IMG/VR virus record: IMGVR_UViG_3300027763_000029 | Direction: 5' to 3' (one strand) | Length of the DNA: 64,000 nt | From: a virus | Shown here: positions 1 to 64,000 of the stretch, one piece after another | Numbering within the stretch: position 1 is the stretch's first letter | Layout of the letters: each line of letters begins with the position of its first letter | Notes under the pieces: model-generated | The model's database searches: none | Seen by the model: only the letters and a program-made list of their open reading frames with translations | Told to the model about the DNA's origin: nothing | Translations under genes and position numbers: made by a program

Positions 1-1
1 G

Positions 2-514
2 TCATTAAAATCTGAATGGTCTATAGATAATGGTAAATATATACCGTATGGGATTCCAAAAGTAAAAATTGATTTTGATCAACCACGCAAGTCTGTGGTT
101 TTACTGAATCCCAATAATGCAAAATCGGTGGATATACTATATTCTTATGTAAAGAAATATTTTCCAGATGCTGGCATTATAAATATTGATCAAAATATTT
201 CTTATGAAAAAATTATTAGCACTTTAAAAGAATATAATATTTGTATATCTATAAAAAAAACTTTCGATTCTTTAATAGCTTTATCTTGCGGATGTGATGT
301 TTTGTCTTCATCGGTACCAGAAGAAGAAGGAATCATAAATATAGATGATTTTAATAAAATTCATCTAATAATAGAATCAACTTTAAAAATACGTAATGTG
401 GATAAAATTAAAGATCGTATTAGTTTTTTAGCTAAAAAGTATGATCTAGTAAAATTTCAAGATGAAATCTATGATACCATTATTAACAGAATAAAGGAAC
501 CTCTTTTACTATGA
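2..514 (+). CDS. Glycosyltransferase-like (GT-B C-terminal) protein, 5'-truncated by window edge
   Basis: Frame is open from position 2 (SLKSEWSIDNGKYIPYGIP...), so the 95 start is not real. LKEYNICI...SLIALSCGCDVLS resembles a degenerate GT-B 'EAMACG.PVI' motif. ATGA overlap with the next gene. Confidence 0.5.
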   Translation, partial: SLKSEWSIDNGKYIPYGIPKVKIDFDQPRKSVVLLNPNNAKSVDILYSYVKKYFPDAGIINIDQNISYEKIISTLKEYNICISIKKTFDSLIALSCGCDVLSSSVPEEEGIINIDDFNKIHLIIESTLKIRNVDKIKDRISFLAKKYDLVKFQDEIYDTIINRIKEPLLL

Positions 515-936
515 ACAGATTAATAAATCTATATACGATCAAGAAACAAGATACAATACAGGGATTCGACAACATAGAAATCAATGATCTATCTAATCTT
601 GTTAATTATTCAATAGACCATATATATTGTGGATGCTTAGAATATTTTGATTCATCAGTAGCAAATAATATCTTGGAAGAAATAAAAGAAAAAATTAGAC
701 CAAATGGATTAGTAACTCTTACAATAAATAATTTCAAGCATATTTCTAGACAATATATTAATAATGCATTATCGGATAAGGAAATGCTTGGTTTTATAAA
801 CGGAGTTAAGTCTATTTTTTCATTAAAGCAAATCACACTTATATTTGAATCAAACCAAGAATTCAAAGTCACAAAATTAGAAAACTCTACAGATTTTTTT
901 AAGACATACATTACCATTCAAAGAGTAGGAATATGA
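511..936 (+). CDS. Short degenerate methyltransferase-fold protein
   Basis: SIDHIYCGCLEYF...LEEIKEKIRPNGLVTL resembles the second half of class I SAM methyltransferases; no glycine-rich motif I. ATGA-coupled on both sides. Confidence 0.45.
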   Translation: MNRLINLYTIKKQDTIQGFDNIEINDLSNLVNYSIDHIYCGCLEYFDSSVANNILEEIKEKIRPNGLVTLTINNFKHISRQYINNALSDKEMLGFINGVKSIFSLKQITLIFESNQEFKVTKLENSTDFFKTYITIQRVGI

Positions 937-1673
937 AAAATACAAATTGTGAGAAATGTATCTTCTCAGACTATGCAGATAGTCAAGATCCTTGTGTCAT
1001 GAATATTATTGATCAAATAAAAGACAGTAAACAATTAATAATAAATAGTGAAAAATTTTATTATATACATAACTATCTTTGTCCATACGCATTTAGTACG
1101 AAAGCATATGAAGAACATAAAGATAAAATAGGATCTATTGAAGATCTAAAAAAACATTTATATTTTAAAAATAGAGCAACCTATTATTTGATAGTTTTTC
1201 TCGGGGAGAACGACCACACAGATATTGCACAAAAGATAATCAATTTATCGATAAAGCCAGGATTTGTTTCTATAATAACTTATCAAAAGAATAATACAGA
1301 AAGTATAATTAATTCTTTCAAAAATCTTGAAAAGAATAATATAGATTGGAAACTACATAATATGTTGGAAGAATTTGACTATCAAGAAAGTCTTAGCATA
1401 GTATTAAATACTAATCCGAATAAAGATAAATATCAGTTTCTATGGATTAATCTTGCGTCTTCTTGTGATTCATGGGAGAAAGATATTTCTAGCATAAACT
1501 ATATAGTCACGATAAAACAACCAATAGCACATGCTTTATATAGAAATCAAGAAGAGACGGATGGTCTATTCATATCCTTAAAAACATATGAAGAGATTAA
1601 AGACACTGTTAACCCAGATATCACACTAGCTCTTAAAGAAATAGATAATCCTTTAATAAAATACTATGCTTGA
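933..1673 (+). CDS. Hypothetical protein with N-terminal Cys cluster and possible degenerate GT-A-like domain
   Basis: CEKC...C...C at the N-terminus, then an alpha/beta pattern; lies in the coupled glyco-like cluster. Confidence 0.4.
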   Translation: MKNTNCEKCIFSDYADSQDPCVMNIIDQIKDSKQLIINSEKFYYIHNYLCPYAFSTKAYEEHKDKIGSIEDLKKHLYFKNRATYYLIVFLGENDHTDIAQKIINLSIKPGFVSIITYQKNNTESIINSFKNLEKNNIDWKLHNMLEEFDYQESLSIVLNTNPNKDKYQFLWINLASSCDSWEKDISSINYIVTIKQPIAHALYRNQEETDGLFISLKTYEEIKDTVNPDITLALKEIDNPLIKYYA

Positions 1674-2334
1674 TATACTATTACTAGTACCAGAAATTAC
1701 CAAAGGAATGAAATCCTTGGGATCCAAAGCCTTATTGACAATCAAAAATTCAACAACAGTACTAGATTATCAGATACAGCAATTTAAAAAAATAGATAAT
1801 AACTGTAATATTTATGTTGGGGCAGGATTTGAGTGCGATAAGATTAGGAAAGTAATATCTAAATATAATCGTGTTCATGTCATCGAAAATACAAATTATA
1901 CAAATACCAATCAAGCAAAACTAATAAAACTGTTTATAGATAATCACACCTCATCAAATAATCTATTAATAGTTAGCAACGGTATTTTGTTTAAAAATTT
2001 ATGCATTAAAAATTCTATTAAATCAAAAATATTTTTAATCGACAAGCCAAAAACAAATTTTAATATAGGATGTGGTGAATCGGAAGAAATCAATTATTTA
2101 TTTTATGATCTACCAACACCCTGGTCCGAATGTGCCCTCTTAGATAATAACGCTGTTCAAAATATGAAAAAAATTTGTGATTCCGACAATATTGATCAAT
2201 TATTTCTTTTTGAATTAATCAATACTTTAATGGAAAAACATAATACTATATTTGATAAACATTTCATAAGCAAAAAAAATATAATGAAAATTAACACAGT
2301 AAAAGATATATCAAAGGCTAAGCTATTTATATGA
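1666..2334 (+). CDS. Sugar/choline-phosphate nucleotidyltransferase-like protein (NTP_transferase/LicC-like), degenerate
   Basis: ILLLVPEITKGMKSLGSKALLTI...VLDYQI...IYVGAGF...IENTNYTNTN matches the LicC/GlmU-type layout, but LAAGxGxR is replaced. Confidence 0.6.
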   Translation: MLDILLLVPEITKGMKSLGSKALLTIKNSTTVLDYQIQQFKKIDNNCNIYVGAGFECDKIRKVISKYNRVHVIENTNYTNTNQAKLIKLFIDNHTSSNNLLIVSNGILFKNLCIKNSIKSKIFLIDKPKTNFNIGCGESEEINYLFYDLPTPWSECALLDNNAVQNMKKICDSDNIDQLFLFELINTLMEKHNTIFDKHFISKKNIMKINTVKDISKAKLFI

Positions 2335-3032
2335 AATTATTTGTACAAGAATTCGACGATAAATTTATTAATAATATTTCTATAATTGAATCTGATGATT
2401 TGACTATTATAAATGATCGAATTGATGGAAATCTGTATCATATACATTATAGATATGATTTTGATGCATATATTTTTGTTTCTTCATTAATGACTAATGA
2501 AATATATCAATATATAAATGAATTTAATAAAAGCAAAAAAATAATACTTTATCATGATATTATAGATAACAATGTTATAGACTCGCTAAGTAAGTACTGC
2601 TTAAATATCGGGAAAAAATCGGATAAAGGCTCTATGATAGAAATTCCACAATTAATAAATAAACATATATTCTTTAATACAAATAAACAGAGAGATAAAT
2701 ATATTCCATGTTTTATTGATAGGTCTTCAAATATTAATGATGATTTATTGAGTGTTTTATATCCAAATAAAAAATTTAATATAAGAATTTTTGGACCATC
2801 GTCGATGAAACATCAACAAAATATTGGCTTACTATCAGAACAAGATAGGGCGGAAGTTTTAAATAAAGCTAGTAGTTGTTTGTTGGTTGATAATCTATAT
2901 TTGCCAGAAGCATTAAGTTGTGGAACAAAAATCTTAAGACCAAAAGATGGACAATTGATAGAAGATAAAATTTCATTATCTCAAGACATAGAGACATATA
3001 ATAAATTTTTAGACAGGATATTAAAATCATGA
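2331..3032 (+). CDS. Glycosyltransferase-like protein (GT-B, degenerate)
   Basis: C-terminal NIGLLSEQDRAEVLNKA...YLPEALSCGTKIL resembles the GT-B nucleotide-sugar binding segment. Confidence 0.5.
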   Translation: MKLFVQEFDDKFINNISIIESDDLTIINDRIDGNLYHIHYRYDFDAYIFVSSLMTNEIYQYINEFNKSKKIILYHDIIDNNVIDSLSKYCLNIGKKSDKGSMIEIPQLINKHIFFNTNKQRDKYIPCFIDRSSNINDDLLSVLYPNKKFNIRIFGPSSMKHQQNIGLLSEQDRAEVLNKASSCLLVDNLYLPEALSCGTKILRPKDGQLIEDKISLSQDIETYNKFLDRILKS

Positions 3033-3481
3033 TTGATCTGGGAATACTATGTATTAAACTAGAGAATACAACAACATCTGAACATATTTTAAAAACTGCA
3101 AAATCTCTTATTGATAATAATCCATATAGTCAAATATGTATTTTTAATAGTTATTCAGAAATTGTAGAAAATAACTCAGTACCAATATTACATATTAGCC
3201 AAGCCAAATTTTTCAAAGGCAATTTGGTAGTATTCGATATGCCGTCGTTAATATTGAGCAAAAATTTTATTAATCTATCAAAAAGATTTTATTATGCATA
3301 TGAGTTGCCTTGGACAAAACATATCCAAAATTTTAAATATTGGTCTGAAATATTCGATTCAAAAGACCTGAATATAATAACTAAGAATCAACAACTTTAT
3401 GATATATATGATATGTGCTGGAAAAAACCAATAGGTATATCGGAGGATTTTTCATATGAAACAATCAAAGATCTTGTATAG
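3029..3481 (+). CDS. Hypothetical protein, possibly a GT-B N-terminal-like domain
   Basis: 150 aa ORF, ATGA-coupled, alpha/beta pattern with KRFYYAYELPW; assignment rests mostly on context. Confidence 0.35.
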   Translation: MIDLGILCIKLENTTTSEHILKTAKSLIDNNPYSQICIFNSYSEIVENNSVPILHISQAKFFKGNLVVFDMPSLILSKNFINLSKRFYYAYELPWTKHIQNFKYWSEIFDSKDLNIITKNQQLYDIYDMCWKKPIGISEDFSYETIKDLV

Positions 3482-4262
3482 TAAATTATCTAAGTCAGAA
3501 AAAGAAAGTATTATAAGAAAGTCCTATCTGGATAATAAAAAGAGTTTTGCAGATATAGCTTCTGAGTATGGGACATACGCAAATAAGATAAGAAGAGACG
3601 CTGTATCTTTTAAAATACCAATAAGAGATAAGTCTGATGCTCAAAAGAATGCTCTTAAAAGTGGCAAGCATCAACATCCTACAAAAGGCAAAGAAAGATC
3701 TGTGGAAGAAAAAAATAAAATTGGTATTGGAGTTTTGAAATCTTGGGATGAATTAGATAGTAAAACTCTACAAGAAAGAAAAAATAAGAGCAAAGAAGCT
3801 TGGGAAAGAATGGACGAAGAAGCTAAAAAGAATATGATCAGATTGGCTAATGACGCTGTTCGTTTAACAAGCAAGGTTGGATCAAAACTAGAAAAGTTTA
3901 TTTTTGATAGTCTTTTGCAAGATGGGTACAGGGTGGAATTTCACAAAGAGCAAAGCCTACTAAATACCAAGTTGCAAATAGACCTGTTTCTTCCTACAAT
4001 GAATACGGCGATAGAAATAGACGGGCCGTCGCATTTTCTTCCTGTTTGGGGAGAAGATGCTTTAGCTAAAAATATATCGTATGATCAAAAAAAACAAGGA
4101 TTGATTTTGGGTAAAGGATTGGCTCTGATAAGAATAAAGCAGACTAAAGATTTTTCAAAAACAAGATCACAGATAATTTATGCTAAACTCAAAACAGTCA
4201 TAGAAGATATTAAACAATCTTTCCCACAACCAGACAACAGAACTTTTGTAATAGAGGATTAA
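3456..4262 (+). CDS. Vsr/DUF559-family PD-(D/E)XK endonuclease with N-terminal HTH and basic helical region (homing-endonuclease-like)
   Basis: C-terminal SKLEKFIFDSL...IDLFLP...AIEIDGPSHF...YDQKK...LIRI; N-terminal KSFADIASEYGTYANKIRR HTH-like; NUMOD3-like KGKERSVEEKNKIG. Confidence 0.7.
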   Translation: MKQSKILYSKLSKSEKESIIRKSYLDNKKSFADIASEYGTYANKIRRDAVSFKIPIRDKSDAQKNALKSGKHQHPTKGKERSVEEKNKIGIGVLKSWDELDSKTLQERKNKSKEAWERMDEEAKKNMIRLANDAVRLTSKVGSKLEKFIFDSLLQDGYRVEFHKEQSLLNTKLQIDLFLPTMNTAIEIDGPSHFLPVWGEDALAKNISYDQKKQGLILGKGLALIRIKQTKDFSKTRSQIIYAKLKTVIEDIKQSFPQPDNRTFVIED

Positions 4263-4263
4263 A

Positions 4264-5007
4264 ATGGTCAAAAATAAGAAGGATAACAAAGAGATGATTG
4301 AAGAGAAGACATTGGAAGCGGTTGAAGTAGTACAAACAAAAACTGTCACACCTAATGATCTCGAGTGGACTGATCATGTTCTAGGTTTATTAAGTGATGA
4401 TGAAAAGATTAGTGGTAATCCAACAACAGACGGTTTAAGGAGAATATTTGAGATAGCATTAAATTGTGATGTTATTGAGGCTATCACAGAAATAGTCCAA
4501 ACTCCAAGTCCAGATAACGAAAAAAGAGCCACCGCCACACACACCATACGCTATGTATTAAAAGGAGATGTGTCAGATGACATGAATGTTAAATATAGGG
4601 CCGTGAGCGGTGCAGCTGACGTTTATTGGGGCAACTGCGACAAGGCATATCGTAACCATCCTACTGCCGTAGCGGAAACCAGAGCAGAAGGTAGAGCTTT
4701 ACGACGAGCATTAAAGCTAAGAAAAGTTATTGCGGCTGAAGAAATGGTCAAAGATATGGAAGATCACCCAGATCAGGATACTGTATCAAAAATCACAAAT
4801 AATCAGATTAATTTCATTGACGTTATGGCAAAAAGACTTAATATAAATGTGAGCAAGCTTTTGGAAAGTAATGCTCTAGAATCTAAGAATATTTATGCTT
4901 TAAGCCACGAAGATGCCGTAACAATAATAAGGCTATTATCTAAGCATCAGCAGAATATTACTGAGATTCCTGATGACTTATTAGGCTTTAACAATGAATG
5001 GAAATAA
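4264..5007 (+). CDS. Rad52/ERF-like single-strand annealing protein
   Basis: GLRRI...ATATHTI...GAADV...TAVAETRAEGRALRRAL matches the Rad52/ERF-type core; C-terminal ITNNQINFI...LSHEDAVTII helical domain; GAGGA Shine-Dalgarno upstream. Confidence 0.6.
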   Translation: MVKNKKDNKEMIEEKTLEAVEVVQTKTVTPNDLEWTDHVLGLLSDDEKISGNPTTDGLRRIFEIALNCDVIEAITEIVQTPSPDNEKRATATHTIRYVLKGDVSDDMNVKYRAVSGAADVYWGNCDKAYRNHPTAVAETRAEGRALRRALKLRKVIAAEEMVKDMEDHPDQDTVSKITNNQINFIDVMAKRLNINVSKLLESNALESKNIYALSHEDAVTIIRLLSKHQQNITEIPDDLLGFNNEWK

Positions 5008-5009
5008 TT

Positions 5010-5339
5010 ATGAAAGTTTTATACAGAGCTAACGATAAATTATCTTTTGAACTAGAGGCTTCTGGACAAAAGGAAGTATTTAAGGAACTAGCATTAATCC
5101 AAGAAATTTTCTCTGAGGAGAAGTGCGGGGTTTGTGGTTGTACTAATATCAAGTTTGTTGTTAGAAATGTTGACGCTAATGATTATTATGAATTAAGATG
5201 TACTGATTCCAAGTGCGGCGCAACACTATCCTTTGGTCAGCACAAAAAGGGTGGAACATTATTTCCAAAGCGTAAGGATGATGAAAATACCTATCTTCCT
5301 AATAAGGGATGGCATAAGTATTCGAAGAAAGATAATTAA
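5010..5339 (+). CDS. Zinc-ribbon protein (CxxC...CxxxxC)
   Basis: CGVCG...ELRCTDSKCGA; ATG at 5010 directly follows the annealase stop (the ORF track start is 4998). Confidence 0.6.
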   Translation: MKVLYRANDKLSFELEASGQKEVFKELALIQEIFSEEKCGVCGCTNIKFVVRNVDANDYYELRCTDSKCGATLSFGQHKKGGTLFPKRKDDENTYLPNKGWHKYSKKDN

Positions 5340-5399
5340 GATCTTTATATACAGTTCTTAGAGCTAACACATCTTGGTCATAATGTCCACCATATACTT

Positions 5400-8300
5400 C
5401 TATCTCCAGTACGGCTGCTGATTCTGGAATGATGGGCAGGATAAAATGTACTTCCAATTGGTGCCAAAACCCCCTCCATTTACATTTACTTTTACTTCGT
5501 CTATGCCAGAAGGCTTAAGAAAAGTATAGTATGCTATATTGCTGACATATTGAGAATTAAACTGTTCTGATCCGTTATACTCTATAGTGAATTTGTCTGG
5601 TTTAGTAGAAGCATCCCATGAAAGTGTCATCCATCCAGAATCTGCGGGTACTGGGTAGGTATGTGTAATTAATCCACTACCAATAATAGATTGGACATTA
5701 CCACAAGGAACTATGCCAGATTGTATATTTGGTCTAGTATCTATATAATACTCATATGGTATCCACTCCCACGCCTCCAGAGTATCCATATATCTAGTAT
5801 TTTTATGTTCTATACCATCTATACTACCAAAAAATCCTCTGTATAGCATCTCGTTTTGCAATACCATAAAATCACTAGGTATAACGTATTTTCCTGCTGG
5901 ATCTATACATTGCCAGCAAACAAAATTATTAGCCAACTGACCGACGGAACTATAAGTTGAGCCTGGAGGTTTTACCAGATTTCCTTTTTTATCAAAAGTA
6001 TACTTAGTATATCTTTCAGAATCGATACTCTTAATTTTTCTAGGCATGTTTCTAAATTTAATTTTCAGATTATTCGTTAAGTTTAAAACGTCCTTAATTT
6101 TTTTATTACCGATAGATTTTTCTCTACTACCTAAAGGTCTTATATACTCTTCTCTCATTTGAATAACATTATCTTTAACATTATCTCCCAAAGAAATAAT
6201 TAGTTTTTTACTAGCTCCTGTTTTAAGATTCAAATCTCCATAAACAAGATTCTCTGACTTATCCCATAAAAGAGCAGGGGAATTAGACCATATAATATTA
6301 GGATATAGTGTTTTATACTCAGCAATTTTCTCAGCAATTTTTGCGTCTGATGTTGTATAAGTTACTGTACTCCCAACTCTTTCAAAATTCTCATCTATAC
6401 CATTAGTTATGTTAGCATTAATTGGAGGTAATATCTGTGAATCATCACCAACTACATTACCAACTATTGATCCTATCTCATATGAAGTTTTATATGGTAT
6501 TTTTATAGATATCTCTTCGGCTAATCTACAAGGCTTTTCTGGATCAATATGAATCCAATATAAGTCTCTATTCTCTTTATATGAGACTGTAATAGTATTA
6601 GCTTCTGGTGGTAGATTTGGTCCAGTATTTACAACTATACTTCCAGATATGTAAGGCATAATCTCATCAGATGTTGTGCATAAAGATAGCGCCATCTGTA
6701 GATTAGTTTTTTCTCTTGTAAGATTGACGAGAGTTTGTTTTGCTTCCATCTTTAAACAAATACCCGTATCATATGTTTGTTTATTTAGACAGGAAGCTGG
6801 GTCATTAGATAGATTATTATAATACTTTAAACTGGAAGGAATTATACCAGTACAAAGCAGATCTAACCTATTACGTATGGTATCTTTATCTGTAGGGCTA
6901 AAATTTATTATACTGTTTCTAGTATAATCATTTTCTATATAGATTTCCCCGGAAAATGGAATGCCCGTAAACTGAATAGACTTAATACATACCATGACAG
7001 GCTCAGATTTATCGGCAAAAGACGTTGATCTTAAATTTTTAATCAACTGATTTTCTATCTTATCTTTACTAAAAACATCATCAGTACTTTCAAAAATATA
7101 ACGCAAGTCATTTTTTGTGTAAGACCAACCCCTTAATTGATCCTTATTAGGATCATTGGGATCCTCAGTAAAATCAAAAGGATAGACTGTTCCTATGTTA
7201 TCAATAATATCTATGTGATTAAATTTTAACCTATCATTAATTTGATTGTTAAAAATATCTTTTGTATTTTGTATTTTACTATAATCTGGACTTACTGTAT
7301 AGAGTTTATCTTGTATTAGAAGATCTGTTCCCCATCCTATGCTACCTTCACTATATGTAGTAATGTGAGATTCTGGATTGATTGGACCAAAAGATTCTGT
7401 TAAACTATTACTAAAAGCCCAGCTATTAATAGGGAATTTTTCTGATGACCTTGTAGTAGTATCGTCTCTATATAAGAATAAGGTATCAGCGACACCACTT
7501 GGCTTAGTAATATATCCATTTGTTCCTACTCCAGCGCTAAGTACAAATAGGGTTTTATATCCATTAACAGTAGATATAATATGCTTACTTTTGATATAGA
7601 CACTATTATCGTCTATGGTAGATACTTTTATATATTGAGAGACATCAAAAAAGTCAAATGCTCTCGTTCCATCTACTAAAATTTCTTTTTTATCATTAGT
7701 ATCAGATACTATATCTTGTTCAGACCATGAGGGATCATAATTATTCTGTAAGAATATTGGATTTATTGAGATAGGTATTTTATCCCAAGCCGTTTCTTTA
7801 ACAACGTAATATCCGTTTTGTGTAGGTTCTGTTTGATTTTTAACATACACTATATCGTTCTTATAGAAAGGAGCCATATCAGATAGTATAATGCCAGTAC
7901 CAGATAATTGTTCTATATTAAATGTTGTAGATTGAATAACTGATGATAGTTTCAGATCATTATAAGTATTTATTATAGTATAATTAAAATGTGATAATTG
8001 AGGTATATTTTTTTCTGCTAATTTAATAAATTTGTATTTATTTTTTGATAAAGGTGGAGTATTTATATATCTAAATATTGGTGTCTCAAAATAATACCAT
8101 TCAGCACCATTATTACTAGCACACACTATAGCTGTGTTAGCATCACCAAAAGATAGATTAGAGTATATTGGCTTATAATACTGAGCATCACTGGCTATAG
8201 TTTGATTAAAGAACCTAACATCAGTAAAATAATTAATAATAGGATCAGCGCGACCACCATTAGACATAAAAGAACTTACCATAGCCAATGCTTGAAGACC

Positions 8301-11300
8301 ACCAACTACGCCCGCAAGACCTAGTGACATTGCGGATAGTCCGATCATAGCGTATGGTAAAAGAGAAGGAAATGTTGGTATCTGACTAGATATTCCTCGA
8401 TACATATCCGGATCACAATTAAAACAAGTATTTATATTTGCAAAATATGGATAAGGAGCATTTATATTAACACTAGGTATCAAGTAATTTTTATTAGTAA
8501 AATCTCCAATAAAATTAACGCCACTGGAAGGATTATATGGATTTACAGGAGAAAATGCAGAATAATCTATATATCCTAAAATATCTTTAGCTATAGGTTG
8601 ATGTATATCGTCAGTATGAACAATGATCTCCCAACTACATAAACTATCAGATACAGAAGATGAATAATGCTTATTCTCTGTAGAAGATAATCCTGCTACG
8701 CTATCATTGATTAATAGGTTATCTAAAATAGTATTAGTATAGTCTATTGGATCAATAAAAGAAAAATTTATTGTAAATTCAGTACCAGTTAATGGTATGT
8801 TATAAAATTTAAGAAATGAATTTCCGGCAGTATTTATATTGTTAGTTTTAATTATACTACTATAAATTTGAGAATCTATATCATTATATCCGGTAGCAAC
8901 AACTGTCGGTTGTATGATTCCATAATTATTTAATTGTTCTTTTAGTGGAGATTTGATATAGTTATTATCTATACTTTTTGATGTACTAATATACTTATCA
9001 GCATGATCAGAGAACTTAAAACTAAAATTTGTATTATAGTTAGATATATTTTCTTGATTCAGTAAGTATAATCTTGCAGTACCATTGGAAGGTATGGCAT
9101 TACCCGTATTCATATTTCCTAATGCTGATAAATACATATTCGCTTGACTATTATTTGTGAATCCATTAAAATTTGATTTGATAAAAAACTTATTGTCATT
9201 TGGTAATGAGTCCCTTGAAAACCTGGGGTTTTTAACATCTAACCATACAACCAAGTTTTTAGGATTAACATAGTTCAAAAAATTCAATTTGACTTCTAAA
9301 TCTTTGATAACTAAGTGTGAAATACCTGTTGTGGGTATTCCATAAGTAATAGAAGATCTCAAACAGCCATCAGATATCAGATTATTTCTACTTTCATCTT
9401 GGATCGGAATATTTGGGCTACTATTTAAATTATCATAATCAAGATTATTCCACTTGATAGAATCAAAGCCATATTTATTCCCTATTGCGATATCGGATGT
9501 TAACAGATTTTCATTTATTATTATTGTAGATTGATGTACTAAATTTTGTCCATCCATTGATGGTTTTAAATACATCAGTCCTGGTCCACTGAAAGCAAAT
9601 GATTTCTGTCTATCAAGATTATTAGATATTACACACGATTGATTTAAATAGCCAAAGCTACCATTATCTTTTATCCATCCAGAGCTGGGGTGGAAATGCC
9701 CTCGTCTAAAATCAACATAATGTCCATCTCCTGTTGGTAAAACTTCTTTAAGATGACAATACTTTCCTGTCCCAGGAATTAAATAAAAATTGTTTCTAGA
9801 TAAAAGTATTGGCATTTCTAAAGATTCTGGCTGAGGATGTCCAGATATTTTAATACCAAGATTATCTACTACCTTAGTATCGTATCCGCCATAGGGTAAG
9901 ATTTGTGGAGATAAAGTTGTGGAGATCAGTGGGGTAGTGTACGATACTTTACTATTGGTTCTTCCATTTGTAGAAATAGAATCATGATAATAGAATGTTG
10001 TTGTATCTCGATATTTTCTAACATAACTAGAAGCTCCCAACTCAACATTGTCCGCCAACCTAATTTTTTTATCTGCTACTACTTGTTCTTTAAAAAATGA
10101 TTTACATTGAGAATACTTATTATCTCTATCTCTCATATTCTCTATCTGTATGCTCAATAATAATATTTTAGTATTATTTGGATAAAAAGATAGTTTTAAA
10201 TTTGCATCTTGATTCATCAATGTTACTTCTTGACCATCTATATTAAAATCTAATTGAACATCTCTAAGTTTTGTAACATTTAACCGATCAAAATTTACTT
10301 CGTTAGTTTCTCCATCATCATAATAGTTATCAGAATCTACTATCCATAAAAGACCTCTTTTATTAAAAGCTACCTGTTTAAAAACCCCATTTATTATCTT
10401 ATTATTAACAGAAGGTGCTGGTGGGGTTATTGAAGAATTTAGTGGTTCAGTATCTGATGTGGTGATCTTTAATATGTCAGATTGTGAAACTCCTCCAGTT
10501 GTTGTTCTTGTTGCTTTAATTTCATAAGTTCCAGTAGAAAAAATATGGATGTCTGGGGTAGGATCTGATGATGTAGGATATGCTGTTACTTGATAGGCTT
10601 TTATCCCGGCTTTATTTATGTCTTTAAATTTCAAACAATTGGGTCCACTTATTTTTTCCCATAGATATGAATAATCCTCACTTCCTGGACTTGGATTAAC
10701 ATCATATCCTTTGATTACAGACTGATTACTAAAGTTAGAAATTCTTATTCCACTACCCAAATAGAATGTGTCAGCTATTGGTGCTCGTAGAGATATATCA
10801 GCTAATGGAATATACCCAGTAGTTGCAAAATTATTTGCTCTAATATTTATAACTGATCCTGATGTAGTAATATCTGTTAAATATTTTATATTACCAATTT
10901 CTATGGAACTATTATTATATATTGAACTAGTTGCCGGTATATTTTTATCATACATTCCAATCGAAGACAAAGATAAAAAAGCATGAGGTCCATTACTTAT
11001 TGGTTTTTTCAAGCTTAAACCAATATCACTCACTATGGAAAGATATGGAGGATATTTACCTAATAGTTTTTTAACCAAATCTAATTTTGATTGTATATAA
11101 TTATTTCTATTATGTCTTTTATATATATGATATGATATTTTTTTGTATTTATTGAATATGATATTTAGTATTTTTTTGAGTTCTTTTATATCTGTATTAT
11201 CGCCAGTATCAGTAATATCTAGATTGATATACGTTGTTACCGCATTATAGATTTCATCATCATTTAAAATATTTATTGTAGTTCTATCTATGATAGGAGA

Positions 11301-12323
11301 ACTACTAAGGAAATAGCATAATTTTTGTAATGCTAAACTTTGTTTCTTATTATAAGAATACGCTGATCCACGAAGTCTGCGTAATGTTAGTGTATGATAT
11401 ATTTCTCTATATACTGGATATAATGAAGGAGATAGGTATGTGTTAGAATTTTCTAAATTAGTTTTACTCCTTATGGAAGCTATTTCAGTTTCATAATATG
11501 AAAAACATTCACCATCTGGAATCCATAAATCATAAAAAGATGGAGGGGTATTGCTATTTTCTGGTATATATTTTATTCCTTTAGTTAGTACATAATAATG
11601 AGAACCACTAGGTTGACTTCCAATATTTATTGTCTGTATTTCACTGTTAAAGCTAACATTCAAACCAGTAGAATATGGATCATTACTATTTTGTATTAGT
11701 GCAGATTTTTTATTCAATAAACTAATAGTTTTATCATTGATTTTAACCCCATAATCACCACTGCTTAAATTCATTCCTTTGTATGTATATGTTCCTGTCC
11801 AGGATATTATAGTACTGATTGGTATGTCTTGATAGTCTAGAGTACCTCTACTACTATATGGAGCACTATTTTTTTTATACCAAAATAATAAACCATATTC
11901 TGGTTTAATAGTTGTACTCATAGTCGATACGAACCAATTAGAGCTCATATCTATACTTTTGAATCCTGTACCTGATGGAGAAGGTAGTTCTGTATTCCAG
12001 TTTTTAAATTTTGATTCAAAGCTTACAGCATTTTCTACCCCTAAAATATTATTGTGTATTTGCTGTTTACCAAAAAATGGCTTATTAGCTAAGAATTTTT
12101 CACCAGTTATAAGTACTGGAGTCCAAACTTCAGGATCGACACTATTATCTATAAGTCCAGTAATCGCTTCCATTCTCACGGATACTGGTTTCACTCCAGT
12201 TTCCGATTCATATTTTATATAGGTATCTCCATTAATATCGTCTATTAATCTATATTGTTCTAAATCTTGAAAAAAAGAATTATTAAAAATATTGCAGTGC
12301 TTAATATTATTTATCTTGTACAT
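5400..12323 (-). CDS. Giant tail-tip/baseplate-associated structural protein (2307 aa)
   Basis: PKD-like YSYLWEKISGP...GTYEIK; P-domain-like IKDLEVKLNF; phage fibre motif DIVYVKNQTEPTQNGYYVV; C-terminal PC...PDKF...W.Y.L.CP module; last gene of the tail block. Confidence 0.6.
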   Translation of the reverse strand: MYKINNIKHCNIFNNSFFQDLEQYRLIDDINGDTYIKYESETGVKPVSVRMEAITGLIDNSVDPEVWTPVLITGEKFLANKPFFGKQQIHNNILGVENAVSFESKFKNWNTELPSPSGTGFKSIDMSSNWFVSTMSTTIKPEYGLLFWYKKNSAPYSSRGTLDYQDIPISTIISWTGTYTYKGMNLSSGDYGVKINDKTISLLNKKSALIQNSNDPYSTGLNVSFNSEIQTINIGSQPSGSHYYVLTKGIKYIPENSNTPPSFYDLWIPDGECFSYYETEIASIRSKTNLENSNTYLSPSLYPVYREIYHTLTLRRLRGSAYSYNKKQSLALQKLCYFLSSSPIIDRTTINILNDDEIYNAVTTYINLDITDTGDNTDIKELKKILNIIFNKYKKISYHIYKRHNRNNYIQSKLDLVKKLLGKYPPYLSIVSDIGLSLKKPISNGPHAFLSLSSIGMYDKNIPATSSIYNNSSIEIGNIKYLTDITTSGSVINIRANNFATTGYIPLADISLRAPIADTFYLGSGIRISNFSNQSVIKGYDVNPSPGSEDYSYLWEKISGPNCLKFKDINKAGIKAYQVTAYPTSSDPTPDIHIFSTGTYEIKATRTTTGGVSQSDILKITTSDTEPLNSSITPPAPSVNNKIINGVFKQVAFNKRGLLWIVDSDNYYDDGETNEVNFDRLNVTKLRDVQLDFNIDGQEVTLMNQDANLKLSFYPNNTKILLLSIQIENMRDRDNKYSQCKSFFKEQVVADKKIRLADNVELGASSYVRKYRDTTTFYYHDSISTNGRTNSKVSYTTPLISTTLSPQILPYGGYDTKVVDNLGIKISGHPQPESLEMPILLSRNNFYLIPGTGKYCHLKEVLPTGDGHYVDFRRGHFHPSSGWIKDNGSFGYLNQSCVISNNLDRQKSFAFSGPGLMYLKPSMDGQNLVHQSTIIINENLLTSDIAIGNKYGFDSIKWNNLDYDNLNSSPNIPIQDESRNNLISDGCLRSSITYGIPTTGISHLVIKDLEVKLNFLNYVNPKNLVVWLDVKNPRFSRDSLPNDNKFFIKSNFNGFTNNSQANMYLSALGNMNTGNAIPSNGTARLYLLNQENISNYNTNFSFKFSDHADKYISTSKSIDNNYIKSPLKEQLNNYGIIQPTVVATGYNDIDSQIYSSIIKTNNINTAGNSFLKFYNIPLTGTEFTINFSFIDPIDYTNTILDNLLINDSVAGLSSTENKHYSSSVSDSLCSWEIIVHTDDIHQPIAKDILGYIDYSAFSPVNPYNPSSGVNFIGDFTNKNYLIPSVNINAPYPYFANINTCFNCDPDMYRGISSQIPTFPSLLPYAMIGLSAMSLGLAGVVGGLQALAMVSSFMSNGGRADPIINYFTDVRFFNQTIASDAQYYKPIYSNLSFGDANTAIVCASNNGAEWYYFETPIFRYINTPPLSKNKYKFIKLAEKNIPQLSHFNYTIINTYNDLKLSSVIQSTTFNIEQLSGTGIILSDMAPFYKNDIVYVKNQTEPTQNGYYVVKETAWDKIPISINPIFLQNNYDPSWSEQDIVSDTNDKKEILVDGTRAFDFFDVSQYIKVSTIDDNSVYIKSKHIISTVNGYKTLFVLSAGVGTNGYITKPSGVADTLFLYRDDTTTRSSEKFPINSWAFSNSLTESFGPINPESHITTYSEGSIGWGTDLLIQDKLYTVSPDYSKIQNTKDIFNNQINDRLKFNHIDIIDNIGTVYPFDFTEDPNDPNKDQLRGWSYTKNDLRYIFESTDDVFSKDKIENQLIKNLRSTSFADKSEPVMVCIKSIQFTGIPFSGEIYIENDYTRNSIINFSPTDKDTIRNRLDLLCTGIIPSSLKYYNNLSNDPASCLNKQTYDTGICLKMEAKQTLVNLTREKTNLQMALSLCTTSDEIMPYISGSIVVNTGPNLPPEANTITVSYKENRDLYWIHIDPEKPCRLAEEISIKIPYKTSYEIGSIVGNVVGDDSQILPPINANITNGIDENFERVGSTVTYTTSDAKIAEKIAEYKTLYPNIIWSNSPALLWDKSENLVYGDLNLKTGASKKLIISLGDNVKDNVIQMREEYIRPLGSREKSIGNKKIKDVLNLTNNLKIKFRNMPRKIKSIDSERYTKYTFDKKGNLVKPPGSTYSSVGQLANNFVCWQCIDPAGKYVIPSDFMVLQNEMLYRGFFGSIDGIEHKNTRYMDTLEAWEWIPYEYYIDTRPNIQSGIVPCGNVQSIIGSGLITHTYPVPADSGWMTLSWDASTKPDKFTIEYNGSEQFNSQYVSNIAYYTFLKPSGIDEVKVNVNGGGFGTNWKYILSCPSFQNQQPYWR

Positions 12324-12324
12324 A

Positions 12325-15300
12325 TTAGGAGCTTGTTGTTAATGTCCATTTTCCATTAATATATGTAAATAAGCCATTACCACCAGATGTTGATAAATTA
12401 AATGGATTTTCAAAAAGAACCAACATAGTAGGATATGCTTCACCTCTTTTCTTTCCTGGGGCATAAGACATCTCTAATGTTGCTTGGTTTGAACCCGGAG
12501 CAATAGCTCCCTTAGCAATAAATGATGGTTTACTAACAGCTTCATAAAATCCGCTATCTTTATCATATCTACACAATAGTTTTGCTCCTCTTGGAGCACT
12601 AAATCCAGCTTTATCCTTTACAAAAACCAATCTTCTCAATCCAGCAGCCAACGGTTCTGTTGAATATTCAAGATCATCTAAGAAACCTCTTGCTGGGTAT
12701 GTTTCATCCATGCCGTCGTCTCTTACTAGATCTTCTTCTAAGGTTACATAAACCATTTTATATAGTGATGCAGCATCTGAGGATTTGGTTGTCCATACCC
12801 TTCTGCTTTCATCCCATCTAAAATCTATTGGTCCAACAGGCCACAGGTCAGTACGCTCTGCCCAATTCAAGTAAAATTGTTTTAACTTTTGTTTATCTGT
12901 CCATTTTCCAGGGGTTGTTGCCGGTGGATCCTCATAAGATTTGCTCGCTGTCACTTGCCATCGTTGTGTTTTACTTACTATGGGTCCTTGAAATCCTGCA
13001 GTTTTATCATTTGGATAAGCAACAGTATCATCCATGAATCCACCAATATTTTCCATATTTGTTTCGTATATTACCTCATAAGTAATAAAATGGAAATTAT
13101 CTATCTGACTAGCACTAAAACCTCCACCAACACGACGCATCAAGTTTTTTACATAGTCTAGTTGATCTATACAAAAAGCATCCAATTCAAAATTTTTAAC
13201 CCAGTCAAGATTATTTTGAATTAGGAATTTACATTTTTCAATAATAATAATTTCTTCATCACTTAGATCTGGTGGCGTTCTTGTCGGCCGACCATTTGTA
13301 TCGAGTGGGGGCTCGGCCCAATCTACTATAGCTGTCAGAATGTTAATTGTAGTATTTGTAAATCTAAATACAAATTTAGTATCTGATATATCGTCATATT
13401 TTTTATTGACTGTTGTATTTTCTGCTTTTAATAATAATTTAAATCTTCTTGGTCTACCATATTGATCAACCTGATAAGGCTCATCTGCAGCATTAGGAAC
13501 AGGATAACCCTCAAGATCATAACCCCAACCATGCATTACTAGAGGACCTCTAAGGCCAAGAAATCTTTCGTTCATCTGATAGTCTACATTAATTCCTTCT
13601 TTTTCTTTTATTTTTTTAGCCAATAATATATCTTTGTTATAAAAATCTGGTTGAAATTGTGGTTTATTTAAAAATTTACGACTCATATAATAATCAATAT
13701 TATTATGAATATCAATATTTTTTGGTTTGACCGCGCCTCTTCCAACTATTTCTATACTGTGTCTGCATCTATCATGAAACATTCTAGGGCTATATGACGA
13801 ATATATACCTATCGATAAGTCTCCATGAATACCGCTACCATCAGGATGAATCCCACTATACAATTGAACATTAGTATTTGCTAAGTTACCATGAGGAACA
13901 ACTATCGGATTTAATGTTACCAAATTAATAGGTATAGTTACACCTACAGTAGATGTCGATGAAGTAGATGTCGATGAAGTAGATGTTATTGTTGAAGATG
14001 AGACTGAAGCACCAGCTTTTTTAATAAAATCTAAGGCAGTTATATCAGTTCCACTAGTTATGATGTATGGTGGTAAAGTTTCTATTGATTGTGTCGATGA
14101 TGATGTTGTTTGAGTACTTTTAAGCATCTCAACAGGATTTTCACTACCTCTACAGCACTTGTCACAATAAATCTTTATACCAGTGAAATTAGTTGATTTT
14201 CCCTCTTTGGTTTTAAAAACATAGTCAGCAAGTATTTTTTTTGTACCTTTACAAAATGGACAGGTATAAGTATCATACAACGTATAACTATAGGTACTAT
14301 TTTTAAATGTTGGATAAAAAGATACTGGAGAAAAAATACCATCAATACTCATCATAGATTGCAATCCATGATCTTTTTTTATCTGAGCATCAACTTCTTT
14401 TAATTGGTATAATCCAACACTTGTTTTATATCTGATAGTAGAACCTAAAGCAACAGAAGATAGCATATCAGTTAAATATCCACTATTCATAACTCCACTA
14501 TAAGTTCCTGGATCTTTTCCTGGAACTAGAATAAATCCCGAAGGCTTAGACGAATGATCAGTATTTAATCCTGTTACTTGACTATACAATCCATTCGGTT
14601 CGAGATATGGTGTTTCTCTGTCCGGACATCTTATATAGGGGTTAGCCTGACCAATCAATACTGTGCTTGGACTCCATCCAAAAAGTTTACTACTTAAATC
14701 CTTACCACTAAAAGAAGCACCCTCTATACGTTTTTCCTGTAAAAATTTATTTTGAACATTTAATATATTAGTTGCTTGCTGTTGTATACCTGCAATTTTC
14801 TTATTCCTCTTAAATCCATCCGTACCTAATTTTTTTAGTCTATCATTAGCCTGTTTATTAAATAACCCTAATTTTTGTGTATAGGTTCTAAAATGATAGG
14901 TAGTTGTAATTCCTCCTTGACCAATTGACGTTTGTATATTTGTTATTATTGGACCATCAGTATATACAGATATTCCAGTGACAACAAATACTTTATAGTC
15001 TAAATTTTTGGTTGTAATTGTTGGAACTTGTGGTATAATAGCCCCGCTATTAATTGGTAATGTCTGTAAAATTCTAGCAAAAGAATCATTGTCTTTATAA
15101 TCTATATATGAAATAGATAATTCTCCAGTCATTGGAAATATAGGATCCAACATACCGGTTACAAAAGCCCCTCCCAAACTAAATAGTGGCAATTTAGGAA
15201 TATCTATTTGTGCGGTTTCAATTACTGATTGATAATTAAGCTTTTTTTCTATCTCATTATGAGCAGCGCTATCCAAAAATGTCATCCCTCCATAATTCCA

Positions 15301-18300
15301 AGGCACAAAATCCTCTATTATCTCAACATTGGTCGGTAGCATCCAATTATCAACAGCTTTTCTTGCTTGACTCTCATCAAATGTAACCCCTGTTATAGTA
15401 CAAGATGGAGGTATGGAACTACTTGTTGTAATATTATTGCCACTTACAAATATCCTCTCTCTTTGTCTAAATGGATAGTTTGTCCATGGACCATAACTAA
15501 ACTGATTAGATTTTATTGGTATTCCAACAAAAAATGGATGGGCTACTTTTGGGGCAATTTCTACAAAATTTGCTGACTGATTAGCTGATGCAGCATAATT
15601 ACCTATCATAAAAGACTGTGTACCAGCTATCGGACTAGTATAGAATAGCATAAATCTTATCCATTCATTGTCCCAGTTGTTTGGGTCTACAGAATGCAAA
15701 TAAATAGATAGATCTTCTACAGCAATATTTGATAATACTGTTCTATTAGGATCTTTGGAATATTCATTACTAGAAAATCCAAGAGCTAAACCCGGAGCAT
15801 CTACTAAAATTCTTGGACCATATAATTTTGACGGTTCTAGATATATAAATTTTTCTTCCAAGCTTGTTGTAGCATATAGTTTTTTCATTGGTATTGGACT
15901 ACCGTCCGCAGCCAATAAGCCTGAACCAAATGGGTCTTTTGCTGTTGTCTTACTAAAATTATAATTTAATGGATTAAATGGCGTTCTAGTATTTCCAGTA
16001 ATTTTCCATTGATTATATATTCTTGGTAAACTGGTTAAGTCTGTTACTCCTTCAACATCGACAGTAACATAATCAGTAGTTCCTAGAGAGGATATGTCAA
16101 CTGAAGGAACTAAAAATTTATTAAGACTACAAGACCCATCTCTAACTCTCATCATGTATTCATAATTATCAAAACTCCAAAATGGATCATTTTTAGCATA
16201 CTTGTAATCATTTACTTGAGCAATAGTCATTCTACATATATTGTGTCTTATATAGTCAAAACTTTCGCTGATATTATATCCGACTAAAGGCTTAATTTTA
16301 CCCACATCATCGGTAATATTATACCAATATTTTGATCCAACAGCAATTGTATCATCAATTATATTTCCATATTCTTCCCAAGCTCCATCGTTAGTGGGTT
16401 CATAATTATAGTGCAGCTCTCCACCACCACCAAAGACATATGCATCGCCAACCTGAGTAGATAATACTATATCGGCAAATTGATCATCTCTGTATGATCT
16501 CAGGGACGGAGCATGTACCATATATTTTTTTCCATAATATTTATTAGCTATTTCACTAATAAAATTATGAATAATCTGTAAATCTTTTAAGGCTTCTGGA
16601 TCAATAGTTGCAGATCCATCGCCCTTATCTCCAGCCATTTCTACTGTTTGCCCAAAAGGACCAGCAATATTGCTATTGGTTAATTTCCAATACCAATCAG
16701 TAGCTTCCTGAGCCATTTCCAAAGCTGTAGCGGCATCAACATGCAAGTCTGCAATATATTCATTATATATCTTATTTTGAAATGCTATTCTGACCATTTC
16801 GATAAGATCATTTTTATAGGTTTTAGATAATGAATATACTAAAAAGTTTTCAAAACCGGCAATAGCGGCTCGCATTTCATTTTCTGTTAATGTAAAATAT
16901 TTTTGTGCTCTAGAGGAGTAAAATCCTTCCAGATCAACAGAAGTTGTTGGTAGCTCGAATAGTCCTAAAAGAAGAACCAACTGTCCAGTCCAAGTATCAA
17001 AAAATACTGGTCTTATTCTTCTAAAATCATTATTATTATTCGTACCTATATCAACATTTATTTCGCTTTCCATAGCAAAACCAAAAAATGGAGATATAAC
17101 ATCCATATAAATAGGGAAAAATCTTTCATTAGGATTAGTTCCAAATGGACCCGCAGCCCCAACAGGAAAATTAGCATTGGCTGTCATTGGGTCCAAGCCG
17201 CTTTGTTTAACAATATTAGAAGCCCCATAATTCCCTTGTAGTGGACTAAATTGATTGCTTGCTAAATTTTTTGAATCTGACCATTTGTTATCTAGAGTAT
17301 TAAATGTTCCACTTATTGTAGTAATTTTATTTTGAATTTTATTTTGATATTCATAGAATCCACTATAAGCAGGATTAATTATAGCAGATAAGTCAATGTT
17401 TCTTGTTGATAGAAATGATGGAAATTTAATTTTACCATGATGATACCAGTCTCTAACACCAGGACCTGGTTCTCTTGTTCTAGCATTATCGGGTTTCCAA
17501 CTACCCATTCTCATAAAATCAACGAATTGATATGTTATCGGGTTAAAAATATATGTGTTTTGAGAATAGGCTAATCTTAAACTTTTAGCTTGGTAAAGTC
17601 TTTGTTGTTTTCCTCCTAAAATCATTTGTCTGGCATGAGTTTCGTTTTTTTCTTTACCAACCTGTAAAGAGCTTATAGGATATCCTTGACATTGCAATAG
17701 TTTGATGGTATTTTCTATGCTATTTGTCTTCGGTTGAGATAGTCTGGATATGGTATGAACTTTAATAACATTATACAGGGTATTTTGATGAGAAACGGGA
17801 TAGTACGAGATATGATAGTCATACCCGGACTCTTCAGTTATCTGATTAATAAGATCCATTATGGTTATAACTGGACCAGCTATTCTATAATCATTAGGAG
17901 TTCTTGGTAATTCGGACAAATCTAATACGAACTGACAGTAATTATCTGTTATTTGAGTGCTGCCTGATCTTGCTGATCTTCCGGTATCTACATATGTTAA
18001 TGTGGGAGGTATCACCCCGAATCTAGCAAAAGTTGTCTTTATTGGCTCGTAACTATCAAACTCTTGCATTGTTTTTACTAAAATTCTTCCAAAAGGAGAA
18101 AAAGCACTTTTTGAACCAAAATCTCTATAATAATCTTGTTGGTTTCCTTGGTCCATATCAGTAAAAAAGTTTGGGCTACTATTACTTGTACTAGAAGTTA
18201 GTACAGATAAAGCATCTACAATCTTATTTGCAGATATACCTTCTTGATTAATATTTGCTCCTCCAAATCCACCTTGTCCTAATGACTCCAAAAATCCATA

Positions 18301-19227
18301 AACATTAAAAATATTTGGCATATTTCCACTAGATATTGGTCCATAATAATCAACGCCCTCTCTTCCAACATAATTTCTTGGACCAGCTAAACTATTATCT
18401 ATAGTTGTATCAGAGTTTGTGGTAGGATCGTCAGCTCTGCTATAAATAGCACCAGCAAAATTATTCAATATTATATAACAATTTGATAAAACGCTTTCAA
18501 ATCCAGCAATATTAACAGTATAGTTTTCTCCTCCTGAATTCAAACTATTGCTCCAAGACTGAACAATTCCACCAAAAGCAAAATCTCCCATCTTAAAATA
18601 AACAGGAGTATTGATTATATCGTATCCTTTGTTAAGATTTAAATTGTCGGATTGATACTTAAGGATCAAATTACCGGTTGTATCAATTCTATTTGGTTTT
18701 CCAAAAAATCCAGGATCACTATTAAACCAATATTTAGAAAATAATGCTTGTGGTGGAGCATATGTTGGCATAAATTCATAAAAAACCTTACCAGGAACCA
18801 TAAGATCTTCTAGTTTTGTTCCTGGAGTAGGTGGATTTCCTGGTGCTCCTGTTGTAGCAGCACATCCTGTGGTATCAACATAACATTGATGTCCACTACA
18901 AGTATAATAATGATCAGGTAACTCGAATGTCGATAAAGAAACACCCTGTGCTGGAAGACCAATATATGTATCAATAGCTGGTTTAAGATCGCGGCCATCG
19001 GTGGGTGTTGTTCCATCTACTGGTTGTGGAAATTGTTTCGATATTCTTAGTTCTTGTCCAGTATTATAGAGACATGATGGCGAATTTTTGTCTTCAATTA
19101 AATTAACCGTTAATTGAGATGCTTGTCCTGCCCATCCCTTACTAACATTAAAGTTAGATACGCTTGCTCCTAAAAACAAGGTTTGAGCAATAATTTTATC
19201 GTAGCTATTACATCTTTGTGTTGCCAT
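12325..19227 (-). CDS. Giant baseplate hub/tail-tip-like protein (2300 aa)
   Basis: N-terminal FLGASVSNFNVSKGW...LTVNLIED and PVYFKMGDFAFGGIVQSW...YTVNI resemble hub (gp27/Tal-like) beta-barrels; position in the tail block. Confidence 0.5.
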   Translation of the reverse strand: MATQRCNSYDKIIAQTLFLGASVSNFNVSKGWAGQASQLTVNLIEDKNSPSCLYNTGQELRISKQFPQPVDGTTPTDGRDLKPAIDTYIGLPAQGVSLSTFELPDHYYTCSGHQCYVDTTGCAATTGAPGNPPTPGTKLEDLMVPGKVFYEFMPTYAPPQALFSKYWFNSDPGFFGKPNRIDTTGNLILKYQSDNLNLNKGYDIINTPVYFKMGDFAFGGIVQSWSNSLNSGGENYTVNIAGFESVLSNCYIILNNFAGAIYSRADDPTTNSDTTIDNSLAGPRNYVGREGVDYYGPISSGNMPNIFNVYGFLESLGQGGFGGANINQEGISANKIVDALSVLTSSTSNSSPNFFTDMDQGNQQDYYRDFGSKSAFSPFGRILVKTMQEFDSYEPIKTTFARFGVIPPTLTYVDTGRSARSGSTQITDNYCQFVLDLSELPRTPNDYRIAGPVITIMDLINQITEESGYDYHISYYPVSHQNTLYNVIKVHTISRLSQPKTNSIENTIKLLQCQGYPISSLQVGKEKNETHARQMILGGKQQRLYQAKSLRLAYSQNTYIFNPITYQFVDFMRMGSWKPDNARTREPGPGVRDWYHHGKIKFPSFLSTRNIDLSAIINPAYSGFYEYQNKIQNKITTISGTFNTLDNKWSDSKNLASNQFSPLQGNYGASNIVKQSGLDPMTANANFPVGAAGPFGTNPNERFFPIYMDVISPFFGFAMESEINVDIGTNNNNDFRRIRPVFFDTWTGQLVLLLGLFELPTTSVDLEGFYSSRAQKYFTLTENEMRAAIAGFENFLVYSLSKTYKNDLIEMVRIAFQNKIYNEYIADLHVDAATALEMAQEATDWYWKLTNSNIAGPFGQTVEMAGDKGDGSATIDPEALKDLQIIHNFISEIANKYYGKKYMVHAPSLRSYRDDQFADIVLSTQVGDAYVFGGGGELHYNYEPTNDGAWEEYGNIIDDTIAVGSKYWYNITDDVGKIKPLVGYNISESFDYIRHNICRMTIAQVNDYKYAKNDPFWSFDNYEYMMRVRDGSCSLNKFLVPSVDISSLGTTDYVTVDVEGVTDLTSLPRIYNQWKITGNTRTPFNPLNYNFSKTTAKDPFGSGLLAADGSPIPMKKLYATTSLEEKFIYLEPSKLYGPRILVDAPGLALGFSSNEYSKDPNRTVLSNIAVEDLSIYLHSVDPNNWDNEWIRFMLFYTSPIAGTQSFMIGNYAASANQSANFVEIAPKVAHPFFVGIPIKSNQFSYGPWTNYPFRQRERIFVSGNNITTSSSIPPSCTITGVTFDESQARKAVDNWMLPTNVEIIEDFVPWNYGGMTFLDSAAHNEIEKKLNYQSVIETAQIDIPKLPLFSLGGAFVTGMLDPIFPMTGELSISYIDYKDNDSFARILQTLPINSGAIIPQVPTITTKNLDYKVFVVTGISVYTDGPIITNIQTSIGQGGITTTYHFRTYTQKLGLFNKQANDRLKKLGTDGFKRNKKIAGIQQQATNILNVQNKFLQEKRIEGASFSGKDLSSKLFGWSPSTVLIGQANPYIRCPDRETPYLEPNGLYSQVTGLNTDHSSKPSGFILVPGKDPGTYSGVMNSGYLTDMLSSVALGSTIRYKTSVGLYQLKEVDAQIKKDHGLQSMMSIDGIFSPVSFYPTFKNSTYSYTLYDTYTCPFCKGTKKILADYVFKTKEGKSTNFTGIKIYCDKCCRGSENPVEMLKSTQTTSSSTQSIETLPPYIITSGTDITALDFIKKAGASVSSSTITSTSSTSTSSTSTVGVTIPINLVTLNPIVVPHGNLANTNVQLYSGIHPDGSGIHGDLSIGIYSSYSPRMFHDRCRHSIEIVGRGAVKPKNIDIHNNIDYYMSRKFLNKPQFQPDFYNKDILLAKKIKEKEGINVDYQMNERFLGLRGPLVMHGWGYDLEGYPVPNAADEPYQVDQYGRPRRFKLLLKAENTTVNKKYDDISDTKFVFRFTNTTINILTAIVDWAEPPLDTNGRPTRTPPDLSDEEIIIIEKCKFLIQNNLDWVKNFELDAFCIDQLDYVKNLMRRVGGGFSASQIDNFHFITYEVIYETNMENIGGFMDDTVAYPNDKTAGFQGPIVSKTQRWQVTASKSYEDPPATTPGKWTDKQKLKQFYLNWAERTDLWPVGPIDFRWDESRRVWTTKSSDAASLYKMVYVTLEEDLVRDDGMDETYPARGFLDDLEYSTEPLAAGLRRLVFVKDKAGFSAPRGAKLLCRYDKDSGFYEAVSKPSFIAKGAIAPGSNQATLEMSYAPGKKRGEAYPTMLVLFENPFNLSTSGGNGLFTYINGKWTLTTSS
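13948..13986. repeat. 15-bp tandem repeat (AGTAGATGTCGATGA x2.6) encoding TSSTS
   Basis: Seen directly; in frame within 12325..19227. Confidence 0.9.
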
Positions 19228-19229
19228 AT

Positions 19230-21254
19230 TTAATCATCTAAATAAGATCTTGATAAATTACAGGTTTGATATACCCATCCTATTGTTCTAGTATATCTTC
19301 CTTCCGTCGGATTCCAATTAGAATTATCCTGAGAGACGAAAACTTGTCCAGTATCATTGGTGCGAGTAGCGAAAGTACCAAAAACAGAAGACTGTCTATC
19401 ACCAAATGGCTTGAATCCTTCTATAATAGCTTGAATAGTTTTATATGTGGTACCACCAGTATATAGTGGACACTCACTATTACTCAACATAAATCCATTA
19501 AAACTACTGGGAGGTACAACAACAATTTCAAAAGTTAAATCTTTTCTGGAACTTGTTTTTGCTCCTAAAGATTGTAATACTGGACCTAATCGACGACCAA
19601 GAACAAAAGCCTCATTAATAACGTCGATAGGTCCTGTCTGATTAATGGTAATATTTTCAGCTAAAACCCCACTTATAAATCTAAACTTATCGTTGAATTC
19701 ATAAGAATAGCTAATACTTCCTTTTCTTGGATCATGACCTTCATTTGTAGATACTGGAATGATATTTAATAATTTTTGTTTGCAATATGTCGGATTTCTT
19801 GGTGGTGGCTGAGGATTAGCTGTTAAAGATACATAATCATCTGTACTTTTTTCAAAATTTATAGGATAACTAGCTCTTCTATATAAATATGGTTTAATGT
19901 CATTTATCCACCCACTAAGAGCATTCTCGTATTTTGTACCATAAAAATTTTGATCATAAGAATTGGTAGATCCTGATACATTGAGGATGCCTTGAGATAG
20001 ATTAGTAGCTGATGCTCCATTATTCTTAGAAAAAGACAAATCTATATAACCGCTGGTTGGAATTAAACCAGAAACTCCACTCATGATTGGTAATTGTGCT
20101 ATCATTAATCCTTTAATACTTCCTTGAACTCTTACAGTTCTAACAAATCTCTCATCTGTTGAAGCTTCTACAGTATAGTCCTCTACATACTTTATTCCGG
20201 TTGGCATAGCTAACCAGGTTTCGTTAACTTCATATGATCCTGCTGTTTCACTAAAATTTATTGTTCTTAGATGATTGTATAAAAATATTTTATCGAAATT
20301 TGATATAGTACTTATTGATGATGAAGCGAAGTGTACCCCACTATTATTATTGTTACCAGCACTATAAGGTTGGGCTAATCTTTCTGATACCCAATTTTTA
20401 GCATTTAAGTAAGCTGATACATTACCTTGCACGCACCCTGTTCCACTCGGGCCAGTTATTCCTTCAGCTGAAATTTTGCGAGATAATTTAAATTGTGGTA
20501 TATTAGTAAAATTTAATTGACTAATTCCATATGGATTTGGTTCACCTTGATTTGTTGGAGATGGTATCAAAGTGGTTGTTGATGTGTTATTGCTTCCATT
20601 AGATGCTCCTGGTGCAGATAATCTTGTTGGGGCCAGATTAGGATTATGATATTCTGATTTTTGAGTAACATCTCTAGCAAATGAAGCATAAACGTATTCT
20701 TCCATGGGTTCTAACGACCAAGAATCAGATCCGGCTCTGATAAGATATCCACTAGAAGCTGGTTTACTATATTCTAAATCAATAGTGTAGTCTGCGGAAA
20801 AAATCCAGTTATCATTAGTTTTATTTATGTTGAAAGAATTAACTTTAACCCCGCATCCTTCGACAATAGGATTGCTGCCGCATTTTATTTGGAAAGTACC
20901 AAAACCATTATCTTTAGAAAATAAATCAGTCATTTTTTGGGAGGCATCTAAGATAACGGCAGTTCCAGTTCCATCAGGATTAGTTCCTACCGTATTGGAA
21001 GTTCTTAATATCTTACCATTAAGTGTTACTTTAGTTGTTGTACTAAATAATGTTCCTGCTTCTGATCTATTAAAAACTGTTGATAAATCAACTAATGGTA
21101 CTGGTCCAGCTATATCATCTAGTCCGCTACCGTTATAATATACTCTAACAGGTTTGGTACTAGTAGTAGAACCATTTGAATATGGACCCCCTGCTTGAGC
21201 AGAAAACAGAGGATTATAATCATCTTCATGATTAGATGGGCTACTATATACCAT
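19230..21254 (-). CDS. Tail structural protein (distal-tail/tube-fold-like)
   Basis: Repeated beta-rich segments ending in YTIDLEY, YEVNETW, YSYEFND and YTRTIGW; directly upstream of the hub-like gene; AGGA Shine-Dalgarno. Confidence 0.45.
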   Translation of the reverse strand: MVYSSPSNHEDDYNPLFSAQAGGPYSNGSTTSTKPVRVYYNGSGLDDIAGPVPLVDLSTVFNRSEAGTLFSTTTKVTLNGKILRTSNTVGTNPDGTGTAVILDASQKMTDLFSKDNGFGTFQIKCGSNPIVEGCGVKVNSFNINKTNDNWIFSADYTIDLEYSKPASSGYLIRAGSDSWSLEPMEEYVYASFARDVTQKSEYHNPNLAPTRLSAPGASNGSNNTSTTTLIPSPTNQGEPNPYGISQLNFTNIPQFKLSRKISAEGITGPSGTGCVQGNVSAYLNAKNWVSERLAQPYSAGNNNNSGVHFASSSISTISNFDKIFLYNHLRTINFSETAGSYEVNETWLAMPTGIKYVEDYTVEASTDERFVRTVRVQGSIKGLMIAQLPIMSGVSGLIPTSGYIDLSFSKNNGASATNLSQGILNVSGSTNSYDQNFYGTKYENALSGWINDIKPYLYRRASYPINFEKSTDDYVSLTANPQPPPRNPTYCKQKLLNIIPVSTNEGHDPRKGSISYSYEFNDKFRFISGVLAENITINQTGPIDVINEAFVLGRRLGPVLQSLGAKTSSRKDLTFEIVVVPPSSFNGFMLSNSECPLYTGGTTYKTIQAIIEGFKPFGDRQSSVFGTFATRTNDTGQVFVSQDNSNWNPTEGRYTRTIGWVYQTCNLSRSYLDD

Positions 21255-21287
21255 ATTTTTCCTTTAGAAGTTCCCTTTATTCTGTCT

Positions 21288-21524
21288 TTATGCAAATTGG
21301 TAGTAGAAAGATAGTCTTTTTGTGGTTTCCTTAGCTACAAAACTAAAGCTTTCTGGGAAAATTATTGATTGTGTATTATTCATATTTTTAATGAATACTG
21401 TATATTTACGACCAGGAATCAAATCTTCAACATCAACCATAAGCGAACTTGGAATATGACAAGAATCACTTGATTGATTGATTATATTTCCATCTGGGAA
21501 TGATATTGTTAAGTCTTTGACCAT
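21288..21524 (-). CDS. Small protein consisting of the N-terminal part of the Cys-bracketed Ig-like module B
   Basis: SCHIPSSLMVDVEDLIPGRKYTVFI...IFPESFSF aligns with the first part of module B in the 48.9-58.4 kb genes; strong TAAGGAG Shine-Dalgarno and its own GTGTAT motif. Confidence 0.7.
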   Translation of the reverse strand: MVKDLTISFPDGNIINQSSDSCHIPSSLMVDVEDLIPGRKYTVFIKNMNNTQSIIFPESFSFVAKETTKRLSFYYQFA

Positions 21525-21547
21525 ATTCTGATACTCCTTAAGAATAA

Positions 21548-21554
21548 ATACACC
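21548..21554 (-). promoter_or_regulatory. RGTGTAT motif, putative late promoter
   Basis: ATACACC on + strand, 24 nt upstream of start 21524. Confidence 0.55.
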
Positions 21555-21613
21555 AAATCGGATTCGTAATTTAAAGGCTATTTTATATTCGCTACTATAT
21601 CTATAGTATCTTA

Positions 21614-24274
21614 TTAGCTTGGAACTGTCAATTGGACAATATTACTATTTATACCATATTCACGAGTTCCACCGCCTGCCTCTACAACTACATCTGTTTT
21701 AACTATGCAACGATAGTATTTACCATTATCATTAGCGTAGGTGAGCCCAGTAAGATTTAATGTGCTAGAGGTTGCACCAGGAATATAAGTTAATTGCGCA
21801 TTTCCGTTTTGTTGTGGGGTGAGGGACGAACCCCTATACCATTGATATGTTGGAGTTTCTGTTCCTACAACGGTTACAGGATAAGAAAATGTTGCATTTC
21901 CTCCTACTGCCGTTTGTGGTTGTAGGATAGGTTGTGTCGAGTAAGGATAGTTACTAGACGTATCATTAGCAATAGCCCAAACCTTTAATCCTACTAAGGA
22001 ACCATTGTTACCATCGATATTAAATGTAAAATAGTCACCAGCAACAACATCTCCAACATATAATCCACTGCCAGTAGTATTATTTAAATTAATCAAATAA
22101 GTACTTTCTCTAATCCTACTATAATAATCAATAGGATCGTTTTTCCTGATATATGTTTCAGTATAGGTATTTTCGTCTTGTGAATAACTAGAAGAATTCC
22201 ATTTAATATGAATTTTACCAGGAGCACCTATTGATAAACATAAACTAGTATTAACTGGAAATGATGCTTTTCTAAATGCAGTAGCTTCAGAAACTCCAGC
22301 ATATCCACTATCCCATCCACCACACGCAGATGCTCCGATAGCAGAAAGAGACGCTATAATAGTTGGTATAGCATATATTTCGACATTAGAGAAAAGTTGA
22401 GATCCATCTTTTTCGCTACTTTCAATTGTTATTATATCATTAGCAACAACTGAGAATGTGGTAGTCCTGTTTGTGCCGGTCGATACGCTATACATTGAAG
22501 TTTTAGATCCTCCAGTAGTCTTGTATACTATAGCAGAACCGTCAGCGCCATCTTGATCTAAAAAGTCAAATTCCACAGTAATAGCAGCGGCGGCATTAAC
22601 TGTCCAAGAATAGCGGGTCAATCCATTAACATCAATATCCACAACAGAGTCTGCTCTAAAATAATGACTAGATTCTGTTCCGATTCCTGAGAAAGACGAT
22701 GTATTTCCACCGCCATTAGAACGAGAAATTGTTAAAAGTCTAGGAGGTGGAGATGAAGTTGGTGTTAATGTTTGTGTAGCTGTTAATGTTGGTGTTGAAG
22801 TTACTGCTGGAGTTATGGTTTGTGTTAATGTTGGAGTAACTGTTGTTGTAGCTGTAATGGTTTGAGTAATCGTTGCTGTTATTGTTGGGGTAGCTGTAAC
22901 TGTTGGAGTAATTGTTCCTGTTACTGTTTTTGTTACCGTTACTGTTGGAGTAATTGTCGAAGTAATAGTTGGAGTAACTGTTGAAGTAGTTGTTGGGGTT
23001 GGACTAACAGGGGTAGCTGTTACTGTTGGAGTAGCTGTAGCTGTTACCGTTTCTGTCACTGTTGCCGTTGGGGTTGCTGTTTGAGTGGCTGTTGGTGTTG
23101 GACTAAGAGGAGTAGCTGTTACTGTTGGAGTAGGTGTTACTGTTGGGGTGGTAACAGCAGTTTTTGTTGGGGTTGGCGTAACCGTCGAAGTTCGTGTTGG
23201 GGTTGGTGAAACAACAATAGATCCGTTTCCTATACCGTCAGCACTAATGATTGATGGAGGACTATCGCTTTGGGTAGGATAAGTCCAATAGCCAGCATTT
23301 AGACCTCCGCTCTTATAATATGCTGCCTTATACCATTCATCTTCTGTTGGAATATGATATTTTGCACCACTATTCTTATCAACTGTTCCACCACTAGTTT
23401 TTCCATTTAAAGTATATGCTCCATCTTCTGTGGTAGTATTATCTTGCAATCCGCTAGGCTTGTTATTATGTATCCAGTTTGCGTATCTTGCAGCATCAAA
23501 CCAGCTTACATATGCTACTGGTTTATTACCATAATTTGCTTTAACACTATATAAATAGCTACCATTATTCCCGCTACGAATTATGCCTCCTCTTGATATT
23601 CCCATTTCAGCTTTATATAGACCATACTCATCTGTTGAAGCAATAGAATTTAAAAAATCTTTATATTCGTTATTTGTCACAAGATATTTTTGTATGAAAT
23701 AATCATACCTAACTCGCCCCTTTTCTCCACCAAAAAAAACAGCATTGTCTTCAAGAGTATTTAGAAATCTAGTATCAGCAATATTGTTGCTGTCTTCAAC
23801 ACTAACAAAATTAGGTAAAGAATAAATATTAGAGATACTAGCTAAACGAAAGCCATTATTTGGAGCCGATGAGTTTGGATTACCAATATTATTATGCAAA
23901 GGACTTAAAACACTGTATCCTACCCCCAACCAAGATCCTCCCCTAACATAACCTGAAGGACTAGCAAGCCCATCCAAGCTATTCCATTCATTTAGCTGTC
24001 CACCCATATCATAAGTGCCATATGCTCCTGGCCCCCCATTAGTTCCAACACTTGTTAAATTACCTTCGAATCCATCTGAAGGATTATCCCATGTGGCACC
24101 CCTCCAGAAATTAGCAGTATTTGCACCAATAATAAGTTTTGGGGTATTGACTACATAATTGGTAAAAGCTCCTTGACCCATAGAATTAACTGCTGCTACC
24201 CTTACTCTATAGGATGCTCCATTTTTTAACTTGCTTAGTGTATAGGCCGTATTTGAAGTATTAACTATGGTCAT
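21614..24274 (-). CDS. Modular appendage protein: half-FN3, permuted FGE/CLec domain, Thr/Pro stalk, two beta modules, Ig domain
   Basis: N-terminal YTLSKLKNGASYRVRVAAVNSMGQG; FGE motifs [34 protein letters not shown]; C-terminal Ig PTYQWYR...YYRCIV. Confidence 0.75.
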   Translation of the reverse strand: MTIVNTSNTAYTLSKLKNGASYRVRVAAVNSMGQGAFTNYVVNTPKLIIGANTANFWRGATWDNPSDGFEGNLTSVGTNGGPGAYGTYDMGGQLNEWNSLDGLASPSGYVRGGSWLGVGYSVLSPLHNNIGNPNSSAPNNGFRLASISNIYSLPNFVSVEDSNNIADTRFLNTLEDNAVFFGGEKGRVRYDYFIQKYLVTNNEYKDFLNSIASTDEYGLYKAEMGISRGGIIRSGNNGSYLYSVKANYGNKPVAYVSWFDAARYANWIHNNKPSGLQDNTTTEDGAYTLNGKTSGGTVDKNSGAKYHIPTEDEWYKAAYYKSGGLNAGYWTYPTQSDSPPSIISADGIGNGSIVVSPTPTRTSTVTPTPTKTAVTTPTVTPTPTVTATPLSPTPTATQTATPTATVTETVTATATPTVTATPVSPTPTTTSTVTPTITSTITPTVTVTKTVTGTITPTVTATPTITATITQTITATTTVTPTLTQTITPAVTSTPTLTATQTLTPTSSPPPRLLTISRSNGGGNTSSFSGIGTESSHYFRADSVVDIDVNGLTRYSWTVNAAAAITVEFDFLDQDGADGSAIVYKTTGGSKTSMYSVSTGTNRTTTFSVVANDIITIESSEKDGSQLFSNVEIYAIPTIIASLSAIGASACGGWDSGYAGVSEATAFRKASFPVNTSLCLSIGAPGKIHIKWNSSSYSQDENTYTETYIRKNDPIDYYSRIRESTYLINLNNTTGSGLYVGDVVAGDYFTFNIDGNNGSLVGLKVWAIANDTSSNYPYSTQPILQPQTAVGGNATFSYPVTVVGTETPTYQWYRGSSLTPQQNGNAQLTYIPGATSSTLNLTGLTYANDNGKYYRCIVKTDVVVEAGGGTREYGINSNIVQLTVPS

Positions 24275-24309
24275 TTAAATTTCCTAATAAATCATATTGA
24301 TAATAAATA

Positions 24310-24316
24310 ATACACC
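24310..24316 (-). promoter_or_regulatory. RGTGTAT motif, putative late promoter
   Basis: ATACACC in the intergenic gap, 36 nt upstream of start 24274. Confidence 0.55.
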
Positions 24317-24325
24317 TATCAAAAA

Positions 24326-26275
24326 TTAACTAATAAACGTGAAACCTGACGGAATAGAACCTACTGACATATTAATACTAATTTCTGCAAGAGTATTGCC
24401 AACCCTATAAGGACAAGCTGCTGGAAATAGATCTCCAATTAGTGTGGAAATATCTATGCCACCAGATGCCGATGACGGATTAGCACCAGCATCGTTATTC
24501 CAATAGCCGGCAGTAACTCTAAACCAGATTAAATTATTAACTCTATCAACCGCAACGTCTATAGTATTATTTGAGAATCTAGCTATTGTATTTATGACCC
24601 TATTGTTTAAATAAACTGATCCATCATCATAGTAGCCTATAGAAGCATTTCCATCCGATGAACCCAAATAAGAAGATAAATTAGAATTTATATTACCAAC
24701 TCCAACACCAGCATATCCAGAAATACTATTGCTTACAAACATACTAAATATAACTTTTTGACCAGATAAGATAGCTCTATTTGTTAGAGTAGTAGTTTCT
24801 GTAGCAGCATCAATACTAATATTTGTATATGTATATGTAGCTGTTTTATTGTTAGGATTAATAGAGATATATGGTCCTGTATGATTAATATCAAAAATAA
24901 ATGGTATTATTGATTTACTAGGTGTTACTGTTGGTGTTGCGGTGAGCGTGGTGGTTGGAGTTGGGGTAAATCCTCTAGTTGATGTGATAGTATTAGTAGG
25001 AGTGGTAGTAGGAGTTATTGATTTAGTAGGGGTGACTGTTTGTGTTATTGTTGGTGTTGGTGTTGGAGTAGGTGGTCCAATAACTGATGCTCCAACGGTA
25101 TTTTTAATCATAATGTAGTATTGGTCTTTTTCTAGACTTACTAAACTATTATAATTTCCGTCTATAGCATTTTGATTAGTAATCCAAGTGGAAAATCCAT
25201 TCTTATTTTTATTAAGACCATGAATACATGAAACGCTATTAATCCAATCTGCCGGATTTAAATCAATATTCGGTCCAGTATATTTGATAATACTAATTGG
25301 TTTATTTAAAATTACTGACGAATTATTAGAGTATGGAGCTGTTTGCTGTAATAAGACATAATCTGGTCTTTCGCTTTTGCTAATAACAAGATAGTTTTTG
25401 TGGGGTTCTAAAATCTCTAATGAATTAGATTGAATATCTGGATCATACTCGACATATCCTTTTCCATCTTCTGATATTCCAATTATTTTTTCTATTTGAG
25501 ATAATACATTACCTCCTAAACTATCAATATTTATAGACTCTATGCTTGATGATGATGGATATGCTTCTGTCGGAATGTCGATAGTTGAATTAGTATACCC
25601 TCTACTAAATCCATTAGTTATTCTAAAATCATCGATATAACCTTTAAAATAAGCATTAGCACCAAAATAATAAGTCATAAAACCCATCGATTGATCAAAA
25701 GAATATTCAGTATTATCAATTATTGTATTGCTTCTTTTTATACCATCAATATAAAGTCTATTTGATGATCCTGATCTGGAAATAGCAAAGTGCTGCCACT
25801 TATTATTTAATAAATAGCTGTTTAGATTTGTAAAACTTAATTGATAATTTACTATTCCAGCACCTAGTTTCAATTCTCCTGATGAACAATTTAAATAAAT
25901 ACCATTATCAGATCCTGATATTGGCTTTAGAATATATCCACTATCTGTAAAGTCCGCCTTCTTCATCCACCATTCGATAGCAAAATCTCCAGTTAAAGAT
26001 ACTGATTGTGTTCCATTTAATGTAAAGTATCCATTTGAATAAGGTCCAAGATTAGGATTATAAAAACTTCCAGAACCAAATACCTTATCAGATGAAGATA
26101 TACCTGCTGTAGAATTAGCCGTAACAGAACGATTATATATTGATGAATCAGTAAGCGAATTTCCACTTAATAATAAAGCAACTTGAGAATAATATGGATC
26201 AGTATTACCAGTATAAGTAAAAAAACAATATTTGCTATTAATTAGTAATGGTTTTGGATAAAAGCAATTATTCAT
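24326..26275 (-). CDS. Modular appendage protein: module A interrupted by a LamG-like domain, second module A, Thr/Pro stalk, SPRY-like domain
   Basis: LamG WQHFAISRSG...GYIDDFRIT; SPRY-like IDVAVDRVNNLIWFR...W...ANP. Start at 26275 avoids overlap with the upstream gene (the ORF track start is 26305). Confidence 0.7.
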   Translation of the reverse strand: MNNCFYPKPLLINSKYCFFTYTGNTDPYYSQVALLLSGNSLTDSSIYNRSVTANSTAGISSSDKVFGSGSFYNPNLGPYSNGYFTLNGTQSVSLTGDFAIEWWMKKADFTDSGYILKPISGSDNGIYLNCSSGELKLGAGIVNYQLSFTNLNSYLLNNKWQHFAISRSGSSNRLYIDGIKRSNTIIDNTEYSFDQSMGFMTYYFGANAYFKGYIDDFRITNGFSRGYTNSTIDIPTEAYPSSSSIESINIDSLGGNVLSQIEKIIGISEDGKGYVEYDPDIQSNSLEILEPHKNYLVISKSERPDYVLLQQTAPYSNNSSVILNKPISIIKYTGPNIDLNPADWINSVSCIHGLNKNKNGFSTWITNQNAIDGNYNSLVSLEKDQYYIMIKNTVGASVIGPPTPTPTPTITQTVTPTKSITPTTTPTNTITSTRGFTPTPTTTLTATPTVTPSKSIIPFIFDINHTGPYISINPNNKTATYTYTNISIDAATETTTLTNRAILSGQKVIFSMFVSNSISGYAGVGVGNINSNLSSYLGSSDGNASIGYYDDGSVYLNNRVINTIARFSNNTIDVAVDRVNNLIWFRVTAGYWNNDAGANPSSASGGIDISTLIGDLFPAACPYRVGNTLAEISINMSVGSIPSGFTFIS

Positions 26276-26288
26276 AATATTTATGTCT

Positions 26289-29200
26289 CTAGTATATTGG
26301 CTCAAACTGTATCATTGAGAAGGTATTTGCAAATAGACCTATTCCAGGAGAATTTGATCCATAAAGAGATATTCTATTTATCATAGTAGGATAACGATTT
26401 AATGTGTCAAAATAGAACTCCCTTGATGTTGTACTAATTGTTAGTTGAGATTGTGATATATAAAAACCTCCACTAAAAGTATTTACATATATTGACTGGC
26501 CACCATTTACTGCATCTTGCCATCCTGTGGTAAGAGGACCAAAAGCATACTTAAAGCCTCTTATAGGAGTCCAAACAGGGAAAACAACAGATATCTTAAA
26601 ACCGTCTCTTTCTGTGTGAGTATTTATATATGTATTATAATCTTGAGTAGATAAATATCTGTATCTAGTATTGTCATTTAAGAAACTCAATAATGGAGGA
26701 TATGTTGTTTGGTTGACAACAGATGCTCTAGACATATCTGGATAGTTCGATTCAACACTGCTCCAACCATATCCGTCTATTATTGGTTGTCCAAAATTAT
26801 CTAAATAATAGGGGGTGGGGTAGTAGGGCGGGGCTACTCTGTAGATAGGAACACGAACACCAAAACTAAAACTCTTCTGATAAAAATATTCATTAACAAT
26901 ATAAGGTCTTGGAGTGCGTGTTGGGGTTGATGTTATTGCTGGCGTTGGCGTGAATGGTGGTGTTGGAGAAACAGATGGTGTTGGATATGGTGTTTGAGAT
27001 AGAGATGGGGTTGGTGTTGGTACATTTAGATAGTCTACAACTAACTCAACAGGCATTGTATTTGATATGTCGTCAAATATTTGTAAAACAACTATACCTC
27101 CATTATTACCCACCGAATCATAGTAACCAACAAATAGATTATCTTCCAAATTACAAGTATTACAATTCTTCTCAGACGCTATTGCTATAGACGTTACTAT
27201 TTTACCTGGAATATTTAGATTTATGATATTAACTATTTGATCAGAATCTGTATTGATGCATGCTACTTTATTGGTGTCTAATAAAACATATAGTATATTT
27301 TTATGGTATTCCATAGCAACTGGTTTTGCATTATCTGCGAAAGGTACACGATATAAGCTATTAGCAACCCAGTTCTCTACAAAAACTTCTTGAGTATTAT
27401 TTTGATTGGCGGTCTCTGATAGTACATGAACGCCTGGATTATCTCCTATATCAGATATATATACTTTTCCGTTAGTTCTCATATACGAAGAATTATTACC
27501 ATAGAAATATTTTGCATTATTATTCGGACAAAGAACTTGGCCTGGTTCACTACCTTCTGGCAACATGCAATACCTATTAGATATAGCATTTGTTCCATAT
27601 ATAAAAATAACTGGTACAAGTTTCCATATTTTTGTAAGATCTGGTTGAGCAAAAAATGCTCTTACAAGAGCAGCAACATAAACACATCCCGCGGTTGAAC
27701 TATAGTCCAAACCCCTAGCATAAGTACCACCAATAGTATTTCTTATATTAGTTTTGAAAAACTCACTATTAGTAAATGGTCTTTCTGGATCGTTAGAGTA
27801 GAAAAAAGATCCATAGTCTATTCTGCAGTCATTACTGGTATTATTGCTGGAACAGAAAGCAGATTCTCCTGGTAGCCAATATTGTCGATCCAAACTTAGT
27901 CCTACAGTTTTATTATTTGTTCCCATCATTGTTTGTTGAAGAGCAATTCCTACGTAGCCTGCATTATGATATTGCCCGGTTGGGAATCTGGAGTCTTCTA
28001 GATTACTAATATCGAAAGAATTAGAACCGTATGGTGCACTTATTCCAATGAAATTTGTTCCTTTGTTTTTAGTGTATCCACCAGTTGAAGAAAAAAATGT
28101 TGGGTCAGTAGTACCATAAAGTAATCCATATGATGTCGAACCAGTTTCGTCAAAAAATTTAGCAGAGGTCAATCTGTGTATTTTCTTTTCCGTTAGTCCA
28201 TAATAAGAACCTATATATAGACTATTATTTATTCTATATGCATTATTAAATTTTATTACATCTTTAATTTCACACCTTAATAATCCTCGACCATATTTAG
28301 GACTAAAGTTTAAAAGATGATTATCCGGTACACCAACATAGCTTGAAAGGTGTTTATCGGAAGCTATCGCTTGAACACCACCACTAACATTTATAATTCC
28401 TCTTAATGAAAATTGAGTAATATTTATTGGGGTTGGAGAAGGACTTGGTGTTGGATATGGCGTTGGTGTTTTGGTTGGTGGTAAGGTTGCTACTATTCTG
28501 GACGTACCATCTCCTACCGCATTAGCACTTACGCAATATGGAATATCATCGGTCTGAGTGGCATAAGACCAATAGCCAGCGTCGGTACCTATTGCTTTAT
28601 AATATGCTGCTTTATACCATTCATTCCAGGTAGGAATATAATATTTTGCTGTGGTATTTCTGGATCTATTACCAGATGTTGCACCACTTATACTGTATGC
28701 TCCAGTCTCAGTGGTACTATTATTCTGAGGTCCTATTGGTTTGCTATTATGCAACCAGTTTGCGTATCTTGCAGCACTAAGCCAGCTAACAAAATTAACA
28801 GGTTTATTACCATAGTTTGTTTTAGTCGAATATGAGTAGCTTCCATCGCCTCCTGATCGGTTTATACCTCCTAATGATCCAGACATATTGGTATCGTATA
28901 CTCCATATAAGTCTGTGATTGCAATAGCATTCAAGAATTGAACATATTCGCTATTAGTAATCTCATATTTTTGTATCATATATGAATATGGAACGCTTCC
29001 TTTTCTGAATCCTGTAGTATCAGGAGCATTATTTGGATCTCCAACGGACATAAAATTAGAATAATTATTAGGATTAGTTAAAGTTGCTAAACGAAAGCCT
29101 ATATAAGAACGTCTATCATTAGATCCGGTGCCAGATATTAAGTTTTTATTATTAATTGAAGTGTCTGAATAATTACCCCCAGTATAACAATATGAGCCAA

Positions 29201-32200
29201 TACTAGGCGATTCATCGATCCATTCATCTATATTACCATCCATATCGTAAACGCCATAAGCACTTGGTCCGCCGTTAGTTCCAACAGTAGTTAGATTTCC
29301 GCTTGTGCCATTCCAAATAGCACAGCGACTCCAGTTTATACTATTAGCTCCAATTATACGCGGAGTTAGTGTTGGAGTTATTGTTGGCGTTGATGCTGGC
29401 GTTCGTGTCGGTGTTGAAGTTACGGTAGGCGTAGATGTTATAGCTGAAGTTTGTGTCTGAGTTACTGTTGTTGTTGACGTTACTGTTGGTGTTTTTGTTG
29501 GAGTTTGAGTTGCTGTTGATGTTCTGGTTGGAGTTGGTGTTGGCGTTGCAAATGAACCATCTCCAATACTATTAGATATTATCCGATCTGGCTGACTATT
29601 GCTCTGTGTAGCATAAGTCCAATATCCCGCATTGGTACTGCCTCCTTTATAATACGCGGCCTTGTACCATTCATTTTCGGTTGGAATATAATATTTTGCT
29701 CCAATTTTTCTTGATACAGTGTCTGTTCGTGCTGTTTTACCATTTAAAGCGTATGCTCCATCTTCAGTGGTACTACTATTTTGAAGTCCAGATGGTTTAC
29801 CATTATGCAACCAATTGCAGTAACGAGCAGCATCAAACCAATTCACATAGTTTACCGGCTTGTTGCCGTAATTATTTTTTACAGTATAAGAAAAGCTTCC
29901 ACTAGCTCCTGATTGGATTATCCCTCCTGGAGTACTAGCATAACCCATCAGATAAAAATACAATTGATATGTATCAGTTGCAGCAATAGCATTTAAAAAT
30001 TCAGCATACTCACTATTAGTAATTTCATATTTACCTATATGATACTCATATGCTACTGCTCCCCTACCAATACTTCCATACGTATTCAAAGTATCAGCAA
30101 GATTATTAGCGTCTCCAACGACTACAAAATTAGAATAATTATAAGGATTATTAGAGCTTGAGATACGAAAACCATACTGACTGGTCTTTGAAACTGGATT
30201 ATCGAATCCTCCTCCGTAAGATGATGTGAAAGGAATAGTAATATTAAATGCTCCACCCCTTATCTGCTTATCGGCATATGTATTGGTGCCGTCATAATCG
30301 TTCCATTCTTGAACATTGCCGTCCATATCATAAGTGCCATAAGCGCTTGGTCCACCATTGCTTCCAACCGAAGATACATTTCCATTTTTATTATCCCAAA
30401 CTACATAATTGTTGTAGTTAGCAGTATTAGCACCAAAAATACGCGATGTTGGTGTTGGCGTAGGTGTTTTTGTTTGACTAATTGTTGGCGTTATAGTGGG
30501 TGTTATAGCAGGTGTCTGAGTCGTTGTTGGAGTTACTGTATTGGTTGGTGTTAATGTCACTGTTGGGGTGATCGTTGATGTTTTTGTAGCTGTTATAGTA
30601 GCTGTTTGTGTGGCTGTGACTGTTGGGGTTATTGTTGATGTTACTGTTGAAGTAAGGGTTGGAGTAACCGTTAATGTTCGAGTAATGGTTTTTGTTATTG
30701 TCTGAGTGTTTGTGGGAGTTGTCGTAGAGGTAATTGTTGGCGTTATCGTTGAAGTAAGAGTGGGAGTAGAGGTTAATGTTGGAGTAGTAGTTTTTGTTAT
30801 CGTAGGAGTGGTTGTTGGTGTTATTGTTTGGGTTCTTGTTGGACTAATAGTATTAGTTTGGGTTATGGTTGTAGTAACTGTGGATGTAATGGTTGGAGTA
30901 ACAGTTTGAGTGAGAGTTGGAGTTGGACTAATTGGAGTAGCTGTGATAGTTGACGTAACGGTTGGAGTAACTGTCTGAGTGGACGTTGGTGTTGGGCTAA
31001 TTGGAGTAGCTGTAACAGTTGGAGTAACAGTTGGAGTGAGGGTTCTAGTTGCTGTTGATGTTACTGTGTTAGTTGGAGTTACGGTTGTTGTTGCTGTTCT
31101 TGTTACTGTTGGAGTAAATGTTGGACTCACAGTATTGGTGGGCGTTATTGTTGATGTTATAGACGGAGTAACAGTTGAAGTAGGCGTTAGTGATTGAGTA
31201 ACAGTTTGAGTTACCGTTGAGGTTGTTGTAACAGTTGGAGTTGCTGTTGATGTTACTGTGTTAGTTGGAGTTACGGTTGATGTTGCTGTTATTGTTACTG
31301 TTGGAGTAAATGTTGGACTCACAGTATTGGTGGGCGTTATTGTTGATGTTATAGATGGAGTAACAGTTGAGGTAGCGGTTAGTGATTGAGTAACCGTTTG
31401 GGTTACTGTTGATGTTACTGTAGTAGTTGGAGTTACGGTTGATGTTACTGTGTTAGTTGGGGTTACTGTTAATGTTGGCGTTATTGTTGATGTTACTGTA
31501 TTGGTTGGAGTTAATGTCGGAGTTACTGTGTTAGTCGGAGTTAATGTGGGAGTTTCTTTGTTAGTTGGTGTTATTGTTGTAGTTGCCGTAACTGTTGGCG
31601 TTATTGTGGAAGTTGCTGTATTAGTTGGTGTTATTGAGTTTGTTGGCGTAAAAGTTGGAGTTATCGTTGGAGTAACCGTTGAACTGACCGTTACTGTTGG
31701 CGTAATTGTTGGAGTTACTGTCGGAGTTTTAGTAGCCGCAGGAGTTGATGTTGAAGTTGGTGTTCTTGTTGGAGTTGTTGTATTGGTTGGTGTGGGGGTT
31801 GGACTTGCTAATGGACCATAACCTATATTATTTACATTTATCCCATATGGAGCACTATTACTCTGAGTAGCATACTGCCAATAGCCAGCGTCGGTACCTC
31901 CTCCTTTATAGTAAGCTGCTTTAAACCATTCATTTTTAGTTGGTATACAGTATTTTGCTCCAACTTTTCTCGTTGTACTAGTTCCACTACCTATTCCATT
32001 TAGAGCATAAGCTCCATCTTCAGTGGTGCTGCTATCTTGAATTCCATTTGGTTTGTTGTTGTGCAACCAGTTTGCATAGCGAGCAGTATCAAACCAACTA
32101 ACATAATTAACGGGTTTATTTTCATAATTATTTTTAGTTGAATAAGTATAACTGCCACTAATTCCTGATCGCAATATGCCTCCACCAGCAGCTGCCATAT

Positions 32201-35200
32201 TAATATCATATAGTCCATATGTATCAGTTGTTGCAACTGCGTTCAAAAATTCAGCATATTCACTATTTGTTACTTCGTATTTCTGTATATAATATTGATA
32301 TGAAACAGTTCCATTGTTAGTATAAATATCTGGACTATTATTAATGTCTTCAATACTCAAAAAATTTGAATAATTATAGGGATTACTCAAACTTGTTAAA
32401 CGAAAACCTATATATTGTTGGCTATTTGCTGGATTTTCTGATATAGTAGTTTGATTATTTGCTGATAAAATATTAATAAAATCACCACCAAGTATTGTAC
32501 GAAGATAGGTATTAAAAATACCTTCGCTCCATTCCTGAACATTTCCGTTCATATCATAAGCCCCATAAGCGCTGGGACCACCGTTACTTCCAACAGTAGT
32601 TACGTTTCCATTTCTACCATCCCAAACTGCTGAGTTATATGTATTAGCAGTATTAGCTCCTATAATACGTGGAGTTGGTGTTGGTGTTGAAGTTAATGTT
32701 GGAGTAATTGTTGCTGTTTTGGTAATCGTTGGTGTTAGTGTTGAAGTTGCTGTAATGGTTGGTGTTGCTGTTGACGTTAATGTTTTTGTTGGCGTAACCG
32801 TTGATGTTAATGTTTTTGTTGGCGTAACCGTTGATGTTAATGTATTCGTTGGAGTAAAGGTTGGACTTATGGTATTGGTTGGTGTTATTGTGGGAGTTAA
32901 TGTAGATGTTGATGTTACTGTGGGAGTAATTGTAGAAGTAGGGGTTGGTGTTGATGTTGATCCAACTGTTGGTGTTACTGTTGTAGTCGCCGTTATTGTT
33001 GGAGTAACCGTTTCAGTTGGCGTTACTGTTGGAGTAACAGTTTCAGTTGGTGTTACTGTTGGAGTAGCAGTCAATGTTTTAGTGACTGTTACTGTAACTG
33101 TTGGGGTTACTGTAGCTGTTGGGCTTTCTGTAATTGTTGGAGTTACCGTAGAGGTTACGGTTGGAGTAGGAGTTTCTGTTTCTGTAATAGTAGGAGTAGG
33201 AGTTACCGTTGAAGTTGCCGTAACTGTTGGGGTAGCAGTTTGGCTTTCCGTAATAGTAGGAGTTAGTGTTGGTGTTACTGTTGGAGTAGCAGTCAATGTT
33301 TCAGTGACTGTTACTGTAACTGTTGGGGTTACTGTTGTAGTCGCCGTTATTGTTGGAGTAACCGTTTCAGTTGGCGTTACTGTTGGAGTAGGAGTTTCTG
33401 TTTCTGTAATAGTAGGAGTAGGAGTTACCGTTGAAGTTGCCGTAACTGTTGGGGTAGCAGTTTGGCTTTCCGTAATAGTAGGAGTTAGTGTTGGTGTGAC
33501 TGTAGATGTAGCAGTAACGGTTGGTGTCACTGTAGTTGTTGGACTTGGCGTTAATGTTTGTGTCTTAGTGGTGGTAATAGTTGGTGTTGGAGTTAAGGTC
33601 TGTGTTCTAGTAACAGTTGGGGTTAGTGTATACATATCTCCAATATTAAAAGCAAATCCACTACTCTCATCTCCGGCATTTCTAGTTCCATAATCAGCAG
33701 AAACAGATATTTTTGATCCTTGGGTTGTCGTAAATTTCCAATTAACGCTCTCATAAGTCCAGCTTCCAAAACCATTTAAATCTCCCTCATTATATCCTCC
33801 GATATCTTGTCCAGAACTAAACTGAGATCCATTAGAGGAACTCAAAACTCCGCTTGGATTATATAGTGTTCCGCTACCACTAAAATCTGAAAATACTAAG
33901 GATCCAGCCGGATAAGTTCCATTACTAAGATCAGGATCAATAGAAGTTCGGTTTCCTGGTCCTATGTTCCTCTCATTACCAGCACCAAATATCTGAAGTC
34001 CTTGTAAATTAAATATAGAAGAAAATTCAGGATCAATAGAACCAGAAACAGTATAGGAAAATCTACTAAATCCATACCTTGTTGTGTCATAGCCAGGAGT
34101 AGACATCTTCATAACCACAGATAATCCAATATTAGGATATCTTGGATTCTGTAAGTTAGATACTTCAAGAGTAATATCTTGGGCCGGAGTTGGTTGTCCA
34201 GCTTTGATATCAACAATATTCCAATCTAAATCGTTTAAAAACCATGAGCCAATTCTTCTTCCTTTATGTACAATCAAACCGTCAGCAGAATTTGTAGAAA
34301 CCGAAGAAACCGTATAAAGAATTCCATTAGTAGCACAATCTGATCCATTGCCAGATAAACTAGCACAAATAGGCTCCGGAACAATATCACTCTGAGTAGC
34401 ATACAGCCAGTATCCAGCATCTGTTCCTGACACCTTGTAATATGCTGCTTTGTACCATTCGTCTTCTGTTGGAAGATTATATCTTGCATTTGGATTTAAA
34501 TCAATGAAATCTCCATCAGTAGCACCAAAAAGAGAGTATGCTCCATCTTCTGTGGTGGTCTCGTCTTGAATTCCACTTGGCTTACCGTTATGTAGCCAAT
34601 TGCAGTATCTTGCAGCGTCAAACCAATTTGTCCAAATAACCGGCTTATTTCCATAGTTTGATATTGTGATACTTGATGCATGTTCCGCATGGAGTCTGGT
34701 GGTTCTTTCAGCGTATGAATAATTCCCGGACGTTCCGGTTCTTGTTATTCCACCAACAGCATAATTATTACTTGGATATGACACACCCATATTAGTATTA
34801 TATACTGAATAAGTATCATCTGATGCTATAGCATTTAAAAACTCAATATACTCATCGTTGGTGGTTTCGTATTTTTTAATCTTATAGTCATAATTTACTG
34901 ATCCAAATCCTGTCAAATCTGCAAGATTACCAGAGCTATTAACGTCCACAAAATCATTAAATAAATAGGGATTAGATTTACTAGCAACACGAAATCCTGT
35001 ATTTCCACTATCATAATTAGGATGAACTAGAGCTCCACGATATAATGAATTTATAGTACTAGCATTACTAGACCAATTAGCTCCTCCAGATTTTATTGAA
35101 GAATCATTTTTCCATTCTAATGTATTACCACTCATATCAAAAACGCCATAAGCACTAGCTCCACCAGCACTACCAACGGTAATAACGTTTCCATTTCTAT

Positions 35201-37550
35201 CATCCCAATTAGCACATCTATTAAAATTAGCAGTATTTGAGCCTTTTATATATGGTAAAGGAATATTATTTGGACCACATAGATCTCTAAAGCCAACCCC
35301 AAGAGGGTTTTCGGGAGTAATACTTGTTACTAAATCAACTGTAGTTAATTGTCCCGTGATTAAAGATATGGTATACCATTGCCCGGTTTCAAATGATGAA
35401 GTATAAAGTATAGAATTGGTGCAATCAAAAGAATTTTGTAGTCTAACACCCATTGAGCTTTTGATTATATTGAAAGAAGACCTCGGATTATTAATGTCTA
35501 ATGAATAAAAATATCCAGTATTCACATTTGCATAAAGTATTCCAGTATCTTGATTAATAGAAATATCACCAAAAGTATTATCGGCACCAATACTTATATT
35601 AGTATTTATTGCCTCTATTGAGAGTATGGTAGGAATTTCTGATGAATAATCAAAACGAACTCTGATTAGGGTTGTTCTATCGTAATAAGAAACACTAGTA
35701 GCACCCATAAAAAAGAATACTGAGTCATCATAGTAACAAGCGCCAGATGGACCCACTGTCATACCTAATGATCCAAGAGTGCTTACATTGCCTAAAGATA
35801 CAAATTTATTATCCAAATTCCAAAAGTATAGTTCTCCAGTATTACCTGGCTTGAACATGAATAAATGTTTTCTTATTGGATCAAAAGACATAGAATTAGC
35901 AGAAGTAAAACCGGTATCAAATACTGGAATATAAGTTCTATCTGCTGTATTTATCTGCCATATAATACCATTATTATCTACTCCATATAAAAATGATAGT
36001 AGTTCTTCGTATTCAATAACATAATTAGTAATTGGTAAACCGCCAGTAAAACTTGGAGCATCCCAAGATAATGCTAATTCGTGGGTGGCTGAAGTTGCTG
36101 TTAAATGAATAGGAGCGTCTGGAATTACTGCTGGTGTTGGGGTAACTGTGGCTGTTGGAGTTAGTGTGCATGAAGCAGTCTGGCTAATAGTTTGCGTTAT
36201 TGTGCAAGTATTGGTGGGTGTTAAGGTACAAGTTTCTGTTGGAGTATTTGTATTTGTTGGAGTGACTGATGCTGTCGGAGTAAGCGTACAACTATTAGTA
36301 GGAGTAAAAGTGGGAGTATTGCTTTGAGTAAGAGTTGGTGTAACTGTAGAACTTTTAGTTATAGTGGGTGTTACTGTAGAGGTTTCACTAACGGTTGGAG
36401 TTAATGTAGAGGTTGGAGTAATGGTTGGAGTTATTGTTAGTGTGGCTGTAGATGTTGGAGTAACAGTTAATGTTTCTGTGGGTGTTTTAGTGACCGTTAC
36501 TGTTAATGTTGGTGTTACAGTAGACGTGGGGCTTATAGTTGGAGTTAATGTTTGTGTTAATGTGGGTGTTGGTGTGTTTGTTGAAGTTACTGTTGGGGTA
36601 ACTGTTTTAGTTGGAGTTAGAGTAGCAGTTGGTGTGCAAAGATTATCTTGGTTATAATAACAATATGGTCCACTTCTATTTGAAGATAATGAGACACAAA
36701 CTGGATCTTCATTGTACTGCGTAGCATATTTCCAATATCCGCTATTTCTTCCGTTACCTTTATAGTAAGCAGCCTTAATCCATTCATCTACAGTTGGTAT
36801 CCAATACTTAGCACTATCATTCTTAGATATTATGCCATTACTAGCGCCATATAAAGAATACGAACCATCTTCTGTTGTGCTATTATTTTGAGATCCAGAT
36901 GGCTTATTATTATGAAGCCAGTTACAATATCTAGCGGCACTATACCAACTGATATAGTTAACAGGCTTATTACCAAAATCTCCAACAGAATATACATAAA
37001 GTCCATTATCTATAGTTCTTTGTATTCCCCCATAAGTTCCAGCCATATTAGTACTATATAAATAGTATGTGTCCGATGCGCTGGCAACAGAGTTTAAAAA
37101 GACCGAATATTCATAATTAGTTATAGCATATTTGCTTATTAGATAAAAATAACCTATGCTTCCTAAACCTTCGTTATCTGGAGAATTTTCAATATCGTTT
37201 ATCTCAACAAAATTATTAACACTATCTAAATTTGAACATACTCTGAATCCAAGCGTTGATGATATTGATGATGGGGTTGAATATGGTCTATTTTTTAGAT
37301 TAGCTAATGATGAGGTATAATTACCTCCAATATACGTCTTATTAAAGTAAGATACTGTTGTATCTGTCCATTCATCAATATTTCCATTTTGGTCATAAGT
37401 GCCATAATAGCTTGGACCACCATTAGTTCCGACCGTGCTTACATATCCTCCACAATTATTGAAGTTAGCATTATTAAATCCTCTATCGGGATTAATTACT
37501 ATTGCGTTGGATATATAATTATTATCGGTCATTTTACAGTATCTCTCCAT
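26289..37550 (-). CDS. Giant modular appendage protein (3753 aa): five permuted FGE/CLec domains, half-FN3, beta-propellers, very long Thr/Pro stalks
   Basis: Five copies of the GGPSAYG.YDM.GN..EW...GFR / KYE.TN / KPVN.VSW / PT..EW.KAAYYK motif set; true start may be 37532 (GGAG upstream). Confidence 0.8.
31047..31430. repeat. 192-bp near-identical tandem duplication in a Thr/Pro stalk
   Basis: 31047-31238 versus 31239-31430 align closely, diverging near the unit end. Confidence 0.85.
32770..32843. repeat. 30-bp tandem repeat x2.5 ([10 protein letters not shown])
   Basis: GTTGAYGTTAATGTTTTTGTTGGCGTAACC repeated. Confidence 0.85.
33160..33497. repeat. 116-bp exact direct repeat, offset 222 bp
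   Basis: 33160-33275 is identical to 33382-33497. Confidence 0.85.
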
Positions 37551-37608
37551 GCATTATTCATAATAAGCTCTTTATATTTATATGCAAATTGGTAAAATTG
37601 TATTTTTA

Positions 37609-40600
37609 TCATATAAATGGCCCAATATCGGTATACGATACAAGATAGTCATCGTATCCTCCTCCTCCAACGATTAATTTACTTCCATTTGAAATCAATC
37701 CAAATCTGGGAGCTATTGTACTTATACTTTTTGCTATAACTCCAACATTTCCATTAGAGATAGAGTCTGTAATATCAATCGATATTAATTTATTAGTTGA
37801 ATTATTTACTGATGAATTATAAAGATTCATATATGCTCTATCATAAATAGTATTAACATGTATTCCAGCAGCGATAAATTCGCATCCAACAGGTAGTGTA
37901 ATAGTATTACTAATAGTATCGGTAGCTGTATTTATTATGACCAATCCTGATTGACCCATACTATAATTTGGCATTGGAATAAATAGTCTATTATTAGTAT
38001 CTAAAAACATATTTGAATGACTAATTAAGCTAGGATAATTGAATAAACCAGTTGGCAGATTAATAAATTTAGTTATAGTATTAGAGTTTATATCGTAAAC
38101 ATATACTACTCCATCTCCTAAAATATATAGCTTCAATCCGAATTTGACTATATTTCTAGCAGATACTCCTAGATTTAAACTAGCTGACTCAGTTAGCGGA
38201 GTATTAAAAAATGCAGATACATCATAGGACTTAATAAATCCTCCAACACTAGCATATAATTTACTAGAATTGCTATCATATTTGATAAAATCAAAAGTTC
38301 CCAAACCTGAAAAAGAGGTAGTATAATTTGAATATGATGTTGAACTACCAATACAATGAATAATAAAATTATCTTTAGCAATAAATACGGATCCATTCGT
38401 TCCGACAGTTATAGGACATGAAATCCCGGTTCCTAATCCAATTGATCTTATGCTGAATATGTTTGATGATACATCCAGACAAAATAATACTCCTCCTGTT
38501 GCTCCGGCTAATCCATGTACTCTGTTGGAATTTCCTTCAAAAACAAGAGATTGAATACCATATCCTGGAAAGTATGCATATGGTGCCACCTGAGTAAAAA
38601 CCGTTTGTGTTGATGTTGGTGTTGCTGTTAATGTTGGTGTTGGTGTCTTTGTGGGAGTGATTGTTGAGGTTATTGTTGAAGTAATGGTTGGGGTAATGGT
38701 TGGAGTTAGAGTTAAAGTTTTTGTGGGAGTAATTGTACTAGTTATAGTTGGTGTAACTGTTAACGATGGAGTTAATGTTTGAGTTACTGTTGGTGTCGGG
38801 GTTGGAGCAACCGTTATGGTGTTCCAATCACTAACCGAAATACCGGTACCATAATTCAAAAGTCTAATTCTCCAAGAGACAATACCATTAGAGTGACCAC
38901 GAATAAGTGGAATTGCATAACTAATAGGATTATAGTCAAATAGTTTCCATTTGATATTGTCAGTTGAAAACTCTAATATATAGTATCCATATCCATCTGT
39001 TCTTCGGTCCATATTCGTTATTGTTATGCTATTAGCTGTTATATTAGTTATTGATGGTGGGATAAGATTTTCTGGATTAATATAAGTATGAGTATTTGAC
39101 CAAGGACTAACAATATCTGGAGTAATACTTTTCCAGCATTTTACTCTCCATATTTTTGATTCAGAATACGTAATATAAGATGTGTTATTGCTGTTAGATG
39201 AAACTGTTCCATTTCCTTCTAATATCCAATTAGATCCTCCATCCGAAGAAGAGTTTAGTTCAAAAGCTACCTGAAAATCATTGACATTAAATATAACAGC
39301 AAACGAGGAAGTACTTACAGATACCAGTGTAGGAACTAATGGAAGAGGAGTTGTAGTAGGAGTCGGAGTTGTTGTACTAGTAGCAGTTATCGTTGGAGTT
39401 TGAGTTACTGCTGGTGTTCTGGTTGGAGTTGGAGTTGGAGTTGCTAATGGTCCGTATCCTATACTGTTGGAGCTAATACAGGTAGGGGCCGTATCACTTT
39501 GGGTGGCGTATTTCCAATAACCAGAATTAGTTCCATCACCCTTGTAGTAAGCGGCCTTATACCATTCATTAAAATTGGGAATAAAATATTTTGCTATAGT
39601 ATTTCTTGATATATTTCCAGAAATTGCGCCACTTAGATTGTATGCTCCATCCTCAGTAGTACTACTATCTTGAAGTCCAGTTGGTTTATTGTTGTGCAAC
39701 CAATTGCAATATCTCGCGGTACTGAGCCAACTAACAAGATTAATCGGCTTATCATCATAATTTGTTTTAGTTGAGTAGGAATAGCTACCGTTAGTTCCTG
39801 ATCTTATTATACCTCCTCTACTTATACCCATATTTGCGTAATACAGCTCGTACGTATCTGTTGTAGCTACAGCATTCAAAAAATCCCTATATTCATTATT
39901 AGTTACTGGATATTTTTGAATCATATATGTATATGAGACATTTCCTTTTCTGGAAGGTTTAGTATTAGACTGATTATTAGGATCTCCAACGGATACAAAA
40001 TTAGAATAATTATTAGGATTAGTTAAAGTTGCTAGACGAAAACCTATATAATCGCCGAGGCCCCACGAGGCACGCCCATATATTCCTACATCATCGCCGA
40101 ACTCTGACAAAGAGCTTAAATAGCTACCACCCACATAATTGTAAGAGCCAACGCCAGGTACATCATCAATCCATTCAAAAACATTACCGTTCATATCATA
40201 AGTTCCATAAGCACTTGGTCCACCATTAGTGCCAACAGTAGTAACATTACCATCTATGCTATCCCAATCAGCACAATAGTTAAAATTAGCAGTATTAGCT
40301 CCTGCCGGCAGAGCATATCTAACTGGAGTAGAAGTTGGGGGTGGGGTTCTTGTTGGAGTAACTGTTAAAGTTGATGTTACTGTTGGTGTTAATGTCTTTG
40401 TGGGAGTTCTTGTTGGAGTAATTGTTGAAGTGACCGTTATCGTTGGGGTTATTGTTGGAGTTTTTGTTATTGCTGGTGTGTTGGTGGGCGTTACTGTTGG
40501 TGTTGGTGTTGGCGATGGAATCATTCCATCTCCTGAAATATCAGCACTAACACAAACTGGATCACTATCATTCTGAGTAGCATATCTCCAGTAGCCAGAA

Positions 40601-43600
40601 TTAACTCCATATCCTTTATAATAAGCAGCTTTGTACCACTCATTTTCAGTGGGTATATGGTATTTTGCGCCGACTTTTCTAGATACAGCGTTTCCATTAA
40701 AAAGTCCATTTAATGAATAAGCACCATCTTCGGTGGTACTATTATTTTGAATTCCACTTGGCTTACCATTATGGAGCCAATTGCAATATCTTGCGGCATC
40801 AAACCAACTAATCCAATTAACGGGCTTATTTCCATGATTTACTTTAACGGAGTATGAGTAACTTCCGCTACTTCCTGACTGTACTATGCCTCCCACTTGA
40901 CCAATACCATTAGATCCCATATTAGGATGATATAGATTATACGTGTCGGTTATTGCTATAGAATTTAAGAATTCAGTATACTCACTATTAGTCACTGCAT
41001 ACTTTCCTATATTATATATGTATGAAACAGCGCCTTTGGTGGTATAAGTATCGTTAGCGTTATTAATATCTCCAACAGTAACAAAGTTTGAAAGACCTAA
41101 AGGATTAAGCGTAGAATAAGACGAAGCAACTCTAAAGCCGAAGCTATTACTAACATCACTAGGAATATGACTCCTATTATTTCCTGCTCCAATATAACTT
41201 ATTGTAAACTCATTAAAAGCACCACCTCTTAATTGACGATAAACGCCTTGACTCAATGCTCCTGGGCCACCAACACCATTCAAATCATTCCACTCAAAGA
41301 TATTTCCGCTTTGATCATATGTTCCGTAAGCGCTTGGTCCACCATTACTTCCAACAGTAGTAAGATCTCCGTCATTACCTCCCCAATCAGCACAATTACT
41401 AAAATTAGCAGAATTACTTCCAATACTAAAAATAAAAGATGATACAGATAAAGCTCTGGTGCTAAAAGAGAAGGTTTCTGGGTCTCTAGCCAACATCATA
41501 AAACGGCCATTGTTTAAATAAACTATCTTGGTATAATAAGTTTGACCACCGTACCCACCCCAGCCAAGAGGTAAATCATTTTTTATTCTCCAATTAATAC
41601 CATCAATACTTACTCCATAACGATTTTCTCCAGTAATGCCATATCCAGCAAATATGAAAGTATGATCTCCATATGCTATGGAACTAGATGCTGGTGCAGA
41701 ACTGTCTAGGCTAGCATTAGTCCAATTTATAGTGTCATAGCTATATTTTACTGAAGCACTATTAAATATCGAATCAGATACTGCAATCCATTTTGACTCT
41801 CCATAAGTTATGGACATACCACCAATTCCATTAATATTTCTTTTAGTCCAATTTAACCCATCGGAACTAAAAAGAACACAATCTCCATTTCCAACATAAT
41901 ATCCTCCAGGAACAATAGCTTTATTCGACGGACTAACCACAAAGGTATTATTAAGAAAACTAATCCTTGAATAACCAGCATAATAAGTATTAAAGTAGCT
42001 GCTAGTTGGAGAGGGTAATGTTCTTGCTGTCCAGTTTATTCCGTCTGTACTAGTAATATAAAGATGTGGCGATAATGCTGGATATGTTAAGTTTTCAACT
42101 ACCTGAGTACTATGAGAGGCAACAGCAACAAACATTCCATTACCATAGGCTATCGATTGCCAAAAACCATAAGGAATGGTTCCAACTTCCCAGGAGTATC
42201 CTTTATCATAGCTATAATAATATTTATTACTTGGTAGCACAGAAGCATTATAATCTCTACTAGTCTTTCTTGCTGAAGGCAAAATTATAAGCATACCAGA
42301 TATAGGATTATATGTTATGGATGAAATTCCAGAATAATATGATGGTCCCGAATTAGATCCTGGTAATGACGATAAATCTGGCCCGAGAATCCATCCGTTT
42401 TGATTATCTATATTATCGTTTAGATATATAGATCCACCGTTAGTCAGTATAATGGCAGGAAATCCTTTACCAACTGTGATATAATCACTACCAAGTATCG
42501 CAATATCAATAGGACTAGAAACACTACCAAGTCCTAAGTCATTTATAGAAACATCAAGACTTTGATTCGTAGTAGAACGCTGAGTAATAAATACTTGTTG
42601 GGTTGGAGTAACCGTTGGTGTCGGAGTTTTAGTTGCCGTAGCTGTTATGGTTTTTGTTATTGTTGGCGTTGGTGTTACTGTGGGGGTTTTTGTTGGAGTT
42701 ACCGTTAAGGTACTTGTATTAGTTGGTGTTTTTGTTGTAGTTGCTGTTAATGTATTTGTAGGGGTAGGTGATGGGTCAGGACTTGGACAATGATATGTAA
42801 AATTCTGTGTAGTATATCTTGCAATCCCCTTAGTCACTCTAAGCTCGTCAATATAACAAGTGTTGCTATTTGGATAGTTTGGAGTAGCCCCTATGCAAAC
42901 TGGTAAAGTATTAGATAAAAGTGTTGGGATTGACGCGAGCCCGACCTCTGAACCATTAATATATGCTCTAATTTGCCCAGCGGCCCTTGAAAATGCTACG
43001 TGGGTCCACTGATTTAATGGAACAGCTGTTGTCCCGAATGATGTAGAAGCTGATCCGTTCCAGAAATTCAAAATACCGTTATTTCTAACTGAAAAGCTAA
43101 AATTTGTTGATATTCCAGTCGTTGTAAATAGCTGAGTATCATAAGTTCCATAAGCAATAATTTTAATCCACGCTTCTACAGTAAAGTCTCCTGAGCCAAA
43201 ACCAAAAAGAGTACTATTTGCTGGTATTTGTAAATAGTCTCCTACTCCATCTATATACAAACTACTATTATTAAATCTATAGTCATCAGTTGATATTTTA
43301 GCATCTCCAACATAAGAAATAGTATTTGTACTAGAATTTGAACTACTATCAGTAAATACTTGTGAATTATTAGATCCATTAAAGTGTAATAATAATGAAA
43401 CATTGTTGCTAAATGTATCGGCACTACCAACAGGACAGGTCGATGGAGTTAATGTCGGGGTTAATGTTTTTGTTGGAGTAACAGTTGGCGTCAATGTTTT
43501 AGTTGGAGTAACAGTTGGCGTCAATGTTTTAGTTGGAGTGACTGTTGGTGTTACTGTGGGAGTTTTTGTTAGTGTTGGTGATACTGTATTTGTTGGTGTT

Positions 43601-44928
43601 TTTGTTGGAGTTACTGTTGACGTTATTGTTTTTGTTAATGTTGGAGTTGCTGTTAATGTTGGAGTTAATGTTTTTGTTGGAGTTAGTGTTGGAGTCAATG
43701 TTGTTGTTTTAGTAACTGTTGCACTAACCGTTGGAGTTACTGTTGGAGTTAATGTGCTTGTTGCAGTATTACTTACAGTAACTGTTGGAGTACAAAGATT
43801 ATCAGGATTATATGAGCAATAAGGACCACTGCCATTAGCAAAAGCACTAATAAAAGCAGGTGCTACATCACTCTGAGTAGCATATGTCCAATATCCTTCA
43901 TTAATACCATATCCCTTATAATATCCAGCTTTAATCCACTCATCTTCTGTTGGTATCCAATATTTTGCCCCATCTTCTTTTGGATAAATTCCATAGTTAG
44001 CACCATCCAAAAAATATGCTCCGTCTTCTGTGGTAGATCTATCTTGTAATCCAGTATTTGGTTTTCCGTTATGTAACCAGTTGCAGTATCTTGCTGCATT
44101 ATACCAGCTGATAAAAACTACCGGTTTATTACCCATATATGATCTTGATATATAATCATATATTCCATAGCTTGTTGATCTTTGTATTCCTCCTCTAGGA
44201 TCAGAGGACATTAGGGGATTATAAGCATTATAATAATCATATTTTGCTGTGCTATTTAAAAAATCAACATACTCATCGTTAGTAATTTCATACTTGCTAA
44301 TAGCATACTTATAGCTAACGCTTCCATATCCATTAGAATCATTAGAATTATTGATATCTTCAATAACAACAAATCTATTATTTTCAAAATCACATGAACA
44401 TGGTCTAAATCCTAACTTATCCGAAATATATGATGGATCAGCAAGTGTTCTATCTTTAAGAGAAGACGAACTTGTTGTTGACCAGTTTCCACCCCTATAA
44501 ACTCTCTTAATAGAGTTTCCACTAATAGTATCATTCCATTCACTAGCATTACCGTCCATATCATAGCAGTCATAATAGCTTGGTCCGCCATTAGTTCCTA
44601 CCGACGTTGTGTTACCTTGACCAGTAATATTCCAAATTGCAAAATTATTATAGTTGGCCGTATTGAATCCAGTTATCCTAGCTAATATAATAGGATTATC
44701 TGTAGTAGCATCACTAAAAATTAAATAATACCTATCAGGCTGTAATTTAAGAAGGTTATTAAAGCTTGATCCTGGTACCCAAGAATACATCTCTAGTCCA
44801 TCATAGGATATTCCTAATACTTTTTTTATCCTAGATTTAAATGGAGCATCATCAATAGTTAAACTGGTTAATCCAGTATATTTGACTATTTCCGTTGCCT
44901 GGGTGATGATGCAGAGATTGTCTATCAT
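37609..44928 (-). CDS. Giant modular appendage protein (2439 aa): module A, three permuted FGE/CLec domains, LamG, propeller repeats, FN3-like pair, C-terminal propeller
   Basis: LamG DFTVEAWI...WTHVAFSR...YIDELRVTKG; IAYGNGMFVAV/STDGINWT repeats; three FGE motif sets. Confidence 0.8.
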   Translation of the reverse strand: MIDNLCIITQATEIVKYTGLTSLTIDDAPFKSRIKKVLGISYDGLEMYSWVPGSSFNNLLKLQPDRYYLIFSDATTDNPIILARITGFNTANYNNFAIWNITGQGNTTSVGTNGGPSYYDCYDMDGNASEWNDTISGNSIKRVYRGGNWSTTSSSSLKDRTLADPSYISDKLGFRPCSCDFENNRFVVIEDINNSNDSNGYGSVSYKYAISKYEITNDEYVDFLNSTAKYDYYNAYNPLMSSDPRGGIQRSTSYGIYDYISRSYMGNKPVVFISWYNAARYCNWLHNGKPNTGLQDRSTTEDGAYFLDGANYGIYPKEDGAKYWIPTEDEWIKAGYYKGYGINEGYWTYATQSDVAPAFISAFANGSGPYCSYNPDNLCTPTVTVSNTATSTLTPTVTPTVSATVTKTTTLTPTLTPTKTLTPTLTATPTLTKTITSTVTPTKTPTNTVSPTLTKTPTVTPTVTPTKTLTPTVTPTKTLTPTVTPTKTLTPTLTPSTCPVGSADTFSNNVSLLLHFNGSNNSQVFTDSSSNSSTNTISYVGDAKISTDDYRFNNSSLYIDGVGDYLQIPANSTLFGFGSGDFTVEAWIKIIAYGTYDTQLFTTTGISTNFSFSVRNNGILNFWNGSASTSFGTTAVPLNQWTHVAFSRAAGQIRAYINGSEVGLASIPTLLSNTLPVCIGATPNYPNSNTCYIDELRVTKGIARYTTQNFTYHCPSPDPSPTPTNTLTATTTKTPTNTSTLTVTPTKTPTVTPTPTITKTITATATKTPTPTVTPTQQVFITQRSTTNQSLDVSINDLGLGSVSSPIDIAILGSDYITVGKGFPAIILTNGGSIYLNDNIDNQNGWILGPDLSSLPGSNSGPSYYSGISSITYNPISGMLIILPSARKTSRDYNASVLPSNKYYYSYDKGYSWEVGTIPYGFWQSIAYGNGMFVAVASHSTQVVENLTYPALSPHLYITSTDGINWTARTLPSPTSSYFNTYYAGYSRISFLNNTFVVSPSNKAIVPGGYYVGNGDCVLFSSDGLNWTKRNINGIGGMSITYGESKWIAVSDSIFNSASVKYSYDTINWTNASLDSSAPASSSIAYGDHTFIFAGYGITGENRYGVSIDGINWRIKNDLPLGWGGYGGQTYYTKIVYLNNGRFMMLARDPETFSFSTRALSVSSFIFSIGSNSANFSNCADWGGNDGDLTTVGSNGGPSAYGTYDQSGNIFEWNDLNGVGGPGALSQGVYRQLRGGAFNEFTISYIGAGNNRSHIPSDVSNSFGFRVASSYSTLNPLGLSNFVTVGDINNANDTYTTKGAVSYIYNIGKYAVTNSEYTEFLNSIAITDTYNLYHPNMGSNGIGQVGGIVQSGSSGSYSYSVKVNHGNKPVNWISWFDAARYCNWLHNGKPSGIQNNSTTEDGAYSLNGLFNGNAVSRKVGAKYHIPTENEWYKAAYYKGYGVNSGYWRYATQNDSDPVCVSADISGDGMIPSPTPTPTVTPTNTPAITKTPTITPTITVTSTITPTRTPTKTLTPTVTSTLTVTPTRTPPPTSTPVRYALPAGANTANFNYCADWDSIDGNVTTVGTNGGPSAYGTYDMNGNVFEWIDDVPGVGSYNYVGGSYLSSLSEFGDDVGIYGRASWGLGDYIGFRLATLTNPNNYSNFVSVGDPNNQSNTKPSRKGNVSYTYMIQKYPVTNNEYRDFLNAVATTDTYELYYANMGISRGGIIRSGTNGSYSYSTKTNYDDKPINLVSWLSTARYCNWLHNNKPTGLQDSSTTEDGAYNLSGAISGNISRNTIAKYFIPNFNEWYKAAYYKGDGTNSGYWKYATQSDTAPTCISSNSIGYGPLATPTPTPTRTPAVTQTPTITATSTTTPTPTTTPLPLVPTLVSVSTSSFAVIFNVNDFQVAFELNSSSDGGSNWILEGNGTVSSNSNNTSYITYSESKIWRVKCWKSITPDIVSPWSNTHTYINPENLIPPSITNITANSITITNMDRRTDGYGYYILEFSTDNIKWKLFDYNPISYAIPLIRGHSNGIVSWRIRLLNYGTGISVSDWNTITVAPTPTPTVTQTLTPSLTVTPTITSTITPTKTLTLTPTITPTITSTITSTITPTKTPTPTLTATPTSTQTVFTQVAPYAYFPGYGIQSLVFEGNSNRVHGLAGATGGVLFCLDVSSNIFSIRSIGLGTGISCPITVGTNGSVFIAKDNFIIHCIGSSTSYSNYTTSFSGLGTFDFIKYDSNSSKLYASVGGFIKSYDVSAFFNTPLTESASLNLGVSARNIVKFGLKLYILGDGVVYVYDINSNTITKFINLPTGLFNYPSLISHSNMFLDTNNRLFIPMPNYSMGQSGLVIINTATDTISNTITLPVGCEFIAAGIHVNTIYDRAYMNLYNSSVNNSTNKLISIDITDSISNGNVGVIAKSISTIAPRFGLISNGSKLIVGGGGYDDYLVSYTDIGPFI
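43461..43540. repeat. 30-bp tandem repeat x2.7 (TPTKTLTPTV)
   Basis: TCAATGTTTTAGTTGGAGTAACAGTTGGCG repeated. Confidence 0.85.
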
Positions 44929-44981
44929 TAGATAAAAATTTCATATGAATTGATAATATTAGCCTTGTCCTATAACATAGT

Positions 44982-44988
44982 ATACACC
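44982..44988 (-). promoter_or_regulatory. RGTGTAT motif, putative late promoter
   Basis: ATACACC in the intergenic gap, 54 nt upstream of start 44928. Confidence 0.55.
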
Positions 44989-45022
44989 CAACAAGTACAA
45001 TGAATTTAGCCAGAAATATAAT

Positions 45023-45652
45023 TTATGTTGTTAACCAAACCTTTATGCCATCCCAATATGCAGCATCTCTTCTTAGGAGTGTTAGATATTGTCCTTGATC
45101 CAAATGAGTAGAATATGATCCAGAACCAGACGATCCTATTTGAAGTTCCACTACAGGACTACCAACATCGGGCCCAGTATTTTTCCATATTGAAGCTTCT
45201 CCATAATTTGGATCTCCATATGCTGATACTGATGTCCATGATACATGAATGGTTCCTGAAACTAATGCTGTAACCTTAAGTTGTTCAGTAGTAGTCCATG
45301 AATTTTTTGTATAAGCGGTTTCTTCTGATGCTCCGCTACCACCAGCATCCCAGGTTCCTGTTAGAGACAAAGATAGTATCATAGTAGGAGGGATCGTCTC
45401 CAAGTAAGAATATAGAGTAAAGTTTGGATTGTCTATATTACCTATAATTAAGTATTTTTTATTTGTCTCAAAATCAGTTAATGTATTAAATTTTCCATTT
45501 GGAGAAAATTCTACTAAATGATCATTATCTTCACTAATTCCAATTACTTTACTAAGATTATCTAATGCTTCATTTGTTAAATTTGATATCGGCACATTAT
45601 AACCGGTATACTCTATAAATGAATATTTTTTAGAAATTTTTACATTTTTCAT
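45023..45652 (-). CDS. Small appendage protein: module A plus a beta module shared with 21614..24274
   Basis: FIEYTG...KFNTLTDFETNKKYLII; WDAGGSGASEETAYTK...GTIHVSW matches WDSGYAGVSEATAFRK...GKIHIKW. Confidence 0.7.
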   Translation of the reverse strand: MKNVKISKKYSFIEYTGYNVPISNLTNEALDNLSKVIGISEDNDHLVEFSPNGKFNTLTDFETNKKYLIIGNIDNPNFTLYSYLETIPPTMILSLSLTGTWDAGGSGASEETAYTKNSWTTTEQLKVTALVSGTIHVSWTSVSAYGDPNYGEASIWKNTGPDVGSPVVELQIGSSGSGSYSTHLDQGQYLTLLRRDAAYWDGIKVWLTT

Positions 45653-45664
45653 TTGATCACATTA

Positions 45665-45868
45665 TTATAGAATAACAGTAGTCAATAGCAATTCATTTGA
45701 TTCTTTATTATATATCTCTATTTTTTCTAAACCCTCTGTATTTTCTAATAATTCCATTATTCCTCTAGGATATTTTTTATCATCCAATACAGATAGTATA
45801 CTATCTAAATTAACTGATGTATTACCATATACATTTACAATATATTTTGTTAAAGTTAGTGTTTGCAT
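45665..45868 (-). CDS. Small hypothetical protein
   Basis: 67 aa ORF filling the gap between co-oriented genes; TAAGGA Shine-Dalgarno. Confidence 0.55.
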   Translation of the reverse strand: MQTLTLTKYIVNVYGNTSVNLDSILSVLDDKKYPRGIMELLENTEGLEKIEIYNKESNELLLTTVIL

Positions 45869-45882
45869 AATATTTCCTTATT

Positions 45883-48870
45883 TTATGTAGCGTCGTATAT
45901 TACTATTGATGGGTTGGTATTAGAATATCCACCAAGAGCTAATCTATTTGATAGATAGATCGTTCCTAATCTTGGAACTCCAACACAGAAATTTTTTGTA
46001 AGTATACCTATATCGTCATTATCTATCGAAGCAGCAATATCTAATCCTACTAGTCTGTTGGATGAATTACTAGTACTAGAATTGTTACAATTGATATAGG
46101 CTATGTCATGAGCAACGTCAACAGCAATATTAGCTTGAATAAAGTTAATACCCACAGGCAACGATATTGTATTGCTTATAGTATTATTAGAGGTATTAAT
46201 TACTAGTAAACAGGCTTGACCATTTCCAAAACTTGGTAATGGAATATATAGTTTATGGTTTGTATTATCTAGGAAAGAGTTAGAAGAGCTAATATTGGTA
46301 ATACTTCCAAATTCCGCTGGTAAAGTTATCGAAGTTACTTCGGTATTTCCATCAGTATCTATAACAATTATTGAGGTATCAGTAATCAAATATAGCCTAT
46401 CATCCGTTGAATTGACTAATATATTTTTGACATTAGTACCAACAGCTAAAGTTAAGCTAGATATTTCAGTAAGAGAAGTAGAGGTAGATGTACTATAGGT
46501 CTTTAACATACCTCCTATAATACCATATAAACGATTAGATGAACTATCGTACTTAATAAAACCAAAAGATCCAAGAGAACCAGATATACTAATAACAGAA
46601 TTAAGATTATCTAAATCATAAACACCTATTTTATTATTTGATCCAAGATAGATTCTTTCATCTTCACCAATTGTCATTGGACATGTTGCTATTGTCATAG
46701 AACTATTTTGTAAATGAAGAGCATCTAGAACATCTAAACTAGATGAATATGAGTCAAACTTATATATAGATTGAAAAGAAGTATCATAATCAACTAAACA
46801 GTAAATAAAATTACTATTACCTCCAACTCCTATATCTGTAAATTTATGACGACGATATAGACTTTGTAAGTTCTTATATGCCAAAGTAGGAAATACTACC
46901 TGAGTCGCTGTTGGCGTTACTGTTGAAGTTGGAGTAACAGTTGGAGTTTCTGTAATGCTAGGAGTTACTGTTGGACTTAATGTTAATGTAGGAGTCGGTG
47001 TTGTTGTTTCTGTAGGTGTTGGAGTTAAGGTCGTGGTTTCTGTAACAGTTATGGTTAAAGTCGGAGTTGCTGTTGTACTAGGCGTTAATGTTGGAGTTTC
47101 TGTTGGGGTGAGAGTTGGAGTTAGAGTATTTGTTGGAGTTAGCGTTGGTGTTAGTGTTTCTGTTGGCGTTAGAGTTGGAGTTAAAGTCTCTGTTACTGTT
47201 GGAGTTACAGTATTTGTTGGAGTTGCCGTTACTGTTGGAGTAAGAGTTTCGGTTGGTGTTATGGTTTGAGTTGGTGTTATAGTTTGAGTTAGCGTAACAG
47301 TTGGCGTAGGAGTTTGAGTTAGCGTAGGGCTTATTGTTAAGGTTGGTGTTACTGTAACAGTTGATGATATTGTTTGTGTTGGCGTAGCCGTTGGTGAATT
47401 TGTAATTACTGGAGTTCTAGTAAGTGTTGGAGTATTAGTAGGACTTACTGTTATTGTTGGAGTACAAACATTATCGGCATTGTAAGCACAATACGGACCA
47501 CTACCACAAGATCCAGCACTAATCGATACTGGAGTACTATTACTCTGAGTTGCATAATTGAAATAGCTTGGATTTTTATAGTATGCTGCCTTAACCCACT
47601 CATCTTCTGTTGGAATCCAATATTTAGCGCCATTATTTTTTGGTATGATTCCTTGATTTGCTCCATATATATCGTATGCACCAGTTTCTGTGCTGTTGGC
47701 AGTTGGTGCTCCTGATACTATTTTGCCGTTATGGAGCCAGTTAGCGTATCTTGCGGCATTATACCAGCTGACATAAACAACTGGTTTATTTCCCATACAT
47801 GGCTTACTATAGTAAGAATACGAACCATTAGATCCAGTTCTGATTATTCCGGCTCTAATATCATTAATTGTAGCAGTATCGTATAGTCCATAAGTATCTA
47901 CTACTGCCGTAGCATTTAAAAAATCAACATACTGATCATTTGTTACAGTATATTTTTGTATCATATACTGATATGGTACAGACCCATATCCTGTAACAGC
48001 ATCTGGTTCATTGTCCTCGTCTAATATCGGGATAAAAAAATTATAATTTGAAGGATTTGACCAAGAAGCTAATCTAAATCCTAAAGTATTCAAAGATCCA
48101 GAAGGAGAGTATATTGTTCGAGCACTTTTAGCTAAACTGGAAGATGATGAAGACCAATTTCCTCCTCTAAAGCTTCTGGAAAAATTATTAAGAATATTAT
48201 CAGTCCACTCATCAACATTTCCATTCATATCATAACAACCGTAATGGCTAGCACCACCATTAGTTCCAACAACGGTTACATTGCCTGTTTGAGCATTCCA
48301 TCCTCCAGTATTGTTGTAATTAACAGCATTAAAACCAGCCATAACCGGTGGTTTTTCCCATAGAACGAAAGGAGTACCATTAGTAATGATCAAATACATT
48401 TTATTAGGAGATAGATAGGTTAAAGTATTAAACTGACTATCTTTAGTCCATGAAATAAAAGAAGAACCATTACTACTAACTCCATAAATTTTTTCTATAA
48501 AAGGAAATGTTCTGCTTGTAATATTTAAATTTTCTGTATTCTTATATGTTACTAATGAAATTTTATTTTGTAGTATTATAGAAGATGTTGGTAGAACGTC
48601 TGCTGTTACTGGCCCAAAAGAATACTCAGGATATTTTTGTGAGCTTACTATTATGTAGTTTTTATTTGTTTCTAAACTTGTAAGACTATTAAAAATACCA
48701 CTAGGTTGATAATAGACATAATGATCTCCGTCTTCACCAACTGTAAAAATAGTAGATATTTCTGATTTAACATTATTATCAAGACTATCTAAAGATAGAT
48801 TATCTCCTAAATATTCTATAAAAGATAGCTGTTTTGTGATATTAATGCTATTACCATTGATCATATTCAT
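45883..48870 (-). CDS. Modular appendage protein: 2x module A, permuted FGE/CLec domain, Thr/Pro stalk, beta-propeller
   Basis: FGE motif set; C-terminal region paralogous to that of 37609..44928 ([38 protein letters not shown]). Confidence 0.75.
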
Positions 48871-48960
48871 AATATTTTATATCTTTAGTCCTAAGATCTT
48901 ATTTAAATGATTGTTATTCCTCAATGGTCATAAAGAGGAGTATTCTGTAAAATTAAAACA

Positions 48961-50910
48961 TTATCCCAATATAACATCGCCAGCTTTAAATACTCCATAG
49001 TATCTCTTATTGTTGAGTGATGCTTTAGTGAAAACGAATGGCTCATCAACATAGGTGCTATTGGAGAAAGTCACTTGAGCCACTTGTACACTATTAACAA
49101 TCAATCTCATAATTTGAGGCATATCATCTGGTGATAATGCATTAAAAGAGAATACGTCCCCAACACTGCCTTTGAATGTTACTCCATCAGAAGATTCTCC
49201 AGCAGTAGTAGTATTAACAGTTATAGATAAAGTTGTATCATAAGCTGGTGATGGTGTTGGAGAAGGGGTCGCAGTTTGAGTTACTGCTGGAGTTGCTGTT
49301 ACTGTTGGAGTTACTGAAATAGTAGGTGTTACAGCTGCTGTTCTTGTTAAGGTTGGAGTAGGAGTTGGTTGTAATAAACAATCATTGCAATATATATTGA
49401 TAAGTTTATTGGTCCCAGCAGAACATCCTGGATCTTCTGGATAGACTGTTAATTTTAAGATATTGAATTTTGTATTCTTGATATTCTCAGAGAAAGCTAC
49501 TCCGGTATCATTATATTCAAAGCAGTCATCACAACTAAGATCATTATCAAAATAAAACATATTAGCAATAGTAACAGCAGTAGTATCAGGATAAAAAGAT
49601 CCACTTCTTGGATATATATTACATGGCCAGTTTGAGGAAACTGATTCAAAAGAGTAATTATATTTTCTACCAATAGTTAAGTCTGAGATTGTTGTGGATA
49701 TGGTTGTACTATTGACATTTTGAGTATTAAGAGCGATTGTGCTATTAGCGTCATCTATTATTGGGCAATTAACATATGTGGAATAATCTGTATGATTATT
49801 TGCTTGATTATAGATAAGATGGACAGAATCAGTATCTAGAACAACATTCTTATCTAGCAAATCAACATTAACAATAACATTTTTTGCAGTATCCATTGAT
49901 AGCATTGATAAACAATCACCAAGACTATTTACTGTATATAGAGATCCTGAGCTTGGAACCATCATCGGGCTACCAGTATCACTACTGACTCTGAATCTAT
50001 ATGTATATTCGTAATTATCTCTTTTTGTATTTGATACAGATACGTTGATTGGGATGGCGTTCTCTAAATCAGAATCTGTTAATCTTGTTATTTTATCTCT
50101 TCCAATTATACTAATGTTTGGCTTACGTGCAGTAGAATATGTTGAATCAGGATTAACTGAAATTGATTGTTCTGATATGGCGTTCTGAATATCAGCCGAT
50201 GGTATAGATAGTGGTGTAAATAATCTTCCGCCAAGAACTTGATCTCCGCATATGAAAGCTATTGAGTCACCACAGACTAAATTATTATCTTTGAATAAGT
50301 TAATATTTAGGATTATATTATTTGTATCATTAAATAGTACTGTTAGTGGTATAGTTGCTGGTAAGTTATTATTACTGATTATAGTTCCAGATTGTGGCGA
50401 TACTGATGGAACTCCACCAGCGCCAACAGCACTTATCGAATAAGTATACGGATAACCATTTTCAGCATCTCTAACAGTAGCTATTATTGGTAGTGGATTA
50501 GAGCAAGCAGAGTCTGCTATGTATGTGATATCGGCCATGTCAAAATTAACAGATACTTTATCAACACTACTACTAAGTGATCCACTAATAGTTGGGGCAG
50601 AATAAGGGAATATTATTCTTGTTCCACTAACCGGATGTACCATATGGGAAATAACATAGTACGAGTGGCTAGATTCTAATTCGGTCAAAGTAGATGCTGT
50701 CGATATGGTATTATCAGAATTTTTAAAGAAAACGGGGATGCTACTATCTTCTCTTTGTGATCCATAAATAGCCTTAACACTATCTATAAATCTTTTATAT
50801 TTTGACTCCTCTATTGATCCACTAGTAATTCCTGCCGGAGTAGATGAGCTTAAGGGTAAATTAGCCTTACCATCGTAGCGCGTAATTGTAAATTGAGAAT
50901 CAATGATCAT
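48961..50910 (-). CDS. Scaffold-like protein: module A, 3x module B, Thr/Pro linker, module C
   Basis: Repeats YTYSI..PQSG / YTYRF..PSSG / YNYSF..PRSG; C-terminal DTTLSI...SDGVTF...YYGVF; GAGG Shine-Dalgarno. Confidence 0.65.
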   Translation of the reverse strand: MIIDSQFTITRYDGKANLPLSSSTPAGITSGSIEESKYKRFIDSVKAIYGSQREDSSIPVFFKNSDNTISTASTLTELESSHSYYVISHMVHPVSGTRIIFPYSAPTISGSLSSSVDKVSVNFDMADITYIADSACSNPLPIIATVRDAENGYPYTYSISAVGAGGVPSVSPQSGTIISNNNLPATIPLTVLFNDTNNIILNINLFKDNNLVCGDSIAFICGDQVLGGRLFTPLSIPSADIQNAISEQSISVNPDSTYSTARKPNISIIGRDKITRLTDSDLENAIPINVSVSNTKRDNYEYTYRFRVSSDTGSPMMVPSSGSLYTVNSLGDCLSMLSMDTAKNVIVNVDLLDKNVVLDTDSVHLIYNQANNHTDYSTYVNCPIIDDANSTIALNTQNVNSTTISTTISDLTIGRKYNYSFESVSSNWPCNIYPRSGSFYPDTTAVTIANMFYFDNDLSCDDCFEYNDTGVAFSENIKNTKFNILKLTVYPEDPGCSAGTNKLINIYCNDCLLQPTPTPTLTRTAAVTPTISVTPTVTATPAVTQTATPSPTPSPAYDTTLSITVNTTTAGESSDGVTFKGSVGDVFSFNALSPDDMPQIMRLIVNSVQVAQVTFSNSTYVDEPFVFTKASLNNKRYYGVFKAGDVILG

Positions 50911-50938
50911 TTTACCCTCGTATTGATGGTTTTATTGG

Positions 50939-51625
50939 TTATGTAAGATCTAATACACCCTGATCTATAGAGGAATCGTACTTTTGATTATTGCTTGTAA
51001 CACTAATACTTTGGTTAATAAAATTAGATAAATATACCAATGTGCCAATTTTTACACCTAGAATTTTGACATCCGAAGAAGTATTAATCAGTGGTGAAAT
51101 TGACTTTAATAAGCCTATTTTTGAAGATATCTCTTGTATATTACCTATAGATATAACAGTATCTCTATACTGATTGCTATATGGAATAAACTTAAAAATA
51201 GGTAATTGATCAACTTTATATTCCCAATTATTATATACGCTTAAAACTATATCAGATCCATCATTTACTTCACAATCACTAAGAGTACCACATTTGACAA
51301 CACACATCTGAGATGCTGTAATATTTATGCCACTAATCTCTGCTTTAACTATATGAATTTTTGTTGGATCAATTCTCATTAGAGTAGATAGCTTTTGAGA
51401 ATTGGCACTAGCTCTAATAATTTGATTTGTTGGAGAAAATGAAGCAGTATTATTCAAAGTGGAGTAGTTGATGGAGTATGATTGACCAATAATAAGATTA
51501 TTAATATCTAACGAGACTATAATTTCTCTGCACTCGCAGTTTTTATAGGCCAATACAATGATATTATCTCTGGGTTTTTGAGGAGAATAATAGTCTAAAT
51601 TAAAATTAATGCTAGTAGTAGGCAT
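50939..51625 (-). CDS. Module B protein with a divergent module C-like C-terminus
   Basis: CEC...NNLIIGQSYSINY...ASQMCVVKCG; N-terminus parallels 53142..57059 (INFNLDYYSP vs ITFDFSYYLP). Confidence 0.6.
   Translation of the reverse strand: MPTTSINFNLDYYSPQKPRDNIIVLAYKNCECREIIVSLDINNLIIGQSYSINYSTLNNTASFSPTNQIIRASANSQKLSTLMRIDPTKIHIVKAEISGINITASQMCVVKCGTLSDCEVNDGSDIVLSVYNNWEYKVDQLPIFKFIPYSNQYRDTVISIGNIQEISSKIGLLKSISPLINTSSDVKILGVKIGTLVYLSNFINQSISVTSNNQKYDSSIDQGVLDLT
50953..50959 (-). promoter_or_regulatory. RGTGTAT motif embedded in the 3' end of the upstream CDS
   Basis: ATACACC 43 nt upstream of start 50910. Confidence 0.4.
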
Positions 51626-51652
51626 AAGTTAGTATCCCATGGTTATTAATAT

Positions 51653-51659
51653 ATACACT
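51653..51659 (-). promoter_or_regulatory. RGTGTAT motif, putative late promoter
   Basis: ATACACT overlapping the upstream TAG stop, 28 nt upstream of start 51625. Confidence 0.5.
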
Positions 51660-52659
51660 ATTCGTCTAAAATAACTATGGCTAAAGCATCTATAGAATTA
51701 AGATTTTCATCAGTTAAAGTACATTTGACTATAGCTTGGCCAGTTTCTGCCTGTATAGATAAATTAGAAAATACTTTGCCAATATATGATGTATTTGAAC
51801 TATTCGGATTTAATGATAAAATTCCACTCTTATTGTCAAATATAAGATTAGCAGTGTCTGATTCTGAGTCAAAAAGATAAGAATAGTTTTTATTAGCTTG
51901 ACCATTAATGGATACTGATACAAGATAAGAATTATTGGAGTTATTATCTCTTATTGGTATATTGTATACTTGTTGATCAAACGCAGCTCCAAATGCTGCA
52001 TCTTGCGGCATTGGCGTATGTGAAGGGGTGATGGTTGGTGTAGCCGTTACTACTGGGGTAGAAGTATTTGCTGGCGTTGCTGTTGGAGTAATGCTTGTGG
52101 TTACTGTTGGCGTTAGTGTTGGCGTTGATGTTACCGCCGGTGTCGGTGAAGGAGGTAAAAAAGACCAAAGATCATAAGGAACAGAATTACTTTGTACTAG
52201 ATATGAAACACCATTTTGTAAAGATATTAGACTATTCATAGTAGAATTTTTAGACCAGGATAATGGATTTAGACCATCATTACTAAAACCAAAAATTTGA
52301 TCTATATTAGATATTGAAGATATTGATGATATCAGTGAAGAGTTAGCACTTGATGTAAATGAAGCTATCTCTAAAGTTTTTGTTAATCTTTTACTGGTTG
52401 TGTTCTTTCCAGAGTCTACTTCGCTATACAATGAATAGTTCGGATTATTTAATTTGCTAACTATGAGATATCCACTGCCATTAGTGATAGTAGAAAGAGA
52501 ATTAAATATTGATGAAGAAGACCAGGAGAGAAAAGATGATCCATCAGTATTAATAGATAAGATATAATCGATATTAGATGTACTTGTAAGTTCTGATATG
52601 GGTCTTGTAGTACCTAAATATTCTATAAGTTGAAATTTTTTATTTATGATTAATCCCAT
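51658..52659 (-). CDS. Adapter-like protein: 2x module A, Thr/Pro linker, module B
   Basis: Two SW...NSL...G..YL repeats; C-terminal NKNYSYLF...FDNKSG...IVKCTL. Confidence 0.65.
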   Translation of the reverse strand: MGLIINKKFQLIEYLGTTRPISELTSTSNIDYILSINTDGSSFLSWSSSSIFNSLSTITNGSGYLIVSKLNNPNYSLYSEVDSGKNTTSKRLTKTLEIASFTSSANSSLISSISSISNIDQIFGFSNDGLNPLSWSKNSTMNSLISLQNGVSYLVQSNSVPYDLWSFLPPSPTPAVTSTPTLTPTVTTSITPTATPANTSTPVVTATPTITPSHTPMPQDAAFGAAFDQQVYNIPIRDNNSNNSYLVSVSINGQANKNYSYLFDSESDTANLIFDNKSGILSLNPNSSNTSYIGKVFSNLSIQAETGQAIVKCTLTDENLNSIDALAIVILDE

Positions 52660-52670
52660 TAACTATATCC

Positions 52671-53132
52671 TTATGCGAAGTATGTCGTGTCGTTAGTGAA
52701 TACTCCTGAATAGTTTATTCCCCCAATACTAAGTCTGTATTGTGTATTTAAATAAGAATCAACAAATACTATTCTGGCAATTTCTACGGAATTCTGAATA
52801 TTTCCTTTTCTTATAGAGGAAATTCCAATAGTAGCTGAGGCTGCCTTCTTATTGAAGTTGAGAGTTGCACCACCCGTGCAAGTAAATGTTAATCCATCAG
52901 AGCTATATGTTCCAATAGTATTATTTGTACCAGCTATAGTTATGCTTGTATCAAAAGTTGATAGAGGTGTTGGGGTTGGTGTTGGGGTAGTGGCCGGTGT
53001 TGGTGAAGGCTGTTGTCCTACAGTATTTTCATTACATATAATTGTCAATATATCTTCTACTATTCTGCATGGTTCGCTAGGCGATACGTGTTCTACGGCT
53101 GATACTTTAAGTAATAGATAATTATTGCTCAT
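52671..53132 (-). CDS. Protein starting with the C-terminal part of module B, then Pro/Thr linker and module C
   Basis: YLLLKVSAV...PC...LTIICNE aligns with NILKLTVY...GC...INIYCND in 48961..50910; DTSITI...SDGLTF...YSGVF module C. Confidence 0.65.
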   Translation of the reverse strand: MSNNYLLLKVSAVEHVSPSEPCRIVEDILTIICNENTVGQQPSPTPATTPTPTPTPLSTFDTSITIAGTNNTIGTYSSDGLTFTCTGGATLNFNKKAASATIGISSIRKGNIQNSVEIARIVFVDSYLNTQYRLSIGGINYSGVFTNDTTYFA

Positions 53133-53141
53133 ATATTATAC

Positions 53142-56100
53142 TCAGATTGGGGTTCTAGTTGGAGTTGGAGTCAAAGTATTAGTTTTTGTTACTGTGATAG
53201 TCGGTGTCGGAGTTGGGGTTGGACTAGTAAAAGGGTATGTTCTTACTGGACAAGTCAATAAATAAGTCCAAGCAGTTGATGCGCATGGAGCCTCAACTAC
53301 AACCTTAATATATATCATTCCGTCTGGTTTCTCTATCTGATAACTACCAGCTCCAGTACCACTCAAACCTGTTGCATAACCGCAAGGGCTACTTCCCCTA
53401 AAACCACTATCAAATAGTAATACTTCTGGTTTTGTCTTATCGACAGGAATACCTATAACCTTGAATCTATCAGGAATAGTATAAGCTTCATAATAGAATG
53501 TCATAGTTCCAGGCCAAAATGATGTCTGAATCACTCTTGTATCTACAGTATAAAGAGTTACTTCTGTTTCAATAGGAATATTCTCGATAATATTATTATT
53601 CAATGTTATTTTCTTAAAACCAGCAGTATCATCTATGCTTCTGAAATAATCTTCTACAGATACTGCGTGTGTATCTTCGTCTAATCCATCTGATCTCAAT
53701 ATAGAATATTGCAAAGCTGTTGTTGGTACATTATCAACTACGATATAGTTTTGTCCGGATACTGCTGGTATGACCACATTCAATATGTATATTGGATTTT
53801 GCCCGCCAGCACTCTGTAGATCGTTACAAGGTACTGGTTGAGATATGGTCGGAGTTGGAGTGATACTAGATGTTGGTGTTGGACTAGGTAATACTCCGAT
53901 AATCTCTACAAAATTTTCAGCATTAAATTTACTATTTAAATTATTTACATCTCCATATCCAGTTAAAACAGTAACGGATATCGGAGAGTCGAGATATCCA
54001 CTCCCAGGATCTGTGATATTTACAGCTAATTGAGAAAATTTATTTGGATCTGAATTTATAGATGCTCCACTTCCGTCTCCATTAGAAGAAACTATTGATG
54101 GTGGATATGAAGAATATCCTGATCCAGCATTAACTACAACATATGGTTTATCCGTAAATTGATTTATATCAAATACTATACCTGTTGTTAATGGAATTTC
54201 ATTGTGATCTACTAGAGATGGAGCAGTTTTATATCCTGATCCAGAATTTATTACAATATATGATATGATAACTCCGGATTGATCCACCGAAGTAACAAGT
54301 ATCTCGGCCCCAGTACCTCCGCCACCAGTTAAAGAAATAATATCTCCAGCAACAACAACTGTAGTATTAGTTCCTATGAGCGATGATATAGAACTATTTG
54401 TTATTCCATTTTCTTTTGAAATAGCAAAATTATTAGAATTAGCAACTAATGTTGCTGCTGTTCCATTTCCTGTTAATGTTACTAGTCCTGTTGGAGCACT
54501 AGTGAAACCATAACCCCCATTTAGAACTTCGTATGTTAAAATATCACCATATGAATCAACAGTTAATATTTTAATAACAACATCAGAACCACCACCACCG
54601 GTTGTTGTTAACAAGTCATTTGGAGCATATCCGTAGCCTCCGGTTAATGATGTTATAGAACTAAGAGTCATTGATCCCGAAACTATTTTTATCTGAGCTC
54701 CAGAGCCTCTACCACCAACAACATTTAATGTTTCTCCTATATTGTAATGATTACCACCAGAAACAGTAATCGATTCCGACGTTATTCCTCCAAGAGCAGG
54801 AATAGTAAAATGATCATTGTTGAAGGAAGCAGATACTCCTTGTCCATCTCCTGTTAATGATTGTAATCCAGTAGGAGCTCCTGTATATCCGCTACCAGAG
54901 TTAATAACGGTGAAACTAGGATCTGTAAAATTATTAGAGTTAAAAGTAGCGACTAAACCAGCGCCATCTCCATCTGAACTAAATTGCGAAGGAGCATTAT
55001 AGTAACCTGATCCAGCATCAATAATAGCAAAACTAGTTTTAGTAAACTTAGAAGTATCAAAAGCTGGAGTATTAGTGACAACACCACCAGAACTATTTAA
55101 TACTATGGGGATGGAAGTATATCCTGAGCCTCCTGAAGTTATAACAAAATCTAATATTTTTCCTGAACCATCGACAGATAGAATTTCTATGGTTGCTCCA
55201 GTTCCATTGCCTCCTGTAATTAATAAAGTGTCTCCAACATCATAACCAGTACCAGTATTAATAAAACTAGAGATAGAAGACTTAGTAATTGATCCAGCAG
55301 CAGGAATACCAAAATTATCGGAATTTGCAGATATTGCCGGTTGTGAACAATTTTCAGAAGAGCATTTTAATACCGATAATGCTGTGGGAGGAACAGTAAA
55401 TCCATAACCACCATTTATTACTTCCCAATCAGTTATGGCTCCTGTAAGTTCGTTAATTTCTGTAACTCTAATAACAACATCACTTCCGTCTCCTCCTGTT
55501 GTTGTTAATAGATCTCCAACAGTAAATCCAGATCCAGCGGGTAATGTTCCATCAATAGTTTCTTTAGTAATAGAACCAGACGTAATCTTTACTTGAGCTC
55601 CTGAACCACCACCACCAATTATATCAACTATTTCTCCTATATTATATCCTGTACCTCCTTGTAATTTTATCGAATCACTAGATATTCCTCCAGCAGCAGG
55701 AATAGTAAAATTATCAGCATTAAAAACAATATTAGTACAAGATCCTGAGCTATTCAAAGATACTAGACCATTAGGAGCATAAGTATATCCATGTCCTGGA
55801 TTAAGAACATTTATACTCGTTATTGTCCCACCAGCACCAGTGTTAGTAACTTCTAGAACAGCATCTTTACCTCCACCGCCAGTAGTTGTTAACAAGTCTC
55901 CAATTGAAAATCCAGTACATCCACCGATTGTATTTATGTTTACAGAATCGTTTGTTAAGCCACCGCTAGTAATTTGTATTAGTCCACCAACACCACCACC
56001 ACCTGTAACAGAAATATAGTCTCCTATATTATATCCATTTCCACCACTAAAAGCAGTGAATGAATCAGTAGTTATTCCTCCTGCCACAACCGTCAATGAA

Positions 56101-57059
56101 GCACCATAGCCTCCACCGCCATTCGGTGACAACTTATCTCCAATTCTGAATCCTTTTCCTCCACTGATATCAGATATCGAATCATTAGTTAATCCCCTTA
56201 ATGCACAACTTCTAAAAGCAGGAGCACCTATTGCCAAATCAATTCCTGATGGCAAATTAATATCATTCATTGTTGTACTAATATGTTTAAATAATATTGG
56301 ATCGCTTAATTTTGTTATATTATTTTCAGAATCTGTTACAGATGCGTACAGGTAGATGAACTTTCCTTCGTTGTTGGGAAATGTTATTTTACTATTAAAG
56401 TTTTGGGTGCTTTCTCCAGAAAAGAATTCGCCACTTTTCTTTTCAAATGATACGGAATTAGGCGGAACATCAAAAAATTCGTAGTTATATTTATAGCCTA
56501 TAATTGTATTTTTAGCTAAACCAACCAAAGGAAATTCTGTAGTACCAGAAGGTAGAACTATGATACCATCATTGATGGTAGTATATCCAGGATCAACAAG
56601 CTCGACAATAACCCTATTTTGTCTAGAAAATGCACTTGGTGTTAGTGTAGGAGTTTGTGTAGGAGAAGGTGATGGGACTATATCATCTCCACACTTTAAT
56701 GTGCACATAGCAGAAGATCTAACATCATTTTCTTGATCATATAAAGTTGCTTGTAGAACATAGTCTCCAGCAACATCTAAATCAACAAGAGTTGCAAATG
56801 TTTGTGTTGAAAATGATGCATAGATAGACTCTACTGCAGGATTGAATATATTGACTCTATTTCCTGGATTTGAGTTTGGATTCAATATTTGATAAGTTAT
56901 CTGATAGCTATTTCCAGGAATTAAGTTATCGCATATGACCGATAGGATAAAGTTGTTATTTATGCATTGTCCGGCCGGTAGCTTATATATCCCCAGACCT
57001 GTTCCTTGTCCGGGTAGATAATAAGAAAAATCGAAAGTGATTGTTGCTGGTGTTGACAT
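53142..57059 (-). CDS. Virion protein with 2x module B, nested Gly-rich repeats and a C-terminal PDxF/W.Y.L.CP module
   Basis: GxGY..GD.L...GGGG and N.GSGY...P repeats of the kind found in T4-like cyanophage structural proteins; AGGA Shine-Dalgarno and GTGTAT motif. Confidence 0.75.
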   Translation of the reverse strand: MSTPATITFDFSYYLPGQGTGLGIYKLPAGQCINNNFILSVICDNLIPGNSYQITYQILNPNSNPGNRVNIFNPAVESIYASFSTQTFATLVDLDVAGDYVLQATLYDQENDVRSSAMCTLKCGDDIVPSPSPTQTPTLTPSAFSRQNRVIVELVDPGYTTINDGIIVLPSGTTEFPLVGLAKNTIIGYKYNYEFFDVPPNSVSFEKKSGEFFSGESTQNFNSKITFPNNEGKFIYLYASVTDSENNITKLSDPILFKHISTTMNDINLPSGIDLAIGAPAFRSCALRGLTNDSISDISGGKGFRIGDKLSPNGGGGYGASLTVVAGGITTDSFTAFSGGNGYNIGDYISVTGGGGVGGLIQITSGGLTNDSVNINTIGGCTGFSIGDLLTTTGGGGKDAVLEVTNTGAGGTITSINVLNPGHGYTYAPNGLVSLNSSGSCTNIVFNADNFTIPAAGGISSDSIKLQGGTGYNIGEIVDIIGGGGSGAQVKITSGSITKETIDGTLPAGSGFTVGDLLTTTGGDGSDVVIRVTEINELTGAITDWEVINGGYGFTVPPTALSVLKCSSENCSQPAISANSDNFGIPAAGSITKSSISSFINTGTGYDVGDTLLITGGNGTGATIEILSVDGSGKILDFVITSGGSGYTSIPIVLNSSGGVVTNTPAFDTSKFTKTSFAIIDAGSGYYNAPSQFSSDGDGAGLVATFNSNNFTDPSFTVINSGSGYTGAPTGLQSLTGDGQGVSASFNNDHFTIPALGGITSESITVSGGNHYNIGETLNVVGGRGSGAQIKIVSGSMTLSSITSLTGGYGYAPNDLLTTTGGGGSDVVIKILTVDSYGDILTYEVLNGGYGFTSAPTGLVTLTGNGTAATLVANSNNFAISKENGITNSSISSLIGTNTTVVVAGDIISLTGGGGTGAEILVTSVDQSGVIISYIVINSGSGYKTAPSLVDHNEIPLTTGIVFDINQFTDKPYVVVNAGSGYSSYPPSIVSSNGDGSGASINSDPNKFSQLAVNITDPGSGYLDSPISVTVLTGYGDVNNLNSKFNAENFVEIIGVLPSPTPTSSITPTPTISQPVPCNDLQSAGGQNPIYILNVVIPAVSGQNYIVVDNVPTTALQYSILRSDGLDEDTHAVSVEDYFRSIDDTAGFKKITLNNNIIENIPIETEVTLYTVDTRVIQTSFWPGTMTFYYEAYTIPDRFKVIGIPVDKTKPEVLLFDSGFRGSSPCGYATGLSGTGAGSYQIEKPDGMIYIKVVVEAPCASTAWTYLLTCPVRTYPFTSPTPTPTPTITVTKTNTLTPTPTRTPI

Positions 57060-57094
57060 AAATATTTCCTAAAATTCCAGTACTATAAGATGAA

Positions 57095-57101
57095 ATACAC
57101 T
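57095..57101 (-). promoter_or_regulatory. RGTGTAT motif, putative late promoter
   Basis: ATACACT in the intergenic gap, 36 nt upstream of start 57059. Confidence 0.55.
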
Positions 57102-57112
57102 ATATATAAAGC

Positions 57113-57895
57113 TTATGGACAATTTCCGCAGACAAAAAAGCCTATAGACTCTACGGTTTTTTGGCCATTTGATATACCAAATTTTATAGAATAATTTTCA
57201 CAAGGATTTTTCATAGTTACGCTAGTATAAATATCATGAGATAAACTACTATTACTAATAGTTATAATTCCAGTAGGATTAGAAAATTCTATTCCTTGAT
57301 TCATATCTGTACTAAAATGATAAGTATAAGATTGACCTATTTTGCCTTTGGCCGTTCCATATATTGTAACTTCGCCGCAATTATTCATCCTTGTTACCAA
57401 CTGAGGAAATAATGCAGAAAATCCTAGCGGTGGCGTTCTTGATGGAGTGACTGTAACTGTATTTGTTGGTGTTATAGAAGGCGTTGGAGTTATAGCTGGA
57501 GTTTTTGTTGGTCGTGGAGTTGAGGTTGCAGTAGGAGTAGGTGTTACCGATGGCATTACTGGGTCTTGTGATAAATTACCACAATAAATAGCTGTATAAT
57601 CTCTATGTACTTCAGAATTATTATTATCAAAAATTGATAATTTAATTATATTTGAACTGCTGTTATACATAGTATATGCATTGTTAGCAGAAAAAATAGC
57701 TGATAATGTGTTATTGCTATTTGATGGTCTGATATTGAACCCAGTAGGTATTATCTGATATGCTCCTTCTGGCATCCTGCTAACACAACTAAAAACTACA
57801 GTATAGTTTTCACCAATATTTAATTTAACGCCATCAAAGGATACTAGTACTCCACTACCACATTCATTTCCAGAATAAGTTTTACTAGTAGACAT
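57113..57895 (-). CDS. Protein with 2x module B separated by a Thr/Pro linker
   Basis: ECG...IGENYTVVF...IYCG and NCG...IGQSYTYHF...VCGNCP; AGGA Shine-Dalgarno. Confidence 0.65.
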   Translation of the reverse strand: MSTSKTYSGNECGSGVLVSFDGVKLNIGENYTVVFSCVSRMPEGAYQIIPTGFNIRPSNSNNTLSAIFSANNAYTMYNSSSNIIKLSIFDNNNSEVHRDYTAIYCGNLSQDPVMPSVTPTPTATSTPRPTKTPAITPTPSITPTNTVTVTPSRTPPLGFSALFPQLVTRMNNCGEVTIYGTAKGKIGQSYTYHFSTDMNQGIEFSNPTGIITISNSSLSHDIYTSVTMKNPCENYSIKFGISNGQKTVESIGFFVCGNCP

Positions 57896-57902
57896 ATTTA
57901 TC

Positions 57903-58424
57903 CTAACAATTATTACAGGTGGTGTTTAGAATACTTTCTGATAGTAGTATATCTGTATCTATAGTATCTATTGTAACTATTTTAGAAATACTTATTTTCA
58001 GAATTACTATCGATGTATCAGAAGGTATATTTAAATTCAAAGTAATAGATCTTTGAGAACTATTAGCTGGTAATAACTCAGAAGAGTAAGAGCTAACAAT
58101 AACATTAGCTGAAGGATTTAAATCAGTAATAGTTAATCTATATCTATCGTCATAAATCAGATTATTAACAATAATAGTTACTGCTCCACCATTGCAGCAT
58201 ACCGAAGCAATGTTTTCAAAAGAGATAATTGGTAGAGCTGACATACCATTACCATAAGTTGTATCACATAATTGGTTTGGAACCCATTTAACTATGGTTC
58301 CATCAACCTTTTTGGTATATAATATTCCAGTATTAGCATTAATGACTAATTCGCCAACCTCTACCTGATCTGATGCTGGTGAGGAACTTGATGATATGTC
58401 TCTTTTAAGTTTCATTATGAACAT
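57903..58424 (-). CDS. Fibre N-terminal anchor motif (Mtd_N-like) fused to module B
   Basis: MKLKRD....P....EVGELVINANTGILYTK matches the LKR...P..L..GEL..N...G.LY tail-fibre N-terminal motif; then NNLIYDDRYRLTI...ILKISI...CNNC. Confidence 0.6.
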   Translation of the reverse strand: MFIMKLKRDISSSSSPASDQVEVGELVINANTGILYTKKVDGTIVKWVPNQLCDTTYGNGMSALPIISFENIASVCCNGGAVTIIVNNLIYDDRYRLTITDLNPSANVIVSSYSSELLPANSSQRSITLNLNIPSDTSIVILKISISKIVTIDTIDTDILLSESILNTTCNNC

Positions 58425-59860
58425 ACTCCAGTAAATACAACAACTTCGCCATCCAATAAACTTATTATAGCTGTGTCACTAGGATTTGTCAAAATTAAAT
58501 TACCGTTACTGTCACAAGTTAGTATTTGGCCACTAGAAGAAGGTGGGGTCCATTTTAATGATGATATATTAACATCTCCAATTAAATCTATACCAATATT
58601 TGATACTCTTATTCTATTAGATCCAGCAATAATATTTGTTTGTTGATGATTAGCTGTTAAAACCTCTACTTGAGTATTAGCTCTATTAACAACAACAGCG
58701 AATTCTCCACTTGTTGCATTTGCTGTCGAAGATATTGCTCTTGATATAATTTGAGAAAATTCGATCTGACTATTAATAGAATTTTTACCAGACAAGTTAA
58801 TAGTGCCTATTATTGAACCAGCATCAGGTAATTGCTGTGGTTTATTATAAAGAGTGATATTTGATGGCGAACATTGATTTCTATTTTCTAATCTAATACC
58901 TTCTCCACAAATAGTATTAACTATATGAAGAGTTGATAAAGATTCTGGTAGTGCTGTTGTCGGAACATTTATTCCAACTTTTCCAGTATGCAAAAACCAT
59001 AAACTTTTATCTCCACTACCTCTAACTATAAAATCAGAACTTGTACTCAAATTATTAAATATGGTGCTATCTGTTCCTGTGGTTGGAAATATAGCATAAG
59101 CTTCTTCTTCTACAGATGATCCAAGTAAGAGTTTATTATTTAAACCAGCATAAAGACTAGAGCCAGTTAATGATCCGCTATGATTATATTGAAATGATTC
59201 ATATGGTAAGGATGCCTCATAGGATAAAGACGTAAAGCTTTGAGAATCAAACGACGAAGATTCGTCCTTTAGTTCTACCCAATCCTCGCCAGTGCAAATC
59301 AATTTAGAATATCTATTTGCAGATAGTACTAGTAATTCTTTACCATAAGTATCTTTAATAGATAAATTATTAGATCCATTAGTAGTTTTGAATTCTAGGC
59401 ATAAACTTTGATTATCAACTACTGATGGCAAGAAAGCAGATAAATCTTTTTTAGAAAGATCAACATAATATGTTGCATGTACTGGGTCGATATGGAAGTC
59501 ATCATCTCTGCTGATAAAATTATTGAAGGCAGTTTTAAAATTGTAAGAGTTAGCAAATGAATAAATAGTATTACTACTGTCCTTATTAAAATTTATAGGT
59601 TGATTATTATTTGATGACTGTAAAACCTTAATGCGATCAATTACTATTTTAGAGCCAATATTAATAACTTTACCTATTCCAACTTCATAATTATCTTTAT
59701 TCTTACAAAGATAAGATATGGTCGATCCCAGATCAGAATATCCTATTGACCTAAAGCCATTAACTGGTTGGCCCAATATAATTTGACCATTTTCACTAGT
59801 AAAAGAACAACCTGAGTTGTCTAGAATTTTTATCGGAGAATTAATCATATTTGTTTCCAT
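58415..59860 (-). CDS. Tail fibre protein
   Basis: N-terminal GQIILG..VNGFRS...ISY...YEVGIG...IDR..VLQSSNNN..INF matches a widespread phage fibre attachment domain; TGKVGINVPT and GQILTCDSNGNL fibre motifs. Confidence 0.65.
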   Translation of the reverse strand: METNMINSPIKILDNSGCSFTSENGQIILGQPVNGFRSIGYSDLGSTISYLCKNKDNYEVGIGKVINIGSKIVIDRIKVLQSSNNNQPINFNKDSSNTIYSFANSYNFKTAFNNFISRDDDFHIDPVHATYYVDLSKKDLSAFLPSVVDNQSLCLEFKTTNGSNNLSIKDTYGKELLVLSANRYSKLICTGEDWVELKDESSSFDSQSFTSLSYEASLPYESFQYNHSGSLTGSSLYAGLNNKLLLGSSVEEEAYAIFPTTGTDSTIFNNLSTSSDFIVRGSGDKSLWFLHTGKVGINVPTTALPESLSTLHIVNTICGEGIRLENRNQCSPSNITLYNKPQQLPDAGSIIGTINLSGKNSINSQIEFSQIISRAISSTANATSGEFAVVVNRANTQVEVLTANHQQTNIIAGSNRIRVSNIGIDLIGDVNISSLKWTPPSSSGQILTCDSNGNLILTNPSDTAIISLLDGEVVVFTGVCS

Positions 59861-59877
59861 TCTTTACTATAATTATT

Positions 59878-59884
59878 ATACACC
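59878..59884 (-). promoter_or_regulatory. RGTGTAT motif, putative late promoter
   Basis: ATACACC in a 28-nt intergenic gap, 18 nt upstream of start 59860. Confidence 0.55.
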
Positions 59885-59888
59885 CATA

Positions 59889-62800
59889 TTAAGCCGTATG
59901 ACCAACGCGACCCATAATTGCATCTGGATTTCCTGCTGTAATTTGAGCCTCGCTATTTTTATGTAAACCATAGACAAGTGTCGATGAAGTATTGTTAGAA
60001 ATAACCTGAGAGTTTGCCGCTGCCTGAGCAAGTAACTGTTGACCCATTTCTCCAAGACCAGTATGATGATGTGTTTGTGTTACACTTTGAGAAACAGCAA
60101 GCTGTCCAGGGAAATTGCTTGCATGTTCACCAAATTGATTAGTTATACTTCTAAATTCCTGCATAGCTGCTTTAAATTCTTTTGCATCCAATGTCATATT
60201 ACCACTATTTACATTTCCTCCTTTTGCAAAGTATTGGGGGGATACTGAGCCACCATCAGATAGATGTATTGGCATTACCATAGGAGGAGCAACCATAGGA
60301 GCAACCATACCTCCTTCGGCCAAATATTTTACCACTCCACCTTGACTATAAGCTCCACTATTAATAGCTTGTAACATTGGCATATGTTGTTGGGCGGCTT
60401 GGCGATTGATAACAAATTCGCCAGGAGTTAACATTGCTGGAACGGTGTCGGTCCCCATTGGTTGAGCATTTATAAAAGCCCCATTACTAGCATATACTAA
60501 ACCTCCAGTAGCATATCCAGTTCCTCCACTAGGAGTTTTCCAATTCTTTCGTTTCTTTTTATCAGGATCAATAACTGGCATTTTAGCAGCATTGTTGTTT
60601 GTAGCATCTATGTTCGGCATTGGTGCTGCATTATTATTTGTAGCATCGAACATCGGCATTTTTGCCGTACCTTCTGTATTTTCTTCGCCAACAACATCTT
60701 TAGGGGTGACAGATCCTGATAATAGATTGTATAAACCATATCCAATAGTACCGCCAATAGGAGCAGCCATACCCAATCCTGTTAATAGCATTCTTGTGCT
60801 TTTTGATTGCTGTTTTTTTTCTAGAAGCGTTCGATATTCGGCATCAGCAGCATTCTTTATTCTTGCCATCTCTTCAGTATCACCAGCTGCCTTTGCTTTC
60901 TTCCACGATTTATTAAATCTATCCTTTACTGCTGCAAGCTCTGGGTTGGAGGCTCTTCTTTTTTGTTCCAACTTTTCTGACGATACTCTTCCAGCAGCTA
61001 CAACTTCAGGAGATGAAGCTGGTTTTATAGGAGGGTTTATTAGATCATCCAAAGATTTTTCAAAATCCGAAATCCTTGTTGAAAATGATGACATTTCTTC
61101 TGATGATTTTGTTGCTCGTGAAAGTCCATTGATCTCAGATATCATATCAGAAGCTTTATCGCCTTTTCTTAATCTATCTTGAATAATATTTATATCTAAT
61201 CCTGCTTTATCCCAATCTTTTCTTAATCTATATAGTTCTCTACTATCTTTACTATATCCTAATGCTTTCCCTACCGTATCATGGAACTCTTCTGATGCTG
61301 CTGTTCCATTTGTTCGTCTTCTCTCTACTTCAGCATCAAAAGTTTTTGTAAGAATGTCCACATTTTCTGGCTTTCCTACAAACATATTTGGCTGACCTTT
61401 GACAAATCCTGCGCTTCTTCCTATTTTTAACTTGCCTGATTGTTCTAATTCTAATAATTGATCTTTATACTTGTCATATGTTTCTGCTGAAGTTAATAAT
61501 GCTGCTGGTTTACCTGGTTGATCCGAAGAAAATCCTCTTCTTGCTGACCTTATCACACTTTCTACCTCTTGGTCTCCACTAATTACTCCAAATCCAGCAG
61601 AAGCTAGTTGATCAACTCTTGATATTGAAGAAGGATTGACTGGTGTTTCTGTTGCCTTTTTGGTTGCTTGGTCTACTGATGCTTTTTGTTGTGGAATTGC
61701 ACCGGCTTCTGGACCACCCTTATCAGTATAGCTAATATCTCCTTTGTAAGTTGGAAATAAATCAGGATAATCTCTATAAAATTCATCCATCATTTTCGAA
61801 GGACCCAATTTGCCTGCCTTGTACAGAGCTGTATGTATCTCGCTGACTATCCCTCCCTTGGTTCTAAGGCTCGACATTAGAGGAACTTCAAAATTATCAA
61901 ATCTAGGATCATAAGTTTTATCGGTACCTTCTTGTTTTCTTTTAGCAAGCCATCTTTTACGCAAATCTTTTAATGCCGAGGTTAACTTTTGAGTATCAAT
62001 TGTATCAAGTCCCCCATCAATATTAGGATCATACCTTGTGGTTCCAAATTTCCCTAAAGAGACTGTGTCTCCATAATCCTTTGCTCCGCCAGCAAAAAGA
62101 ATATCATCACCCAATGCTTCCATACGTTTAGTTATAGCAATAGCTTCTTCAGCAGTACCCTTTTTACCATATGCTACTAAGAATCTTTTATCCCTACCCG
62201 ATACAGAATCTTCAAATGAGTGCTGCTTGAAACCAAACGGACCAAGCATCTGTGCTAATTCTGGATCTGCTGCCATACGAGATATCATTTCGTCCATTTG
62301 ACCGGCCTGTACGGCAAATCTCGGCTTGTATCCAGTATTTATTGGCTCTCTATAGTCAGAAGATACTTCTTTTGGTTTAAACCACCTAAGCATAGTACCC
62401 GTATCTTCATATGAGCCCGCGCGAACTTCTGTATTATACAAACCCTGTTTCATACCGGTCGGGTCGTCTTTTGCTCTTTCTAATAAATCTTTGGGACTCC
62501 TGGCTTCAACTTCAACCGGCTTAATAGAACCAGCAGCTTCTTCAGCAGCACTAACGGCAGGATTAGCTGTTTCCACATTATTTGTGTTTGATCTGGTATT
62601 TATAACAGTTTGTTGCTGTTGTGGAGTTAAATTTGCCCAAGCTTCTGTGGTATAATCATCGGGCTTTCCTGTGGTGCTAATTGGTTTACTTGATGAAGAG
62701 CCTTCAAACATACCACCCATCAATTTATCAACTTCTGCCTGCTCTTTAGCATTAGCAGCATCTATTTTTTGTTGTCTATATTCAGTGACGCTTATTCCAG

Positions 62801-64000
62801 CCTCATTTGCTTTTGTTCTATCAAAAATATCAGACCTGATAGATGATGCTTCTTTATTTAATTTTTCGTTAATTTCAGCTCTAATTTTAGCTCGTTCTTT
62901 AGGATCCTTAATATCTTTGGTTTTTTCCTTATATTCAGCACTAAATCGTGCTTTAGCTTCTGCTTTTCTTGCCTCTTTTTCAATAGCAAGATCTGATAAG
63001 AATTTGTTGTTCCTTGCTGTTGCTGTTTTTTCAGCTATCGCTGGATCAATTCCATCTTTAACCAATTTTTCCGCAAGCTGAGTTTTATTAAGATAAGGAT
63101 TTTCAGCAATAACTTTATCTATCTGTGCTTTTGTCTGTGAAGCAGCACCTGCTGATTTAAACTCACTATCGATCCCAGATAATAAGCTGGATATCCCCCT
63201 CATAATTGGACTAGAGCTTTCGCTCATGGGAATACGAGCACCCTTCATTCCAGGTATGCCAAAACCATTATTAGGTACCAAATGAAGAATAGGACTCATG
63301 AATTCAAAAATACTCTGATCTCTTTGAGCCTCTCTAGCTTCTGCTACTCTTTCTTGAGCATCTCTAATTTGTGTTTTATTATCTTTTATTTGATTTTTTT
63401 TCTCTATTGCAGCTAATCTATCGTTTCTGTCCATGATACGATTAAAGTCTTCAAATCTTAATTCTTGTGCAATATCGTTGAAAGATGTTGGCTTTGCTGG
63501 TCCTTCTGGACGAGCATAATTTTTGGTTCCCTTACCTCCAAAATTAGATGATGGAAGAATAAATCCAGAAATAAAATCCATTAAAGCATCTTGACCAGTA
63601 CCAAAATCTCCGCGATTAGTTGCTCCTCTAACACCAGCTCCTATTGCTGCTTCCGTAGACCCACTAACAGTTCTTGTTAATAAAGATCTAACAATAGTAG
63701 AAGATCCAGTAAATGGATTGCCAGTTAATAATCCAGTCAATAATGATCCAACAGCAGTTTCCCTTGGTCTTTTTTGTGCTAATTCTTTTTGTCTTTTATC
63801 AAAATCTGTACCTTCTAATGCCACGTCTTGTAATGCATTAGCAGTCAAACTAGCAGTAACTCCTCCAAGTATGGTAAGTCCAGCAGCAGCAAGGCCAGTT
63901 ACTCCTAGAGCTGGTAAGATAATAGGCGCACCAGCAATGGCCGCTGTACCAGCTAATAATGGAACTATTGCTCTTTGAGCAGCCAATCCAACAGCTTCTC
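59889..64000 (-). CDS. Tape measure protein, 3' part (5' end beyond the window)
   Basis: C-terminal GYATGGLV...GTDTVPAMLTPGEFVINRQAA...LQAINSG...GGVV motif; Ala/Gly-rich helical and hydrophobic segments; frame open to the window end. Confidence 0.85.
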   Translation of the reverse strand, partial: EAVGLAAQRAIVPLLAGTAAIAGAPIILPALGVTGLAAAGLTILGGVTASLTANALQDVALEGTDFDKRQKELAQKRPRETAVGSLLTGLLTGNPFTGSSTIVRSLLTRTVSGSTEAAIGAGVRGATNRGDFGTGQDALMDFISGFILPSSNFGGKGTKNYARPEGPAKPTSFNDIAQELRFEDFNRIMDRNDRLAAIEKKNQIKDNKTQIRDAQERVAEAREAQRDQSIFEFMSPILHLVPNNGFGIPGMKGARIPMSESSSPIMRGISSLLSGIDSEFKSAGAASQTKAQIDKVIAENPYLNKTQLAEKLVKDGIDPAIAEKTATARNNKFLSDLAIEKEARKAEAKARFSAEYKEKTKDIKDPKERAKIRAEINEKLNKEASSIRSDIFDRTKANEAGISVTEYRQQKIDAANAKEQAEVDKLMGGMFEGSSSSKPISTTGKPDDYTTEAWANLTPQQQQTVINTRSNTNNVETANPAVSAAEEAAGSIKPVEVEARSPKDLLERAKDDPTGMKQGLYNTEVRAGSYEDTGTMLRWFKPKEVSSDYREPINTGYKPRFAVQAGQMDEMISRMAADPELAQMLGPFGFKQHSFEDSVSGRDKRFLVAYGKKGTAEEAIAITKRMEALGDDILFAGGAKDYGDTVSLGKFGTTRYDPNIDGGLDTIDTQKLTSALKDLRKRWLAKRKQEGTDKTYDPRFDNFEVPLMSSLRTKGGIVSEIHTALYKAGKLGPSKMMDEFYRDYPDLFPTYKGDISYTDKGGPEAGAIPQQKASVDQATKKATETPVNPSSISRVDQLASAGFGVISGDQEVESVIRSARRGFSSDQPGKPAALLTSAETYDKYKDQLLELEQSGKLKIGRSAGFVKGQPNMFVGKPENVDILTKTFDAEVERRRTNGTAASEEFHDTVGKALGYSKDSRELYRLRKDWDKAGLDINIIQDRLRKGDKASDMISEINGLSRATKSSEEMSSFSTRISDFEKSLDDLINPPIKPASSPEVVAAGRVSSEKLEQKRRASNPELAAVKDRFNKSWKKAKAAGDTEEMARIKNAADAEYRTLLEKKQQSKSTRMLLTGLGMAAPIGGTIGYGLYNLLSGSVTPKDVVGEENTEGTAKMPMFDATNNNAAPMPNIDATNNNAAKMPVIDPDKKKRKNWKTPSGGTGYATGGLVYASNGAFINAQPMGTDTVPAMLTPGEFVINRQAAQQHMPMLQAINSGAYSQGGVVKYLAEGGMVAPMVAPPMVMPIHLSDGGSVSPQYFAKGGNVNSGNMTLDAKEFKAAMQEFRSITNQFGEHASNFPGQLAVSQSVTQTHHHTGLGEMGQQLLAQAAANSQVISNNTSSTLVYGLHKNSEAQITAGNPDAIMGRVGHTA
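60577..60665. repeat. 39-bp degenerate tandem repeat in the tape measure gene (MPxxDATNNNAAx x2)
   Basis: MPMFDATNNNAAP / MPNIDATNNNAAK / MP. Confidence 0.8.

Follow-up and report, generated by a model that had tools for sequence, protein, structure and literature searches.

Ten circularly permuted FGE-sulfatase domains in four genes of a phage genome

Introduction

The FGE/C-type-lectin fold is well known from phages and bacteria, where it serves as a scaffold for variable ligand binding, for example in Mtd and TvpA. In C-type-lectin-like folds generally, the strands at the two chain termini are paired. A close described counterpart of the proteins reported here is TvpA (Treponema denticola variable protein 1, PDB 2y3c), which has the same fold; Mtd (1yu0) and TaqVP (5vf4) are other FGE-type C-type-lectin-fold variable proteins of diversity-generating retroelements (DGRs). 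If the normally N-terminal half of the domain is called A and the normally C-terminal half B, TvpA runs A-then-B and carries its variable region, which is written by the retroelement, at the protein C-terminus. In this fold, the DGR variable region corresponds to the final ~45 residues (PMC5758913). Human SUMF1/FGE (1y1e/2aft) is an enzyme whose halves are in the A-B order, with a catalytic Cys pair in the segment preceding GFR. Natural circular permutations are known from other proteins, such as concanavalin A as compared with favin and the DNA methyltransferases, and are thought to come from duplication and trimming; these are events of the same kind as the one considered below, in folds different from FGE/CLec. 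A full-text literature search found no published permutation of the FGE/CLec fold, and neither Pfam nor NCBIfam holds a model for a permuted form.

Here, we analyze ten modules from one viral genome in which the two halves of this domain are exchanged. Like TvpA, the modules are non-catalytic and hypervariable immediately ahead of the GFR strand; unlike TvpA, they read B-then-A, their variable segment is internal, there is no match to a reverse transcriptase and no template repeat, and the family comprises ten paralogues. They differ from FGE in that they are hypervariable and Cys-free where the enzyme has its Cys pair, and in the opposite order of their halves.

Ten Modules in Four Genes

The window, i.e., the whole 64,000-nucleotide stretch of DNA that was analyzed, is the reverse strand of positions 25205–89204 in one viral record of 151,782 bp. 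Very large minus-strand genes lie in a run across its module-bearing part. When one module was compared by phmmer with all open reading frames of the window, ten collinear full-length copies were recovered, with i-E values from 1.8e-59 to 2.1e-205. They are distributed as one, five, three, and one copies among the four genes listed below, and all lie within about 15 nt of the coordinates given in a preliminary description of this DNA, whose quoted motifs also agree with the module consensus. The modules are about 280–300 aa long and share 46–63% pairwise identity. A six-frame profile search of the 151,782-bp genome returned the same ten only, with no eleventh module.

Genes
21614–24274, minus strand: gene of 886 aa; one permuted module (aa 47–345), then a Pro/Thr linker and C-terminal domains
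26289–37550, minus strand: gene of 3753 aa; five permuted modules with Pro/Thr-rich linkers and other domains between them
37609–44928, minus strand: gene of 2439 aa; three permuted modules plus a Laminin_G_3 (ConA-like) domain
45883–48870, minus strand: gene of 995 aa; one permuted module (aa 176–452), C-terminal part propeller-like

Modules (B half, then A half; located by phmmer except where sub-features are given)
23240–24136, minus strand: module 1
28524–29360, minus strand: module 2
29571–30443, minus strand: module 3, used as the reference in fold prediction and searches; B half 30150–30443, A half 29571–30131
30174–30293, minus strand: stretch of highest variability in the reference module, aa 51–90; flanks the conserved RGG and precedes GFR; corresponds to the variable region in DGR targets with this fold (PMC5758913)
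31833–32669, minus strand: module 4
34362–35252, minus strand: module 5; 14-residue insertion in the A half
36687–37514, minus strand: module 6; begins ~20 aa from the protein N-terminus
39469–40311, minus strand: module 7
40543–41430, minus strand: module 8
43843–44679, minus strand: module 9
47515–48345, minus strand: module 10

Order of the Halves

Each module is built by two regions. The first ~98 residues (GN..EW…RGG…GFR) make up B, and the last ~187 residues (FV.V.D…YEVTN…KPV..VSW…[11 protein letters not shown]…ATQ) make up A. Aligned to PF03781, module residues 9–94 correspond to profile positions 151–253 of 255, and residues 132–277 to positions 35–134. A split Pfam match in reversed order had been predicted from the sequence and set as a test beforehand, and it was obtained. 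The proteins belong to PF03781, each scoring 72–255 bits where the cut-off is 23.3, and either half alone exceeds this cut-off (26.8 and 51.4 bits); none of the modules has the canonical architecture of the family, which is collinear and ends at GFR. PDB sequence searches, run with a single sequence and with a profile, gave the same swapped order for human FGE, pFGE, TvpA, CarF, and others. For instance, profile positions 127–211 align to FGE 38–142, and positions 32–95 to FGE 201–282. Homology of the module to human SUMF1/FGE and its paralogue pFGE (1y4j) is seen in sequence-profile searches, at E 1e-8 to 1e-10, as well as in structure searches, and the database names of such proteins, where given, are those of FGE or SUMF1 (‘sulfatase-modifying factor’, ‘formylglycine-generating enzyme’). 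Pfam, PDB sequence profiles, and the structure alignments described below all bear out the B-before-A order. The junction consensus is GFR[LV]AS-x-SNP-x-NYSNF-V-x-V-x-D, in which the old termini are closed by a linker of ~10 residues, short as had been described.

Predicted Fold

AlphaFold was run with alignment A2, which contains 76 B-A modules, and yielded a model of the module as one compact domain with a pLDDT of 94.9 and a pTM of 0.94 (a single-sequence run gave a pLDDT of 29). The model has the CLec fold, FGE subtype. In an exhaustive VIA search, the 15 best of 16 matches with Z >= 2 have the FGE/CLec fold, with Z values up to 6.4, and each match covers one half, in swapped order. Model residues 97–291 align to N-terminal parts of CarF (2–188, Z 6.4), TvpA (53–237, Z 5.9 over 150 residues), and pFGE (27–211, Z 5.3), while residues 3–98 align to C-terminal parts of EgtB-IV (334–441, Z 5.3), TaqVP (Z 3.1), and Mtd (266–374, Z 3.1). 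The Z values of the best matches are only moderate (5–6.4) because each covers part of the fold. Along the same lines, Foldseek returned half-length matches only from the PDB, with E > 0.1 and ~100 columns for each of the relevant ones, among which TvpA ranks first, followed by PorK, pFGE, PvdO, CarF, and FGE. We do not read these weak Foldseek matches as a sign of a new fold, since half-length matches are what is expected of a permutant under an order-dependent aligner. A check by AlphaFold that had been proposed at the outset found a single domain, whose halves are placed in swapped order by order-dependent structure alignments. At the junction, the model has the GFR strand at residues 90–92 and the first A strand at 106–109, an arrangement that would fit closure of the old N-/C-terminal strand pair by a short hairpin.

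Bacterial Relatives and Distribution

The closest sequence relatives of the modules are normal-order PF03781 domains of PEP-CTERM surface proteins from Planctomycetota, Verrucomicrobiota, and allied phyla, which are about 40–57% identical to the phage modules over matched parts. Phage modules and PEP-CTERM relatives have motifs in common ([33 protein letters not shown]), both are without the catalytic Cys, and both form multi-copy families. Unlike the phage modules, the PEP-CTERM relatives are collinear with Pfam, are typically ~350 aa long, and have a signal peptide; those examined are without an isolated B-A unit. Among 75 cellular proteins that end soon after their last B half, 50 have a PEP-CTERM-like tail directly after GFRVA. 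In one bacterial case (L002), PF07589 scores above its cut-off, and the PF03781 match is collinear. The four phage proteins gave no PEP-CTERM match, and their modules precede Pro/Thr linkers.

An exhaustive HMMER search of 1.84 billion representative proteins gave 9,040 matches at E <= 1e-3, and the architecture of the matches was read by scoring the A and B halves separately. The best 150 of the 9,040 include the window's own protein (P0001); the other 149 are metagenome-derived representatives and comprise 55 purely B-A proteins, 65 that are A-B throughout and often tandem, and 29 mixed ones, and the 55 B-A and 29 mixed proteins may include some from cellular carriers. In a collection with one genome per prokaryote species, 589 related stretches were found. 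The best 80 of these 589 cellular loci, which come mainly from Planctomycetota and Verrucomicrobiota, with some from Armatimonadota, Lentisphaerae, and others, contain 84 A-B frames and no B-A frame. No full-length B-A match was found in 401 Planctomycetota and 401 Verrucomicrobiota genomes, the only two phyla sampled deeply, with up to six candidates scored per genome at a threshold too high for anything but full-length B-A matches and exceptional A halves; apart from A halves, this search yielded a single A-B-A-B tandem, which had at first looked like a near-full-length match from a Verrucomicrobiota genome (L163, profile 30–277 of 279). Five genomes of PEP-CTERM-type carriers have 4–26 matches each, always A then B.

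In IMG/VR, the best 80 of 171 stretches yielded 101 frames, 86 purely B-A and 15 mixed, with none purely A-B. A second viral scan revealed that normal-order arrays are also carried by phages; the phage protein L186, for instance, has a baseplate-wedge domain and a collinear Pfam match at 39–255. The permuted module had no match in 50,697 deposited phage genomes (tblastn, E <= 1e-5), and no full-length structural match to it was found in BFVD. In summary, the permuted form was found only in phage DNA, and the bacterial relatives examined keep the normal order. The search beyond phages called for by the preliminary description, which had allowed that the form might already be common in cellular homologues, did not find B-A in the cellular genomes examined.

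Origin of the Permutation

The A-B order is common to all distant members of the fold, and B-A is therefore the derived state. In a tree of the A half, 148 of the 149 B-A units fall in one clade without any A-B unit (bipartition support 0.94), and in a concatenated tree all B-A units are grouped together with 10 A-B units (support 0.996). There is no clean B-A clade in the concatenated or B-half trees; the B half is short and variable and resolves poorly. A single origin of B-A is favored but not proven. Most of these 10 nearest A-B units belong to proteins with tandem ABAB or ABABAB arrays, and in two tandem proteins (P0110 and P0046) the B-to-A linker is as short as the phage junction. Other tandem relatives are PEP-CTERM genes fused in frame, and P0009, the tandem relative that lies closest, is without a close counterpart in IMG/VR. 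In the viral proteins L104 (with its near-duplicate L111), L110, and L160, the ring is cut at a second point, giving the order A(133–176)-B-A(1–135), and other phage modules carry insertions of 25–140 residues at the loop used as the second cut point. Together, the nearest tandem ABAB relatives and the second cut point favor an origin by duplication and trimming.

A normal-order domain of the kind found in PEP-CTERM surface proteins of Planctomycetota and Verrucomicrobiota would have been duplicated in tandem to give A-B-A-B and cut back to B-A, on one or a few occasions, in a phage lineage, within which it would then have spread. We infer duplication followed by trimming, with one or few phage origins. 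The permutation may be largely a neutral by-product of this duplication history, and not an adaptation.

Alternative Readings

The order B-A could be an artefact of tandem A-B repeats of normal order, read from the middle of one repeat into the next, as close relatives include tandem A-B-A-B proteins with embedded B-A stretches, and two pairs of window modules sit only 71–85 residues apart. However, lone modules are found within the 886-aa and 995-aa proteins, with unrelated sequence on either side; the first module of the gene at 26289–37550 begins ~20 aa from the N-terminus with no A half before it; eight of the ten modules are spaced hundreds of residues apart and bounded by Pro/Thr-rich linkers; many viral proteins have one isolated B-A unit; and such a lone unit is predicted to fold with a pTM of 0.94. 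The isolated B-A units rule out a tandem misreading, to which we assign a negligible probability, and the same order in the single-copy genes (21614–24274 and 45883–48870) had been put forward against it from the start. A true circular permutation of the FGE-sulfatase/C-type-lectin-fold domain is thus supported. Whether this permutation is adaptive is a separate matter. According to the preliminary description, it takes the termini away from the pocket so that heads can be threaded along stalks at internal positions. A normal-order domain has its variable segment no more than ~45 residues from the C-terminus (PMC5758913), the bacterial relatives have their anchor directly after GFRVA, and in phages the B-A form predominates, typically in internal positions between Pro/Thr linkers. 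Yet normal-order domains are also internal: four A-B units lie 87–453 aa apart in a 1990-aa Planctomycetota frame (L030), and further examples are present in a 2452-aa bacterial frame (L052) and in the phage proteins L174, L186, L097, and L116. Since A-B domains are strung inside giant proteins, permutation is not required for internal placement, which weakens the proposal. Moreover, the second cut point of the ring also works, and, as the terminal strands of such folds pair, in agreement with the predicted junction strands, the chain already comes into and goes out of a normal-order domain at a single place. An adaptive benefit of this kind appears unlikely, and the permutation may instead be a largely neutral by-product of duplication and trimming.

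The remaining alternatives concern the segment before GFR. There is no invariant or near-invariant cysteine in the 10 window modules or in the 76 aligned modules, and the positions aligned with the catalytic Cys pair of human FGE (C336/C341) fall in a non-conserved segment, in agreement with the claim that the FGE catalytic cysteines are absent. The Cys pair before GFR that marks catalytic FGE members is thus not found. The modules might still be enzymes with FGE-, EgtB-, or PvdO-like oxidative chemistry instead of binding domains, considering that the family contains enzymes and that weak NCBIfam matches to EgtB, PvdO, SenA, and GldK were obtained, but these matches all score well under the cut-offs of their families, the Cys pair of FGE is missing, the active-site-equivalent segment is the least conserved part of the module, and the ten copies sit on structural, stalked proteins of the tail module. 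In the light of the lack of a conserved Cys and the variability of the FGE-pair positions, we rejected the enzymatic reading as highly improbable. The most variable blocks, residues 51–60 and 71–90, have an entropy of 2.3 bits in the ten copies and 3.1–3.4 bits in the 76, and align to the C-terminal region of TvpA. Sharing a fold and an equivalent variable position with TvpA and Mtd, the modules could in principle be diversified, as those proteins are, by a DGR; against this, PF00078 gave no reverse transcriptase match in the record, whose listed completeness is 100%, none of the variable segments recurs elsewhere in the genome as DNA that might act as a template repeat, and the variable segment is internal to the module and not at the gene 3′ end. 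With neither the reverse transcriptase nor the template repeat of a DGR target present, this reading was rejected as having hardly any chance of being correct. The reading that we retain is that of non-catalytic, probably ligand-binding domains diversified as paralogues.

Function and Implications

The chain of the module would run from B, in which the variable segment lies between the GN-x-EW strands and the GFR strand at the end, through a hairpin of ~10 residues into A, all in one domain. Binding would take place on a surface made by the hypervariable segment ahead of GFR, by analogy with the DGR variable proteins of the fold, with diversity arising from ten diverged paralogues and not from a retroelement. 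The lectin-like fold, the lost catalytic residues, and the variable segment at the DGR binding position, together with the Pro/Thr stalks, the companion Laminin_G_3 domains, and the tail-gene context, suggest that the modules are probably ligand-binding heads, with glycan as the probable ligand, on appendage proteins of the tail region. The neighboring downstream genes match baseplate and virion PHROGs, and viral loci repeatedly have homologues of the neighboring tail genes beside their B-A genes, whereas the cellular loci have none.

Overall, we consider it likely that the modules are non-catalytic circular permutants that serve as stalked ligand-binding heads and were derived by tandem duplication and trimming. 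We put forward more tentatively, as a possibility slightly short of an even chance, a rewiring specific to a phage lineage, whereby a captured PEP-CTERM-type domain was tandem-duplicated and re-cut at at least two loops to become a ‘bead’ on Pro/Thr stalks, so that the ten beads would constitute a retroelement-free receptor-binding repertoire, an alternative to the DGR. To what is known of the fold, this genome adds a ten-copy repertoire, the link to PEP-CTERM proteins and tandem arrays, the near-monophyly of B-A units, and a second cut point.

A large permuted branch, with about 60 B-A proteins in the best 150 of 9,040 matches and 171 IMG/VR stretches, is invisible to collinear domain models, and a dedicated model would mend the annotation of many giant phage tail proteins. 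Normal-order, tandem, permuted, and re-cut forms coexist in the family and make it a natural record of the duplication-and-trimming route that is unusually complete. The donor or the host might be sought among Planctomycetota and Verrucomicrobiota, to whose surface proteins the modules are linked by sequence, and the presence of ten different heads in a single tail module suggests that adsorption is multivalent or uses several receptors.

Alternative Cut Points and Insertions in the Domain Ring

The order B-A, in which the normally C-terminal half (B, ending in GFR) of the FGE-sulfatase domain precedes the normally N-terminal half (A), is one of two permutations found in phages. In other phages, the same ring is permuted a second way, in the order A(133-176)-B-A(1-135), and the cut falls in a surface loop within the A half. 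One protein, from viral locus L104, carries both this unit and an ordinary B-A module.

Phage proteins with the second permutation
L104:4591-6834, near-duplicate in L111
L110:5911-6990
L160:5707-7305

Some phage modules also contain large insertions, in the three proteins listed below and in viral loci L128, L119, and L138. These occupy two sites: the B/A boundary, at the closed old termini (about 270-290 aa), and an A-half loop at profile position ~110-130 (25-140 aa). Pfam gave no named domain for the L178 insert.

Phage proteins with module insertions
L170:6279-10622
L178:6867-10790
L180:3587-7408

Companion Domains and Neighboring Genes

Within the window, the permuted modules occur alongside two Laminin_G_3 (ConA-like lectin) domains.

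Laminin_G_3 domains
37609-44928 (minus strand), aa 560-698
24326-26305, aa 91-231

The C-terminal part of 45883-48870 (minus strand) weakly matches a YncE-type propeller; by eye, it and the C-terminal part of 37609-44928 resemble each other. The giant genes 5400-12323 (2307 aa) and 12325-19227 (2300 aa) had no Pfam match; in viral loci L132, L119, L125, and L126, homologues of the latter (39-41% identity) adjoin B-A genes. At positions 30001-34000, where the 3753-aa minus-strand gene encodes its long Pro/Thr-rich linkers, GC skew is strongly positive (0.20-0.38) and AT skew negative.

Normal-Order Domains and Apparent Tandem Fusion

Phages use both topologies on tail structures, since a 1456-aa phage protein (L186:5805-10172) joins a baseplate-wedge domain (PF23786) with tandem normal-order FGE-sulfatase domains. 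In three metagenome proteins of ‘ABAB’ order (P0150, P0085, and P0031), GFR is followed by a PEP-CTERM anchor, a new signal peptide, and the next A half; each appears to come from tandem paralogues encoding surface proteins, joined in one reading frame with no intervening stop codon. G003, a MAG chromosome labelled Armatimonadota, gave 26 module-profile matches, including two clusters of neighboring normal-order paralogues.

Paralogue clusters in G003
G003:C1:1018378-1024637
G003:C1:4050308-4056513

Such clusters represent plentiful raw material for tandem fusion.

Follow-up and report, generated by a model that had tools for sequence, protein, structure and literature searches.

Two halves of a single fibronectin type III (FN3) beta-sandwich, encoded by separate genes of an uncultured freshwater phage (genome G000), probably act as a non-covalent branch joint between two fibre-like proteins, a reading to which we assign a probability of roughly 0.65. 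The halves are real DNA, complementary to one another and undecayed, and other phages have them cut at this same breakpoint; we infer that they bind, and that their binding brings the smaller protein to the virion. The seven strands of the domain are not found within one polypeptide: they are divided between a giant protein of 3753 aa and a protein of 886 aa, both encoded in the window, by which we mean the whole stretch of 64,000 nucleotides analysed (IMG/VR record IMGVR_UViG_3300027763_000029).

The giant gene (26289-37550), the 886-aa gene (21614-24274) and a 659-aa gene lying between the two halves (24326-26305; Laminin_G_3, Pfam PF13385; 649 aa counted from its ATG, with a 62% identical homologue in the related phage G001) are all on the minus strand of the window. 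The giant begins with an FGE-sulfatase/C-type-lectin-like domain (Pfam PF03781; residues 1 to about 306; 36633-37550), the tail of which is homologous to the start of a fused ORF in G001, and continues with a Pro/Thr-rich (PT) linker recognized from its translation and from PT repeat families (residues about 307-476; 36123-36632). The FN3 front half follows, comprising strands A-B-C and ending in ...ITNYVIEYE (residues 477-516; 36003-36122), and a six-bladed beta-propeller starts directly at the junction (residues 517 to about 790; 35181-36002). The remainder of the giant (26289-35180) holds, according to Pfam and the paralogy table, four further FGE-type lectin domains, PT linkers and other domains. 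The back half, with strands C'-E-F-G, opens the 886-aa protein (residues 1-45, MTIVNTSNTAYTLSKLKNGASYRVRVAAVNSMGQGAFTNYVVNTP; 24140-24274); its ATG is immediately preceded by a TAA stop and has an AGGAA Shine-Dalgarno sequence 7 nt upstream, at 24281-24285 in the intergenic spacer (24275-24325). The rest of this protein (21614-24139) comprises, by Pfam, an FGE-type lectin domain, a PT linker, beta-rich domains and, at its C-terminus, an Ig-like domain, and it matches parts of the fused ORF of G001 at 51% and 43% identity. In the window the two halves are thus 11.7 kb apart and not in adjacent genes.

The first-pass annotation, made from the letters alone, had described exactly this arrangement, and its description of the halves held up against the Pfam fn3 profile (PF00041, 84 positions) when each half peptide was scanned by itself with hmmscan. 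The front half (giant residues about 477-516) matches fn3 positions 2-38 (E = 4.9e-4, 20.7 bits; positions 2-33 in a phage FN3 HMM built in this analysis), and the back half (886-aa residues 4-41; 24152-24265) matches positions 43-81 (E = 5.3e-7, 30.2 bits). The gathering score of the family is 25 bits, which the back half exceeds and the front half does not reach. The two matches are complementary and do not overlap, the missing part being only the C-C' loop of about 6-8 residues, and consensus residues are kept on both sides. The summed score of about 51 bits falls within the 38.8-60.8 bits of intact FN3 domains in related phages. Whole-protein Pfam scans of the giant and of the 886-aa protein returned no fn3 at E 0.1, and an fn3 search of the whole genome found no further FN3 domain or half, save a weak match in a 78-aa gene.

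The same split occurs in two related large phages, G004 and G006, whose genomes are 45% identical to that of the window phage in a core protein. Both have genes opening with an FN3 back half whose Met is at the position it has in the window and whose identity to the window half is 57% (27/47 in each): G004 g1309 begins MPTINTNS...YRVRVAAVNS (fn3 43-80, E = 3.6e-7) and G006 gene B begins MTTINTNS... The domain that follows the back half is LamG in these two genes and FGE in the window. Matching orphan front halves are also present in both phages. In G006 the genes for the two halves are adjacent, with the front half of gene A ending in ...ISQYIIEYQ (IEYQ against IEYE in the window) before a PT linker, 49 nt upstream of gene B. 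G004 g1590 carries two orphan front halves in tandem, and g631 and g284 of the same phage also open with back halves, giving a tally of 3 back halves against 2 detected front halves; G000 has one of each, and gene A and gene B make up the pair in G006. An equivalent adjacent pair, again a gene A and a gene B, is found in the unrelated GC-rich phage G007. The Met of the back half falls at HMM position 41-47 in the window 886-aa gene, G004 g1309 and g631, and gene B of both G006 and G007. In a comparison of about 60 FN3 domains from phages, the split halves match one another best. For a second, candidate split domain, the homologues of g153 in the relatives gave weak matches only.

Conservation of both halves in relatives, which the first-pass annotation had named as a check, is borne out by the common breakpoint and the 57% identity of the back half. 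Its alternative, in which one insertion of 11.7 kb into an intact FN3 domain left the halves behind as relics, is disfavoured as an origin: since the breakpoint is shared by G006, whose halves are separated by about 0.5 kb only, the cut is older than the G000 arrangement. Sequence comparison indicates a historically old cut common to G004 and G006, and in G000 it is the material after the front half that grew, to 3237 residues plus one intercalated gene.

Complex modelling of the two peptides yielded the docked FN3 that had been anticipated, with the reservation that the model's memory of the FN3 fold may account for it. A canonical FN3 was rebuilt from the two halves (ipSAE 0.64, against 0.00 for the best control) at a mark that 51 of 78 solved complexes and 2 of 108 mismatched pairs reached, with at least 84% contact agreement between runs and a partner pLDDT of at least 72. 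The predicted contacts join strand C to strand F (giant 510-516 with 886-aa 22-29) and strand B to strand E (giant 492-494 with 886-aa 10-13), so that the canonical sheet pairing (A-B-E and C-C'-F-G) is reproduced, in silico only. Such a result would be expected for any recently split FN3, and for this reason it does not separate function from history.

Based on these observations we can outline how the joint might work. The giant would present strands A-B-C between its PT linker and its propeller, and the 886-aa protein would supply strands C'-E-F-G at its very start. Once the infected cell had produced both proteins, the back half would insert beside the front half, F pairing with C and E with B, and the sandwich would be rebuilt. 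The 886-aa lectin-type protein would then hang on the giant at a branch point from which one arm, the remainder of the giant, and a second arm, the 886-aa protein itself, could extend. Docking by trans-complementation, as the first-pass annotation had proposed, is the best-supported reading and a probable one; recurrence of the split, clustering of the halves, the predicted pairing and a fusion in G001 all point to it. G001, which has a 674-aa core protein 80% identical to that of the window phage, has its 886-like modules covalently fused to the same N-terminal part, with a DUF642 domain where the split FN3 would sit.

Could the halves instead be a functionless rearrangement scar, an FN3 domain cut by module shuffling whose pieces persist in frames that must stay open, while the 886-aa protein works in some other way? 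We consider this unlikely but deserving of serious weight. Modules of this region do move: the fibre cluster differs in gene order and modules between G000 and G001 despite their 80% identical core protein, and the propeller is mobile, being found stand-alone, C-terminal or nested within an FGE domain. G001 also contains a decayed Ig-domain relic, and the 886-like protein of G002 opens with an unrelated 40-residue peptide rather than an FN3 half (by eye this N-terminus is faintly FN3-like, but it gives no fn3 signal and was rejected as one). Because two close relatives, G001 and G002, lack the split, 886-like proteins can evidently do without it. The surplus of back halves in G004, and the wide spacing of the halves in G000 where other phages have adjacent pairs, also count against a joint. 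On the other hand, a scar does not readily explain why G004 and G006 show the same breakpoint and start codon in front of different downstream domains, why the half is 57% identical when the core protein is 45% identical, why an independent pair exists in G007, or why the split halves cluster together.

Decay is a further point on which the two readings differ. The relic in G001 has a stop and a frameshift, unlike the halves in the window, but both halves lie in reading frames that are needed anyway, so that the integrity of the frame is uninformative, and for selection on the halves only the absence of missense decay is informative. No such decay is seen, the summed profile score being that of an intact domain. 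Strain-level polymorphism was read for codons 1-109 of the 886-aa gene, which include the half domain at 24140-24274 (stretches uncovered in X4, X5 or X8 being uninformative). Strain X5, which is 2-4% diverged, shows 11 synonymous against 3 non-synonymous changes there, and its variants spare the ribosome-binding site; within the 45-codon back half there are 2 synonymous and 0 non-synonymous changes, a tiny sample of two. The 886-aa gene is under purifying selection.

It is very improbable that the halves are joined at the level of DNA or RNA, through a site-specific deletion, splicing or a translational bypass that removes the 11.7 kb. A tyrosine recombinase gene does adjoin the fibre genes of G004, but the halves share no repeat usable as a recombination site, the frame of the giant continues for 3237 codons past the front half, and neither an Rfam intron nor any other Rfam family was found in 21000-38000. 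Among the joints listed, none links 36004 to 24274; all of those listed fall in PT repeats and probably come from other organisms. Nor did a fused or unsplit close relative emerge from a collection of 5.8 billion proteins, queried with the back half in the near and longer length classes and also with the region around the junction, the matches being generic multi-FN3 proteins only. A junction-peptide search of IMG/VR gave one weak match only, and nothing in the INPHARED phage collection matched the 886-aa protein. A metagenome scan with the 659-aa protein, from which near-identical records were excluded, gave no intermediate relatives. A split intein or self-splicing intron was likewise rejected, as there is no Pfam intein and no Rfam intron; the residue at +1 after the front half is Glu. 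A split by a mobile element or homing endonuclease was rejected as well, since 24275-36002 holds only FGE-sulfatase, LamG and propeller modules and no flanking repeats.

We give equally little credence to the idea that another part of the giant completes the front half in cis and that the back half packs against the FGE domain of the 886-aa protein, the two proteins never meeting. The first-pass annotation had stated that a downstream segment of the giant completing the FN3 would refute docking, and the genome-wide fn3 search revealed no other FN3-like back half. What follows the front half is a propeller: AlphaFold modelling of giant residues 465-810, which gave a pLDDT of 33 from the single sequence and was redone with a 6-sequence MSA, places a six-bladed propeller at residues 518-765 with pLDDT 80-95. 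Foldseek matched it to YWTD, Kelch and Pizza propellers (LRP4, LRP6 and Pizza among them), and alignments to its homologues P0041, P0092, P0123 and P0152 begin within 4 residues of the junction. Next to this confident propeller the front half is left unfolded in the same model (pLDDT about 35), in an MSA that does not cover it. Finally, although the record is a metagenome-assembled contig, an assembly artefact or strain chimera can be practically dismissed, as the exact 886-aa protein lies on 4 contigs in identical gene order, the junction DNA is present in 12 freshwater runs from 8 studies, and independent contigs from several freshwater metagenome studies and years (those of X2 and X4 and of X5, the diverged strain) span both junctions, at 36004 and 24274, which answers, as far as contigs can show, the misassembly check that the first-pass annotation had called for.

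Returning to the docking of the two halves in trans, a more tentative extension, to which we give somewhat less than even odds, is that such half-domains form a general plug-and-socket system of large environmental phages. An embedded front half would be the socket and a gene-starting back half the plug; tandem sockets, as in G004 g1590, could yield multi-armed appendages, and arms could be swapped between phages by means of the 45-residue plug. If so, the 11.7 kb between them in the window would mean that a socket and its plug can be encoded at some distance from each other. If the halves do bind, they would constitute a natural two-gene joint made by protein-fragment complementation, allowing branched, modular receptor-binding appendages whose arms are exchanged without gene fusion, and it would become clear how orphan fibre-like proteins get into the virion although they lack a recognisable anchor domain. 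Annotation would gain a rule, namely that a gene opening in the middle of an FN3 domain encodes a docking partner and is not a truncated pseudogene, and protein engineering a small natural plug-and-socket pair of about 40 plus 45 residues.

Non-covalent links of a related kind are found in chaperone-usher pili, where an incomplete Ig-like sandwich is completed by the N-terminal strands of the next subunit. Donor-strand complementation of that type uses one donated strand (G) and needs a chaperone and an usher; in the window four strands, half of the domain, would be donated, and Pfam scans of the neighbouring genes found no chaperone or usher family. Branched tail-fibre and tailspike systems, such as those of G7C, CBA120 and K1-5, rely on dedicated N-terminal adaptor domains. 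As proposed for the window, they hang one receptor-binding protein on another to make a branched appendage, but they dock through whole self-folding domains and not through two halves of one domain. Literature searches on strand complementation in phage fibres, and on phage tails that combine FGE-sulfatase with FN3, turned up no relevant work. In the laboratory, an FN3 domain cut in two is described as reassembling with high affinity (Dutta, Batori, Koide and Koide, 2005, Protein Sci 14:2838, as cited in PMC11666773, ref. 50), the construct there being an engineered human FN3, unlike the natural halves of the window.

The closest known case is the human HCF-1 Fn3nc (SAS1), in which a half Fn3n and an Fn3c interdigitate and hold two fragments together non-covalently (bioRxiv 10.1101/577890). 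The likeness is that one fragment bears a half Fn3 and the other supplies the strands that complement it. HCF-1, however, is made as one precursor that is then cleaved, whereas the window has two genes, each with its own stop, ribosome-binding site and ATG; it also concerns a phage and fibre-like lectin proteins, and the association is only predicted. If the docking proposed here is correct, the principle at work in HCF-1 and in pili would extend to the fibres of phages.

The source virus record is 151,782 bp long with a completeness of 100% (CheckV), and the window represents its minus strand. Very large fibre-like genes follow one another on the window's minus strand, downstream of a tail module with PHROG matches to baseplate wedge and virion structural proteins. 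The 3753-aa giant protein (26289-37550, minus strand) consists of an N-terminal FGE-sulfatase (C-type-lectin-like) domain, a Pro/Thr (PT) linker, the front half of an FN3 domain and a propeller. The 886-aa protein (21614-24274, minus strand) begins with MTIVNTSNTAYTLSKLKNGASYRVRVAAVNSMGQGAFTNYVVNTP and continues into an FGE domain; its ATG is immediately preceded by a TAA stop, with an AGGAA site 7 nt upstream. The gene for a 659-aa Laminin_G_3 protein (649 aa if counted from its ATG) lies between them. Scanned alone, the front-half peptide matches positions 2-38 of the 84 in Pfam fn3 (E 4.9e-4, 20.7 bits) and the back-half peptide positions 43-81 (E 5.3e-7, 30.2 bits), so that the halves are complementary and do not overlap, with the C-C' loop as the sole missing part. 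Added together, the two bit scores match those of intact FN3 domains from related phages (38.8-60.8 bits). Beyond a weak match in the 78-aa gene, a whole-genome search found no further FN3, so at the sequence level no partner in cis is available to either half. These matches confirm the first-pass annotation, which had described one FN3 domain divided between the two proteins.

The same division recurs in other phages. The back-translated F strand from the back half was used to scan IMG/VR, and an FN3 HMM was built from 57 intact phage domains recovered in that scan; 5 of the 90 F-strand matches are true gene-starting back halves, each with a stop codon shortly before its start. The complete 238-kb genome G006, which has terminal repeats and a 674-like core protein 45% identical to that of the window, carries the halves on neighboring genes. 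Gene A (399 aa, with PHROG minor-tail-protein matches) has a front half ending in ...LDISQYIIEYQ, then a PT linker and, at its C-terminus, a small domain, and gene B, 49 nt further on, starts with MTTINTNSPNRSYTITGL. The breakpoint is the same as in the window, where IEYE precedes the cut and MTIVNT follows it. The 140-kb genome G004 (674-like protein also 45% identical) has three gene-starting back halves: that of g1309, MPTINTNSANRSYTITGLTNDVTYRVRVAAVNSIGVGPFTDYVLATP, matches fn3 43-80 (E 3.6e-7) and is followed by LamG, and g631 and g284 start in the same way. Its g1590 contains two tandem orphan front halves, each with a proline linker after it. The back halves of g1309 and gene B are each identical to that of the window phage at 27 of 47 residues, the front halves of the window phage and G006 share 18 of 42, and among all collected phage FN3 domains the best matches of each split half are other split halves. 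An analogous adjacent gene pair is present in G007, a fragment with 58% GC and no 674-like gene, in which the end of gene A is made up of a front half with an Ig-like domain and a C-terminal domain, and gene B starts with MPSNATNRTVTGLVNGQEYLFRVAAVNS. A G007-type gene-starting back half (MPSNATNRTVAGL) also lies in an ORF of only 70 aa in G008 (L098/L177); this copy is possibly decayed or cut short, and the G008 record, which is 39% complete, yielded no front half. To judge from these sequences, the split is old, conserved at one loop and located in functional genes, with front and back halves paired in each genome open to inspection. Conservation of both halves in relatives had been proposed as a check at first pass; both are present in G004 and G006.

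The split loop also tolerates large inserts, since G004 contains FN3 domains with a LamG domain nested there in cis. A whole LamG lies between FN3 halves within one chain in g1185 (L085:9891-13448) and g1590 (L085:5103-9875); the C-terminus of g1185 looks like a first LamG strand (...KTRLLLHLDSN), and the N-terminus of g1590 like the remainder of a LamG domain. Directly upstream of one back-half-starting gene is g285 (L085:17822-18679), a tyrosine-recombinase-like gene.

Modeling of the two peptides as a complex had been proposed at first pass. With residues 462-560 of the giant and 1-60 of the 886-aa protein as inputs, ipSAE was 0.64 in all three runs and 0.00 in all three controls; 51 of 78 solved complexes attain this ipSAE mark, as do 2 of 108 mismatched pairs. 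Contact agreement between runs was at least 84%, partner pLDDT at least 72, and the predicted contacts are those of a normal FN3, pairing strand C (510-516) with F (22-29) and B (492-494) with E (10-13). The fold, here encoded by a split gene, is a very familiar one, so the pass may reflect the model's memory of it; the prediction shows that the two halves retain the look of a single FN3 and does not show binding. In the cis model the front half was unstructured (pLDDT about 35), with an alignment that did not cover it.

The most economical reading, to which we assign a probability of about 0.65, is a non-covalent joint between the halves. The back-half protein would be hung on the front-half protein, giving a branched appendage, and the recurrent split and the complex model support the docking proposed at first pass as a predicted joint. 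What is peculiar to the window phage is distance, with a 3237-residue arm and a whole gene separating front half from back half.

That the halves are a non-functional scar seems to us improbable, though it deserves weight, as heavy shuffling marks the cluster and the split is lacking in two relatives. In the closest relative, G001 (674-aa protein 80% identical), a single ORF joins a giant-type N-terminal FGE tail and PT linker, a DUF642 domain, and 886-like FGE and C-terminal domains, so that 886-type modules are covalently attached to the N-terminal part that bears the front half in the window phage, a fusion that speaks for the joint. In G002, the 886-like protein starts with an unrelated sequence that gives no fn3 signal. 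What a true relic looks like in this group can be seen at L013:3873-4243 in G001, where the 886-type C-terminal Ig-like domain recurs past the stop codon that ends the fused ORF; an in-frame stop and a frameshift disrupt this copy, which is still 50-75% identical to that of the window. The scar of a single 11.7-kb insertion, the alternative named at first pass, is at odds with G006, in which the breakpoint is identical but only 0.5 kb separates the halves. In the diverged strain of metagenome run X5, codons 1-109 of the 886-aa gene show 11 synonymous and 3 non-synonymous changes, which indicates constraint on the gene; the back-half domain has 2 and 0, too few to prove anything alone, and the RBS is spared by the 3 changes in the 51-nt spacer. 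The halves are unlikely to be joined in DNA or RNA, since repeats are absent, an Rfam search gave no family, the reading frame is open beyond the front half and no fused protein was found in large protein collections.

Misassembly is excluded as far as the contigs show: identical contigs of runs X2 and X4 bridge both junctions, as do those of X5, with 25 differences over the 566 nt that span 24274 and 42 over the 2536 nt that span 36004. No joint linking 36004 to 24274 was present among the joints listed. Junction DNA occurs in 12 freshwater metagenome runs from 8 studies (2017-2024), and the exact 886-aa protein was found on four contigs, two of which (JGI samples 3300009184 and 3300027734) keep the gene order giant, 649, 886, 78, 674. 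The PT linkers of the giant gene vary in length among strains (window 30234, 32776 and 33564-33573): X5 has deletions of 3 nt and 30 nt, X2 and X4 have small indels, and a JGI copy of the protein has 3747 rather than 3753 aa. Long plus-strand ORFs opposite the linker repeats (31450-31821 and 32719-33693) are most likely antisense artefacts of repetitive codons.

Past the front half, the giant switches into a propeller (window 35181-36002, minus strand), as had been noted from the sequence and is now borne out by structure: AlphaFold with a six-sequence alignment gives six blades at residues 518-765 (pLDDT 80-95), and Foldseek matches the model to LRP4, LRP6 and Pizza propellers. This propeller is a mobile module. 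Alignments to the homologues P0041, P0092, P0123 and P0152 begin no more than 4 residues from the junction; the propeller has a 274-aa gene to itself at L069:10001-10825, immediately ahead of the 674-like gene, and is C-terminal in P0092 and nested within an FGE-sulfatase domain in P0123 and P0152.

The same cluster may contain a second split-domain pair. The 78-aa gene (21288-21524, minus strand) looks like the first two thirds of an Ig-like 'module B', which belongs to the 649-aa protein at 48961-50910, and the 153-aa gene (52671-53132, minus strand) starts with what look like its last strands. The 78-aa gene is kept as an intact ORF in G001 (L013:7290-7532); its L069 counterpart is a fuller 110-aa module (L069:9646-9978).

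In the literature searched we found no description of an FN3 split between phage fibre genes. Engineered FN3 fragment complementation has reportedly been achieved, and the classic parallel in bacteria is the donor-strand complementation of pili. The closest known mechanism is the split Fn3 of human HCF-1, whose Fn3n and Fn3c parts keep two fragments associated non-covalently (bioRxiv 10.1101/577890) and which, unlike the joint predicted here, works inside one precursor.

What the first reader, a model, noticed from the sequence alone, without database searches (positions are those of the whole stretch)
53895..56195. Gly-rich repeats nest as a full binary tree: a dendrimer-like protein
Seen: nine opening halves (IT.DS...GG.GY.IGD.L...GGGG.GA.I.I) and nine closing halves (N.GSGY...P......FN..NF) occur in the order O1 O2 O3 C3 O4 O5 C5 O6 C6 C4 C2 O7 O8 C8 O9 C9 C7 C1, i.e. 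balanced brackets. Only units 3, 5, 6, 8 and 9 have the closing hairpin (e.g. SVDGSGKILDFVI); in 1, 2, 4 and 7 it is replaced by exactly two child units. All left children end in IPAAGG/IPAAGS/IPALGG/ISKENG and all right children in TKTSFAI/TDPSFTV/TDKPYVV/SQLAVNI. Left leaves share DLLTTTGG.G.D.V; nodes 4 and 7 share YNIGE...GSGAQ.KI.SGS. Inference: recursive insertion of a domain pair into its own loop gives a branched single-chain architecture. I know of no described example, but have not searched.
Basis: partly seen in the sequence, partly recalled or inferred. Interest (0 to 1): 0.88.

Follow-up and report, generated by a model that had tools for sequence, protein, structure and literature searches.

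The report
Self-nested beta-barrel tree in phage protein
A 1305-residue phage tail-region protein carries nine copies of one small beta-barrel domain inserted into each other's loop as a binary tree; relatives carry 7 to 19 copies nested up to eight deep, making this a very regular case of a domain repeatedly inserted into itself, a rare architecture so far described in cyanobacterial RNA polymerase.

Summary
Residues 290-1055 of the gene at 53142-57059 (minus strand) hold nine 39-aa opening halves and nine 40-aa closing halves in the order (((h)((h)(h)))((h)(h))). A 12-aa hairpin (h) occurs only in the five leaves.

The order is not chance, about 3e-4 for a full binary order. 42 close metagenomic homologues parse as balanced full binary trees of five shapes, with 7, 9, 11, 13 and 19 units, up to depth 8. 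Opening and closing halves of matched brackets are of matched subtype.

No contact map was available, so O-C pairing is inferred, not seen.

Recursive self-insertion of HABAS/SBHM domains in cyanobacterial RpoC2 Si3 is published. I rate this a new variant of a known kind: another fold family, in a phage, deeper and grammar-like. Function is inferred only: probably a rigid, length-adjustable branched projection or adhesin of the tail tip.

The parts
53142..57059 (-). Whole gene, 1305 aa (P0001).
56193..57059 (-). N-terminal region, aa 1-289. It is beta-rich, with a Pro/Thr linker near aa 128-143. No family match.
56076..56192 (-). O1, opening half of the root domain (aa 290-328).
   Evidence: type R
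55959..56075 (-). O2, opening half of node 2 (aa 329-367).
   Evidence: type S
55686..55958 (-). Leaf 3: O3 + hairpin + C3 (aa 368-458), one barrel.
   Evidence: model residues 82-164 align to small barrels; type A
55572..55685 (-). O4, opening half of node 4 (aa 459-496).
   Evidence: folded, pLDDT 91-96, in the truncated model; type N
55290..55571 (-). Leaf 5 (aa 497-590).
55023..55289 (-). Leaf 6 (aa 591-679).
   Evidence: phrog_460; sub-threshold Gp18_dom_I; type B
54906..55022 (-). C4, closing half of node 4 (aa 680-718).
   Evidence: keeps its strands when O4 is present; type N
54786..54905 (-). C2, closing half of node 2 (aa 719-758).
   Evidence: loses all strands and confidence when O1, O2 and leaf 3 are removed; type S
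54672..54785 (-). O7, opening half of node 7 (aa 759-796), 61% identical to O4.
   Evidence: type N
54405..54671 (-). Leaf 8 (aa 797-885).
54135..54404 (-). Leaf 9 (aa 886-975).
   Evidence: type B
54015..54134 (-). C7, closing half of node 7 (aa 976-1015).
   Evidence: type N
53895..54014 (-). C1, closing half of the root (aa 1016-1055).
   Evidence: type R
53145..53894 (-). Pro/Thr linker, a roughly 200-aa C-terminal domain of unknown family, and a Pro/Thr tail (aa 1056-1305).

Best explanation
Residues 290-1055 are nine copies of one small beta-barrel domain. Each copy consists of an opening half of about 39 aa, a 12-aa hairpin and a closing half of about 40 aa. The barrel resembles domain I of the T4 tail sheath protein gp18. 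In four copies the hairpin is replaced by two complete copies of the same domain. The two halves of each host domain are therefore 183 to 690 residues apart in sequence but fold together. The chain runs outward through the opening halves and returns through the closing halves, so the N- and C-terminal parts of the protein meet at the root. The result is a rooted, comb-like binary tree with five leaf barrels at the tips.

The family follows a typed grammar: root -> (S, N or a single leaf); S -> (A, N); N -> (A or S, B or N). The right arm reads (O_N A)^k B (C_N)^k with k = 0 to 3. Whole subtrees are re-inserted in the largest members.

Shown: the sequence grammar, its conservation in homologues, and the AlphaFold2 behaviour. 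Inferred: the physical O-C pairing in inner nodes. Also inferred, with lower confidence of about 0.35: the function, as a rigid, length- and valency-adjustable branched projection or adhesin of the phage tail tip, with hairpin tips as the outward-facing sites.
For: The sequence shows nine O and nine C halves in balanced full-binary order, with the hairpin only in leaves.

The homologue grammar holds widely. 42 close homologues parse as balanced full binary trees of five shapes: 27 with 7 units, 4 with 9, 4 with 11, 5 with 13, and 2 with 19 units at depth 8. In the held-out proteins P0002, P0094 and P0018, each bracket pair has matching O and C subtypes, apart from near-tie S/A calls. Over all parsed proteins 426 of 443 pairs match. 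No single tandem duplication yields equal numbers of O_N and C_N on the two sides of the arm, so balance looks selected (argument).

The hairpin is a general insertion site. In P0094 a leaf carries a foreign domain of about 135 aa exactly there.

In the deletion test (aa 459-758 = O4, leaf 5, leaf 6, C4, C2), O4 and C4 keep their strands at pLDDT 88-96, except for C4's last ten residues next to C2 (74). C2, without O1, O2 and leaf 3, has no strands and pLDDT 69/75/70/53. In the full model C2 scores 95/94/89/93 with four strands.

There is precedent for the mechanism. gp18 domain I is itself an inserted domain with adjacent termini (PMC3004832). HABAS domains are recursively inserted into each other in Si3 (PMC11515920).
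Confidence: 0.78

Rival explanations
1. Interdigitated variant. The sequence is nested by descent, but in 3D parents and children exchange strands, as reported for parts of Si3. There would then be no nine discrete barrels, only one fused beta super-structure.
For: Inner-node O halves have a long first strand (model residues 11-20, 50-59, 180-188, 480-488) where leaves have coil. There are no linkers between parent and child halves. The pTM of 0.83 implies tight packing. Published Si3 domains are partly domain-swapped (PMC11515920).
Against: Leaves superpose as complete stand-alone barrels on gp18 domain I over 77-80 residues. Node 4 with its two leaves models confidently on its own.
Confidence: 0.12
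2. Linear array or solenoid. O and C are two flavours of an independent module of about 40 aa that stacks on its sequence neighbours. The bracket-like order would be a by-product of duplication history.
For: Both halves carry a GxGY motif and have nearly the same length. Thousands of distant relatives look like plain tandem arrays with a period of about 52 aa.
Against: O and C profiles share nothing beyond GxGY (hhalign probability 1.5%). C2 follows C4 directly yet unfolds when the upstream part is removed, while C4 stays folded. Balance and binary branching hold in five different topologies and cannot arise by single tandem duplications. A foreign domain sits in the hairpin site.
Confidence: 0.06
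3. Trimeric fibre. The halves pair between three chains of a tail fibre, and the monomer model is misleading.
For: The gene lies in a tail/fibre cluster and has Pro/Thr linkers. Only a monomer was modelled.
Against: The monomer model is already self-consistent, with pTM 0.83 and no segment under pLDDT 50. The best structural relatives are monomeric decoration barrels, not fibre folds.
Confidence: 0.04

Closest known systems
Si3 insertion of cyanobacterial RNA polymerase beta' (RpoC2): recursively self-inserted SBHM/HABAS domains
   Same: One small beta domain family is inserted into copies of itself. Host domains are built from distant sequence segments. There are several nesting levels and bifurcating nodes. 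The whole forms a rigid elongated body whose two ends return to the same point (PMC10895346, PMC11515920, PMC13114784). Si3 (8emb) was the top, though weak, Foldseek hit of the full model.
   Different: The domain is probably different. Here the best matches are gp18-domain-I-like and EF-Tu-domain-2-like barrels, and no RNAP chain appears among the 50 rows shown by VIA-align. This protein is from a phage tail region, not a core enzyme. The nesting is much more regular: strict halves, no linkers, typed grammar. It varies among close relatives from 7 to 19 domains and reaches depth 8, against six levels reported for Si3.
T4 tail sheath gp18, domain I (PF22639) and the nested domains I-IV
   Different: gp18 nests four different folds once each, not one fold recursively. 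The sequence match to PF22639 is below threshold (14.6 against 27 bits; 2 of 82 leaves at E<0.1). No sheath gene was found in this genome.
Multi-barrel baseplate wedge and virion structural proteins of T4-like cyanophages (BFVD models)
   Same: 53 viral models match at E<0.001 with probability up to 0.99-1.00, mostly baseplate wedge subunits and structural proteins of Synechococcus and Prochlorococcus phages. PHROG families for baseplate wedge and virion structural proteins hit single leaves.
   Different: Global TM-scores are only about 0.1, so the arrangement of barrels differs or is undefined. Whether any of them is nested was not examined.

Membership tests
Recursive self-insertion architecture (as in Si3) | A domain's sequence is interrupted by complete copies of the same domain family, over more than one level | tested here: met
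   Half-specific HMMs give a balanced nested order to depth 4 in this protein and depth 8 in P0002 and P0094.
Recursive self-insertion architecture (as in Si3) | A closing half depends on sequence far upstream, not on its sequence neighbour | tested here: met
   AF2 deletion test: C2 loses all strands and falls to pLDDT 53-75 without O1, O2 and leaf 3. C4 keeps its strands with O4 183 residues away. This is a prediction, not an experiment.
Recursive self-insertion architecture (as in Si3) | Direct contacts between the two halves of each inner node | not testable with these tools
   The tools return no coordinates, PAE or contact map.
HABAS / SBHM domain (CATH 2.40.50.100) | [quoted passage not shown] | tested here: inconclusive
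   The O halves carry an invariant G-D. 8emb is the top Foldseek hit but only at E 6e-3, probability 0.08. No RNAP chain appears among the 50 rows shown by VIA-align. Pfam finds nothing.
Gp18_dom_I (PF22639) | Score above Pfam's gathering threshold | tested here: not met
   Best 14.6 bits against a 27-bit cut-off. Only 2 of 82 leaves match at E<0.1.
Gp18_dom_I (PF22639) | Six-stranded barrel superposable on T4 gp18 residues 98-188 | tested here: met
Beta-solenoid or tandem-repeat fibre | One repeat type of constant period whose units stack on sequence neighbours | tested here: not met
   There are two unrelated half types. The hairpin is present in only 5 of 9 units. The neighbour-adjacent C2 unfolds in the deletion model.

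The most novel reading that the evidence does not exclude
This phage family may be the deepest and most regular self-nested protein known. It would be a single chain whose domain order obeys a context-free, typed bracket grammar of the a^n b^n kind. It would grow by inserting whole subtrees, or foreign domains, into a hairpin, up to 19 barrels and eight levels. Natural variants would differ only in tree shape. That would make it a natural, evolvable scaffold for branched single-chain proteins and a test bed for how recursive insertion arises and folds.
Probability: 0.6. Interest if true: 0.82.

Novelty: new variant of a known kind. Interest (0 to 1): 0.72.

Why it matters
Recursive self-insertion of a domain has so far been described essentially for one system, cyanobacterial RNA polymerase Si3. 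A second, apparently independent case would show that recursion is a general route to large rigid proteins and not a one-off. This case comes from a phage, seems to use another barrel, has strict half-domain boundaries, and has close relatives that differ only in tree shape. The series of natural variants (7, 9, 11, 13 and 19 domains) offers direct material for three uses. One is studying the folding of discontinuous domains. Another is studying how balanced insertions evolve. The third is engineering, because the hairpin already tolerates a foreign domain. For phage biology it points to a way of tuning the reach and valency of a tail appendage.

Tried and rejected
- Complex prediction on the isolated root halves (aa 285-328 with aa 1016-1058) gave no answer (ipSAE 0.03). 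It counts neither for nor against.
- Pfam on the whole protein, its ends, and the neighbouring genes gave nothing above threshold.
- Sequence searches of solved structures, with the region and with a leaf profile, gave nothing significant.
- Foldseek against PDB with both models gave no hit at E<0.001.
- The ESM Atlas shape search gave only TM of about 0.3 to phage sheath, baseplate wedge and gp9/10-like clusters. The Atlas feature search of the C-terminal domain was empty.
- tblastn against GenBank phages found only a 31%-identity stretch in Cyanophage P-RSM6.
- The family-specific half HMMs could not parse distant relatives such as P0095 and P0100-P0112. Whether nesting occurs outside this family is open.
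- The foreign insert of P0094 has no Pfam or PDB relative.
- I considered a mirror-tree or covariation test of nested against crossed O-C pairing. I rejected it because position-dependent context (what follows each half) would confound it.

Full report
**What is there.** The finding lies in one ORF, window 53142-57059 on the minus strand, 1305 aa. Window 53895-56195 is exactly aa 289-1055. By anchor motifs and alignment, the region consists of nine opening halves of 38-39 aa and nine closing halves of 39-43 aa. The opening consensus is IT.DS...GG.GY.IGD.L...GGGG.GA.I.I.SGG. The closing consensus is N.GSGY...P...(G.G.G)...FN..NF plus a tail. The order is O1 O2 O3 C3 O4 O5 C5 O6 C6 C4 C2 O7 O8 C8 O9 C9 C7 C1. 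Units 3, 5, 6, 8 and 9 have a 12-aa hairpin between O and C. O1, O2, O4 and O7 end at the exact column where that hairpin starts, and the next O follows with no linker.

**Not chance, not an artefact.** HMMs built from the nine O and nine C copies score at least 43 bits on their own kind and less than 1 bit on the other. A profile-profile comparison finds nothing shared beyond the GxGY turn. Only 14 of 48,620 orders of nine O and nine C are full binary trees. DNA-level repeats are short and 60-88% identical, so the copies are old. The identical protein occurs on four contigs.

**Homologues carry other trees.** A search of 5.8 billion proteins found 45 close relatives and many distant ones, all from metagenomes. 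Further ones appeared in the shorter and longer length classes. With iterated half-HMMs, 42 close relatives parse as balanced full binary trees of five shapes:
- ((()(()()))()): 27 proteins of about 1100 aa.
- This window's shape: 4 proteins.
- One further level in the right arm: 4 proteins, plus one with a missed C.
- Two further levels: 5 proteins.
- A 19-unit, depth-8 tree: 2 proteins (P0002, P0094).

The exceptions are contig-truncated fragments or divergent sequences in which the HMMs miss elements.

**The halves fall into roles.** A maximum-likelihood tree of 96 opening halves groups them by role: root, left inner node S, right inner nodes N, left leaves A, terminal right leaves B. It does not group them by absolute position. 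Role-specific HMMs give matching O and C roles for each bracket pair in the held-out proteins, apart from near-tie S/A calls, and for 426 of 443 pairs overall.

**The right arm is balanced.** It reads (O_N A)^k B (C_N)^k with k = 0, 1, 2, 3. No single tandem duplication adds an O_N and a C_N on opposite sides at once. Constant balance therefore implies either subtree-wise insertion or selection against unbalanced forms. In P0002, P0094 and P0018 a whole S subtree sits as a left child inside the right arm. In P0094 one leaf has a foreign domain of about 135 aa in place of its hairpin. The hairpin is thus a general insertion site.

**Test of long-range pairing.** I had no access to coordinates, so I used a deletion design. 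The segment aa 459-758 holds O4, leaf 5, leaf 6, C4 and C2. Node 4 is complete in it, but C2 lacks O2. In this model O4, both leaves and C4 keep the strands seen in the full model, at pLDDT 83-97; only C4's last ten residues, next to C2, fall to 74. C2 has no secondary structure and pLDDT 69/75/70/53. In the full model C2 scores 95/94/89/93 with four strands. C2 directly follows C4, so a neighbour-stacking solenoid should have kept it folded. C4 folds with its partner 183 residues upstream. The limits are that the deletion removes O1, O2 and leaf 3 together, and that this is prediction, not experiment.

**Comparison with what is known.** The top, weak, Foldseek hit of the full model was the crystal structure of the cyanobacterial RNA polymerase Si3 domain (8emb, E 6e-3). 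The literature describes exactly this kind of architecture there:
- 'HABAS domains ... inserted into other HABAS domains', 'recursively inserted' and partly domain-swapped (PMC11515920).
- 'Six-level nested structures' with 'bifurcating nodes' (PMC13114784).

The barrel is common in phage virion proteins. A leaf profile finds 4,639 clusters among 1.84 billion representatives, 821 of them at E<=1e-10, mostly very long multi-repeat proteins. In addition, 53 BFVD models match, chiefly baseplate wedge and structural proteins of T4-like cyanophages. My half-HMMs cannot parse these distant relatives, so whether they are nested is unknown.

**Context and likely role.** The window belongs to a 151,782-bp IMG/VR virus record rated complete by CheckV. 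It has no recognisable sheath gene, and the domain occurs only in this gene. The gene lies in a co-directional block of structural-looking genes that includes giants of 2300-3753 aa. It sits four genes downstream of an ORF that an earlier, unchecked note reads as the tape measure protein. Pro/Thr linkers flank the tree.

Because the chain enters and leaves the tree at the root, the tree is in effect one huge insertion between the N- and C-terminal parts, projecting five leaf barrels outward. Related phages vary the number of rungs and leaves, and one displays a foreign domain on a leaf tip. I infer a rigid, length- and valency-adjustable projection or adhesin of the tail tip. Confidence in that function is about 0.35; nothing here tests it.

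**Verdict.** The nested-insertion reading is well supported by sequence grammar, comparative data and predicted-structure behaviour, but it is not directly visualised. The novelty claim must be reduced from 'no described example' to a second, independent, unusually regular and deep variant of recursive self-insertion.

Noticed in passing
P0094 aa 970-1114 (homologue, not in window): A foreign domain of about 135 aa, beta-rich by eye, replaces the hairpin of one left leaf. It has no Pfam or PDB sequence relative.
   Followed up: partly
P0011 and P0014 (about 2100 aa, 37-38% identical homologues): One inner node appears to enclose three tandem (A leaf, B leaf) pairs, that is six children. Several halves are truncated. 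The parse is uncertain.
   Followed up: partly
window 56629-56680, 53838-53894 and 53145-53230: Pro/Thr-rich linkers (PSPSPTQTPTLTPS-like) flank the tree and end the protein. Their DNA forms its own short repeat family (D4, D9).
   Followed up: no
window 24326-48870 (ORFs of 659, 3753, 2439 and 995 aa): These ORFs share repeated modules that hit phrog_15511 and phrog_18508 (annotated 'kinase'). This is a second repeat family spread over neighbouring giant genes.
   Followed up: no
window 52671-53132 (-), 153 aa: The gene just downstream has a weak Pfam hit to Phage_tube_2 (E 0.0045, below the cut-off).
   Followed up: no
protein library: The leaf-like GxGY/GGGG.GA repeat occurs in 4,639 clusters at 50% identity, mostly proteins of 800-8000 aa with 8-37 matched stretches. 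Pfam-A has no model that matches the copies tested here.
   Followed up: partly
7-unit homologues (for example P0020 aa 738-823): Their single right-hand leaf (type Z) is highly divergent (branch length 1.15). Its tail resembles the closing half of node 7, not that of a leaf, as if the tail sequence were set by what follows it.
   Followed up: partly
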